Positions 1-32,000 of a stretch of 32,000 nucleotides of DNA are shown piece by piece; position 1 is the first letter of the stretch; every line of letters starts with the position of its first letter. Where the stretch lies: positions 960,001 through 992,000 of the forward strand of contig CP064964.1 of NCBI GenBank assembly GCA_016699205.1, written 5' to 3'. A model generated the notes under the pieces. It searched no databases and had not been told where the DNA came from. It was given only the letters and a program-made list of their open reading frames with translations. The stretch comes from Candidatus Saccharimonadota bacterium (GTDB lineage: Bacteria > Patescibacteriota > Patescibacteriia > 2-12-FULL-60-25). A program made the position numbers and the translations under genes.

Positions 1-1
1 T

Positions 2-934
2 TTTGATAAATATCTGCTGCCTTTCATCGGTGTTGCGCGAGCGATGAAGCTTGTGCCAAAAGGCACGCCGGTTTGGTCGATGATGGCGAGTTATGCCGGA
101 TTTGCGAGTTTGTTTTATTGCTGGATGCGCCCATCGACGAAGTTATTGCTTACGCTTCAGGAGGGCGATCCGTTGGAGAAGTATGCCAAGCGCTTGGGTC
201 CTTTGGGTTTTTTACAGGGCTTTTTATTCCGTCGAGCTGATCGCGTACAAGCCATTAGCCGATTTCTTGGGGAATGGGCCGTGAAGAATGGTTTTCGTGG
301 ATCTGTCGATGTTATTCCAAACGGTGTTGATATTGAGAGTTTTTCCAAATCTATCGATGCATCGCGCCGCAAACATCTCCGTGAGATGTTTGGTTTTGGC
401 GATGACGATATTGTTTTGGTGACGGCATCGCGCTTGTCTTTAAAGAATGCGGTAGATGATGTTGTGCGTGCTATGCCTGTGCTACCGGCTCGATGTAAGT
501 TTCTTGTTATCGGTGTTGGGGAAGATGACGGGATGTTGCATTCGCTTGTGGATGAGCTGGGTGTAAAAGATCGTGTTGTTTTTGCCGGCTATCGTACGCA
601 TGCAGAATTGCCAGAGCTGCTGCGCGCTTCAGAAATTTTTATCCGACCTTCTTTATCTGAGGGATTGGGTAATTCATTTTTGGAGGCGATGGCAGCGGAG
701 ATTCCGATTATCGGTACGCAAGTTGGCGGGATTCCTGACTTTTTGATCGATGGAGAGACGGGTGTGTTTTGTGAGCCGAGAAATCCGGAATCGATTGTGA
801 AAGCGGTCGATCGCTTACTCGTAGAACCGGGGCTAAGAGAGCGTGTTGTTACCAATGGTGCAAAGCTTGTGCGCGAGGGTTATGATTGGGCATCGATCAG
901 CGTAAGAATGCAGAAGCTTTTGGAGACTCTATGA
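2..934 (+). CDS. Glycosyltransferase, GT4 family (GT-B fold); 5' end runs off the window
   Basis: The frame is open from nt 2 (FDKYLLPFIGVARA precedes the listed Met at 44). It has a C-terminal Glycos_transf_1-type core (RPSLSEGLGNSFLEAMAAEIPIIGTQVGGIPDFLIDGETG). The TGA at 932-934 overlaps the next ATG (ATGA). Confidence 0.85.
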   Translation, partial: FDKYLLPFIGVARAMKLVPKGTPVWSMMASYAGFASLFYCWMRPSTKLLLTLQEGDPLEKYAKRLGPLGFLQGFLFRRADRVQAISRFLGEWAVKNGFRGSVDVIPNGVDIESFSKSIDASRRKHLREMFGFGDDDIVLVTASRLSLKNAVDDVVRAMPVLPARCKFLVIGVGEDDGMLHSLVDELGVKDRVVFAGYRTHAELPELLRASEIFIRPSLSEGLGNSFLEAMAAEIPIIGTQVGGIPDFLIDGETGVFCEPRNPESIVKAVDRLLVEPGLRERVVTNGAKLVREGYDWASISVRMQKLLETL

Positions 935-1636
935 CGATTTATACTTCCGGGAATGCTGCAAAACAGTGGATTTTAACCGAACTGCATACGCGATTTGGTG
1001 AAGCGGCTTTTAAGATTTTGGATCTCGGCTGCGGTGCAGCTGGATCATGGAAGACTTTTTTAGAGATGCATCCGCAAGCGGCGTATTTTGGATTTGATTA
1101 TGACCGAGCCGCTGTGGAAAAGGGGCGGCGTGATTTTTCTGGAATAACGAATGCTGTTTTGAAGGTGGGGGATGCGCAGACATTGTCAACGGGTGAGGCG
1201 TTTGATGTTGTGACCGCGTTTAGTGCTATCGAACATGTGGTTGATAAAGAAGCGTTTTTAAAAACGGTTTTTTCTGCATTAAAATCCGGTGGTGTGGCGT
1301 ATTTGAATTATGACGATGGGGCATTTCCGATCGACGGATATCAAGGAGCGCATCATGGTTCCGGTGAGCCAGTTATTGGCGATGATTGGTATTCAGGGTC
1401 CGTATATGAAGCATGTTGTTGATACGGAATTTTCTAAGCAGGCGGAGCAAGCGGGATTTAAGGTCATCGCTCTTCGCAAGCACAATCTCTATCCTATTAA
1501 AGGGTTTATGCGTGGAGCGTCTGAGGAGGCTGTTAAAGCCTGGTATGAATTTGAAGAGAGATTGAACGAGCTCTATACGCCTGAGCAGTTGGATAAGGTT
1601 AAATGGTCTACGACACTGGTTATAGAAAAGCCATGA
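931..1636 (+). pseudogene. Class I SAM-dependent methyltransferase with one +1 frame break
   Basis: The N-terminal part lies in ORF 886..1422 (ILDLGCGAAGSW motif I, FDVVTAFSAIEHV, LKSGGVAYLNYDDG). The C-terminal part lies in ORF 1310..1636 (HFRSTDIKERIMVPVSQLL...). Removing one G from GGGG 1318-1321 restores a single ~234-aa ORF. ATG 931 overlaps the upstream stop. Confidence 0.75.
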
Positions 1637-2767
1637 GAATTTTAATTGCCTCGGGTATTTACCCGCCAGAAGGAGGAGGGCCTTCCATTTATAGCCATGC
1701 GATGGCCCGTGCTTTGATTTCCATGGGCCACAGCGTTTCTGTTGTTGCTTACGGAGAAGAAGCGAGCTCAACGTCCGATGGTTGGCGCGTTGAGCGTGTT
1801 TCTCGTCGTGGCGGACCGATGGTCCGTTACTTCCGTTTCTTTGTTCGTGCATGGAAAGCGATGAAGTCTGCGGATGTTGTTTACTTGCAGGGCGCGGTAT
1901 CGGAAGGATTGCCGACGACGATTGCGGCGGGATTGCGTCGTATCCCGACGGTGTATCGCATTCCCGGAGATTACGCCTGGGAGATGTCGCAGCAGCGCGG
2001 CGATACGGATTTGCTCGATGCGTTTTTGGAAAAGCGGCATCGAGGTGTTATTGGTTTGTATGAACGTATTGAGCGATTTGTTGCCAAGCGCGCGAGTCGG
2101 ATTATTGCGCCAAGCAATTATTTGAAATCGGTTGCGATCCGATGGGGAATTGCATCGCCGTTTATTACGGTGATTAGAAATGCGGAAGTTGCTTTGCCCA
2201 CTGGTTTATCGCGAGAGCAAAAGCGTCGCGTTGAGCATATGGAGGGAAAGACGGTTTGTTTTACGGTTGTGCGCGCTGTGCCTTGGAAGGGCGTTGCGGA
2301 ATTGATCGAGTGGTGGAGCGGTTTGCCGGATACACATCAATTAGTAATGGCTGGAGACGGACCTGAGCTTGAGAAATGGAAAATGCTTGCAGAGAAGTCT
2401 CCGGCTGCAAATCGTATTCGGTTTGTTGGGAGGTTGAATCGTGAAGAGATTGGAAACTGGATGCGTGCATCGGATGTCTTTTTGTTACATTCCGGTTATG
2501 AGGGTTATCCGCATGTTGTCGCGGAAGCGGCATCGATGGGTGTTCCGTGCTTGGTGAGCGATCAAGGGGGGCAATCCCGAGACCAAAGAAGTTTTTGGCG
2601 ATTTGATCCAGGTTTTGCCGTATCGAAATCAGCAGGCTTGGGTTCAGGCGCTGAAAGAAGTTTCTGTTAGAACAAAGGAAGAGATTCCTGCGGCTACATG
2701 GTCGCATCGCGCGATGAGCGAGCGTGTTGAAGGCGTGTTGGTCGAGGCCGAACGAAAAGAAGGGCCG
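1633..2767 (+). pseudogene. GT4 glycosyltransferase with one +1 frame break; 3' end not defined by a stop codon
   Basis: Starts MRILIASGIYPPEGGGPSIY at ATG 1633, overlapping the upstream TGA. The motif HSGYEGYPHVVAEAASMGVPCLVSDQGG is followed by a frame switch. Dropping one G from the G6 run at 2566-2571 continues as NPETKEVFGDLIQVLPYRNQQAWVQAL in the frame of ORF 2603..3844. That frame has no stop before the next GT's Met at 2768. Confidence 0.7.
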
Positions 2768-3844
2768 ATGCAAACCCTGATGTTTTCTTTTGATCGAGCG
2801 TTGCTAGATACGGAGTCGGCATCGATGCGGCGTATTCAGGATTTGGCGGGCGAGGGGATGGTTCAGGCGGTTGTTTTGTCGCATTTCAAAACGGATGAGA
2901 TTGCGCAGGTTGATCATGTAACGGCGTATGGTTTTTCTGGATCGGGATTTATTCGTTTTTATCGTGCGATTGTGCAGGGGATTCGTATTGTTAACGCTGT
3001 ACCGAAACGAACGCTGGTTACCGCGCAAGATCCTTTTATTGCGGGGGCGGCTGCTTATCTCGTATCGAGAATCAAAAATGTTCCATTGGAAGTGCAGGAG
3101 CATGGTGATTTTTATTCTGGATATTGGAAAAAAGAATCTTGGAAGAATCGATGCTTGTCTCTTGTTGGAAGATTTGTTCTTGGGCAGGCCGAGCGCGTAC
3201 GTGTTGTTAGTGATCGTGTGAAGGAGTATTTGATTGCTGTAGGAATCAAAGCGGAGAAGATCGAGGTTATTCCGGTCGCTGTTGAGCTACCTTCCGGGAT
3301 TGTTAGGGGAGGAGGCAGTGATGTTTTTCGTTTCGTTGTTCCGTGCCGTTTTGTCGAGCAAAAAGGTTTGGATGTGTTGTTGAAAGCAGCGGCCTTGCTG
3401 AAACAGGAGAATGTTTCATTCCATCTTTCGATAATAGGCCGAGGTCCGCTGCTGAGTTCTTTGCATGGCATGATCGAGAGCAAGGGGCTGGTAAAAGAAG
3501 TTGATATTCAGGATTGGAAGGAGGGGAATGATGTTTGGAGAGATGCGGATGGCTTTGTGATGTCGTCGCGTTATGAGGGGTTTGGCCGCACGGTTCTCGA
3601 GGCGATGGCTTCCAAGGTCGCTGTTGTTGCTACGGATGTCGGTTGTGTGGGAAGTGTTTTACGACCTGGTGTTGATGGGCGAGTTGTGTCGATTGGTAAT
3701 GCGGAAGAACTAGCGGTTGCGATGAAGGCGACTATTGTCGATAAAGAATCTACAGATCGCATGATTGCGTCTGCGTATGAGCGTGCCAAGGATTTTCATC
3801 GACCAAGGCTCTTCATGAAAAACAACGCGCTGGCTGGCGTTTGA
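2768..3844 (+). CDS. GT4 glycosyltransferase
   Basis: The N-terminus MQTLMFSFDRALLDTESASMRRIQ is typical of this GT4 subgroup. The C-terminal core reads SSRYEGFGRTVLEAMASKVAVVATDVGCVGSVLRPGVDGRVV. It is in the same frame as the corrected upstream GT, so the start is chosen by homology logic only. Confidence 0.8.
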   Translation: MQTLMFSFDRALLDTESASMRRIQDLAGEGMVQAVVLSHFKTDEIAQVDHVTAYGFSGSGFIRFYRAIVQGIRIVNAVPKRTLVTAQDPFIAGAAAYLVSRIKNVPLEVQEHGDFYSGYWKKESWKNRCLSLVGRFVLGQAERVRVVSDRVKEYLIAVGIKAEKIEVIPVAVELPSGIVRGGGSDVFRFVVPCRFVEQKGLDVLLKAAALLKQENVSFHLSIIGRGPLLSSLHGMIESKGLVKEVDIQDWKEGNDVWRDADGFVMSSRYEGFGRTVLEAMASKVAVVATDVGCVGSVLRPGVDGRVVSIGNAEELAVAMKATIVDKESTDRMIASAYERAKDFHRPRLFMKNNALAGV

Positions 3845-5262
3845 TATTGAATCAGATTCTGGAAGTGCGTCCGCGATTTGATTTGTGGGTGCTTGCTTTT
3901 GTTTTGTTTGCTCTAGCAACGCGTCTTGCTTCTGCCTTCTTATTCCACAACGGATTGGTGAATCGTGAGTGGGGATTTTATACGCTGGTTGAACATTGGT
4001 TTCAGGGATACGGATACTCCTATGCAACGGAGCTCGGATGTCCGTCCGCGTACCGTTCTCCTGGCTTTCTGTTCTTTTTGACAGCTTTGTATAGCGTGAT
4101 TCGACCGGAGAATACGCTTGCACAGGCATTGATCCAGAACTTGATTGCGTGGCTTGCGTTGATTTTGGTTTATGTTGTCGGTAAGCGATTTGTTGGAAAA
4201 AAGGCTGCGCTGCTCGGGGGGGTGATGATGGCTTGTTATCCGTATACGTTTTATCATTTCACTCAGTACTATCACACGTTTCTATCGACGTTTTTTATTC
4301 TGTTTCTTGTTTGGACGCTGCTGCGTTTGAAGGAGAATAAAAAATTATCAACTGCCGTGCTCGCCGGAGCGTCGATCGGTGCTCTGGCTTATATCCAAGG
4401 CACCATTTTGCCGGCGGCACCGTTTATCGTTGCTTGGCTTTTGTGGATGTGGTGGCCGGATTGGAAGAGAACGGTGATCGTGGCGGTGATTATGGCCGTT
4501 GTTTCCGCGGGCATGATTGCGCCGTGGACGTATCGCAATTGGCAGGCGTTCCATGCGTTCGTGCCTCTGACGACGGATTTGGGGCATGGATTTTTTAAGG
4601 CGAATAATGAATATATTTACGAGATTACGAAGCGCGGATATCCGATGGAAATTGTGGATGATCCGGTTGTGTCGTCGACCAATCCGAACTACATCATGTT
4701 CACGATCCAGCCGTGGCTGCGGGAGGAATTGGAAAAAGATGGCGTATATCGCGAATCCATTTATTGGACGGAATGGCATACGAAGTATCCGGTAGGAAAA
4801 ATGGAAACCTGTTCTGAGCGCGGATTGATGAATGAAAAGCAGTTTGCGGATTATTGGGCCGGTCGATCCAAGGAATGGATGAGCAAACATTTTTGGACGG
4901 ATGCCTGGAAATTGCCACTGCAGAAATTCAAAACATTTTGGCAGCCAGGATTATTTCCAAGCGTAAAAACAGGAGCGCCGTGGTCGTTTGCGAATGATCC
5001 GACCAAGGTTTTCTTGGCGCGTTTTGCCGTCTGGTTTTCAACGCTCGTTGTCGTGTTGCTTGGTTGGCTTGGGCTTATCATCGCGATACGGCGTAAGAAA
5101 TACGAGGCGGTGCTCGTCGTGATTCTCGTCCTCGTTTACAGCTTGATGCACAGCCTGTTTGCCGGATATACCAAGTACCGCATGCCGCTCGACCATTTAT
5201 TGGCACCGTTTGCCGCCTATGTAATCGTTCTCTTGTATGAAGCTCGTCTACGTCGCAAATAG
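3841..5262 (+). CDS. Polytopic membrane glycosyltransferase, GT-C fold (ArnT/PMT-like, GT39/83-type)
   Basis: 473 aa with many hydrophobic segments and an aromatic-rich central soluble region. It has the general look of ArnT/PMT-family proteins (YPYTFYHFTQYYHTFLSTFFILFLVW). The first in-frame start is TTG 3841, which overlaps the upstream TGA (TTGA). Confidence 0.7.
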   Translation: MILNQILEVRPRFDLWVLAFVLFALATRLASAFLFHNGLVNREWGFYTLVEHWFQGYGYSYATELGCPSAYRSPGFLFFLTALYSVIRPENTLAQALIQNLIAWLALILVYVVGKRFVGKKAALLGGVMMACYPYTFYHFTQYYHTFLSTFFILFLVWTLLRLKENKKLSTAVLAGASIGALAYIQGTILPAAPFIVAWLLWMWWPDWKRTVIVAVIMAVVSAGMIAPWTYRNWQAFHAFVPLTTDLGHGFFKANNEYIYEITKRGYPMEIVDDPVVSSTNPNYIMFTIQPWLREELEKDGVYRESIYWTEWHTKYPVGKMETCSERGLMNEKQFADYWAGRSKEWMSKHFWTDAWKLPLQKFKTFWQPGLFPSVKTGAPWSFANDPTKVFLARFAVWFSTLVVVLLGWLGLIIAIRRKKYEAVLVVILVLVYSLMHSLFAGYTKYRMPLDHLLAPFAAYVIVLLYEARLRRK

Positions 5263-6364
5263 CCGATTTCCTTCGGAAAAGGCGCAGAGCGATCAGGTGA
5301 TGGCGATGTGCCGTTCTTTTGCGTTGCTTGGACATGAGGTGACGTTGCTTGTTCCTGATCGTAAGCCGGTGCAGCATGAGGACCCGTTTATTTATTATGG
5401 CGTCGAGCCTTCATTTTCTTTTAAGCGCCTTCCTTGCATCGATGGTATCCGTTGGATGTGGCTTGGACGTATCGGTCTTTGGATTCAGACATCGACGTTT
5501 CTTTGGTCGCTACGCAAAGAATTGCGCCGCTTGAAGCCGGATGTCGTGTTTAGTCGAGAGCTGTATGTGTTTGGTGTTCCAGGGATTCCGGGGAAACGTG
5601 TCTGGGAATCACATGCACTGCATCATTCTTGGTGGGCTACGAAGATCGCGAAGAGTTTGGACACGATTGTGACGTTGACGAAGGCGAGTAAAGATCGTTT
5701 GGTGGAGTCTGGCGTTGATGCCGCGCGTATCGCTGTTGAGTCGGATGCTGTTGATCCCAAGATGTTTGAACGGAAATATGATCGTTCGGAAGTTCGTCGA
5801 GAGCTGGGTATCGATGCAGATACGTATGTTTGTCTTTACACAGGCAAATTTACGACGATGAACATGTCCAAAGGTTTGGATGAGTCGATTGAGGCGATCG
5901 ACCGGCTTGCGAAGAAGGGAAAAAAGATTCTCTTGCTTGCCGTTGGAGGAACGCCGCAAGAATTGGAACGCTATTCCGTGAAAGCGGATACGAGTGTGCG
6001 GTTATTGGGGCACCAGCCGCAGGCGACGCTAGGAAAGTTTTACGCGGCTGCAGACCTCTTGTTGATGCCGTTTCCGTATACGGAGCATTACGCCTATTAC
6101 ATGTCGCCGCTTAAATTGTTTGAGTATCTCATGAGTGGCGTGCCGATGGTGGCGACGGATTTGCCGAGCGTGCGCGAGATTGTCTCGGAGGCGAGTGCGT
6201 TTATTGCCAAGCCTGGCGATATCGATTCATTGGAAACGGAGATCCAAAAAGCGATCGACAGACCGGACGAGGCTAGACAAAAGGCGCTTGAAGCAAAGCG
6301 GATTTCAGCCCACTATACTTGGATTGAGCGTGCCAAACGCATTTGCGCTATCTTATGGCCATGA
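5237..6364 (+). CDS. GT4 glycosyltransferase
   Basis: 375 aa, starting MKLVYVANSRFPSEKAQSDQVMAMCRSFALLGHEVTLLVP. The C-terminal GT-B domain contains SPLKLFEYLMSGVPMVATDLPSVREIV. It overlaps the upstream gene by 26 nt. Confidence 0.85.
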   Translation: MKLVYVANSRFPSEKAQSDQVMAMCRSFALLGHEVTLLVPDRKPVQHEDPFIYYGVEPSFSFKRLPCIDGIRWMWLGRIGLWIQTSTFLWSLRKELRRLKPDVVFSRELYVFGVPGIPGKRVWESHALHHSWWATKIAKSLDTIVTLTKASKDRLVESGVDAARIAVESDAVDPKMFERKYDRSEVRRELGIDADTYVCLYTGKFTTMNMSKGLDESIEAIDRLAKKGKKILLLAVGGTPQELERYSVKADTSVRLLGHQPQATLGKFYAAADLLLMPFPYTEHYAYYMSPLKLFEYLMSGVPMVATDLPSVREIVSEASAFIAKPGDIDSLETEIQKAIDRPDEARQKALEAKRISAHYTWIERAKRICAILWP

Positions 6365-7068
6365 TTTCATTCATTTTTCCGGCTTATAATGAGGCCGAGA
6401 ATTTGAAGCGGATCCCGAAGGAGGTGATTCCTGTTTTTGATGCTTTGGGAATGCCGTATGAGATCGTTGTGATCGACGATGGCAGCCGCGATGAAACGGC
6501 GGCTGTTGCAGAATCGCTTGGAGGTCCGGTGCGTCTTGTGAAGCATGAAAAAAATGCCGGACTCGGTTCTGCGGTGCGCACTGGTATTCGCGAGTCCAAG
6601 GGGGATTTGGTTGTGACGATGGATAGCGATTTAACTTTTGCCCCGGAACTCGTCAAAGAGCTGCTCGCACGTTATCAGCAAGGGGATGTGGATGTTGTTT
6701 CCGGATCGCCAAAGCTTGCAGGATATGGAAAAGATATTCCTTCCTACCGCATTTTTATTTCGCATATCGCGACAATGATTTACAAAGTTGTCGTCGGTGC
6801 AAATGTGACAGCGGTCAGTCCGATCTTTCGATTGTATCAGCGCGAGCATTTGATCGAGCTGCCGATTAAGGCTACGGGTTTTGATATTAACGCGGAGATC
6901 TTGTTCCATCTCGTGCGACGCGGACGTCGTGTTGCGGAAATTCCGGCGCCGCTAACGGTTCGAATTCATGGCGAGAGCAATCTGGATTACCGCAAAGAAA
7001 TGAGGCGTCATCTCCGTTTGATTGCGAGCATGCTCAAAATGCGTTTACTTGGGACGGATCGCGTATGA
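6361..7068 (+). CDS. GT2 glycosyltransferase, Dpm1/ArnC/GtrB-like polyprenol-phosphate hexosyltransferase type
   Basis: Contains MISFIFPAYNEAENL...EIVVIDDGSRDET...VTMDSDLTF (DxD-type motif), a GT-A fold signature. ATG 6361 overlaps the upstream TGA (ATGA), and I prefer it to the listed 6343 start. Confidence 0.85.
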   Translation: MISFIFPAYNEAENLKRIPKEVIPVFDALGMPYEIVVIDDGSRDETAAVAESLGGPVRLVKHEKNAGLGSAVRTGIRESKGDLVVTMDSDLTFAPELVKELLARYQQGDVDVVSGSPKLAGYGKDIPSYRIFISHIATMIYKVVVGANVTAVSPIFRLYQREHLIELPIKATGFDINAEILFHLVRRGRRVAEIPAPLTVRIHGESNLDYRKEMRRHLRLIASMLKMRLLGTDRV

Positions 7069-7778
7069 AATTGACGCGTCAAACAGCGCTGAAGATCCAT
7101 TTTATTTTGGATCAGCTTTTGCCGCCGCTTTTACGTGATGCGCAATGGTTCATGTCAATTCCGATGCGTCTGCTTTATAAAGATCGTGCACATGTTTTTT
7201 TGAACTTTAAAGAAAAGGCTTGGTCGATGACCGAGGAAGAGTTTGCTCAGGCGTATCGCGATGTCGAGCCGGTGCTGATGGAGCGCGATACGGATTTAAC
7301 GGATGAAGCGATTCATGCGGTGATGGGCGAGATTGTCGGATCTGATGTTTTGGAAGCAGGGTGCGGGAAAGGGGTATTGGTCGGAAAATTATCAGAGCAG
7401 GCGCGTGTCACGGCAACGGATATTATTATAAGCGATGAAGCAAAACGACGGGCGCCGAGTGCGACGTTTTTGGAGGCGAATGTGGAAGCGTTGCCGTTTC
7501 CTGATCGGCAATTTGATACGGTTGTATGCACGCATACGCTCGAGCATGTCCGTGATTTGGCCAAGTCTTTATCCGAGCTTAGGCGCCTCGCAAAAAAGAA
7601 GCTGGTGATCGTTGTTCCAAAGCAAAGACCGTATCGATATACGTTTGATTTGCATCTGCATTTTTTCCCGTATCGATCATCGTTGTTAGGTGCTTTTGGG
7701 AGGCCTTTGGGTACGGTTTCTTTGCGTGAAGTTGGCGGAGATTGGCTGTATACGGAGACGCTTGCAACAGAGGCCTAA
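7065..7778 (+). CDS. Class I SAM-dependent methyltransferase (Methyltransf_11-like)
   Basis: Has VLEAGCGKGVLVGKL (motif I), LPFPDRQFDTVVCTHTLEHV and a C-terminal region. ATGA overlap with the upstream gene. Confidence 0.85.
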   Translation: MKLTRQTALKIHFILDQLLPPLLRDAQWFMSIPMRLLYKDRAHVFLNFKEKAWSMTEEEFAQAYRDVEPVLMERDTDLTDEAIHAVMGEIVGSDVLEAGCGKGVLVGKLSEQARVTATDIIISDEAKRRAPSATFLEANVEALPFPDRQFDTVVCTHTLEHVRDLAKSLSELRRLAKKKLVIVVPKQRPYRYTFDLHLHFFPYRSSLLGAFGRPLGTVSLREVGGDWLYTETLATEA

Positions 7779-7799
7779 GCGCCGTAAGATGCGATACGC

Positions 7800-8874
7800 A
7801 TGAAATCGGTGTTTTTAGTGGCGGGCGCAAGGCCGAATTTTATCAAGATTGCGCCAATTTATGAGGCTTTGCGTAAGCAAGGCCTGGGTGTCGTATTGGT
7901 CCATACGGGCCAGCATTATGACGCCAACATGTCGGATGTTTTTTTAAAGAGTTGGGAATTCCTGATCCGGACATTCATTTGGGCGTTGGAGCTGGTGACC
8001 GCATCGCCCAATCACAAAGAATTACCGCTGCACTTATTCCTCTTTTGCAGGAGCGCAAGCCAAACGCGATTATTGTTGTTGGAGATGTGACTTCGAGCGC
8101 TGCCGGTGCGATGGCTGGTGTTGCTGCAAACATTCCTGTCGTGCACGTGGAGGCTGGATTACGTTCCCATAACTGGCGCATGCCGGAAGAATTGAACCGC
8201 ATGATCGCTGATCATCACTCGGATTATTTGTTTGTGTCGGATGAAGCGGGGCTCGAGCATCTTGAGAGCGAACGTATTCCAAAAGAAAAATCCATTACGT
8301 CGGCAATGTCATGATCGATTCGCTGCGTAAGGCGGAACCGATTGCGGAATCATCGACGATTCTTGAACAGCATTCGATCACGCCTCAATCGTACGGTGTT
8401 TTGACTCTGCATCGTCCTGAGACGGTTGATAGTCCGGAGACGCTTCGAGTGGTTTGGGAATCGCTTAAGAAGATTTCTGAAACGCTGCCGCTGATTTTTC
8501 CGGTGCATCCGCGCACTAAGTCGCGCATGCAGGAGCTTGCCGGCGAAAATTCCCGTATCAAGATCGTTGATCCGATTGGTTACATGGACATGATTAAGCT
8601 GGTGAAAAATTCCAAGCTTGTCCTGACGGATTCCGGCGGTTTGCAGGAAGAGACGACGGCGATGTCTGTTCCATGCATTACATTGCGCGATGAGACCGAA
8701 CGTCCATCAACGGTTGTTTATGGTACGAGTGAAGTGGTCGGTCGTGATCCCGAGAAAATTATCGAGGCGTTTGAACGTGCGATGCGAGGCGACTGGAAAA
8801 ACGGCGGCTTGCCTCCAAATTGGGATGGGAAGACGGCGGAGCGCATCGCGGAAATTTTAGCGAAACTTTTGTAA
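7800..8874 (+). pseudogene. wecB: UDP-N-acetylglucosamine 2-epimerase (WecB/MnaA/WbpI family) with two -1 frame breaks
   Basis: Three consecutive ORFs (7800.., 7952.., 8311..) concatenate into a full-length WecB-like protein: MKSVFLVAGARPNFIKIAPI...HTGQHYD...VHVEAGLRS...HRPETVD...FPVHPRT...TDSGGLQEE...TERP. The breaks are at the T7 run 7939-7945 (T8 expected, giving DVFFKELGIP) and the A5 run 8286-8290 (A6 expected, giving PKEKIHYVGNVMIDSL). Confidence 0.85.
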
Positions 8875-8877
8875 CGT

Positions 8878-9898
8878 ATGTCCAAACGTCTCTTGTTTAT
8901 CACGCCCAAGATCAACGACAAGGACGATGATGTAGCGTTTGCTGCTTTGTGGGCCAAGGGTTTCACGGATGCCGGTTTTGACGTGACGATTATTTGCGGC
9001 GAGAAAGGAGAGACGAGTTTGCCGAATGTGTACTCGGTCGAGCACAAGCAGGGCGGATCGCGCTTGGGATCGCTCATGCGTTTTTGGAAGCTGATGTTTA
9101 CGCTCAAATACGATCGGGTATTTGTGCACATGAACACGCGCTGGCTTGCGGCAGGTGCGTTGTATTGGAAGTTGAAAGGTATTCCGACGTATTTATGGTT
9201 CACGCATTACACGCGTACCGCGACGTTGAAGTTTGGCGAGATTGCGGTTACGCGATTTTTTTGCGCGACCAAGGAATCGCTTCCGCACTATGAAGGCGAT
9301 CCACGTAAGATCGTGACCGGTCATGGTATCGATACGGAATATTGGAATGTGCCGGAATTACCGGAGAGCGAGCGCAAAGATGCAAAGCATTTGTTGGCCG
9401 TGCATCGTATCTCGCGATCCAAACGGCTTGATATTGTGCTGCGTGCGCTTGCGTTGCTTCCGCCTGAATACACGCTGACGCATTATGGTCGTCCGCTTGA
9501 TCCGTCGGCGGATAATAATTATCAGGGCGAGATCGAGTCGCTTGTGAAAGATTTAGGTTTGACCGAGCGCGTGCGGTTTATGGGTTCGGTGCCGATGCCC
9601 TCGCTGCGTGAGATTTATCCGCGTTTCCGCGTGTTTATCAATTTGGTTCCAAAGACGATCGACAAGTCGGCGCTTGAAGCGATGTATTGCGGTTTGACGC
9701 CTGTCATTATTCAGGGGTCATGCAGATGCGATTGGGTATCCGGATTTTCCTAAGGATGAAACACCAGAAGCGATTGCCGAGTTTATTCTCGGGATGCGTA
9801 TTCACTCGCGCGAGGATTTGCGTTCGATTGTCGAGCGCGGGCATAGCATGAAATCGCTGATCGCCAAGATGTCGTCGTACATCATGCCGGGAAAATAA
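8878..9898 (+). pseudogene. GT-B (GT4-like) glycosyltransferase with one +1 frame break
   Basis: ORF 8878..9753 carries the GT-B body (HRISRSKRLDIVLRAL..., INLVPKTIDKSALEAMYCGLTPVII). Removing one G from GGGG 9714-9717 continues as QGHADAIGYPDFPKDETPEAIAEFILGMRIHSREDLRSIVERGHSMKSLIAKMSSYIMPGK, ending at TAA 9896-9898. Confidence 0.7.
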
Positions 9899-9899
9899 T

Positions 9900-11693
9900 A
9901 TGTGTGGCATTAATGGTTTTACATGGCGTGATCCCGGGCTCTTGCGAAAAATGCATGAGCTGACGAGTCATCGCGGTCCGGATGATCAGGGGTTATGGGA
10001 AACCGAGTCCGTGTCTTTTGCGCACAATCGGCTTTCGATTATTGATTTGTCGCCAGGCGGGCATCAGCCGATGGCCTCGCCGGACGGACGATTTACGATT
10101 GTTTTTAATGGGGAGATCTATAATTATCGCGAGCTTCGGTCGCAGTTGTCAGGGGTCAGGTTTCAGTCGGGGTCGGATACGGAGGTTTTGTTGGCTGCAT
10201 GGGAGGCTTGGGGAGAGAAGTGTTTGGAAAAATTGAATGGGATTTTTGCGTTTGCGCTTTGGGATCGTGATGAAAAGAGTTTGCGGCTCGTGCGCGATCA
10301 GATCGGCGTAAAGCCATTGTATTATTTTTATGACGGCAAGCATCTTGCGTTTTCATCTGAGATGAAGGCGCTTTTGCCGATTTTGTCTGAGCGCAAGATC
10401 GACCGTGAAGCGCTGAATGCGTATTTCCGATTGTTGTATGTTCCCGGCGAGAAGACGATGGTGGAGGGTCTCAAGCGTTTGATGCCAGGACATGTCGCGA
10501 CATTTAAAGATGGAGCGTTTGACATTAAGCCGTTTTGGAAATTACAGGAAGGTGCCAGTATCGGTAGTTATGAAGAAGCGGTAGCCGGTGTGCGCGAGCG
10601 CTTGAAGGCGTCGGTTGCAAGGCAACTGGTTTCAGATCGACCTGTGGGCGTGTTTTTGTCCGGAGGCATCGATTCATCGGCTATTCTTGGGTTAGCGAGC
10701 GAAGCGGCTAGTGGACCGCTGAAGGCGTTTACGGTTTCTTACGCCTCGGATTTTCAACAAGAAAAATACAACGCCGATGCAGAGCTTGCTGCAAAGACCG
10801 CAAAACATTTTGGCGCAGAACATCATGTGATTAGATTGGATGCGATGATGGCGCGTGATTTATTTGAGACAACGGCTTGGCACATGGATGAGCCGGTCGC
10901 AAATCATATCCAAACATCGACGTATGCGCTCGCGCAATTTGCCAAGCCGGAAATTACGGTGGCGCTCGGAGGCGACGGCGGTGATGAATTGTTTGGAGGG
11001 TATCCGCGCTATTGGTATGCGGCGCAATTGAATCGATTGCATCGTTTGCCTTTCCCTTGGAGTATTTTTCAATTTGCGCCCAAGGATTCTTGGAAAAAAT
11101 TGGCAGCCAAGTCTGGGTTGGAACGGCATCTTTCTTTTGTAGCGCAAAAAGAGGCGGATATTTCATCTGTCTTGAAACGAGAGATGAATGATCCGTTTGC
11201 AACATCAATGATTCTCTCGCCATATTTTTCTGGTTCTTGGAAAGACCAGACGAACTGGTTGCCGGATGAATCGCTTATCAGAACGGACCGTCTGACGATG
11301 GCTCATGGATTGGAGCAGCGCGTCCCTATTTTGGATGTTGATTTGGTCGAGTACGCGTTCCGTATTCCTTCGAAATATAAATTAGGCGACCGTAAACAGG
11401 GGAAGCGCGTGCTGATCGATGCGATGAAGCCGTGGATTGCTCCGCATCTTTTGAATGAGGAGAAACGAGCTTGGAATTCACCGATGGCCAAGTGGATTCG
11501 AGGTCCGCTTTTGCCTTTTATGAAGGAGATTCTCTCACCAGGATATGCTCCGGGCAGTGAAGCGTATCTCGATTTTGATGGTCTTCAGGCTATGCTTAAA
11601 GATCATGTCGATGTGCGTAAATATGCTCTGGCTCCGCTATGGTCAGCGGTTTCTTTTCAGCTCTGGTATAAGCAGGTTTTTTCTGGTAAATAA
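9900..11693 (+). CDS. asnB: Asparagine synthase (glutamine-hydrolysing) family amidotransferase; intact paralog 1
   Basis: Begins MCGI (N-terminal nucleophile Cys2) and carries GEIYNYRELR, SDTEV and the PP-loop SGGIDSS. It is an uninterrupted 597-aa ORF. Confidence 0.9.
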   Translation: MCGINGFTWRDPGLLRKMHELTSHRGPDDQGLWETESVSFAHNRLSIIDLSPGGHQPMASPDGRFTIVFNGEIYNYRELRSQLSGVRFQSGSDTEVLLAAWEAWGEKCLEKLNGIFAFALWDRDEKSLRLVRDQIGVKPLYYFYDGKHLAFSSEMKALLPILSERKIDREALNAYFRLLYVPGEKTMVEGLKRLMPGHVATFKDGAFDIKPFWKLQEGASIGSYEEAVAGVRERLKASVARQLVSDRPVGVFLSGGIDSSAILGLASEAASGPLKAFTVSYASDFQQEKYNADAELAAKTAKHFGAEHHVIRLDAMMARDLFETTAWHMDEPVANHIQTSTYALAQFAKPEITVALGGDGGDELFGGYPRYWYAAQLNRLHRLPFPWSIFQFAPKDSWKKLAAKSGLERHLSFVAQKEADISSVLKREMNDPFATSMILSPYFSGSWKDQTNWLPDESLIRTDRLTMAHGLEQRVPILDVDLVEYAFRIPSKYKLGDRKQGKRVLIDAMKPWIAPHLLNEEKRAWNSPMAKWIRGPLLPFMKEILSPGYAPGSEAYLDFDGLQAMLKDHVDVRKYALAPLWSAVSFQLWYKQVFSGK

Positions 11694-11698
11694 GCGCT

Positions 11699-12692
11699 AT
11701 GTTAGCTGTCATTTTGGGGACTCGACCCGAGATCATTAAGACGGCTCCGGTGGTGCTTGAGGCCCAGCGGCGCGGTATTCCTGTTGTTATTATCCACACC
11801 GGCCAGCATTACGATGATGCCTTAGACGGGATTTTTTTTCGTGAGTTAGGGTTGCCGCAACCGGTCATGAATTTGGGTGTGGGATCGATGCCTGTGTTGA
11901 AACAGTTGGGAGCGATGATTGATCGTTTGCATGATGCGTTTCAATCGCTTCAGCCAAAAGTCGTCATGGTGCAAGGCGATACGAATTCTGTTTTAGCGGG
12001 TGCATTGGCTGCGCATAAAGTCGGAATCAAGGTTGCGCATTTAGAAGCGGGTTTGCGCAGTGATGATTGGGAGATGCCCGAGGAGGCGAATCGTGTCTTG
12101 GCCGGTTTTGTAGCTGACTTCCATTTTTGTCCGACGGAGGTGCAGCGTGACCGATTGAAAGGCGAGACGGTGATGGATGATGTGCATGTTGTTGGGAATA
12201 CGGTTGTTGATGCGGCGTTACATTATCGGGAGATAGCAAAATCATCTGATGTTTTGATGCGCTTCAAGATTGATGGACCGTATGCATTGTTAACGATGCA
12301 TCGGCCGTCGAATGTCGATGATTCAGAGCGATTGCGCTCGATGATTGAGATGCTTTCACGTCTTGCTGAGCGACGTGCATGGAAAATGGTGTTCCCTGTA
12401 CATCCACGTACCAAGTCTCGTCTTGTAGCCAGCGGCTTGTGGGATGAGCTCTTGGTACGCATTTTGGGGCTGGCAGAGGGCGCTTTTTACGAGTGCCTTG
12501 TGTCTTTGCTCCAATACGGAACGTCCTGAAACGATTGCTGCTGGCGGAAATATTTTGTATGCCGGAAATGATACAGAAGAGCTCAATCGTATTGTAGATA
12601 TCATGTTAGCCAAGCCGCGTGATTGGAATTGCCCTTTTGGTGATGGAGCGACGGCTGGCCGTGTCCTTGATATCCTGCACAAGTATCTATGA
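11699..12692 (+). pseudogene. wecB: Second WecB-type UDP-GlcNAc 2-epimerase paralog, decayed (internal deletion plus two -1 frame breaks)
   Basis: The N-terminal two-thirds are intact (MLAVILGTRPEIIKTAPV...HTGQHYD...AHLEAGLRS...HRPSNVD...FPVHPRTKSR). Between HPRTKSR and TERPET there are only ~32 codons, versus 56 in copy 1, so the PIGY...LVLTDSGG region is largely missing. Reading has to pass through all three frames between ~12484 and ~12512: GLAEGAF, then LRVPCVF, then SNTERPET. Confidence 0.8.
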
Positions 12693-13272
12693 AGCTCGCT
12701 TCTTGGGAATCATTCTTCAATGAGTCGGTGCAAGCCGGATTGCAGCCGGGATGCTGGCTTGATATTGCAGGCGGATAGGCGCTGATGCTTAAGGATGCTG
12801 ATCCCGTGTGATCAAACCGTTGCCGAGAAGGTGGAGTACCGAGTCATGGATCCAGTCGACCTACCACCGGAGTTGGCGATGCATGAACAGCCTTTGAGCT
12901 TGGGACGGCGTTTTTTGCTTAGCTGTATTGGAGCATGTTCCTAGACCTTGGGATGCCGTGCGAGAAATCCATCGTGTTCTCAAGCCTGGGGGAATCGCGT
13001 TTTTTTATGTTCCGTTTCTCTCTCCTTATCATGCGATGCCGGGATATTATGGAGATTATTTCCGTTTTACCGAAGACGCTGTCCGATCGCTTTGCGCAGA
13101 TTTTTCAACTCTGGATTTCCGGCCGATCCGTGGTCCGGTTGAAACGATTATTCATCTTTTGCCAGGCGTACTGAGTCATTCATGGGTGCGCTTGTTGGGT
13201 AGAAGGATTGATTCGTTGCGTAAATCTTCTGGGAAGCAAGTTTCTGGATATAGTTTTTTTGTACGAAAATAA
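12689..13272 (+). pseudogene. Relic of a class I SAM-dependent methyltransferase (nonsense codon plus at least two frame breaks)
   Basis: ATG 12689 overlaps the wecB-2 stop. Motif I WLDIAGG is followed directly by TAG 12776-12778. Stops occur in all three frames within 17 nt (TAG 12776, TGA 12783, TAA 12790). The middle part lies in another frame (DQTVAEKVEYRVMDPVDLPPEL). The C-terminal part is in ORF 12928..13272 (DGVFCLAVLEHVPRPWDAVREIHRVLKPGGIAFFYVPF). Confidence 0.65.
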
Positions 13273-13276
13273 TATT

Positions 13277-14281
13277 ATGAAAATCCTTGTTGTCGGTGTT
13301 GGGTATTGGGGTCCAAATGTCGTCCGTAACCTCGTGGAGTTTCCAGAGGTCGAGTCGATTGGCATTTCCGATCTTGATACGGCTAAGGCGGCTAAAATGG
13401 TTGCGAAATTTCCTAAGACGCATGTAGCCAAGCCGGCACCGGATGCATTTGCTGACGGATACGATGCGGCGATTATTGTGACGCCGGTTGATACGCATGC
13501 CTCCCTTGCGGAAGCGGCTTTAGCAAATGGGTTGCATGTCCTGGTCGAGAAGCCGCTTACTCGTACGATTGATGAGGCAAAACAGTTGATCGCGAAAGCG
13601 GATGCTGCCGACAAGCGATTGATGGTCGGCCATGTATTTCATTATAAACCGGAAGTTCGTGCGTTGGTCGATCTTGTGAAGTCTGGAGAGCTTGGAACGG
13701 TGAAATATTTGGATTCCGTGCGTGTGAATTTGGGATTGTTCCGCAGCGATGTGAATGTTCTTTGGGATTTAGCTCCGCATGACCTTACAATTTTTGAGGC
13801 ATTGCTCGAGAAACAGCCTCAGCGTGTCTCTGCGATTGGGGCGAAACATGTTTTGCACCCAACGAGTCCGCAAGAAACGATGGTGTATATGACGCTGGAT
13901 TATGGCGATGGAACGCTTGGTCATGTACACGTCAATTGGTACTCTCCAGTGAAGCAGCGCTTGATGATGGTTGGCGGTGACAAGAAGATGGCTGTTTATG
14001 ACGATATCAATACCGCGGAACCGATTCGCGTGTATGACCGTGGAACTTATGATCCGACGGGTGATAGCCCGGCTTATCCTGCGTTAAGAACCGGAGCTGT
14101 CGAGATTCCGCATATCAAGCAAGAGGAGCCGCTTCGTGCGCAGCTACGAGAGTTTTTCGCATCCATTACCGAGGGTCGTGCTCCGATGACAGATGGTCAC
14201 GCCGGTTTGCGCGTTGTGAAGGTTTTGGAAGCGGCGATGCGATCGTTGAAACAGGATGGAGTTTTTGTTTCGTTGGACTAA
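13277..14281 (+). CDS. Gfo/Idh/MocA-family NAD(P)-dependent sugar oxidoreductase (WbpB/WlbA-like candidate)
   Basis: Starts MKILVVGVGYWGPNVVRNL (Rossmann GxGxxG) and carries HVLVEKPL (the EKP motif) and LWDLAPHDL. ATG 13277 is preferred over the listed upstream start at 13208, which would overlap the relic gene. Confidence 0.85.
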   Translation: MKILVVGVGYWGPNVVRNLVEFPEVESIGISDLDTAKAAKMVAKFPKTHVAKPAPDAFADGYDAAIIVTPVDTHASLAEAALANGLHVLVEKPLTRTIDEAKQLIAKADAADKRLMVGHVFHYKPEVRALVDLVKSGELGTVKYLDSVRVNLGLFRSDVNVLWDLAPHDLTIFEALLEKQPQRVSAIGAKHVLHPTSPQETMVYMTLDYGDGTLGHVHVNWYSPVKQRLMMVGGDKKMAVYDDINTAEPIRVYDRGTYDPTGDSPAYPALRTGAVEIPHIKQEEPLRAQLREFFASITEGRAPMTDGHAGLRVVKVLEAAMRSLKQDGVFVSLD

Positions 14282-14328
14282 AGCTAACCCTTGATTTTGA
14301 GGGCTGTTTTTGCTAGGTTTGACCTGCC

Positions 14329-15770
14329 ATGCAACAGGAAAAGCCCGCGTTTGGTTACACGAGCAAGGACTATGTCCTTCAAGGTAGCCTTATCATCCTC
14401 TCCGACGAGTCGACGGTTTGGGACGCGCTTTCCAAGCGTGTTCGTACGAGTATTCGTAAGGCCGAGCGATCGGGTGTGCGTATCCGTGAGTTTGCTCCGG
14501 AGCGTGATCTCGAGACGGTCAAGCCGTTTACTCCAAACGATGATGATATCCCGCCGGTTTTTGAGTCCCGTCATCATGGATTTGTTGCCGAGGCGGAAGA
14601 TACGGGCGAGGTGCTGGGCTGGGTGTTGACGGCTGGTGTCGGACGCAAGAACTTCTTGCTCTGCCATGCTTCAACTCAAACGGCAAAAAGTGCGAGACTC
14701 CCAACTTGCTGATGTGGCAGGCGATCAAGCACTCGTTTGGGAATTTCCAGTACTTCGATGTCGGCGTTTCGTATCGGCCTTCTTTGCAGTTCTATTTCTC
14801 CGGCCATCGCCAAAAGAGTTATCCGATGGTGATGCGTCCGACGGATTTGCCGATTGATCTTCGTATTACGCCGTTTGATACGGCTGCGTACGGAATCGAT
14901 CCTGGTCCTGCGGCGGATGGCAAGAAGCTGCTGGATGAAGTGCTTGGTACGGACGTCTGGACGTTCTTTCCACGTGCGATGTTTGCGATCGCTGGGTGTT
15001 TGATGGAGTACCGCGATCAAGGCCGACTGACGGCAGATGATGAAGTACTGATCTCGACGACAACGGGCACGCCTTACATCTCGTCCTGCGTTACACGGGC
15101 GATCGAGAGCGTGTGCAAGTGGTCGCAGATTCCGTCGGACAAGACCAAGGCGGTGTTCCTGATCCATGAGTTTGGTTTTCCGAATCCCCATGCTGCGGAG
15201 ATGCGAGCCTTCTGCGACCAGCGAGGAATTCCGCTCATCGAAGACTTGGCGTATGGCTGGGGCTCGGAAGGGACTGGGAATTGGGGTGATGTAAAAATCG
15301 TTTCATTCACCAAGCTTTTTCCGGTACAGTTTGGCGGTGCCCTCGTGGGTATGTCGATTCCGCCGGAACGTCATTGGAAGGTCTTGCGCAGCTCTGATCC
15401 TGCAAAAGGTGAAGAGGTGCTTGGACTTTTGCCTAAGGTTTGGCAGCCGATGGCCGAGATTCGTGCCAAGCGCCAAGAGATCTGGAATCTTTATGCCGAC
15501 CGACTCGCGCAGGTAATTGATCCTTGGATGGCGATCGAACCGGGTGTGATGCCTGGTGCGTTCATCGCCAAACTCAAGGACGAAGAAGAGATGAAGCGCG
15601 TTCAAGCCTTTGTTCTACCGTTCGGTATCGAGGTTGGGAACTGGTATCATCACGCGTCGATCTTTGTTCCGTGTCACCAACGGATGACTAGCCGTCACGT
15701 TGACTATGTTTCCGGAGCGATCCTCGCAAATTTCCGCGAGAATTGCGGGATTCCCGGAGTGCGCTGCTGA
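14329..15770 (+). pseudogene. Fusion of a FemAB/BioF2-like GNAT (Acetyltransf_6-type) domain with a DegT/DnrJ/EryC1-like PLP-fold domain; one -1 frame break in the N-terminal domain
   Basis: The N-terminal ORF 14329..14712 (VWDALSKRVRTSIRKAERSGVRIREF...FLLCHASTQTAK) continues in ORF 14706..15770 (NLLMWQAIKHSFGNFQYFDVGVS...). The break lies near the A5 run 14685-14689 or the C3 run 14700-14702. In the same frame downstream come DEVLISTTTGTPYISSCV, KAVFLIHEFGFP, PLIEDLAYGWGS and VSFTKLFPVQFGGALVG, which match the DegT-type layout including the Lys position. The family call is by motif memory only. Confidence 0.55.
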
Positions 15771-15773
15771 ACC

Positions 15774-15799
15774 AAGGGGCCTTGTCAAAGGCCCCTTTT
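15774..15799 (+). terminator. Rho-independent-type hairpin after the GNAT-DegT-like gene
   Basis: A perfect 9-bp stem (AAGGGGCCT 15774-15782 with AGGCCCCTT 15789-15797) and a 6-nt loop, followed by a run of only 4 T in total. Confidence 0.5.
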
Positions 15800-15837
15800 C
15801 ATGCTCAAATCGATTTGCACATTTGTCAGGAGAAGCC

Positions 15838-16308
15838 ATGAAACGCGGTGGGTACAAGGCTGGTGTCGAACTCGATCTTTCGGAAGATGTCCATCCCAAC
15901 TTCGCGAAGCTTGGCGATCGTGTGCGGATTCGGACGGGAACTATCCTGTTCGGTTCGGAGCGTGAGCCTCTCGTCATCGGTGACGACGTGTACATCAACG
16001 CGCGTTGCGTGATCCATGGCGGCAGCGCTCAGATCAAGATCGGTAGCCGCGTGACGCTGGCCGTTGGCGTCGTGATCCACAGCGATTCGGGTCCCAATAC
16101 TTCGCCGCTGCTCCAGAAGAGTTATCCGATCATCGCCAAGCCGGTGACGATCGAGGACGATGTCTGGATCGGCGATTACGCCGTGATCCTGCCCGGTGTG
16201 AGAATCGGGAAGGGGAGCGTGGTCGGCACGCACAGCGTCGTGAAGAGTGATGTGGCTCCGGGGACGGTTGTCGCCGGTCAGCCAGCGCGGCTGACCAAGA
16301 AGCTCTGA
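15838..16308 (+). CDS. Hexapeptide-repeat (left-handed beta-helix) sugar N/O-acetyltransferase, WbpD/WlbB-like candidate
   Basis: Has repeating [LIV]-G-x4 hexapeptides (IGDDVYINARCVIHGGSAQIKIGSRVTLAVGVVIH...VTIEDDVWIGDYAVILPGVRIGKGSVVGTHSVV). AGGAGA lies 6 nt upstream of ATG 15838. Confidence 0.85.
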   Translation: MKRGGYKAGVELDLSEDVHPNFAKLGDRVRIRTGTILFGSEREPLVIGDDVYINARCVIHGGSAQIKIGSRVTLAVGVVIHSDSGPNTSPLLQKSYPIIAKPVTIEDDVWIGDYAVILPGVRIGKGSVVGTHSVVKSDVAPGTVVAGQPARLTKKL

Positions 16309-16316
16309 ATCAAAAA

Positions 16317-16352
16317 CACCCCGTCTGCGAACTGCAGACGGGGTGTTTTTTT
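16317..16352. terminator. Bidirectional rho-independent terminator between convergent genes
   Basis: A perfect 12-bp GC-rich stem (CACCCCGTCTGC 16317-16328 with GCAGACGGGGTG 16334-16345) and a 5-nt loop. It is flanked by A5 upstream (16312-16316) and T7 downstream (16346-16352). Confidence 0.85.
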
Positions 16353-16353
16353 A

Positions 16354-17247
16354 TTATTTTGTTGCGTAGACGATCAGGCCCCATGCGTAACGATCTCCTA
16401 GCCACTTACGAATTCCTTGTGGAAGATATCGGAAGATCGGGAATTTTCCGGCAGGCCAACCCTCAACTTCACCCGGAAGACAGAGGACCTCGACACGAAC
16501 GTCGCGGAAGCCGACGGCTTCATGCATCGCTTTTAGTTCCTTTGGTGAGAATACTTTTGTTAATGCATTTCCTCCTTTTGCTGATCCATCCGTGTAACGG
16601 CTCACGAGGCGTGTCGTGTTAAAACGGTATTTGATCAATTTCCCGAGGAGAACTCCACGCAAGAACATGAAGTTGAACCAGTAAGTCCACGAGCGCTTGT
16701 TGTACCAGTAGGAGCATGTTTTTCCGCCTGGTTTCAATACTCGGTAAACTTGCTTGAGAGCGCCTGGCGTATCGGGCATATGCATGAAGCAGCCCCAGCC
16801 AAGAACGTAATCGAATGAGGCATCCGGAAATTCAAGATTTTGCGCGTCCATGCGCATGAGCTTTGCGTGCTGATTTTTCAATCGGAGATGCTCGGTTGTC
16901 ATCTTGATAGCTTCGTCGGTGAGATCGATTCCAGTGACGTTTGCACCGGCTTTTGCGAAGTCGACCACGGACCAACCGCTGCCTATCGCGATATCCAAAA
17001 CGTCCTTTCCGTTCAATTCTGCGTATGGAACCATTTTAGAAATGAGCGGGTCCTCTGGTTTTTCATAAGTGGCACCTTTCCACCATTTTCGCATACGACG
17101 CTCGATGTTGTTGAAGGTGTTCAGGTCGAGTGTTGAAACTCGTCCCGTTAAATCATTAGCTTCAGAAGTACCGACTCCGGCGGTAAATGGGTGGTTATCC
17201 CACCAGTCGCGAACTTTCTCCGTGTGCTTTGGGTCTGGTTGGTTCAT
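16354..17247 (-). CDS. Class I SAM-dependent methyltransferase
   Basis: 297 aa with VLDIAIGSGWSVVDFAKAGANVTGIDL (motifs I/II), FPDASFDYVLGWGCFMHM and YRVLKPGG. Confidence 0.85.
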   Translation of the reverse strand: MNQPDPKHTEKVRDWWDNHPFTAGVGTSEANDLTGRVSTLDLNTFNNIERRMRKWWKGATYEKPEDPLISKMVPYAELNGKDVLDIAIGSGWSVVDFAKAGANVTGIDLTDEAIKMTTEHLRLKNQHAKLMRMDAQNLEFPDASFDYVLGWGCFMHMPDTPGALKQVYRVLKPGGKTCSYWYNKRSWTYWFNFMFLRGVLLGKLIKYRFNTTRLVSRYTDGSAKGGNALTKVFSPKELKAMHEAVGFRDVRVEVLCLPGEVEGWPAGKFPIFRYLPQGIRKWLGDRYAWGLIVYATK

Positions 17248-17359
17248 AGAAATCAGAAGAAGACTAACATGGTGAAATCAAGCTTGAAAGGGCGTTGATA
17301 GGCTAGGGATAAAGTTCTTGCATAAAGCTGTTTTTACCTGCTAAGGTGCGGGCAATTGT
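17248..17359. promoter_or_regulatory. Divergent intergenic region, presumed promoters for the minus-strand methyltransferase and the DegT-GT2 gene
   Basis: This is one of only two non-coding gaps over 100 nt in the window, and it sits between divergently oriented genes. Weak sigma70-like pairs are present (TTGAAA 17284-17289 with GATAAA 17308-17313; TTGCAT 17318-17323 with TAAGGT 17342-17347). None is convincing. Confidence 0.3.
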
Positions 17360-19150
17360 ATGGGTGCTCCCCTGATCGATACCAAGCGGGATGCGCAGGC
17401 GCATCGGGACGAGTATTTGGCCGCAGCGGCGCGTGTTATCGACTCTGGGGCATATTCTTTAGGGCCAGAAGTGGAGGCGTTTGAGAAGGAGTTTGCGGCG
17501 TTTTTGGGGGTGAAGCATGTCGTTGGGGTTAATGGAGGAACCGAGGCATTGTATGGGTCGTTTTTGGCGCTCGGTATCGGGCCGGGCGATGAAGTGATTC
17601 TTCCGACGAATTCATTTATCGCGACAGCAGAAGCGGTGATGATGGCCGGAGCCAAGCCCGTGTTTTGCGATGTTGATCAAGCGACGCATCTCCTTGATTT
17701 GGGAACATGCGAACGTTTGGTGAATAAAAAAACAAAAGCCATTGTCCCTGTCCATCTGTACGGTTTGGCTTGTGACATGGATGCGGTGATGGCGTTTGCC
17801 GAGAAGTATAAACTCGCCGTTGTTGAGGATGCGTGTCAGGCGCACGGCGCCTATTGGAGCGGGAAACGCGTCGGGTCGTTTGGTGTTACGGGCTGTTTTA
17901 GTTTCTATCCGACAAAAAATCTTGGTGCGATCGGAGAAGGCGGAGCGATCTCAACGAACGATGATTCCATAGCGGAGAAACTGCGTGCGATCCGTTTGCA
18001 TGGAATCATGAAAGAAAAATATCGCCATGATATTTTTGGGACCAATTTGAAGATGGAAGCGCTGCAAGCGGCATTTTTACGTTTGCGGCTAGGCCGATTG
18101 GATGCGGCTAATGCACGCCGTCGGGAAATCGCGCGGGCGTATCGCGCGGGTTTTGCCGGACTGCCGGTTTCATTTCCCGGTGATTTTGGTGATCGACATG
18201 TCTATCATTGGTTTATTTTGGATACGGGACACCGCGAGGCTTTGATGAAATTTTTGTCGGAGCGAGGGATTGGAAACGGGATCCATTATCCGCTACCAAT
18301 CCATCTCCAGCCTTCCATGTTGCGTTGGGGCGGCAAGAAGGGCGATTGTCCGGAGGCGGAAGCGGTGACATCGAGAATTGTTTCTCTGCCGATTTTTCCA
18401 GAGTTGACGGATGATGAAGTGGCGCAGGTTATTTCCGCGGTACGTGATTTTTTTGCCGATAAGCCGCGTATCAGGGCATCAGTACCAATATTGACTTTGA
18501 ATTCTCGTTCTACGATCGAGAGACTGTTACCAAGATTAATACAGAATTTTGACGATGTATTTATAATGGATGGCAATAGTACGGATGGGACGCAAGACTA
18601 TGTGCGTTCTCTTGGTGTACGTGTCGAAAAACAATTTGATCACGATATTCCAAGTTCACGAATTCAAGATTTTGTGCAAATGCGTTTTCGGCTCTGGTCA
18701 AAAGCAAAAAATGATTGGTTGTTTATCATTGATTCAGATGAATTTCCTACGTCGGCTCTCGTGGAGCGTGTTCGGGCTATTATCGCGGGAGATCGTCATG
18801 GGGAGGCGCATCGTTTTTGTCGTTTAGCAAGATTGCCGAATGGACAAATGATCGAACGAGCTACTTTTTATCCGGACTTATATATTCGATTGTTTCGCCA
18901 GTCGGACAAATTAACGTTAGCGAAGAAGAGAGTGCACGAACGGTTTATCGTCCCGAGTGATGTTATTCTAATCGACCATTCAGAAGCGCTGGTGGCGTAT
19001 TGGCCTGAATTATCGGTTTTTGAGGCAAAATCAGAGAAATATTTATCGCTTGACCTTGAATCATCAGTTATCGATTGGAAAACGTTTTGGCGTTGGATAT
19101 TTTGGTATAATATCCGACATGGCTTCGGTATCATTTTCAAATCTTTTTAG
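17360..19150 (+). CDS. DegT/DnrJ/EryC1/StrS-family sugar aminotransferase (N-terminal ~370 aa) fused to a GT2 (WaaE/KdtX-like) glycosyltransferase domain (C-terminal ~220 aa)
   Basis: The N-terminal domain has YSLGPEVEAFEKEFAAFLG, GGTEALYGSFLALGIGPGDEVILPTNSFIATAEAV, VVEDACQAHGA and SFYPTKNLGAIGEGGAI (PLP Lys). The C-terminal domain has VPILTLNSRSTIERLLP...FIMDGNSTDGT...LFIIDSDEF (DxD)...YPDLYIRLFR...VHERF. It is a single uninterrupted 596-aa ORF. Confidence 0.8.
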   Translation: MGAPLIDTKRDAQAHRDEYLAAAARVIDSGAYSLGPEVEAFEKEFAAFLGVKHVVGVNGGTEALYGSFLALGIGPGDEVILPTNSFIATAEAVMMAGAKPVFCDVDQATHLLDLGTCERLVNKKTKAIVPVHLYGLACDMDAVMAFAEKYKLAVVEDACQAHGAYWSGKRVGSFGVTGCFSFYPTKNLGAIGEGGAISTNDDSIAEKLRAIRLHGIMKEKYRHDIFGTNLKMEALQAAFLRLRLGRLDAANARRREIARAYRAGFAGLPVSFPGDFGDRHVYHWFILDTGHREALMKFLSERGIGNGIHYPLPIHLQPSMLRWGGKKGDCPEAEAVTSRIVSLPIFPELTDDEVAQVISAVRDFFADKPRIRASVPILTLNSRSTIERLLPRLIQNFDDVFIMDGNSTDGTQDYVRSLGVRVEKQFDHDIPSSRIQDFVQMRFRLWSKAKNDWLFIIDSDEFPTSALVERVRAIIAGDRHGEAHRFCRLARLPNGQMIERATFYPDLYIRLFRQSDKLTLAKKRVHERFIVPSDVILIDHSEALVAYWPELSVFEAKSEKYLSLDLESSVIDWKTFWRWIFWYNIRHGFGIIFKSF

Positions 19151-19270
19151 TGAGATGTCTCGCATATATCCAAGGTAAAATTGTCACGCCATGGGCCTAC
19201 GAGCGAGTATTTTTGGTTTACAAGTATCGTATCGTGAAGGGTTATTGGCACCGGTTAAATCAAAATCCGT

Positions 19271-20050
19271 ATGAGCGACATTCAACGCAAACAAGACGAT
19301 TGGAAATGGCAATGGGAGCGCTATGAGGATAAAGAGCGCTGGTTGTTTCATGATTGGATTTTTCCTAACACGTTGGAGGCTTTTCGTGGAAAGCGTGTTT
19401 TGGATGCGGGTTGCGGCGGTGGTCAGCACACTTCATTTGTCGCACCATATGCGGCGGAGATTGTGGCGGCTGATCTGAATGCACTCGATGTCGCCAAGGA
19501 ACGTACCAAGCAGTTTACCAATATCCAGTACGTTGAAGGGGATATTGCCAAGATTACATTTGATCAACTTTTTGATATCGTTTATTGCGTCGGCGTTATC
19601 CATCACACGGATGATCCGGACGCGACGTTCAAGAATTTGGCGAGTCTCACCAAGCCCGGCGGAAGAACGATTATTTGGTGCTACTCATATGAGGGAAATT
19701 TCTTGAACCGAGTGTTTGTCGAGGGTGCGAAGCGCTTGATTCTCATGCGCTTGCCTAAACCCGCTTTGAGAATGTTTTCAAAAATCATGACAGCGTTGGT
19801 TTATATTCCGGTGTATACGATTTACTTTTTGCCGCTGCCTTTTCTTCCGTATTACGAGTACTTCCAGAATTGGCGCAAACTTTCTTTTGAGCGCAATGAT
19901 TTGAACGTGTTTGATAAGCTGAATGCTCCACAGACAGACTTTATTAAAAAGGAACGCGCAGAGCGTTGGTTTACGGAGAACGGATATCGCGATATCTCTG
20001 TCACGCCCTATGTAGGCGTGAGTTGGCGGGCGTCGGGGACCAAGACGTAG
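19271..20050 (+). CDS. Class I SAM-dependent methyltransferase
   Basis: Has VLDAGCGGGQHTSFV (motif I), AADLN, FDIVYCVGVIHHTDDP and LTKPGGRTIIW. Confidence 0.85.
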   Translation: MSDIQRKQDDWKWQWERYEDKERWLFHDWIFPNTLEAFRGKRVLDAGCGGGQHTSFVAPYAAEIVAADLNALDVAKERTKQFTNIQYVEGDIAKITFDQLFDIVYCVGVIHHTDDPDATFKNLASLTKPGGRTIIWCYSYEGNFLNRVFVEGAKRLILMRLPKPALRMFSKIMTALVYIPVYTIYFLPLPFLPYYEYFQNWRKLSFERNDLNVFDKLNAPQTDFIKKERAERWFTENGYRDISVTPYVGVSWRASGTKT

Positions 20051-20055
20051 CTATT

Positions 20056-20799
20056 ATGGAACAACCCGTCGGATCTTTAACGTTTAATCCCGCGATATCA
20101 AAAGCGATGGGGTATCAGCGTTGGATTTTTGATTTGATGAAGCCCGTGATCGGGCTTCATGTCCTCGAGATTGGGGTTGGATCAGCGCCATTTGTAGGAT
20201 TGTATTCTGGAATTCGTCGATGGTATCCGTGCGACATTGATTCGAAAAGCGTGGCGCGCGCTCTTGAAATTGGTACCTCTGCTTTACCAGGAGTACAAAT
20301 CAAGGGTTATGTAGGCGATGCTGGTTCTGATGCTTTTTGGGATCAGCTCAGTGAGTCCGAGCCCGATACGGTGATCGCTGTAAATGTCATGGAGCATGTG
20401 AAGGACGATGCGCTTTTCCTTAGGCGAATCTATCAAGTGTTTGACCGATCTGGTTCTGGAAGTGTCGGTCTATTTGTTCCTGCGCTACCATTTATTTATG
20501 GCAGTATGGATGCTTCGGCGGGTCACTATCGACGATATACAAGGTCCGGGCTTATGAAGCTTTGCCAGGATGCTGGATTTGTTGTCGAGCACATTCAGTA
20601 TGTTAATTTTCCAGGGATTTTTTATTGGTGGTGGCGTGGAAAGATAAGAAAAACACGAGATCTCGCTGATCCCGGCTTAGAAAATAGTATTTCTAAAATA
20701 GATCAGTACGCCGTTCCTATTATCCGTTTCTTTGAAGATCGTGTCCCTCCACCCATTGGACAATCTTTAGTAATTCGGCTAAAGAGGGTATCAGTATGA
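20056..20799 (+). CDS. Class I SAM-dependent methyltransferase
   Basis: Has VLEIGVGSAPFVG, PDTVIAVNVMEHVKDD and a C-terminal region. ATG 20056 (MEQPVGSL) is preferred to the listed 19966 start, which overlaps the upstream gene. Confidence 0.8.
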   Translation: MEQPVGSLTFNPAISKAMGYQRWIFDLMKPVIGLHVLEIGVGSAPFVGLYSGIRRWYPCDIDSKSVARALEIGTSALPGVQIKGYVGDAGSDAFWDQLSESEPDTVIAVNVMEHVKDDALFLRRIYQVFDRSGSGSVGLFVPALPFIYGSMDASAGHYRRYTRSGLMKLCQDAGFVVEHIQYVNFPGIFYWWWRGKIRKTRDLADPGLENSISKIDQYAVPIIRFFEDRVPPPIGQSLVIRLKRVSV

Positions 20800-21659
20800 A
20801 ATCACTTTCGGTCATCATTCCGGCACTAAATGAAGCAGATGGAATTGCTCCTACGCTCGACCGAATCAAGGCCGTTGCCCAAGTCCAAGGATGGGATTTG
20901 GAGCTGATTGTTGTTGATGATGGCAGCAAGGATGGGACTGGGGATAAGGCTCGGGAAGCAGGCGCGACTGTTATCCGGCATCCCACGAACGGGGGATACG
21001 GCTTGTCTTTGCAGGATGGAATCCGTCTTGCGAAGCATCCGTTGGTTGCGATTACGGATGCAGACGGTACCTATCCGATCGAAGAGCTGCCAAAGCTGTA
21101 CTCGATGGTTGCGGACGAGGGTTACGATATGGCTGTTGGTGCTAGAACCGGTACGGAGTATAAAAAGGGACTGCTCAAATATCCGGCACGCATCATGTTC
21201 CGATTACTTGCCGAATATGTCGCGGGACGTCGTATCCCGGATATCAATTCTGGTTTGCGCGTCATGCGCCGCGAGAAATTACTGCCGCATCTCTCGCGAA
21301 CCTGTCTTGGATTTTCTTTCACGACATCGATCACGCTGATTTTTTTCTTGAACGGCTTTTTTGTCGGATACACGCCGATCAATTATGCGGTGCGTATGGG
21401 TAAGAGCAAGGTGCGTCACATTAAAGATACGCTACGTACGACGCAGATTATGGTGTCAGTGATTGCGCACTATAATCCATTGAAATTGTTTTTGCTGATC
21501 GCGCTTTTCTGTTTGCTCGCTGCATTGGTTGCGGTGTTTTTGGGATGGCTGATCGGTAGCACGTGGCTAGGATGGGTTTCAGCTGTATTAGTTGGCGCTG
21601 CTCCGATCTGTTTTGCTGTGGGTTGTTTGTCTGAAGGTGTAAGACTTTCGTCGACTTAA
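20796..21659 (+). CDS. GT2 glycosyltransferase with C-terminal transmembrane helices (GtrB/ArnC/Dpm1-like polyprenol-phosphate glycosyltransferase)
   Basis: Has LSVIIPALNEADGI...LIVVDDGSKDGT...AITDADGTYP, followed by two hydrophobic C-terminal segments (LFLLIALFCLLAALVAVFLGWLIG and VSAVLVGAAPICFAVGCL). ATGA overlap with the upstream gene. Confidence 0.85.
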   Translation: MKSLSVIIPALNEADGIAPTLDRIKAVAQVQGWDLELIVVDDGSKDGTGDKAREAGATVIRHPTNGGYGLSLQDGIRLAKHPLVAITDADGTYPIEELPKLYSMVADEGYDMAVGARTGTEYKKGLLKYPARIMFRLLAEYVAGRRIPDINSGLRVMRREKLLPHLSRTCLGFSFTTSITLIFFLNGFFVGYTPINYAVRMGKSKVRHIKDTLRTTQIMVSVIAHYNPLKLFLLIALFCLLAALVAVFLGWLIGSTWLGWVSAVLVGAAPICFAVGCLSEGVRLSST

Positions 21660-22399
21660 ATTTTTCTCCACTGGGCGACCAGCATTCCTGATGCGAATCG
21701 TTTTGAGAAAATGGGCGACAGCCACTTTTCTAGTTTGAACAAGAAGGGCGATAGTATCGTTTTTAATTTCTTTGGCATTCTCCAGACCATGGAATTCAGA
21801 ACAAATATGTACGCCGGACCACCGATATACGTACAAGATATCTCTTGGAAATGTCCTGACGATTTTTGAAGAAGTTCCTCGTAATTGATCGCCTCTTCAT
21901 TTTCTTCGAAGAGATTATCGATGCTGTACCACATTTTGCGAATGATGTTCAGGAACGATTTGTCATGCGGTTCGGCAAAACACAATATTCCATTTGGCCT
22001 CAGTAATCGATGAAATTCCTTAATCCCTTCCATCGTGTGCGGCGGAAGGTGATGCAACCCGCCCACAATACAGATTACGTCGTAGGTGTTTGCAGGTAGG
22101 TTGGTTTTGGTTGCAGAGGCATGCACGGTGCGTGTTTGCGGGCGTTTTTCTTGATAGATGCTTAGTGCATTGCTAGAGATATCCAAAGCGGTAATACTAG
22201 CGTGGTTCCTAACAAGAAAGTCTCCGCAAGCTCCGGAGCCGCACATGGCCTCCATAACTTCTTTACCCGCCAGATCGATGTTTTTAAACAGATGCGGGTT
22301 TAAAAATTCCTCACGATATTTCTCGCTTTCAGCGTCGTGATAGTGGCTGTCGTATAGCGAGATAATGTTGTCGTAGTGCGCTTCCTGGGAGGATTCCAT
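21656..22399 (-). CDS. Class I SAM-dependent methyltransferase
   Basis: Has VMEAMCGSGACGDFL (motif I), ALDIS, YDVICIVGGLHHLP and LLRPNGILCFAEP. Its stop overlaps the stop of the convergent GT2 gene (TTAA 21656-21659). Confidence 0.8.
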   Translation of the reverse strand: MESSQEAHYDNIISLYDSHYHDAESEKYREEFLNPHLFKNIDLAGKEVMEAMCGSGACGDFLVRNHASITALDISSNALSIYQEKRPQTRTVHASATKTNLPANTYDVICIVGGLHHLPPHTMEGIKEFHRLLRPNGILCFAEPHDKSFLNIIRKMWYSIDNLFEENEEAINYEELLQKSSGHFQEISCTYIGGPAYIFVLNSMVWRMPKKLKTILSPFLFKLEKWLSPIFSKRFASGMLVAQWRKI

Positions 22400-22436
22400 A
22401 GATGTATGATTATTATGCTGTATTGATTTTTTGTCT

Positions 22437-23831
22437 ATGTTCCAACGATTACATGCCTTCGGCTTTGTTCGAATGAAGTATTTTGTGCTTTTGCTCGCTT
22501 TGATCGTTGGTTCGTATTACATCATTGCAAGTCCTGGTGTTTTGGAGGCAGACGCATCTCAATATCATGAAATGGCGCTCGGATTGACCTCTGGGCAGGG
22601 TTTTATTTTGGAGGGTGAAGTCAGTATGGAGCGCGAGCCATTGTATCCGTTGTTTCGGGCCGGATTATTGATGCTTGGCATAGATGTATCTGGCATCCTG
22701 TGGGTACAGCTTGCGTTTTTGATCTTTGCGCTTTGGGTTTTTATGCTCGTACTTGAGCGATTTTCCCATGCTCAGGCGCTTTGGAGCGGGGCGATCGCGG
22801 CTGTATATCCAGGATTCATGATTTGGCCATCTCTTCATCTTTCTGAAAGTCTATCCATTTTTCTTTTAGCAATTTTTTGTTATTTGTATGATCGTGCTTT
22901 GTCGCATGATGCTGCCCTACGTCAATCATGGTGGAAATTCTGCATGTTGGGTATTGTCTGCGGTTTACTGATATTAACCAAGGCTGCATATCTTCTTTTG
23001 CCAATCGTTATTGTTATCGCTATCTGTTTTCAAAGCAAAGTCGCGAAGCTCGCTAAGGCTTCACTATTTTTTGTTTTGGTTTTGGCGGTATTAATGCCAT
23101 GGCTGTATCGTAATCATGTGCGTTTTGATCGATGGAGTATCACGAATCGATCCGGATGGATGGTTTATGCGCGTGGTATCAAGACGGAGTTTTCTTGGGG
23201 GCAGCTATTGCAAACCGGTGCTTCAGTTCTAGTTGGGGAGTCTGTTTTAGTCTGGCTCGATCCAGAAGCTCGGCCGATCGTTCGTCAACAATGGGTTGAG
23301 CCGCTCCAATCTGTTATTGCGATGAGAAAAGAGGGTGTTTCCTATGTTGAAATCGATCGGGTATTTATGGAACGCGGAAAAGAAAAACTGTTTTCACATC
23401 CGGCAAACTTGCTGCGTTATGCCGCTTGGATACCAATTGAGACGGTACGGTTGCTCGCTTTTGTGTCGCCGCGTTCGCCGCTTTTTAATGTCGAGCAAAT
23501 GTTTATCGTTGAAGCGCGCGCAGAGGCACTTTCTTGGTTCAAAATTGTTCTGCTTGCTGTTTTACATTTTTTTCAGTTCGTTTGGATTGTCTCGATTTTT
23601 ACCGGGTTGGTTATTCTTCTGCGACGAGGTCTGTTCTTTCAAATCAATATAGTGCTCGTATTGTATACGATTGGGATTTATGTTTTATTCGATTCCATCG
23701 CGCGTTACAGTGCTCCTGTTTTTCCGTTATTGGTTAGCTTGGCTTGCGTTGGTTTTGGTTGGCATGTCTCAGGTTTGAAAACGTTTTCTCGCTTTTTAAG
23801 CAAGCTGGCTTTTTTAAAGCCAGCGCGCTAG
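22437..23831 (+). CDS. Polytopic membrane glycosyltransferase, GT-C fold (ArnT/PMT-like)
   Basis: About 465 aa, hydrophobic throughout. An early loop (EADASQYHEMALGLTSGQGF...EREPLYPLF) resembles the first extracytoplasmic loop of ArnT/PMT-type enzymes. The start is ambiguous: TTG 22431, ATG 22437 or ATG 22473. Confidence 0.65.
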   Translation: MFQRLHAFGFVRMKYFVLLLALIVGSYYIIASPGVLEADASQYHEMALGLTSGQGFILEGEVSMEREPLYPLFRAGLLMLGIDVSGILWVQLAFLIFALWVFMLVLERFSHAQALWSGAIAAVYPGFMIWPSLHLSESLSIFLLAIFCYLYDRALSHDAALRQSWWKFCMLGIVCGLLILTKAAYLLLPIVIVIAICFQSKVAKLAKASLFFVLVLAVLMPWLYRNHVRFDRWSITNRSGWMVYARGIKTEFSWGQLLQTGASVLVGESVLVWLDPEARPIVRQQWVEPLQSVIAMRKEGVSYVEIDRVFMERGKEKLFSHPANLLRYAAWIPIETVRLLAFVSPRSPLFNVEQMFIVEARAEALSWFKIVLLAVLHFFQFVWIVSIFTGLVILLRRGLFFQINIVLVLYTIGIYVLFDSIARYSAPVFPLLVSLACVGFGWHVSGLKTFSRFLSKLAFLKPAR

Positions 23832-23844
23832 GATCGTTGGAACT

Positions 23845-25059
23845 ATGAAAATTGCGATGGTGACTGACAGTTTGTATCCATGGGTGGGCGGGTCAGAAAC
23901 GGCGATTCGTATGCATGTAAAGACGATGCGATCCATGGGGCACGACGTGCGCGTCTATGGTCTTTTTGATCAAGTCGAGTCACCTGGCGAGGATGTACCT
24001 ACGATAAAAGTTTCGAGCCGCTGGATGGGTCTTCCGCTTAAGATCTATGGACGATATCGAAATTTACGACGTGAATTATTGTCTTTTAAACCCGATGTGA
24101 TCAATGCCCATTTTATGCTCCAATCCGGATGGGCCGGTGTCGCTTGCGGGAAGTCCTTGGGTATTCCGACGGTAGTAAGTGTGCGAGGTAAAGGTGTTTT
24201 TTATCGGCCGAAAAGCTGGCTCGAGGTTCTGGCGTTCCCGATCTTTCGTCACCGCTCATTAACCGCAGACGCGATGCTTGCGACAAGCGAAGAGATGGCG
24301 GATATGGTGTTATGGCGGTGGGGCTTTAAGCCAACGCCGCTTGCTAATGGTGTTGAGACGCATCTTTTTCATCCGGACGTTGATGGCTCTTCCATACGGC
24401 GCGAACTTGGTTTGGAGGGTAAGCGTGTTATTTTCTGCGCGCGAAGGTTGGTTGTTAAAAATGGTATTCAGTATCTCGTAAAGGCATTGCCCAGGATCGC
24501 AAAAGCAGTGCCTGATGTGCAGCTTGTACTCGCTGCTCCAAAAGAACGTGAGTATGAAAATTTGATTGCTGATGCTAAGCAGCTGGGTGTTTTTGATCGG
24601 ATGCATTTTGTCGGACAAGTTGATCACGATGTGCTGCCTCAGTACTTTGCGATGGCTGACGTCGTTGTTCAGCCGTCGCTCGCTGAAGCGAGGAGTTTGT
24701 CGTGTCTTGAGGCGATGGCATCTGGCAGTGCTATCGTTGCTACTGCTACAGGTGGATTGGCCGAGTTGTTAACGCATCGTCTCGATGGATATCTTGTCCC
24801 GCCGTTTGAGCCGAGTACGTATCATGTTTCGGCCCCAAAAGAAGAAGGTGTGCAGAATCTCGCGGCTGCAGTGATTGAAGTTTTGTCGGATGATGTGTTG
24901 CGAGCCTCCCTTGAGAAAAACGCGCGAGAATCGAGTTTGCAATACGATTGGTCTCAGACTTCTACGCGTACGCTTGAGATTTATCAGCAGGCAATGAAGA
25001 TTCATGAGCAGGGTGGCCGTCGGTACAGCTGGTGGTCCTATTTTGGGTTTGATCGCTAA
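23845..25059 (+). CDS. GT4 glycosyltransferase
   Basis: Starts MKIAMVTDSLYPWVGGSETAIRMHVKTMRSMGHDVRVYG. The C-terminal core reads VQPSLAEARSLSCLEAMASGSAIVATATGGLAELLTHRLDGYLV. Confidence 0.85.
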   Translation: MKIAMVTDSLYPWVGGSETAIRMHVKTMRSMGHDVRVYGLFDQVESPGEDVPTIKVSSRWMGLPLKIYGRYRNLRRELLSFKPDVINAHFMLQSGWAGVACGKSLGIPTVVSVRGKGVFYRPKSWLEVLAFPIFRHRSLTADAMLATSEEMADMVLWRWGFKPTPLANGVETHLFHPDVDGSSIRRELGLEGKRVIFCARRLVVKNGIQYLVKALPRIAKAVPDVQLVLAAPKEREYENLIADAKQLGVFDRMHFVGQVDHDVLPQYFAMADVVVQPSLAEARSLSCLEAMASGSAIVATATGGLAELLTHRLDGYLVPPFEPSTYHVSAPKEEGVQNLAAAVIEVLSDDVLRASLEKNARESSLQYDWSQTSTRTLEIYQQAMKIHEQGGRRYSWWSYFGFDR

Positions 25060-25061
25060 CT

Positions 25062-26910
25062 ATGTGCGGGATTGCCGGCAAAGTTGGGCCTGGCATCGGC
25101 CATGATCATCAAGATGATGTTTTGAAGGCCGCGCAACTCGTTTCGTATCGAGGGCCGAATGGCTGTCATGTTGATACGGTGCCTGGCGCCTCTTTTTCTC
25201 AGGCGCGCTTATCAATTATCGATTTGCATCAACGATCCGATCAGCCTTTTTTGGTCGTCGGATCGTCGTTACATGATGGTTTATAACGGTGAAATTTATA
25301 ACTACCTCGGAGTTACGCTCCGGAGCTTGTTGCCTTGGGTTGGACGTTCCGTACAGAAGGCGATACAGAGGTCGTTATTGCTGCATATCAACAGTGGGGA
25401 GATGCTTGTTGGAATCGTATGAACGGAATGTGGGCGGTGGCGATTTGGGATACAGGGACCCATTCGTTAACGCTTAGTCGTGACAGGTTTGGCGTCAAGC
25501 CCCTCTACTACTCTCTCGCTGGGGATTCTCTAGTCTTTGGTTCGGAAATAAAGCAGGTGCAGCAATTAATTGGTTGGACGCCTGATCCGAATTGGAGAGA
25601 GGTGTTACTCATGCTGGATCGAAGGAACATCAATAAACGTGAAACGGTTTTTCTTGATATCTATCAGCTTGAAAATGGGTCTTTGCTAACCTATCGATTG
25701 GATGACGAGTCGAGACCTGTTTTGCGTCCTTGGTATGCGATGTCTACGCAGTCGACGGAATTAGCTTACGGTTGATGCGACGGTGCAGCGCTTCCGCGAG
25801 TTATTTATCGATAGTGTGCGTTTACGCTTACGTAGCGATGTTCCGGTTGGAATTTGCTTGTCAGGTGGGTTAGATTCGAGCGCGATTGCTTGTGTTATGG
25901 CGCGTGAACTTGGAGTTACGCCGCACGCGTTCAGCGTTGTTTACCAGGATCCTCGGTATTCGGAGGAGCGCTATATGGATGCCGTGGTTGCACATACGGG
26001 AGCCAATGGCGAAAAGATTTTTCCCTCCGGACAACAGTTTATTGAATCTATTCAGAAAATCGTTTGGCATCACGATGAGCCGCTTCAGATGCCAGGCACA
26101 TTCTCGCAGTGGGGGGTTATGTCTTTAGCTGGTAAATCCGTACGCGTTGTGCTTGATGGACAAGGCGGGGATGAAGTTGCTGGAGGTTATCCTTCTTTTC
26201 ACCCGGCCCTTTTTAGAGGTCTTGTTCGGGATCTTGTGTCTTCACGTGCGGCGAGTGCGTATCGTGAGATTGTCGAGATTGTTCAGGTGCAAGGTGAATA
26301 TGGTTCATCGCTTAAGCATTTAATCGGCGAGTCTCTATTTCCGAGCACTAAACTGCCAAGCCGCACGTTGCGTTTATTAACTAAACAATATGCAACGCGC
26401 ATATCGGGCACGCAGATCGCGCTCTCCTTCCGTGATGCCTTAGCAACGGAAATGTACAGGCAATTTGATCTGGAAAATTTGCCTATGCTTCTCAAGTATG
26501 AAGATCGGATTAGTATGGCGCACTCTATTGAGTCGCGTGCTCCATTTATGGACTATCGATTAGTCGAATTTTGCTTTGGCCTGCCCTATCAATACAAGAT
26601 AAAGGGTTCGAGCATGAAATGGATTTTACGGCAGGCGCTGCAAGATTTGTTGCCAGCTGCCGTCCGCGATCGCCGGGATAAAAAAGGATTCCCAACGCCG
26701 CTAGCTGAATGGATGAAGCGTGATGTGGGCGCGTGGATGCGTTCTCAAGTTGGTCAGGCTTTTGAAGTTCGACCAGAGCTGCGAGAGATTTTTCAGCCTG
26801 AGGAAATTGACCGGTGTTTTGTTGAGCATCAAACCGGACGTGCTAATCACGAAAGGATTTTGTTTCGTGTTTTTACGACGATGCTTTGGTATCGTCAGTG
26901 GTATTCCTAG
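25062..26910 (+). pseudogene. asnB: Asparagine synthase-family amidotransferase, paralog 2, with four +1 frame breaks
   Basis: Four ORF pieces (25062.., 25159.., 25335.., 25783..) concatenate to MCGIAG...RLSIIDL...QPF[W/L]SSDRRYMMVYNGEIYNY.ELRSELVALGWTFRTEGDTEVV...RDRFGVKPLYY...DATVQRFRELFIDSVRLRLRSDVPVGICLSGGLDSS.... The breaks are near 25247-25253, 25306-25310, 25322 and 25770-25771. Confidence 0.85.
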
Positions 26911-28147
26911 AGGATGCGCGTGGATAGGTGAGCGGAATGCCGGTAAGGCGGGTGAGGGTTTTTGAAATAACGGCGCCCCAAGCGCCAAAGAGCGGGATCA
27001 GGATGACGTTGCTCGCGATTTGAAGCACGGTATTAACTCCATAGAACTGCCACAGCGCTTTTACGTTGTGATGTGCTTGGAAATAGTTGATGCCGACGAT
27101 GGATGCTAGTCCAAAAAGGCCGATAGCGTAAACGATTGAAGGTAGAACCTCATTTCCATATTGCGGGAATAGCAGCGGAATGGCGATCGGGGCGATCACG
27201 ACGTAAGACGCGATCATGAGTCCCGATAATCCGAGCATCGTCCAAAAATGCTTGCGTGTCTGTGCGAGCGTTTTTTGATTTTGTTCGCGTGTCGAGAAAC
27301 GGCGCAGCATCACGCCTCCGATCGCATTCACGAAATCCTTCATCTGCTCCGGAATCAGCGTTGCGATGCTGTAGTTGGCGAGCGTCCCGTATCCGGCAAG
27401 ACTTTGCAGCAGAATTTGGTCGAGCTGTGCGGCGAGTGCTTGGATGATGCCGATCGCGTTCAGGTGGTCGCCGAGTTTTACGTGTTCGTCGGCGGAGCCT
27501 TGTTTTGGCAATTTACGGATCTCATTCCAGGTGATGAAGCCGCGGAATAAAATATCGAGACCGAGATAGGCAAAGAAGACGGGGAGCAGTTCTTTGGTTT
27601 TCCAGATGACGAAAAAGAAACACATGGCAAAAATGGTGTTATTGATCACGGCGATTTTTGTCAGACGCTGGATGCGTTCTTGTCCTGTCAGAATCGATCC
27701 GTATAAACCGCAGATGGCGTAGACCGGAAAGAGCGCGCCGGAGAAGGCGAGGGCCATAGCGACATGCGTTTCACCCACATACCAGCGCTCGATCGCCGCG
27801 ATCAAGAGCACGAGCGAACCGAGCGGAGCGATCATGAGGATCCGTTTCATGCCGGCCCAAACAACGATCGTATCGCCTTTAGCAATTCCGCGAATAATTC
27901 CGGCGCTGACTCCACCGGCGGCAAACATTCCGGCAAGCGCAAACATGGCGAGGACATAGCGGAATTCACCCATGGTGTTTCTCGGCAACCAACGAGCCAT
28001 GAGAAATGTCGTCGCGACACCGCGTAGCACACCGCTCGCTTGTCCAAAGCCTAGCCAAACAAAAGACTTGCCGTAGAAGCGCACATCAAAGCCAAGGGCT
28101 TGTGTGACTCGGTCCAAAGCTTTGCTACTTGATTGACGCAGTTCCAT
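26873..28147 (-). CDS. MOP-superfamily polysaccharide flippase (Wzx/'polysaccharide biosynthesis protein' type)
   Basis: A polytopic protein of about 425 aa with the general pattern of Wzx/MurJ-type transporters. The start is taken at MELRQSSSKALDRV (28147). The listed start at 28288 would overlap the divergent methyltransferase. The 3' end overlaps asnB-2 by 38 nt. Confidence 0.7.
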   Translation of the reverse strand: MELRQSSSKALDRVTQALGFDVRFYGKSFVWLGFGQASGVLRGVATTFLMARWLPRNTMGEFRYVLAMFALAGMFAAGGVSAGIIRGIAKGDTIVVWAGMKRILMIAPLGSLVLLIAAIERWYVGETHVAMALAFSGALFPVYAICGLYGSILTGQERIQRLTKIAVINNTIFAMCFFFVIWKTKELLPVFFAYLGLDILFRGFITWNEIRKLPKQGSADEHVKLGDHLNAIGIIQALAAQLDQILLQSLAGYGTLANYSIATLIPEQMKDFVNAIGGVMLRRFSTREQNQKTLAQTRKHFWTMLGLSGLMIASYVVIAPIAIPLLFPQYGNEVLPSIVYAIGLFGLASIVGINYFQAHHNVKALWQFYGVNTVLQIASNVILIPLFGAWGAVISKTLTRLTGIPLTYPRASSRNTTDDTKASS

Positions 28148-28165
28148 GCGACAGGTAGCGTACCC

Positions 28166-28998
28166 ATGATCACTTTTTTGCGCCATATGGTAGAGAATAA
28201 GGACTTTTACGCCGAACATTCCGATCAGATTTGGGAAAAGCGTTTTGCGTCTCCGTTTCCTATCCGGAGATATGCACACACGACGCAATACGAGGCGATT
28301 TTAGCGCATGTGAAAGCCGGGAATCGGTTTTGGATTCCGGCTGCGGCGAGGGTGTTATTCCGATCATGCTTGCCAAACGTGGGATCGCGTCGACGGGAAG
28401 CGATTTATCACGGCCAAATATCGAACATGCCAATCAGTTGGCAAAATCACAAGGTGTAGAATCGCTCACGACCTTTCTGGAAGCTGATGCCGAACGTCTT
28501 CCGTTTGCCGACAGGTCGTTTGATGTTGTGATCAGCTCACATGTGCTCGAGCATCTGCCTGATTTTGATCAGGGGTTCCGCGAGCTGTGTCGTGTGGCTC
28601 GTAAGCGGGTTATCGTTGCTTTACCGACCGGCTTGAATGCTAGCGCTATGGCGCTTCTAGGTGGCGATCATGGATATTGGAAGCTCGGTAAGAAGTCCTT
28701 TGTTGCATTGCCGTGGGGATTTTTACGTGTATTATTTGGCGTTTTTGGTGAAGGGGTTCAGGAGGGCTATGCCGGACATGATGAATTGCCGCATATTTGG
28801 CGATACCCGTGGGTGATGCGCCGACGCTTGCAGCATCCTGAATGGAAGTTGGTTTCTTTTGAGGCGAGCACGCTTGTCATGCCGTATTTTAATTTCTTAT
28901 TGCCAGTCGCCAAGTTTTTGGATCGATATCGCTCTGCTCCGATTTTGCGTAATTTTGGGTACGGATCGATTGCGGTTTTTGAACGGATCGATTCTTGA
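28166..28998 (+). pseudogene. Class I SAM-dependent methyltransferase with one -1 frame break
   Basis: The N-terminus is in ORF 28133..28459 (ENKDFYAEHSDQIWEKRFASPFPIRRYAHTTQYEAILAHVKAGNR). The rest is in ORF 28231..28998 (LDSGCGEGVIPIMLAKRG..., LPFADRSFDVVISSHVLEHL). The break is at GG 28326-28327 or the T4 run 28328-28331. The start may be ATG 28166 or 28187. Confidence 0.7.
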
Positions 28999-29000
28999 TT

Positions 29001-30862
29001 ATGTGCGGACTTGCCGGCTTTGCCGGATCTGGGGATCGGCGGAGGCCTTACGCAAGATGGCGAAGGCCATCGAGCGGCGCGGGCCTGATGATGACGGTTT
29101 TTTTGAAGCGCCTGGAGTCGGATTTGGTTTTCGACGATTGAGTATTATCGATGTTGGTGGCGGTCATCAGCCTTTATCAAATGAAGATGGTAGCGTGCAG
29201 GTCATGTTGAATGGCGAGATTTATGGATTCCAGAGACTGCGCGATGCATTGTTAGCGGATGGTTATCGTTTCAAGACAAAGTCCGATACGGAAGTCATTG
29301 TGCATGCGTATGCCAAATGGGGAGATGCGTGTTTTGAAAAATTGGACGGCATGTTTGCGATTGCGATTTGGGATGCAAAGGAGCGGCGTCTTGTGATCGC
29401 GCGTGATCGGCTCGGGAAGAAGCCGATGTATTGGACGGTGAACAATAATACGATTTGGTTTGCATCAGAACTGAAAGCGTTGCTGGCTGCGCGCGTTGTT
29501 GAGAAAAAGATCGACCTCGTTTCTTTGGCTGCTTATTTCAGGAGCGATGCTGTGCCAACGCCGCGCTCCATGTTTGAGGGCGTTTCAAAATTGCCGCCAG
29601 CTTCTGCCATGTCATGGAAAGATGGAAGTATTGAAAAGACTTGGAAGTTTTGGAGCTGCCCGCAGGAAACGATCGACTAAAGAGATCCGGTTGCGGGATT
29701 GCGTGAACGGTTTGATCTTGCCGTGAAAGAGCGTTTGGTTTCCGATGTGCCGCTCGGATTATTTTTGTCCGGCGGACTTGATTCGACAGCGGTTGCGGAG
29801 AGCGCGAGTCGGCAATCTTCAACAAAACTCAAGGCATTTACTATTGGATTTGATGACAAGTCGCATGATGAGTCGGAGGCTGCGGCGTTGGTCGCAAAGT
29901 CGCTGGGGCTTGAGCACTATGTTGAAAAATTAACCGCGGAATCGGCTTTGTCGATGATGCATGAGGCGACAGAGATGTTGGATGAGCCTTTGGCGGATGC
30001 GGCCGTGCTGCCGCAATTATTGTTGTCTCGATTTGCGAGAAAACAGGTAACTGTTGCTTTGAGCGGTGATGGCGGTGATGAATTGCTTATTGGTTATCAG
30101 CATATTCCAGCACATCGAGTGGTTGAAGCATTGCCTGCGATTTCCCGTTTTGGATCGCGTGTCGCGCAAAAACTTCCGGCTGGAGGAGGGTATTTTAGTT
30201 TGGGATTTAAGGCGCAGCGATTTGCGCGGGGAGCATCCATTGAAAATCGTTTGGCGAGAGATTTGGCTTGGCGCGGCGCGGTAGACGCATCGACGTTGAA
30301 GCAGATTCTTGATTCGCGGGTTTTATTGAACGCTGATCCGGATTGGTCTGAGCGTTTGTTGACTGAGTATGCTGCTGAAGCTGGGAATGATTTTGATGGA
30401 TGGCGCGGATGGTCTTGGGCGTATCTCCGAAGTTTCCTGATGGATGAAGTTTTGGTGAAAGTGGATCGGGCGACGATGTGGTTTTCTCTCGAGTCTCGTG
30501 CGCCGCTGCTTGATCGACGCGTTGTTGAATATCTTCTCGCTTTGCCGACCAAGTACAAGACGGGTGCTTGGGGGAAGAAACGGCTGTTGCGTGAGCTTGT
30601 GAAGGGGCGCGTGCCGTCGGAGATACTTGATAAGCCAAAGCATGGTTTTGGTGTACCGGTAGCTGATTGGTTGCGAGGGCCGTTGAAATCGATGTTGTTG
30701 GAATTAACAGCGACGGATCGACTGCGTGAGCAGGGATTATTCCGACCAGAAGGTGTTGAACAGCTCGTGAGCGACCATATTTCCGGGAGAATTGATCGAA
30801 GAAAAGAGCTTTGGGCGATGCTTCAATTTCAGCTCTGGCATTCCAAATTCTTTCGTGATTAG
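29001..30862 (+). pseudogene. asnB: Asparagine synthase-family amidotransferase, paralog 3; 5'-proximal frame break plus an in-frame TAA at the interdomain linker
   Basis: ATG 29001 gives MCGLAGFAGSGD, and the frame is then lost around 29031-29044. It continues in ORF 28859..29680 (AEALRKMAKAIERRGPDDDG...NGEIYGF...SDTEV...). TAA 29678-29680 is in the same frame as the downstream ORF 29699..30862 (LRERFDLAVKERLVSDVPLGLFLSGGLDST...). Confidence 0.85.
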
Positions 30863-30872
30863 GTAGCGGCCT

Positions 30873-32000
30873 ATGATCAGGATTGCCATCATGGGTACAG
30901 GTATGGTGGGTGGAGCTCTTGAGCGCTATTTCCGTCTGCACGGTACCGTTCCGGGACTTTTTGACCCGCCAAAGGGTTTAACGGATGCATCGGTATTGGC
31001 TTTAGCCGATGTTATTTTTATCGCCGTTCCAACGCCGTATTATTTGGACGGGAGCGGGTTTGATGAAAGCTATTTGCGTTCCGCGATTGAAGCGATTCCG
31101 GTTCCGGGTAAGACTATTGTTTTGAAGTCGACGATTTTGCCAGGAACGACAGAGCGCATGCAGGCGGATTATCCGATGCATCGTTTCTTATTTAATCCGG
31201 AATTTTTGACAGAGACGACGGCGGATCGGGATATGCAGTTTCCAAATCGACAGATTGTCGGATACACGGCGGAGAGCCGGAAGGATGCGGAGCTCGTGAT
31301 GGGTATTCTTCCGCGAGCGACTTTTGAGAATATTATTCCATCGCGTGCCGCGGAAATGGTGAAGTATTTTGGCAATGCGTTTTACGCGCTGAAGGTTGCG
31401 TACGCCAACCAGATGTATGATCTTTGTGAAAAGATCGGTGTCGATTATGACTTGGTCAAGGAATGCGCCAAAGCCGAGCCGTGGATGGGCATGCATCACT
31501 GGGAGATATTCCATAAAGGTTATCGCGGGTATGGAGGAAAATGCCTGCCAAAGGACACACGCGCGATTGTCCAGCTCGGAAGCCGTGTCGGATCGGATCT
31601 GTCGATTTTAAAGCAAGCAGAAGATTATAATAATGCGATCTGCGCTGCCCAGGGTTTGAATATCCAGTGGGAAGAAGGCTCGCCCAAGAAGGGAATGATT
31701 CCGCCAACATTTATCAAGAAGAAGAAATACTTGGTGACAGGTGGAGCGGGATTTATCGGTTCAACGCTCGTTGATGCTCTAATCGCCGCTGGTCATGAAG
31801 TGCGCGTGATCGATAATTTGTCGACCGGAAAACGGGAGCGCGTGCATCCATCGGCGGAATTCGTTTTGGCAGACTTCACCGATTTGGAACAGATTCGCGA
31901 TCATTTTCAGGGTATCGATGGCGTATTCCATGTTGGAGCTTTGCCGCGTATTCCGTATTCCATCGAACATCCATTGCCGGCCGCGGAAGTGAATGTTATG
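30873..32000 (+). CDS. UDP-glucose/GDP-mannose dehydrogenase-family domain (lacking the usual C-terminal UDP-binding domain) fused in frame to an extended-SDR NAD-dependent epimerase/dehydratase domain; 3' end runs off the window
   Basis: This ORF is not in the supplied track because it has no stop inside the window. My hand translation from ATG 30873 is open to nt 32000. It reads MIRIAIMGTGMVGGAL, VIFIAVPTPY, KSTILPGTT, FNPEFLTE, AAEMVKYFGNAFYALKVAYANQMYDLC and GYGGKCLPKD (catalytic Cys), then ...KKKKYLVTGGAGFIGSTLVDALIAAGHEVRVIDNLSTG.... Confidence 0.8.
   Translation, partial: MIRIAIMGTGMVGGALERYFRLHGTVPGLFDPPKGLTDASVLALADVIFIAVPTPYYLDGSGFDESYLRSAIEAIPVPGKTIVLKSTILPGTTERMQADYPMHRFLFNPEFLTETTADRDMQFPNRQIVGYTAESRKDAELVMGILPRATFENIIPSRAAEMVKYFGNAFYALKVAYANQMYDLCEKIGVDYDLVKECAKAEPWMGMHHWEIFHKGYRGYGGKCLPKDTRAIVQLGSRVGSDLSILKQAEDYNNAICAAQGLNIQWEEGSPKKGMIPPTFIKKKKYLVTGGAGFIGSTLVDALIAAGHEVRVIDNLSTGKRERVHPSAEFVLADFTDLEQIRDHFQGIDGVFHVGALPRIPYSIEHPLPAAEVNVM

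Follow-up and report, generated by a model that had tools for sequence, protein, structure and literature searches.

Single-base indels of probable assembly origin beside a decayed junction in the surface-glycan locus of an Uhrbacteria-like bacterium

Introduction

The window analysed here, a stretch of 32,000 nucleotides taken as a whole, comes from an uncultured, Uhrbacteria-like bacterium (Patescibacteria/CPR) and forms a large locus for the biosynthesis of cell-surface glycans. Many of its genes are interrupted, and the question that it raises is whether the organism is losing the locus or the assembly has broken genes that are whole in the cell. An earlier sequence-only reading had listed sequencing or assembly error, ongoing pseudogenisation and switchable tracts as possible explanations and had chosen none. 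Our results retain decay for one short junction, favour error for the single-base indels and speak against switchable tracts.

Profile matches predict an NDP-sugar dehydrogenase, a DegT aminotransferase, a hexapeptide acetyltransferase, wecB-type 2-epimerases and AsnB-like amidotransferases. A Gfo/Idh/MocA oxidoreductase that resembles UDP-GlcNAc 3-dehydrogenase is also predicted, together with many methyltransferases and GT4/GT2 enzymes. Of the matches shown, only those of wecB-1 and asnB-1 reach the equivalog cutoffs.

Results

The broken genes are intact in eight related assemblies

We compared the window with eight independent assemblies (L001/L025, L002, L003, L026, L027, L028, L029 and L030). 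All of them are collinear with it, and wherever a gene of the window is affected, theirs is intact. In the window, 11 of the 27 genes are broken; the initial count of at least 17 lesions in 10 genes was too low. As these genes are free of frame-disrupting indels in all eight related assemblies, the number of broken genes is far above what chance would leave in real coding sequence. L025, L026 and L027 align with one another over 19.3-32 kb without any indel, and L001 and L003, although about 15% divergent, have no frame-breaking coding indel in about 20 kb.

Neighbouring ORF fragments of the window match successive parts of single Pfam models, and each of these positions holds one unbroken gene in the relatives. 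The lesions are thus present in the sequence, at or near the places first given for them. The comparison with orthologous loci that had been proposed as a check returned intact single genes in the relatives and lesions private to the window. Gene content in the locus is strain-dependent, L026 lacking two methyltransferases, and asnB-1 is intact (597 versus 608 aa), its differences being in-frame deletions only. The damage is split between nine genes with point lesions and a degraded junction shared by wecB-2 and the methyltransferase that follows it. Exact lesion positions were taken from three- and four-way DNA alignments.

Point lesions are single-base changes whose removal restores ortholog lengths

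The point class consists of 15 one-base indels and one nonsense codon, distributed over nine genes as follows.

931..1636, + strand: SAM methyltransferase, 234 aa in relatives; G inserted at 1318 (GGG to GGGG)
1633..5262, + strand: GT4-GT4-polytopic-membrane fusion; C inserted at 2572 and a 1-nt deletion at about 3790, leaving three ORFs
7800..8874, + strand: wecB-1, UDP-GlcNAc 2-epimerase, 358 aa; T deleted at 7938 (T8 to T7) and a 1-nt deletion at 8286
8878..9897, + strand: glycosyltransferase, 339 aa; T inserted at 9718
14329..15770, + strand: 480-aa protein with a weak DegT-like C-terminal match; G deleted at 14681 (1-nt deletion)
17360..19274, + strand: DegT aminotransferase-GT2 fusion, 638 aa; T deleted at 19143 (T6 to T5) and A deleted at 19260
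25062..26910, + strand: asnB-2 amidotransferase, 614 aa; insertions of T at 25247 (T5 to T6), G at 25309, G at 25322 and T at 25766
28166..28998, + strand: methyltransferase, 277 aa; complex AG>C at 28317, net -1
29001..30862, + strand: asnB-3 amidotransferase, 620 aa; G deleted at 29030 (G5 to G4) and nonsense C>T at 29678 (CAA>TAA)

Each of the 15 indels is exactly 1 nt long and private to the window, with 7 insertions and 8 deletions. When they were undone together with the nonsense codon, the nine genes measured 234, 1209, 358, 339, 480, 638, 614, 277 and 620 aa, which are the ortholog lengths.

In the first methyltransferase, whose Pfam Methyltransf domains lie in ORF 886-1422, removing G1318 gives back the 234-aa ORF, with a corrected dN/dS of 0.059-0.080. 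L001, L002 and L003 each have the GT4-GT4-membrane fusion as one gene of 1211 aa, and undoing both indels of the window copy produced an uninterrupted ORF of 1209 aa (dN/dS 0.053-0.068). What had been read as a GT4 gene at 1633 with one lesion is the first third of this gene, which is frameshifted at 2572 and 3790, and ORF 3841-5262, taken earlier for a separate intact gene, belongs to it as well. As encoded in the window, wecB-1 exists only as three fragments, matching positions 4-42, 33-146 and 154-346 of the 347 in Epimerase_2. Its corrected 358-aa product (dN/dS 0.017-0.039) scored 300.9 bits against TIGR00236 (wecB), for which the cutoff is 210.15, and covered positions 3-363 of 366.

Correction of the glycosyltransferase at 8878 gave the 339 aa found in the relatives (dN/dS 0.044-0.065). 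The deletion at 14681 is private to the window when compared with L025, L026 and L027, and the corrected 480-aa ORF has a dN/dS of 0.030-0.047. The DegT-GT2 fusion had been considered intact on account of its 1.8-kb ORF (17360-19150); it is cut to 596 aa by the 1-nt deletions at 19143 and 19260. Both missing bases are present in L028, and the corrected protein has the 638 aa of L003 and L026 (dN/dS 0.067-0.147).

The fragments of asnB-2 match the Pfam families GATase_7/GATase_6 and then Asn_synthase. None of its four insertions occurs in L025, L026 or L027, the first three are also lacking in L028, and the corrected 614-aa gene has 3 synonymous and 3 nonsynonymous window-private substitutions. 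Correction likewise restored the ORF of the methyltransferase at 28166 (23 synonymous and 6 nonsynonymous private substitutions) and the ortholog length of asnB-3 (22 synonymous, 4 nonsynonymous and 1 stop). One or two shifts and a nonsense codon had been proposed for asnB-3; one frameshift and TAA 29678 were found there, but not the second shift. That this gene has a nonsense substitution besides its frameshift, in a window that shows no general excess of substitution errors, counts against an error origin. The codon fits the error class poorly and may be a real polymorphism.

The junction between wecB-2 and the next methyltransferase accumulated only deletions

The second kind of damage occupies roughly 0.5 kb (about 12451-12930), extending from the 3' end of wecB-2 through the 5' half of the methyltransferase gene behind it.

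11699..12692, + strand: wecB-2 pseudogene; residues 252-291 deleted and the tail in another frame (tblastn with the L001 ortholog)
12689..13272, + strand: methyltransferase relic; eight deletions (1-8 nt, 37 nt in total) at 12775-12898

All 12 indel events of the junction are deletions, of 1-46 nt. In wecB-2, residues 1-251 are intact at 94% identity and residues 292-361 continue at 66% in a different frame, so that Epimerase_2 is covered at positions 6-233 and 282-346 only. The alignment places deletions of 4, 46, 35 and 4 nt at 12457-12503; instead of the two shifts and the deletion of about 72 nt first described, the gene has lost about 89 nt net, among them those of the catalytic DSGGVQEE segment. 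The relic is closed in all three frames by TAG 12776, TGA 12783 and TAA 12790, just as had been reported for 12776-12792, and its C-terminal 125 aa are in a single frame at 72% identity. Its ortholog has 206 aa in L001 and L003 and is absent from L026. The relic shows a dN of 0.256, versus 0.020 between relatives, and its best database homologue reaches only 68%. On either side of the junction the sequence reads cleanly in one frame, for 70 and 125 aa, with a dN/dS of 0.13-0.16.

The junction therefore differs in kind from the point class: it has deletions only, multi-nucleotide events and raised divergence, and neither a deletion bias nor events of several nucleotides were found among the point lesions. 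For the same reasons, the earlier claim that some lesions cannot be homopolymer miscalls holds for wecB-2 and the relic; TAA 29678, included in that claim, is confirmed. Judged from its sequence, the junction at 12451-12930 is true decay, an older pseudogenised stretch in a part of the locus whose gene content depends on the strain, and the deletion bias common in bacteria would have formed it. Given this decay, part of the pathway may already be under relaxed selection, which weighs against an error origin of lesions elsewhere.

Substitutions that would accompany real inactivation are missing

All the lesions could be real if selection on the glycan locus had been lost very recently and its genes were being inactivated one by one with a strong 1-nt indel bias, an explanation that we find rather unlikely. 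Its trigger would perhaps be the loss of both wecB copies, and the bias might come, for example, from weak or absent mismatch repair, suggestions that are equally doubtful. Consistent with such an explanation are the genuine decay at wecB-2 and the methyltransferase relic, the repeated hits (four in asnB-2 and two each in wecB-1, the fusion gene, DegT-GT2 and asnB-3), the change of CAA to TAA at 29678 in asnB-3, and a gene content that varies by strain, as in the case of L026.

The substitution record argues otherwise. Frame-corrected dN/dS of the broken genes (0.017-0.080, and 0.067-0.147 for DegT-GT2) lies inside the intact-gene range of 0.009-0.159 and resembles the values for these genes between intact relatives. 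We counted 48 synonymous, 13 nonsynonymous and 1 stop window-private substitutions in the broken genes versus 92 synonymous and 22 nonsynonymous in the intact ones; with a private N/S of 0.27 and 0.24, respectively, the nine point-lesion genes give no signal of relaxed selection. Relaxed selection or raised divergence is confined to the methyltransferase relic and the wecB-2 tail. In the dN/dS contrast between broken and intact genes that the sequence-only reading had suggested, the nine point-lesion genes behaved like intact ones; the relic stood out by its dN.

Moreover, indel to substitution ratios in bacteria have been measured at 0.10-0.36 (PMC4978911 Table 1; PMC8717266), and the substitutions expected at such ratios beside 15 neutral indels are missing. 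If real, the six indels of asnB-2, the methyltransferase at 28166 and asnB-3 predict at least 12.7 extra nonsynonymous changes, but only about 2.5 were seen (P=0.019 at a ratio of 0.36; P=1.6e-5 at 0.18). The window and L028 are 99.74% identical over 6.5 kb, with 12 substitutions and 5 indels, and all 5 are private to the window, so that this close relative lacks every lesion in its range. Within the overlap, ~680 nt of affected genes hold the 5 indels and no window-private substitutions. Frameshifts outnumber nonsense codons 15 to 1. Insertions are about as frequent as deletions and all are of 1 nt, unlike the deletion-only, multi-nucleotide junction, and the indels lie mostly outside the long runs in which a repair-deficient mutator would put them. 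Were the 1-nt indels real, a CPR bacterium would have been caught dismantling a 30-kb surface-glycan locus by a process dominated by single-base indels, for example in a lineage lacking mismatch repair, and within an extremely short evolutionary interval, which strikes us as unlikely; both UDP-GlcNAc 2-epimerases and two of the three AsnB-like amidotransferases would then have been lost together.

We consider the point indels to be, most likely, consensus errors of the assembly, because they are private to the window, their removal restores ortholog-length ORFs, selection is not relaxed and the accompanying substitutions are missing. From sequence comparison we infer that their cause is probably an error of sequencing or assembly and not a burst of mutation in the very recent past. 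The window would then hold two unrelated kinds of damage, an old decayed junction and isolated single-base errors. The fifteen 1-nt indels would be absent from the DNA of the organism, each splitting a functional gene into apparent fragments, and their source would be the residual consensus noise typical of long-read or low-coverage assemblies, for which gene-fragmenting indel errors have been described (PMC12007338).

Sequence context and distribution of the lesions

Runs of 5 or more nucleotides make up 3% of the bases and contain 4-5 of the 15 indels (T8 at 7938, T6 at 19143, T5 at 25247 and G5 at 29030 among the affected runs), ten being in runs of 4 or less or outside any run. None of the 12 runs of 7 nt is affected. 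This homopolymer pattern is unlike that of classic raw nanopore data, a point against an error origin. No slippery motif shared by the 15 flanks was apparent by eye, and a scan for five short motifs returned no convincing common context.

The 16 point lesions fall in 9 genes versus 11.5 expected (P=0.078), a mild clustering, and three of their spacings are of 120 nt or less (P=0.049). As had been anticipated, the distribution alone does not decide the question. Real decay of already-dead genes would also give mild clustering, a point against an error origin.

It is improbable that co-existing strains were merged in the consensus, in which case the junction at 12451-12930 would also be an artefact; we give equally little credit to the particular mixture of strains with and without the methyltransferase. 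Strains that have the junction methyltransferase (L001, L003) and one that lacks it (L026) do exist, and the asnB-2 indel cluster lies where the L025 and L026 alleles differ most (85% versus 98% identity to the window). However, the junction flanks are single-frame and coherent in their elevated divergence, with a dN/dS of 0.13-0.16, which a random mixture would not yield, and no database allele is closer than 68-72%.

Finally, switchable expression through phase-variable tracts, programmed ribosomal frameshifting or transcriptional slippage, with full-length proteins still being made, is hardly credible, in agreement with its original ranking as least likely: in other bacteria, phase variation classically affects genes for surface glycans, and some lesions are in short runs (T8, T6, T5, G5), but the tracts are shorter than typical contingency tracts, two thirds of the indels fall outside runs of 5 or more, all eight related assemblies keep the in-frame length at every site without tract-length polymorphism, no common slippery motif emerged by eye or from the scan of five short motifs, the orthologs are unshifted, leaving no conserved frameshift, and several genes would require two to four separate events.

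Comparison with known systems

The point lesions resemble the gene-fragmenting indel errors that Watson and Warr (2019) reportedly described in assemblies: they are isolated 1-nt indels confined to one assembly, adjacent fragments correspond to one full-length ortholog, and reference-guided correction removes them. Some lie in homopolymers, with a weaker homopolymer dependence than in raw nanopore data, and a nonsense substitution is found among the lesions.

The wecB-2 3' end and the relic are instead similar to the bacterial pseudogene decay with deletional bias that Mira, Ochman and Moran (2001) and Kuo and Ochman (2010) are said to have reported. They have deletions only (1-46 nt), in-frame stops and raised dN, catalytic and SAM-binding motifs are lost, and the relic gene is wholly absent from the sister strain L026. 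The other nine broken genes depart from such decay in having no relaxed selection, multi-nucleotide events or deletion bias.

Phase-variable (contingency) glycan genes are known from Campylobacter, Haemophilus and Neisseria. What the window has in common with them is a surface-glycan locus in which frameshifts, some within homopolymers, affect glycosyltransferase and sugar-modification genes; it differs in its short tracts (T8 being the longest), in having most sites outside tracts and in the uniform lengths across eight assemblies.

In Pseudomonas aeruginosa, the Wbp pathway (WbpA, B, E, D, I) makes UDP-2,3-diacetamido-2,3-dideoxy-uronic acids. The locus departs from it in its CPR host and its many extra methyltransferases and GT4/GT2 enzymes, and is like it in its predicted dehydrogenase, Gfo/Idh/MocA oxidoreductase, DegT aminotransferase, hexapeptide acetyltransferase, wecB-type epimerases and AsnB-like amidotransferases.

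Gene content and related loci

By its Pfam and NCBIfam matches the window is a predicted surface-glycan locus, with members of the following families:

Several GT4 and GT2 glycosyltransferases
Many SAM methyltransferases
Two wecB-type UDP-GlcNAc 2-epimerases
Three AsnB-like amidotransferases
A Gfo/Idh/MocA oxidoreductase resembling UDP-GlcNAc 3-dehydrogenase
A hexapeptide acetyltransferase
A DegT aminotransferase-GT2 domain fusion
A Wzx-like flippase
An NDP-sugar dehydrogenase/epimerase at the right edge of the window

The G+C content is ~50%. Almost every long ORF is on the + strand, which carries 25 of the 27 genes. GC skew is strong and positive throughout (+0.04 to +0.32 per kb); this and the strand bias would fit a position on the leading strand of a small, markedly strand-asymmetric genome.

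For asnB-1 the best homologues, with identities of up to 91%, belong to metagenome bins of Candidatus Uhrbacteria and Patescibacteria. Exact-protein look-ups of database homologues led us to collinear loci on L001 and L002 (JGI contigs) and L003 (a Logan contig), which share ~85-86% nucleotide identity with the window over 1-21.5 kb. An exact match to the 247-aa methyltransferase at 21656-22399 yielded L025, the same contig as L001, and L026-L030; among these, L026 (NCBI GCA_963851785.1, a 1.07-Mb contig) is 96.9% identical over 19.2-32 kb and L028 (GCA_020051655.1) 99.74% identical over 19088-25562. One scan each of genome and metagenome contigs with the GT4 at 23845-25059 gave distant relatives only, at ≤31% identity in the former and, in the latter, ≤64% over a 47-residue fragment and ~51% over the full protein. 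Exact-protein look-ups of the truncated DegT-GT2 and truncated wecB-2 retrieved no record, and no assembly in the collection carries the lesions of the window; those of asnB-1, the ORF at 19966-20799, the Gfo protein, the methyltransferase at 7065 and the flippase also went without a match.

Identity to one and the same relative (L001/L025, L026 or L027) is strongly mosaic: ~85% over 1-19 kb, but 98-100% at both 20.3-23.8 kb and 26.3-27.9 kb. Substitutions private to the window are clustered in tracts at 28665-28815, 29809-29961 and 31004-31709. Both patterns look like the result of Uhrbacteria strains often exchanging parts of the glycan locus by homologous recombination.

Position and nature of the point lesions

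Multiple alignments of the window with its relatives placed 15 single-base indels, all private to the window, about evenly balanced between insertions and deletions and each of exactly one base.

Point lesions in the window
Insertions of 1 nt: 1318, 2572, 9718, 25247, 25309, 25322, 25766
Deletions of 1 nt: ~3790, 7938, 8286, 14681, 19143, 19260, 28317 (complex, AG to C), 29030
Nonsense codon: 29678 (C to T, CAA to TAA)

No reference is closer than ~85% identity in the first 19 kb, so for indels in that part both the exact base and its position are uncertain by a few nucleotides. At the 3790 deletion, for example, a T added after 3790 gives a TGA stop while a base added one position later restores a 1209-aa ORF, and the exact site is thus uncertain to that extent. 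In asnB-2 the insertions at 25309 and 25322, 13 nt apart, are the identical change, an extra G that turns CGAG into CGGAG; with the T at 25247 they add up to +3 and bring back the original frame after 75 nt, and the frame is lost a second time at 25766.

The frame lesions described by the sequence-only reading are present, yet they had been undercounted: 11 of the 27 genes are broken, including wecB-2 and a methyltransferase relic beside it. That reading missed three lesions, in the GT4-GT4-membrane gene and in DegT-GT2. The ORFs at 1603-2670, 2603-3844 and 3841-5262, which have the appearance of three genes, are parts of a single gene with two shifts in the window; in relatives the region at 1633-5262 encodes one 1211-aa protein of unusual architecture, with two GT4 modules and a 470-aa polytopic membrane domain for which our scans gave no Pfam or NCBIfam match. 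Similarly, the 1.8-kb DegT-GT2 ORF had been called intact, but two deletions, absent even in L028, leave it with 596 of its 638 aa. On the other hand, asnB-1 (9900-11693) is truly intact. Its 597 aa compare with 606-608 aa in the eleven closest listed homologues (74-91% identity), a shortfall of 11 residues due to two deletions that keep the frame, one of 6 nt following 10147 and one of 27 nt following 11255; elsewhere the gene is conserved (dN/dS 0.06-0.07).

Selection and substitutions in the broken genes

The sequence-only reading had proposed comparison with orthologous loci and a test for relaxed selection. Each gene fragmented by point lesions is a single intact ORF in all the collinear relatives, and undoing the 16 lesions gives ORFs of 234, 1209, 358, 339, 480, 638, 614, 277 and 620 aa, the lengths of their orthologs; frame-corrected wecB-1 scores 300.9 bits against TIGR00236 (cutoff 210). 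The selection on these genes is not relaxed compared with the intact ones. Frame-corrected dN/dS was 0.017-0.080 (0.067-0.147 for DegT-GT2), values that intact neighbours also span (0.009-0.159) and that are similar to those of the same genes between intact relatives. In the half of the window for which there are close relatives, the private substitutions of the broken genes comprise 48 synonymous, 13 nonsynonymous and one stop, and those of the intact genes 92 synonymous and 22 nonsynonymous. Neutral sequence would approach three nonsynonymous per synonymous change.

We also compared indels with substitutions. Over the same 12.7 kb, the other lineages have 154-340 private substitutions and zero indels while the window has 194 private substitutions and six indels; against L028 there are five window-private indels and zero private substitutions in the affected genes. 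Spontaneous indel:substitution ratios in bacteria span 0.10-0.36 (PMC4978911, Table 1), and the 0.35 of Acidobacterium capsulatum was already called high relative to its substitution rate (PMC8717266). Were they real, the six indels of asnB-2, the methyltransferase at 28166 and asnB-3 would predict at least 12.7 extra nonsynonymous changes, of which ~2.5 were observed, a deficit with P=0.019 if the most permissive ratio is taken and 1.6e-5 if 0.18 is taken; for five indels unaccompanied by any substitution, P=1.3e-3 to 6e-6. The missing substitutions and unchanged selection imply a process specific to indels, confined to the window and needing practically no evolutionary time. The simplest process of this kind would be residual consensus error, and these alignments suggest that it is the probable source of the point-class indels. 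The sequence-only observation was right, but what it saw is mostly no biological feature, and the lesions outside the wecB-2 region are most likely sequence errors.

That the point lesions are instead very recent real inactivation seems less likely to us, although several observations sit awkwardly with consensus error. Real decay next to them indicates that parts of the glycan locus can be dispensable. Clustering of the lesions is mild and of marginal significance (9 genes affected where 11.5 would be expected, P=0.078; three spacings ≤120 nt, P=0.049), and could reflect local consensus trouble or the real decay of dead genes. At 29678 the nonsense codon arose by substitution, whereas substitution errors are not in evident excess in the window; the change may be a true polymorphism, and asnB-3 could then have become a genuine pseudogene very recently. 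Finally, only 4-5 of the 15 indels are in homopolymers of at least 5 nt, a tenfold enrichment, but none of the 12 runs of 7 nt is affected. On account of the homopolymer pattern, the clustering, the 29678 codon and the nearby decay we rate consensus error no higher than probable and keep some weight on real inactivation.

Among GATC, CCGG, CGAG, CTCGAG and GGAG, tested near the lesions as methylation-linked error motifs, none gave a convincing signal (GATC, P=0.18; CCGG, nominal P=0.012, uncorrected for five motifs and partly made by the insertions themselves). Phase variation, which the sequence-only reading had listed as switchable tracts, was rejected: most sites lie outside tracts, the tracts are short and all eight relatives have the in-frame length. 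Programmed frameshifting was rejected as well, as the orthologs are unshifted and several genes would require two to four independent events; a search by eye of the sequences flanking the lesions found no shared slippery motif.

Decay of wecB-2 and the adjoining methyltransferase

At the junction of these two genes (~12451-12930) all 12 alignment events are deletions, of 1-46 nt, and the sequence-only reading's description of the stops (12776, 12783 and 12790) holds. Residues 1-251 of wecB-2 are retained at 94% identity, residues 252-291, with the conserved DSGGVQEE segment, are lost, and the sequence after the gap is in a different frame with only 66% identity. The methyltransferase relic lacks the SAM-binding N-terminal half and has a dN of 0.256, against 0.020 between relatives; a search for a closer intact allele, which would distinguish a divergent allele from decay, gave a best match of 68%. 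The corresponding 206-aa methyltransferase (12689-13272) is intact in L001 and L003 and altogether absent from L026, which also lacks the minus-strand 297-aa methyltransferase at 16354-17247 (246 aa in L001). These losses indicate that methyltransferase content varies by presence/absence between close strains. An assembly artefact from strain collapse is unlikely here, since each flank of the junction reads cleanly in one frame and diverges coherently. As judged from the alignments, the junction reflects real pseudogene decay of the ordinary kind, where gene presence/absence varies between strains, and the predicted real pseudogenes are wecB-2 and the adjoining methyltransferase only.

Implications for the glycan locus

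At face value, 40% of the glycan locus would be read as pseudogenised, and counts of genes, reconstructed pathways and claims of genome decay for CPR bacteria would all be distorted; the practical value of our results is a warning on such a reading. Their useful product is a corrected gene model, in which the nine point-damaged genes, the 1211-aa GT4-GT4-membrane fusion included, should be annotated as intact once frame-corrected. If the indels were real, they would offer an unusually sharp snapshot of sudden surface-glycan pathway loss in an episymbiotic lineage.

The gene set at 13277-19274 and 30873-32000 is reminiscent of the Wbp-type pathway for UDP-2,3-diacetamido-2,3-dideoxy-uronic acids, the dehydrogenase, acetyltransferase and aminotransferase matches all being below equivalog cutoffs. 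The putative Wbp-like members are the UDP-GlcNAc 3-dehydrogenase-like oxidoreductase, the hexapeptide acetyltransferase, the DegT aminotransferase, the wecB epimerases, the NDP-sugar dehydrogenase and the three AsnB-like amidotransferases, and the Wbp-like product would possibly be amidated and methylated.

Follow-up and report, generated by a model that had tools for sequence, protein, structure and literature searches.

The window (the whole 32-kb stretch of DNA that was analysed) belongs to G000, a 1.08-Mb Candidatus Uhrbacteria genome from wastewater that was recovered as a single-contig metagenome assembly. It holds a sugar-chain (glycan) gene cluster, whose broken genes encode glycosyltransferases and sugar-modifying enzymes; an Rfam search of the window found nothing. 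Lesions were placed by comparison with three collinear congeners (G004, G001 and G003), with near-identical conspecific proteins (P0001, used for asnB-2, is encoded on a near-identical JGI contig) and with short-read Logan contigs from other wastewater samples (X1, X2, X3 and X9), none of the listed runs containing more than 0.69 of the sampled words. The contig comparison was confined to the parts of the window outside 1318-3796 and 28319-29680, and contigs bridging positions 7939, 8286, 9714 and 14681 were absent, which speaks neither for nor against the lesions there. Scans of metagenome and genome-contig sets from which near relatives are excluded yielded only distant asnB homologs. A chimeric origin was considered because the genome has two compositional halves, and was rejected: G000 is collinear with G004 along the whole chromosome and the composition pattern is common to both. 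The lesions are the following.

1318-1321, + strand: one base added to a methyltransferase gene, G3 to G4; three congeners read GAC/GAT-GGG/GGA-CA, one base shorter, and tblastn changes frame at 1319-1326
2566-2572, + strand: one base added to the GT4-GT4-PMT_2 fusion gene in GGGGGGC, G5 to G6 or an added C; congener alignment
3793-3796, + strand: one base lost from the same fusion gene, T5 to T4; frame 2 passes to frame 1 at 3787-3796
7939-7945, + strand: one base lost from wecB-like epimerase 1, T8 to T7; T8 in G004 and G001, TCT6 in G003
8286-8290, + strand: one base lost from wecB-like epimerase 1, A6 to A5; alignment gap at 8287, G001 reading GAG AAA ATT
9714-9717, + strand: one base added to a GT4 gene, G3 to G4; CA-AGG/CGG, one base shorter, in three congeners
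12447-12500, + strand: wecB-like epimerase 2 with about 89 nt lost or replaced; its alignments with G004 and G003 show gaps of 4+59+22+4 nt
12700-12900, + strand: degraded 5' half of a methyltransferase gene, with several indels of 6-14 nt; alignment with the G001 ortholog
14681-14682, + strand: one base lost from a DegT-like gene between AC and GGC (relatives GCG GGC); gap at 14681 against G004 and G001, tblastn frame switch
25247-25252, + strand: one base added to asnB-2, T5 to T6; P0001 reads DQPFWSS, and the X1, X2 and X9 contigs have one letter fewer at 25247
25309-25310, + strand: one base added to asnB-2, CTCGAG to CTCGGAG; P0001 reads NYLELRS, and the X1 and X2 contigs are one letter short at 25310
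25322-25323, + strand: one base added to asnB-2, TCCGAG to TCCGGAG; P0001, and X1 and X2 contigs one letter short at 25322
25766-25767, + strand: a T added to asnB-2, GCT ACG to GCTTACG; P0001 reads ELATVDA, and the X1 and X2 contigs are one letter short at 25766
28319-28321, + strand: one base lost from a methyltransferase gene, the third of a GGN Gly codon; GGC/GGT GAG in three congeners
29031-29034, + strand: one base lost from asnB-3 in a single deletion, GGN GGA to GGGGA; congener alignment
29678-29680, + strand: in-frame TAA in asnB-3, CAA to TAA at a conspecific Gln; P0121-8 read ETIDQ(R/I/A/T)DPV where the window has ETID, stop, RDPV

An earlier sequence-only reading of the window had proposed a directional rule, with insertions adding a G and deletions falling in A/T runs, and had attributed it to one systematic process. 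The comparisons kept seven of its placements and moved or recast six. The extensions of G3 to G4 at 1318-1321 and 9714-9717, the extra G at about 25309 and at 25322, and the deletions in the T run at 7939-7945 and the A run at 8286-8290 all lie where that reading had put them. The extension of G5 to G6 at 2566-2571 holds as one extra base, although the base could be a C instead; the conspecific proteins P0233-5 (1212-1223 aa) run uninterrupted through this break, reading SDQGGNPETKEVF. The base supposed to turn ACGT into ACGGT at 25770 proved to be the T at 25766-67. Two G insertions proposed in asnB-3 at 29034-45 give way to the one deletion at 29031-34, GGCGGAGG being native, and the conspecific proteins P0121-6 begin MCGLAGFAGSGGSAEALRK at this break. 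In the methyltransferase gene broken at 28319-28321 the missing base had been assigned to the T4 run at 28328-31; the run is uninvolved, and ESVLDSGCGEG stands in frame 3' of the Gly codon at 28319-28321. The supposed T5 deletion at 12484-88 is part of the loss or replacement of about 89 nt, where 113 letters of a near-identical X9 contig correspond to 28 in the window. A change of GG to GGG at 12901-03 was likewise replaced by the multi-indel stretch, across which X9 has 93 letters against 73 in the window, with many small extra letters at 12860-12881. The deletion attributed to a C3 run at 14685-14702 moves to 14681/82. The extra T in the T run at 25247-52, the T5 to T4 change at 3793-3796, where one more T is needed to match the ...ERAE(A/S)FSS... 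of the relatives, and the CAA to TAA stop at 29678-80 had been overlooked. The larger lesions, namely the loss of about 89 nt, the decay of the methyltransferase gene and the stop codon, may be real strain differences or local misassembly.

The directional rule falls because the lesions, once correctly placed, include T insertions and G-context deletions. Insertions in the window add G five times and T twice, and four of the seven lengthen a run to at least 4, the other three not; deletions comprise three in A/T runs and three in G contexts (Gly or Thr codons). The share of G (5/7) has a nominal p of 0.025 taken post hoc, and the asymmetry of bases between insertions and deletions is not significant (Fisher p 0.17-0.59). 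Outside the window G accounts for at most two of about seven insertions (T, A or G, A, T, G?, C, T), so that insertions show no G bias there. The apparent bias would stem from the low count of events, on a coding strand rich in G, and from several misplaced lesions. Deletions keep part of what had been claimed for them: three of the six in the window, and 7/16 outside it, touch an A/T run of at least 4, whereas such runs make up about 5% (5.3%) of positions (p 9e-6 for the deletions outside). This link between deletions and homopolymers is the only part of the proposed pattern that survives genome-wide.

Frame breaks along the chromosome were counted as in-gene events under one stringent filter, by comparison with the entire G004 genome. 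The 32-kb window contains 8 of about 34, against 1.2 expected (Poisson p 4e-5), so that lesions are roughly eightfold denser in it than on average in the genome. In the reverse control, in which G000 reading frames were placed on G004 DNA with the same filter, 13 events were obtained; four or more of these mirror breaks of G000 itself, and the control therefore sets only an upper bound on the errors of G004. The earlier observation is partly confirmed: the breaks are present in the deposited sequence and far denser than in the rest of the genome, but they do not appear to be a biological feature.

The one-base frame breaks are probably consensus errors of the assembly, with a probability of roughly 0.8. 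This reading is drawn from their absence in independent data of the same species and from breaks of the same type in essential genes. None of the four asnB-2 insertions is present in the contigs of X1 and X2, and X9 likewise lacks one; a single length was found at these sites among the contigs compared. Three of the four gaps are the sole differences between the window and a 782-nt X2 contig. X1 differs from the window over 19931-27899 by about 82 substitutions and four indels, and all four indels lie in asnB-2, next to only two substitutions in its 1.28 kb. Intact conspecific proteins exist for asnB-2, asnB-3 and the glycosyltransferase fusion (92-98% identity) and cover the lesions at 2566-72, 3793-96, 29031-34 and 29678, and every broken gene of the window is uninterrupted in the three congeners. 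Elsewhere in the genome the single-copy essential genes for EF-Tu, DnaK and DnaE are frameshifted, at 898534, 403975 and 145265 respectively, as are those for a ClpB/C-type ATPase, RecG, RecJ and RseP. Moreover, G000 contains a poly-C/poly-G junk stretch of about 1.3 kb (G000:285790-287100) that is lacking from the syntenic site of G004. Of the two causes that the earlier reading had offered, a basecalling or polishing artefact is supported and a mutational signature is not.

On this reading the assembly carries a background of indel errors along the whole chromosome, deletions chiefly shortening A/T runs and insertions favouring no particular base. The window is a strain-variable glycan island where error correction is presumably poor, which would account for the roughly eightfold error density. 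Against consensus errors stand the insertions that extend no homopolymer (CGAG to CGGAG twice, CT to CTT and the added base of EF-Tu, outside any homopolymer), which are less typical of homopolymer miscalling, and also the loss of about 89 nt, the multi-indel stretch and the C to T stop, which are not classic consensus errors. The poly-C junk, moreover, looks more like an artefact of short-read two-colour chemistry.

Those three larger lesions would be expected if the glycan island had recently become a set of true pseudogenes in one strain, through small indels, a deletion and a stop codon. The raised lesion density fits this view, and so does the variability of the island among strains, in that neither X1 nor X2 covers 9.2-19.9 kb and position 12749 is connected with 27485 in a contig of X3. 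Such pseudogenisation is nevertheless unlikely. Four frameshifts beside two substitutions in asnB-2, relative to a near-identical strain, are unlike neutral decay; divergence from G004 is no greater for the pieces of broken genes (72-92% amino-acid identity by tblastn) than for intact neighbours (75-92%); and the same types of lesion occur in EF-Tu, DnaK and DnaE, which the cell cannot do without.

A sequence-specific error that adds G at CGAG sites or G runs, perhaps tied to methylation, is compatible with consensus error for some sites and is itself improbable. Two certain YCGAG to YCGGAG insertions lie 13 nt apart in asnB-2, and a third may occur at G000:737459 (GCGAGT to GCGGAGT); a case at 363657 is better explained by another inserted base. 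Only 2-3 of the 2969 CGGAG sites on both strands coincide with frame breaks, which leaves CGGAG unproven as a general error motif, and insertions outside the window lack a G bias. A single N6-adenine methyltransferase of HsdM type is encoded in the genome (219911-220852), whereas neither a Dcm-type nor a Dam-type methylase turned up. It is very unlikely that the island is truly decaying through a context-dependent mutation that adds G at CGAG or short G runs and shortens A/T runs, with assembly errors confined to the essential genes; such decay would switch off surface-glycan genes. Phase variation, programmed frameshifting or transcriptional slippage at homopolymers can hardly be entertained, since, although the broken genes are of the usual contingency-locus class and several breaks lie within runs (T7, A5, G6), the tracts are mostly short (G3-G6, T4-T7), 6 of 13 single-base breaks fall outside runs of at least 4, as many as four occur in one gene, housekeeping genes are broken alike and the asnB-2 sites do not vary in length among the contigs compared.

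Because consensus errors of the assembly are the most likely source of the breaks, the finding is an ordinary one; its value is practical and it brings no new biology. G000 serves as species representative despite its junk stretch and its false frame breaks, of which there are about 34 or more. Anyone who calls genes, counts pseudogenes or infers metabolism from it will be misled, in the glycan island most of all, where it would wrongly suggest that working epimerases, asparagine-synthase-like amidotransferases and the large fused glycosyltransferase are missing, all of which are intact in close relatives.

Slipped-strand contingency loci of surface-polysaccharide genes also show homopolymer frame breaks inside glycosyltransferase-type genes; unlike them, G000 has tracts that are too short, several breaks in one gene, breaks that also affect housekeeping genes or lie outside runs, and no mixture of tract lengths at the asnB-2 sites. 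Ordinary bacterial pseudogenes of variable islands resemble the window in its larger deletion, its stop and the gene remnant adjoining in the glycan island, but here the broken genes have no extra divergence and the ratio of indels to substitutions against a near-identical strain is far too high. Homopolymer indels that break genes are documented in Nanopore consensus assemblies (PMC9262707). G000 departs from that class of error in its several insertions outside homopolymers, the concentration in one island and the poly-C junk, and agrees with it in that one-base indels split conserved, even essential, genes genome-wide, deletions are concentrated in A/T homopolymers and the lesions are lacking in independent short-read data from this species.

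The window is a glycan-biosynthesis island with several GT4 and GT2 glycosyltransferases, methyltransferases, two UDP-GlcNAc 2-epimerase-like and four asparagine-synthase-like genes, a GFO/IDH/MocA oxidoreductase and a DegT-like gene, on a G- and T-rich plus strand (G 29%, T 28.5%, A 22%, C 20%). Wastewater and sludge metagenomes from 11 studies contain this stretch. The source genome (G000) is one contig of 1,082,254 bases, whose plus-strand GC skew is almost never negative, with one bin of -0.11 near 660 kb. The half from ~640 kb via the numbering origin to 120 kb has a GC of ~0.50 and a skew of +0.1 to +0.19, the remaining half a GC of ~0.54 and a skew near 0; this pattern belongs to the lineage and does not reflect a chimera, because the congener G004 has it too and both genomes are collinear.

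The locus is collinear in three congeners (G004, G001 and G003; 75-77% nucleotide identity, all genes uninterrupted), whose DNA was aligned around every frame switch. The gene asnB-2 is absent from all three, and its lesions were set to the base by the intact, 98%-identical protein P0001; those of asnB-3 and of the glycosyltransferase fusion were set by intact conspecific proteins (P0121-6, 95-98%, and P0233-5, 92-95%, respectively). Positions 7900-27899 were also compared with contigs from four independent wastewater runs (X1, X2, X3 and X9).

Lesions in the window: position, strand, change
1318-21, +, +1, G3 to G4
2566-72, +, +1, GGGGGGC with one base too many
3793-96, +, -1, T5 to T4
7939-45, +, -1, T8 to T7
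8286-90, +, -1, A6 to A5
9714-17, +, +1, G3 to G4
12447-12500, +, loss or replacement of ~89 nt
~12700-12900, +, methyltransferase with degraded 5' half, several indels of 6-14 nt
14681/82, +, -1 at AC/GGC
25247-52, +, asnB-2, +1, T5 to T6
25309-10, +, asnB-2, +1, CTCGAG to CTCGGAG
25322-23, +, asnB-2, +1, TCCGAG to TCCGGAG
25766-67, +, asnB-2, +1, extra T
28319-21, +, -1, third base of the GGN codon preceding GAA
29031-34, +, asnB-3, -1, GGN GGA to GGGGA
29678-80, +, asnB-3, stop, CAA to TAA

The pieces at 1603-5262, three ORFs in the window, form in relatives a single GT4-GT4-PMT_2 protein of ~1,210-1,225 aa, a fusion conserved across dozens of Uhrbacteria and Patescibacteria assemblies; hence the junction at 3841 is a break, despite looking like a normal gene overlap. 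The sequence-only reading had proposed one systematic process in which insertions always add a G and deletions mostly fall in A/T runs. The reference alignments agree with seven of its placements, contradict six and add two single-base lesions that it overlooked. After correction, the window holds five G and two T insertions, and deletions are equally divided between A/T runs and G-rich codon contexts (three each). On a strand that is 29% G, finding G in five of seven insertions has a nominal p of 0.025 for a post hoc choice, and the base asymmetry between insertions and deletions gives a Fisher p of 0.17-0.59. Two of the three CGGAG sites cited are indeed insertion sites, but at 29034-45 the GGCGGAGG is native.

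Frame breaks were surveyed genome-wide by searching G000 with all open frames of at least 100 aa from the entire G004 genome (1.02 Mb) for adjacent matches in differing frames. A stringent filter left 39 events, ~34 of them in genes and 8 in the window, where 1.2 were expected (p 4e-5). G is not favoured among the ~7 insertions outside the window (T, A or G, A, T, possibly G, C, T), and 7 of the ~16 single-base deletions there touch an A/T run of at least 4, compared with 5.3% of positions (p 9e-6). Two frame breaks relative to G004 involve more than one base: a PP2C-like gene has lost 7 nt (G000:C1:763722) and a gene of 591 aa has lost 2 nt (G000:C1:577339). The broken genes include EF-Tu (a +1 outside any homopolymer), DnaK and DNA polymerase III alpha (DnaE), all three single-copy in G000, together with a ClpB/C-type ATPase, RecG, RecJ, RseP, a PilB-type ATPase, Lgt and phosphoglucose isomerase.

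The larger lesions may reflect genuine strain differences or local misassembly. The island is strain-variable: X1 and X2 contigs fully cover 19.9-27.9 kb and none of 9.2-19.9 kb, and an X3 contig joins 12749 to 27485 with 38 other letters between, therefore ~14.7 kb is missing or replaced in some populations. A near-identical X9 contig carries 113 letters against 28 in the window, with many small extra letters at 12860-12881. G004 lacks ~21.6-26.9 kb. In contigs of X1 and X9, the 125-nt segment at 20154-20280 keeps its length but is highly diverged, with dense SNP clusters on both sides; it looks like a between-strain recombination tract. We infer that mixed strains or low depth may have left the island poorly corrected, which would account for the excess of frame breaks in the window.

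A methylation-linked origin of the YCGGAG insertions is a minor possibility. The change YCGAG to YCGGAG is common to two certain insertions and one possible, and G000 has 2969 CGGAG sites. A single clear DNA methyltransferase was detected, of the HsdM N6-adenine type (G000:C1:219911-220852, 372 bits to PF02384); an N6_N4 match lies below threshold, and a search of G000 for Dcm-type or Dam-type enzymes found none.

The basecalling or polishing artefact also suggested from sequence is, in contrast to the base rule, sustained: with a probability of about four in five, the single-base lesions are consensus errors. This reading is favoured because exactly the four extra asnB-2 bases are missing in X1 and X2 contigs (at one site also in X9), a 782-nt X2 contig being otherwise identical to the window. 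Between 19931 and 27899, X1 differs by ~82 substitutions and 4 indels, and all four indels lie within 520 nt of asnB-2 that hold only 2 substitutions, a ratio that neutral decay does not produce. Moreover, no extra divergence from G004 was found in broken genes compared with intact neighbours, and a sole EF-Tu, DnaK or DnaE is not losable by a cell. The assembly also contains, outside the window at G000:C1:285790-287100, ~1.3 kb of poly-C/poly-G (runs of C122, C89, C53, C50 and G35, T runs between), intergenic, with a gene's stop on one side and a terminator hairpin on the other, and without counterpart at the syntenic G004 site, which looks like an assembly artefact inside a 'complete' contig. 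Together with this junk, a precedent argues for consensus errors, as gene-splitting consensus indels are documented in Nanopore-type assemblies (PMC9262707).

What the first reader, a model, noticed from the sequence alone, without database searches (positions are those of the whole stretch)
14329..15770. Unusual fusion of a FemAB/BioF2-like GNAT domain with a DegT-like PLP domain
The ~165 N-terminal residues look like one Acetyltransf_6/FemAB-type domain (RTSIRKAERSGVRIREF ... NLLMWQAIKHSFGNFQYFDVGVS). They run in the same frame into a ~310-residue domain with a DegT-type layout (DEVLIS.., ..LIHEFGFP.., IEDLAYGWGS, SFTKLFPVQFGGAL). FemAB-family enzymes transfer aminoacyl or acyl groups to amines, some using aminoacyl-tRNA. 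Coupling one to an aminotransferase-like domain suggests a bifunctional enzyme that makes an amino sugar and then N-acylates or aminoacylates it. I do not recognise this architecture as a described enzyme. It carries one frame break near 14685-14702, and my domain calls rest on remembered motifs.
Basis: inference. Interest (0 to 1): 0.65.

Follow-up and report, generated by a model that had tools for sequence, protein, structure and literature searches.

The report
Fem-type GNAT fused to PLP domain
The window holds a frame-broken copy of a conserved but unstudied candidate-phyla (CPR) bacterial protein that joins half of a tRNA-dependent aminoacyl transferase to a shortened sugar-aminotransferase-like domain, and it probably decorates a 3-amino sugar of the cell surface.

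Summary
Window 14329-15770 (+) encodes a 480-aa two-domain protein broken by one missing base at about 14677. Inserting one C restores a protein 97% identical to an intact homolog (P0001).

About 90 intact ~480-aa homolog clusters exist, almost all in Patescibacteria: Uhrbacteria, Peribacteria, Peregrinibacteria and Taylorbacteria.

- **N-terminal domain.** It is a single Fem-type GNAT lobe. Its best structural matches are all aminoacyl-tRNA-dependent transferases (Sbb17/Sba18, FemX, FemA, MprF). It corresponds to lobe 2 of two-lobed FemAB proteins.
- **C-terminal domain.** It is a shortened, very divergent DegT-fold PLP domain that keeps the Schiff-base Lys (K329) and Asp (D306).

The gene always sits in the order sugar 3-dehydrogenase, fusion, hexapeptide acetyltransferase, canonical DegT aminotransferase.

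A canonical aminotransferase is always present. Nine of 92 orthologs in the same slot have lost the PLP lysine but keep the GNAT motifs. Outside CPR, the short PLP protein and a two-lobed Fem-like protein are separate neighbouring genes in FdtA/FdtB clusters.

My best reading is aminoacyl or acyl transfer to an NDP-3-amino sugar, with the PLP-like domain as acceptor-binding or editing partner. No paper I searched describes this protein, and its function is inferred, not shown.

The parts
14329..15770 (+). Whole gene for the 480-aa Fem-lobe/PLP-like fusion protein, frame-broken in this window
   Evidence: One inserted base restores 480 aa that are 97% identical to P0001.
14676..14678 (+). Site of the 1-nt deletion, where reading passes from frame 1 to frame 3. 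The frame-1 stop codon is at 14710-14712.
   Evidence: This is the only gap in the gene alignment with L001.
14329..14831 (+). Single Fem-type GNAT lobe, residues 1 to about 168, equivalent to lobe 2 of FemAB proteins
   Evidence: Foldseek on the lobe model puts Sbb17/Sba18, FemX, FemA and MprF on top. An exhaustive profile search matches the C-terminal half of 320-360 aa FemAB proteins. Pfam PF13480 and PF02388 hit at family level.
14443..14460 (+). Basic helix motif R39-T-S-I-R43-K44, nearly invariant: R39 in 92/92, R43 in 91/92 and K44 in 89/92 members
   Evidence: Conservation is. It matches positions 163-193 of the Pfam FemAB profile, the start of lobe 2. In FemX a positively charged helix of lobe 2 is proposed to bind the tRNA acceptor stem (PMC12945691). 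Equating the two helices is my inference.
14832..14912 (+). Conserved connecting segment (YPMVMRPTDLP...ITPFDT), with Y165 and P182 invariant and P166 nearly so (90/92)
   Evidence: The same ...SPF... start is seen in the stand-alone short PLP proteins.
14913..15767 (+). Shortened, divergent DegT-fold PLP-like domain, residues about 196-480
   Evidence: PF01041 matches in part. A PDB profile search hits TlmJ, QdtB and PseC at E 1e-8 to 1e-10. Foldseek top 50 hits are sugar aminotransferases or dehydrases at 13-19% identity and TM 0.47-0.61. hhalign to the window's own canonical DegT gives E 9e-6.
15243..15245 (+). D306 of the IED motif, aligned with the pyridine-N-binding Asp of DegT enzymes
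   Evidence: 90/92 conserved.
15312..15314 (+). K329 of the SFTK motif, aligned with the Schiff-base Lys of DegT enzymes
   Evidence: Conserved in 83/92 members and replaced by A, R, N or T in 9.
13277..14281 (+). Upstream partner: Gfo/Idh/MocA oxidoreductase. Its best NCBIfam hit is UDP-GlcNAc 3-dehydrogenase, below that model's cutoff.
   Evidence: E 4e-50. It lies immediately upstream of the fusion, or with one gene between, in all 27 CPR-type loci that extend upstream.
15838..16308 (+). Downstream partner: hexapeptide-repeat acetyltransferase (156 aa). It is followed by a strong bidirectional terminator at 16312-16350.
17360..19150 (+). Canonical full-length DegT aminotransferase fused to a GT2 domain
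   Evidence: PseC, ArnB and WecE models at E 1e-69 to 1e-76. A canonical DegT gene is present near the fusion in every locus.

Best explanation
**What it is (shown).** The gene encodes a two-domain enzyme of a conserved surface-glycan operon in Patescibacteria. In this window one missing base breaks the frame.
- The N-terminal ~168 residues are one Fem-type GNAT lobe. It equals lobe 2 of FemX-like transferases, which in FemX carries the basic helix proposed to bind the tRNA acceptor stem (PMC12945691).
- The usual first lobe, which helps hold the acceptor, is absent.
- A shortened DegT-fold PLP-like domain sits in its place, and the model predicts the two domains as one rigid body.

**How it most likely works (inferred).**
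1. The neighbouring Gfo/Idh/MocA enzyme oxidises a UDP-GlcNAc-type sugar at C3.
2. The canonical DegT enzyme makes the 3-amine.
3. The fusion's PLP-like domain binds this nucleotide sugar.
4. The Fem lobe transfers an aminoacyl group onto it, most likely from aminoacyl-tRNA.
5. Where the lysine is kept (83/92 members, including this one), the PLP site may also act on the free alpha-amine of the new aminoacyl group, for example by L-to-D epimerisation.
6. The neighbouring hexapeptide acetyltransferase may then cap that amine.
For: **Shown.**
- Intact 480-aa orthologs exist and show strong purifying selection.
- The AlphaFold2 model has pLDDT 94.7 and pTM 0.91, so the two domains are predicted as one rigid body.
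- The 24 best Foldseek hits for the GNAT lobe are all aminoacyl-tRNA-dependent transferases. The top hits, Sbb17/Sba18, are deposited in complex with streptothrisamine, an amino-sugar intermediate that the related enzyme Orf11 glycylates from Gly-tRNA (PMC12945691).
- An exhaustive profile search places the lobe on the C-terminal half of 320-360 aa proteins. All 7 sampled pass the Pfam FemAB and PF13480 cutoffs.
- The PLP-like domain matches DegT by sequence profile and by fold, and K329 and D306 align with the catalytic residues.
- The order 3-dehydrogenase, fusion, hexapeptide acetyltransferase, canonical DegT holds in most of 28 CPR-type loci spanning 34-97% identity.
- Outside CPR, the short PLP protein and a two-lobed Fem-like protein are adjacent or one to two genes apart in six of six inspected FdtA/FdtB clusters. 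So the partnership does not depend on the fusion.
- Lys-less orthologs keep the GNAT motifs and, in the two loci inspected, the syntenic slot.

[quoted passage not shown] So products of this kind do exist.
Against: - No donor or acceptor has been tested.
- The lobe lacks an obvious equivalent of FemX Lys305. That position aligns by eye with the nearly invariant F157 or the variable S158, and I could not run a structural superposition.
- PDB sequence searches with the lobe find only weak hits, to CoA-dependent GNATs (E 0.03-0.1). An acyl-CoA donor is therefore not excluded.
- The neighbouring hexapeptide acetyltransferase, or the formyltransferase in Flavobacterium paronense L032, could be the ordinary N-acylase of the sugar 3-amine. 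That would leave no free amine for the Fem lobe on the same molecule.
- The epimerase idea rests only on chemical logic and on known glycan structures.
- In this window the gene is frame-broken, and so may be inactive in this organism.
Confidence: 0.4

Rival explanations
1. **The first reader's model.** The DegT-like domain is itself the aminotransferase. It converts the 3-keto sugar from the neighbouring dehydrogenase into the 3-amino sugar, and the fused GNAT then N-acylates or aminoacylates it by substrate channelling.
For: - K329 and D306 are kept in 83/92 and 90/92 members.
- The gene lies directly downstream of the 3-dehydrogenase in nearly all loci.
- The closest folds are sugar aminotransferases.
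Against: - A canonical full-length DegT gene is present in every locus.
- Nine of 92 orthologs lack the Lys and the HEFGF motif. The two whose loci were inspected sit in the same slot.
- The split-gene clusters already hold FdtB.
- The domain lacks about 50 N-terminal residues of DegT enzymes and matches only profile positions 111-186.
Confidence: 0.22
2. **Acyl-CoA donor.** The GNAT lobe uses an acyl-CoA (acetyl or another short acyl group) rather than aminoacyl-tRNA. The protein would then be an N-acyltransferase of the amino sugar with a PLP-like binding domain.
For: - The lobe has the GNAT fold.
- Sequence-only PDB hits are to CoA-dependent GNATs such as RimI-like and IAA acetyltransferase (E 0.03-0.1).
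- Many PF13480 proteins have no demonstrated donor (my own knowledge).
- There is only one lobe, unlike every proven tRNA-dependent Fem enzyme.
Against: - The 24 best structural matches are all tRNA-dependent enzymes, and CoA-dependent GNATs rank lower.
- No Q/R-x-x-G-x-G/A pyrophosphate-binding motif follows strand 4. The sequence there is CHASTPNGKKCETPNLL, read directly from the window.
- The basic helix R39/R43/K44 is nearly invariant.
- The nearest non-fused relatives are FemAB-family proteins.
Confidence: 0.25
3. **Real pseudogene.** The frame break is a true mutation and the gene is dead in this organism, as part of the decay of the whole glycan locus.
For: - Relative to intact orthologs in L001/L002, the window is also broken in other genes: both WecB-like epimerases (7800-8874 and 11699-12692), the GT at 8878-9895 and the methyltransferase at 12690-13272.
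- Two asparagine-synthase-like genes (25335-26910 and 28859-30862) are each split into two ORFs, with no ortholog comparison made.
- Some lesions are multi-base deletions, for example at 12454-12504.
Against: - In the target gene, 131 of 144 differing codons are synonymous, on both sides of the break. Any inactivation would therefore be very recent.
- Three of the four clean single-base indels lie in or beside short homopolymers, which is typical of consensus errors in long-read assemblies.
- The related JGI contigs L001 and L002 each carry their own isolated breaks in other genes.
Confidence: 0.4
4. **Programmed -1 frameshift.** Ribosomal or transcriptional slippage on the A5 run at 14685-14689 restores the full-length protein.
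For: Any -1 shift between 14677 and the frame-1 stop at 14710 would yield a full-length product. A slip at the A5 run would change only three residues, QTA for PNG.
Against: - All 92 homologs are single uninterrupted ORFs.
- There is no X XXY YYZ heptamer in the right frame, read directly from the sequence.
- Other genes in the window are broken at unrelated sites.
Confidence: 0.02

Closest known systems
Sba18/Sbb17/Orf11: Gly-tRNA-dependent enzymes that aminoacylate the amino sugar of streptothrisamine in BD-12 and streptothricin-type antibiotic pathways
   Same: They are the best structural matches of the N-terminal lobe (9wqx, 9wqw and 9wqy; E 1e-8 to 3e-7). They have the Fem-type GNAT fold, and the acceptor is the amine of an amino sugar (PMC12945691).
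   Different: They have two GNAT lobes (285-288 aa) and no PLP domain. They act in secondary metabolism in Streptomyces, and the acceptor is not a nucleotide sugar. Identity is only 15-17%.
FemX, FemA and MurM peptidoglycan aminoacyl transferases (Pfam PF02388)
   Same: The lobe-2 fold and motifs match (R..IRKA helix...AS....K....P.LL.W......G...fD.G.S). FemX also uses a UDP-linked acceptor. Relatives found by profile search pass the FemAB cutoffs.
   Different: Only one lobe is present. There is no clear Lys305 equivalent. The window protein itself scores below the FemAB cutoff (13.2 against 24 bits). The context is polysaccharide, not peptidoglycan.
DegT/DnrJ/EryC1/StrS sugar aminotransferases such as WbpE, QdtB, PseC and ArnB
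   Same: The fold-type I PLP fold matches, and the Lys and Asp align. The context is nucleotide-sugar genes.
   Different: The domain is about 285-310 aa rather than 360-400. The N-terminal segment is missing, the SGT..AL motif is replaced by FFPRAM, and the Gln of EDxAQA is replaced by Tyr. Identity is 13-19% and TM 0.47-0.61. Nine of 92 orthologs have lost the Lys.
Stand-alone short DegT-like proteins (about 305 aa; labelled PF27889 PLP_IMCC1989 in precomputed Pfam hits) of Flavobacterium, Pedobacter, Bacteroidia and Clostridium
   Same: These are direct homologs of the C-terminal domain with the same motifs (NHEFGFP, IEDCA, SxPK, PCHQ). They sit adjacent to, or within two genes of, a Fem-like gene, with an acetyl- or formyltransferase gene nearby.
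   Different: They are not fused. The partner has two lobes. The 3-keto sugar comes from the FdtA isomerase on a dTDP-6-deoxyhexose rather than from a Gfo-type dehydrogenase. Public records give them only family-level names (DegT family aminotransferase, dTDP-4-amino-4,6-dideoxygalactose transaminase) or 'hypothetical protein'.
DhpH of dehydrophos biosynthesis, and BioF2-type proteins (PLP domain joined to a Fem-like or PF13480 GNAT domain)
   Same: They are precedents for one polypeptide that joins a fold-type I PLP domain to a Fem-like GNAT. DhpH-C uses Leu-tRNA (PMC12945691). That DhpH has an N-terminal PLP domain, and the BioF2 architecture, are from my own knowledge and were not checked here.
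   Different: The domain order is reversed in DhpH. The PLP subfamilies differ (not DegT). The substrates are phosphonate or amino-acid compounds, not sugars. No sequence relationship was tested.

Membership tests
DegT/DnrJ/EryC1/StrS aminotransferase family (PF01041) | Score above the Pfam gathering threshold | tested here: met
   33.6 bits against 19.8, but only profile positions 111-186 of 360 are matched. 45/47 family members hit.
DegT/DnrJ/EryC1/StrS aminotransferase family (PF01041) | Fold-type I PLP fold closest to sugar aminotransferases | tested here: met
   The Foldseek top 50 are all DegT-type enzymes, with E about 1e-12 to 5e-10, TM (target) 0.47-0.61 and 13-19% identity.
DegT/DnrJ/EryC1/StrS aminotransferase family (PF01041) | Schiff-base Lys and pyridine-N Asp in the aligned positions | tested here: met
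   K329 and D306 align with the SFYPTK Lys and VVED Asp of the window's canonical DegT. Across the family, K is in 83/92 and D in 90/92 members.
DegT/DnrJ/EryC1/StrS aminotransferase family (PF01041) | Full-length domain of about 360-400 aa, including the N-terminal segment and the SGT..AL phosphate-binding motif | tested here: not met
   The domain is about 285-310 aa. The N-terminal profile positions 1-110 are not matched, and FFPRAM stands in place of SGT..AL.
DegT/DnrJ/EryC1/StrS aminotransferase family (PF01041) | PLP binding and keto-sugar transamination | not testable with these tools
   This needs spectroscopy and an enzyme assay. Loss of the Lys in 9/92 orthologs argues that transamination is not the conserved core function.
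FemABX aminoacyl-tRNA-dependent transferases (PF02388 / PF13480) | Score above the Pfam thresholds | tested here: inconclusive
   The window protein scores 13.2 bits for FemAB against a cutoff of 24. The homologs P0029 and P0073 pass PF13480 (26-27 bits against 22). At E <= 0.01, 24/47 members hit PF13480 and 11/47 hit FemAB.
FemABX aminoacyl-tRNA-dependent transferases (PF02388 / PF13480) | Structural similarity to the Fem-type GNAT lobe | tested here: met
   The top 24 Foldseek hits are Sbb17/Sba18, FemX, FemA and MprF/aaPGS. The profile search lands on lobe 2 of FemAB proteins.
FemABX aminoacyl-tRNA-dependent transferases (PF02388 / PF13480) | Two tandem GNAT lobes that form the acceptor site | tested here: not met
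   There is one lobe only, residues 1 to about 168. The PLP-like domain follows directly.
FemABX aminoacyl-tRNA-dependent transferases (PF02388 / PF13480) | Equivalent of the catalytic Lys305 of FemX | tested here: inconclusive
   By motif alignment done by eye, that position falls on F157 (91/92 F) or S158 (variable). No structural superposition was possible.
FemABX aminoacyl-tRNA-dependent transferases (PF02388 / PF13480) | Use of aminoacyl-tRNA as donor | not testable with these tools
   This needs an in vitro assay with charged tRNA.
WbpB/WbpE/WbpD-type pathway to 3-amino (di-N-acyl) UDP sugars (context only) | Gfo/Idh/MocA 3-dehydrogenase, DegT aminotransferase, acetyltransferase and WecB-like 2-epimerase encoded together | tested here: met
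   The dehydrogenase and the acetyltransferase do not reach any equivalog cutoff, so the exact sugar is not established.

The most novel reading that the evidence does not exclude
The Fem-like transferase and the short PLP protein, fused in Patescibacteria and adjacent in Bacteroidota and Clostridia, may form a widespread, undescribed two-step system. In step one an amino acid is loaded from aminoacyl-tRNA onto a nucleotide-linked 3-amino sugar. In step two PLP chemistry edits that amino acid on the sugar, for example by L-to-D epimerisation, before it is N-capped. This would explain how glycan decorations such as N-acetyl-D-allo-threonyl and other N-acyl-aminoacyl groups arise. It would also add nucleotide sugars to the substrates of tRNA-dependent transferases.
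Probability: 0.2. Interest if true: 0.8.

Novelty: new variant of a known kind. Interest (0 to 1): 0.62.

Why it matters
**Amino-acid decorations on surface glycans.** Amide-linked amino acids, including D-forms and N-acetylated forms, are well-known decorations of bacterial surface glycans (PMC7685785). I found no description of enzymes that attach them to amino sugars through a Fem-like/PLP pair.

**A predictive gene pairing.** The fusion points to a functional partnership between half of a tRNA-dependent transferase and a shortened PLP enzyme. That partnership recurs as neighbouring genes in at least 589 protein clusters of cultured and uncultured bacteria. If the model holds, a large 'DegT family' or 'hypothetical' gene pair would gain a testable function. 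tRNA-dependent chemistry would be extended to nucleotide sugars.

**Cell-surface biology of Patescibacteria.** The result would also show how these small-genome bacteria diversify their cell surface.

**An evolutionary point.** A Fem enzyme whose acceptor lobe is replaced by another fold is of interest in its own right.

Tried and rejected
- **First repair attempt.** I first added an A to the A5 run at 14685-14689. This gave QTA instead of the conserved PNG. The alignment with L001 showed the real lesion is at 14677.
- **PDB sequence search with the GNAT-lobe profile.** It found only weak hits to generic GNATs and no Fem enzyme. The relationship needed a fold search and an exhaustive profile search.
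- **hhalign of the GNAT-lobe profile against the L026 and L027 Fem-like neighbours.** The result was not significant (probability below 2%). A local hmmsearch was weak, at 15 bits for L030. The link between the CPR lobe and those particular neighbours therefore rests on shared family membership (PF13480 and TIGR03019), not on direct similarity.
- **Methyltransferase domain of the triple fusions P0024/P0026.** It is not clearly orthologous to the window's neighbouring methyltransferases.
- **Literature searches.** Searches for the fusion, for PLP_IMCC1989, for FemAB in Patescibacteria, for the genes behind Qui3N/Fuc3N aminoacyl decorations and for tRNA-dependent aminoacylation of nucleotide sugars gave nothing specific. 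The paper on the DhpH PLP domain could not be retrieved.
- **Programmed frameshifting.** I considered it and rejected it.
- **tRNA genes.** None are in the window.
Full report
**1. What is in the sequence**

Window 14329-15770 (+) contains two overlapping ORFs in different frames: 14329..14712 (127 aa) and 14706..15770 (354 aa). I aligned the DNA with the intact ortholog in locus L001. The gene shows 152 mismatches, 133 of them at third codon positions. It shows exactly one gap: a base missing from the window at about 14677 (TCAACT-CAAACG against TCAACTCCCAACG).

Inserting one C there restores a 480-aa protein. It differs from protein P0001 at 13 of 480 positions. Of the 144 codons that differ from L001, 131 are synonymous and 13 are not. 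This ratio holds both upstream (23 to 2) and downstream (108 to 11) of the break.

**2. Is the break real or an artefact?**

The selection pattern shows that the gene was functional until very recently, or still is.

The window carries several other disruptions relative to intact orthologs:
- single-base indels at 7939 (T7 to T6), 8287 and 9718
- a multi-base lesion at 12454-12504 in the second WecB-like epimerase
- a degraded methyltransferase at 12690-13272

Two asparagine-synthase-like genes are also each split into two ORFs, but I had no ortholog to compare them with.

The related contigs L001 and L002 each have isolated breaks of their own. I cannot tell assembly error from recent decay without the reads. 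I put roughly 60% on artefact and 40% on a real lesion. Programmed frameshifting is very unlikely, because all 92 homologs are uninterrupted.

**3. The fusion is a real, conserved protein family**

A search of 5.8 billion proteins found about 90 clusters of ~480-aa full-length homologs at 35-97% identity. The representative-genome scan named the following:
- Candidatus Uhrbacteria, Peribacteria/Peribacteraceae, Peregrinibacteria, Taylorbacteria and unclassified Patescibacteria
- one Methylomirabilis MAG
- one MAG labelled Gammaproteobacteria

Two clusters (P0024 and P0026, 689-690 aa) carry an extra N-terminal methyltransferase domain.

**4. The N-terminal domain**

For the window protein alone, Pfam gives only a sub-threshold FemAB match (E 0.039). 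Across 47 members, 24 hit PF13480 (Acetyltransf_6) and 11 hit FemAB.

An AlphaFold2 model of residues 1-192 (pLDDT 87.7) was searched against the PDB. The 24 best matches are all aminoacyl-tRNA-dependent transferases:
- Sbb17/Sba18 (deposited in complex with streptothrisamine, an amino-sugar intermediate)
- Weissella FemX
- S. aureus FemA and FemX
- MprF and aminoacyl-phosphatidylglycerol synthases

L/F-transferase and ATE1 appear further down the list, and CoA-dependent GNATs also rank lower.

An exhaustive HMMER search with the lobe profile found 1391 proteins at E <= 0.001. After the fusions, the hits are mostly 320-360 aa proteins matched over residues about 130-310, with some single-lobe proteins of about 170-260 aa. 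All seven of the 320-360 aa proteins I sampled pass the Pfam FemAB and PF13480 cutoffs.

The lobe is therefore lobe 2 of the Fem architecture. It keeps a nearly invariant basic helix (R39 in 92/92, R43 in 91/92, K44 in 89/92). In FemX, a positively charged helix of lobe 2 is proposed to contact the tRNA acceptor stem (PMC12945691). Equating the two helices is my inference.

Two features argue for caution. No equivalent of FemX Lys305 is evident. The first lobe, which helps form the acceptor site in FemX, is absent.

**5. The C-terminal domain**

- PF01041 matches above its cutoff, but only over profile positions 111-186.
- The family profile hits solved sugar aminotransferases such as TlmJ, QdtB and PseC at E 1e-8 to 1e-10.
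- The full-length model (pLDDT 94.7, pTM 0.91) retrieves only DegT-type enzymes, at 13-19% identity and TM 0.47-0.61.
- hhalign against the window's own canonical DegT aligns K329 with the Schiff-base Lys and D306 with the PLP-binding Asp.

The domain is about 50-80 residues shorter than canonical enzymes and has its own motifs: FFPRAM, TTTxxPY(I/V)SSCVT, IHEFGFP, IEDxAYGWG and LP(C/V)HQR.

Precomputed Pfam hits label some relatives PF27889 (PLP_IMCC1989), a model absent from the local library.

**6. Genomic context**

The order below is nearly invariant in 28 CPR-type loci spanning 34-97% identity:
1. Gfo/Idh/MocA oxidoreductase
2. the fusion
3. hexapeptide acetyltransferase
4. canonical DegT, often followed by or fused to a GT2 domain

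Other points:
- WecB-like 2-epimerases, asparagine-synthase-type amidotransferases, SAM methyltransferases and glycosyltransferases surround this core.
- The oxidoreductase's best NCBIfam match is UDP-GlcNAc 3-dehydrogenase (E 4e-50, below the equivalog cutoff).
- This is the layout of a WbpB/WbpE/WbpD-type route to 3-amino UDP sugars, with the fusion as an extra member.
- In the window, a strong terminator at 16312-16350 follows the acetyltransferase gene.

**7. Three results that change the interpretation**

(a) A canonical aminotransferase is always present, so the fusion is not needed to make the amine.

(b) Nine of 92 orthologs have replaced K329 (by A, R, N or T) and eroded the HEFGF motif. 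Their GNAT motifs are untouched, and D357, K360, R382 and H450 stay invariant. Two of them, P0042 and P0024, occupy exactly the same syntenic slot. PLP chemistry is thus dispensable in some lineages, while the Fem lobe and the scaffold are not.

(c) Outside CPR, the short PLP protein exists on its own.
- It is about 305 aa and keeps the Lys, in at least 589 clusters from Flavobacterium, Pedobacter, Bacteroidia and Clostridium.
- In six inspected loci it lies adjacent to, or within two genes of, a 311-330 aa protein.
- For five of these, the 311-330 aa proteins are homologous to each other. They are Fem-like by PF13480 in L030 and by TIGR03019 pepcterm_femAB for L026 and L027. The sixth, on the P0102 contig, could not be checked because no DNA was held.
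- The clusters hold FdtA, and five of the six also show a canonical DegT. Next to the pair is a hexapeptide acetyltransferase or, in F. paronense, a formyltransferase.

The partnership between a Fem-like transferase and the short PLP protein therefore recurs with two unrelated ways of making a 3-keto sugar. This points to the 3-amino sugar as the common substrate.

**8. Most likely mechanism (inferred)**

The dehydrogenase and the canonical DegT make an NDP-3-amino sugar. The PLP-like domain takes the place of the missing Fem lobe 1 as the acceptor-binding half. The Fem lobe then transfers an aminoacyl group onto the sugar, probably from aminoacyl-tRNA.

Where the Lys is kept, the PLP site may act on the new free alpha-amine. 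Epimerisation would fit a later N-capping step, because it preserves the amine. The neighbouring acetyl- or formyltransferase may then cap it.

Weak points:
- The donor is untested.
- An acyl-CoA donor is not excluded.
- The neighbouring acyltransferases may simply be the ordinary FdtC/WbpD-type enzymes.
- The epimerase idea is only chemical logic.

The donor question overlaps with both of the other models.

**9. Comparison with known systems, and novelty**

The closest known systems are Sba18/Orf11-type and FemX-type transferases for the lobe, and DegT enzymes for the other domain.

As precedents for a PLP plus Fem-like fusion there are DhpH and BioF2-type proteins. The PLP part of that statement is from my own knowledge and was not verified here.

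The protein fails defining features of both parent families: it lacks two lobes, and it lacks a full-length DegT domain. I therefore file it as a new variant built from known folds, not as a member of either enzyme family in the functional sense.

No paper in the searchable library describes the fusion or the gene pair.

**10. Verdict**

The finding is a real, conserved and uncharacterised architecture, and it predicts a wider functional pairing. Function remains inferred, and the copy in this window is frame-broken. Interest is 0.62.

Noticed in passing
window 7800-8874, 8878-9895, 11699-12692, 12690-13272, 25335-26910, 28859-30862; probably also 1603-5262: Many other genes of the locus are frame-broken or degraded relative to intact orthologs in L001/L002. 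These include both WecB-like epimerases, a GT1 and a methyltransferase. Two asparagine-synthase-like genes are each split into two ORFs, with no ortholog comparison made. Three ORFs at 1603-5262 (355, 413 and 473 aa) probably correspond to one ~1221-aa double-GT4 protein in relatives; I did not verify this.
   Followed up: partly
window 4491-18741 compared with 19269-25760: Similarity to L001/L002 is mosaic. DNA identity is about 83-85% over 4491-18741 but about 97% over 19269-25760, where several proteins are 99-100% identical. This suggests a recombination boundary near 18.7-19.3 kb inside the glycan locus.
   Followed up: partly
window 17360-19150: The canonical DegT aminotransferase is fused to a GT2 glycosyltransferase domain. 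It is 596 aa here and 638 aa in relatives, and the C-terminal part is divergent or truncated. The two are separate genes in Peribacteria, the Methylomirabilis MAG and other non-Uhrbacteria loci.
   Followed up: partly
P0024 and P0026 (locus L029 8001-10070): These are triple fusions of methyltransferase, Fem lobe and PLP-like domain (689-690 aa). Both have lost the PLP lysine. They sit in the same operon slot.
   Followed up: partly
window 9900-11693, 25335-26910, 28859-30862: The locus holds three asparagine-synthase-type (WbpG-like) amidotransferase genes. This hints at amidated or amidino sugar derivatives.
   Followed up: no
window 16312-16350: A strong 18-bp-stem bidirectional terminator lies between the hexapeptide acetyltransferase gene and the convergent methyltransferase gene. 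A second GC-rich hairpin at about 15776-15800 lies between the fusion and the acetyltransferase gene.
   Followed up: no
window 1-32000: GC skew is positive throughout (0.07-0.31 per 2-kb window), and almost all genes are on the + strand.
   Followed up: no
L032 7914-8789 (Flavobacterium paronense): In this split-gene cluster a Formyl_trans_N protein occupies the position directly after the short PLP gene. Other clusters have a hexapeptide acetyltransferase there.
   Followed up: no
L009 (contig CAYZVS010000004.1): A MAG labelled 'uncultured Gammaproteobacteria bacterium' carries an 82%-identical fusion with the full Uhrbacteria-type gene order. The contig is probably mis-binned.
   Followed up: no
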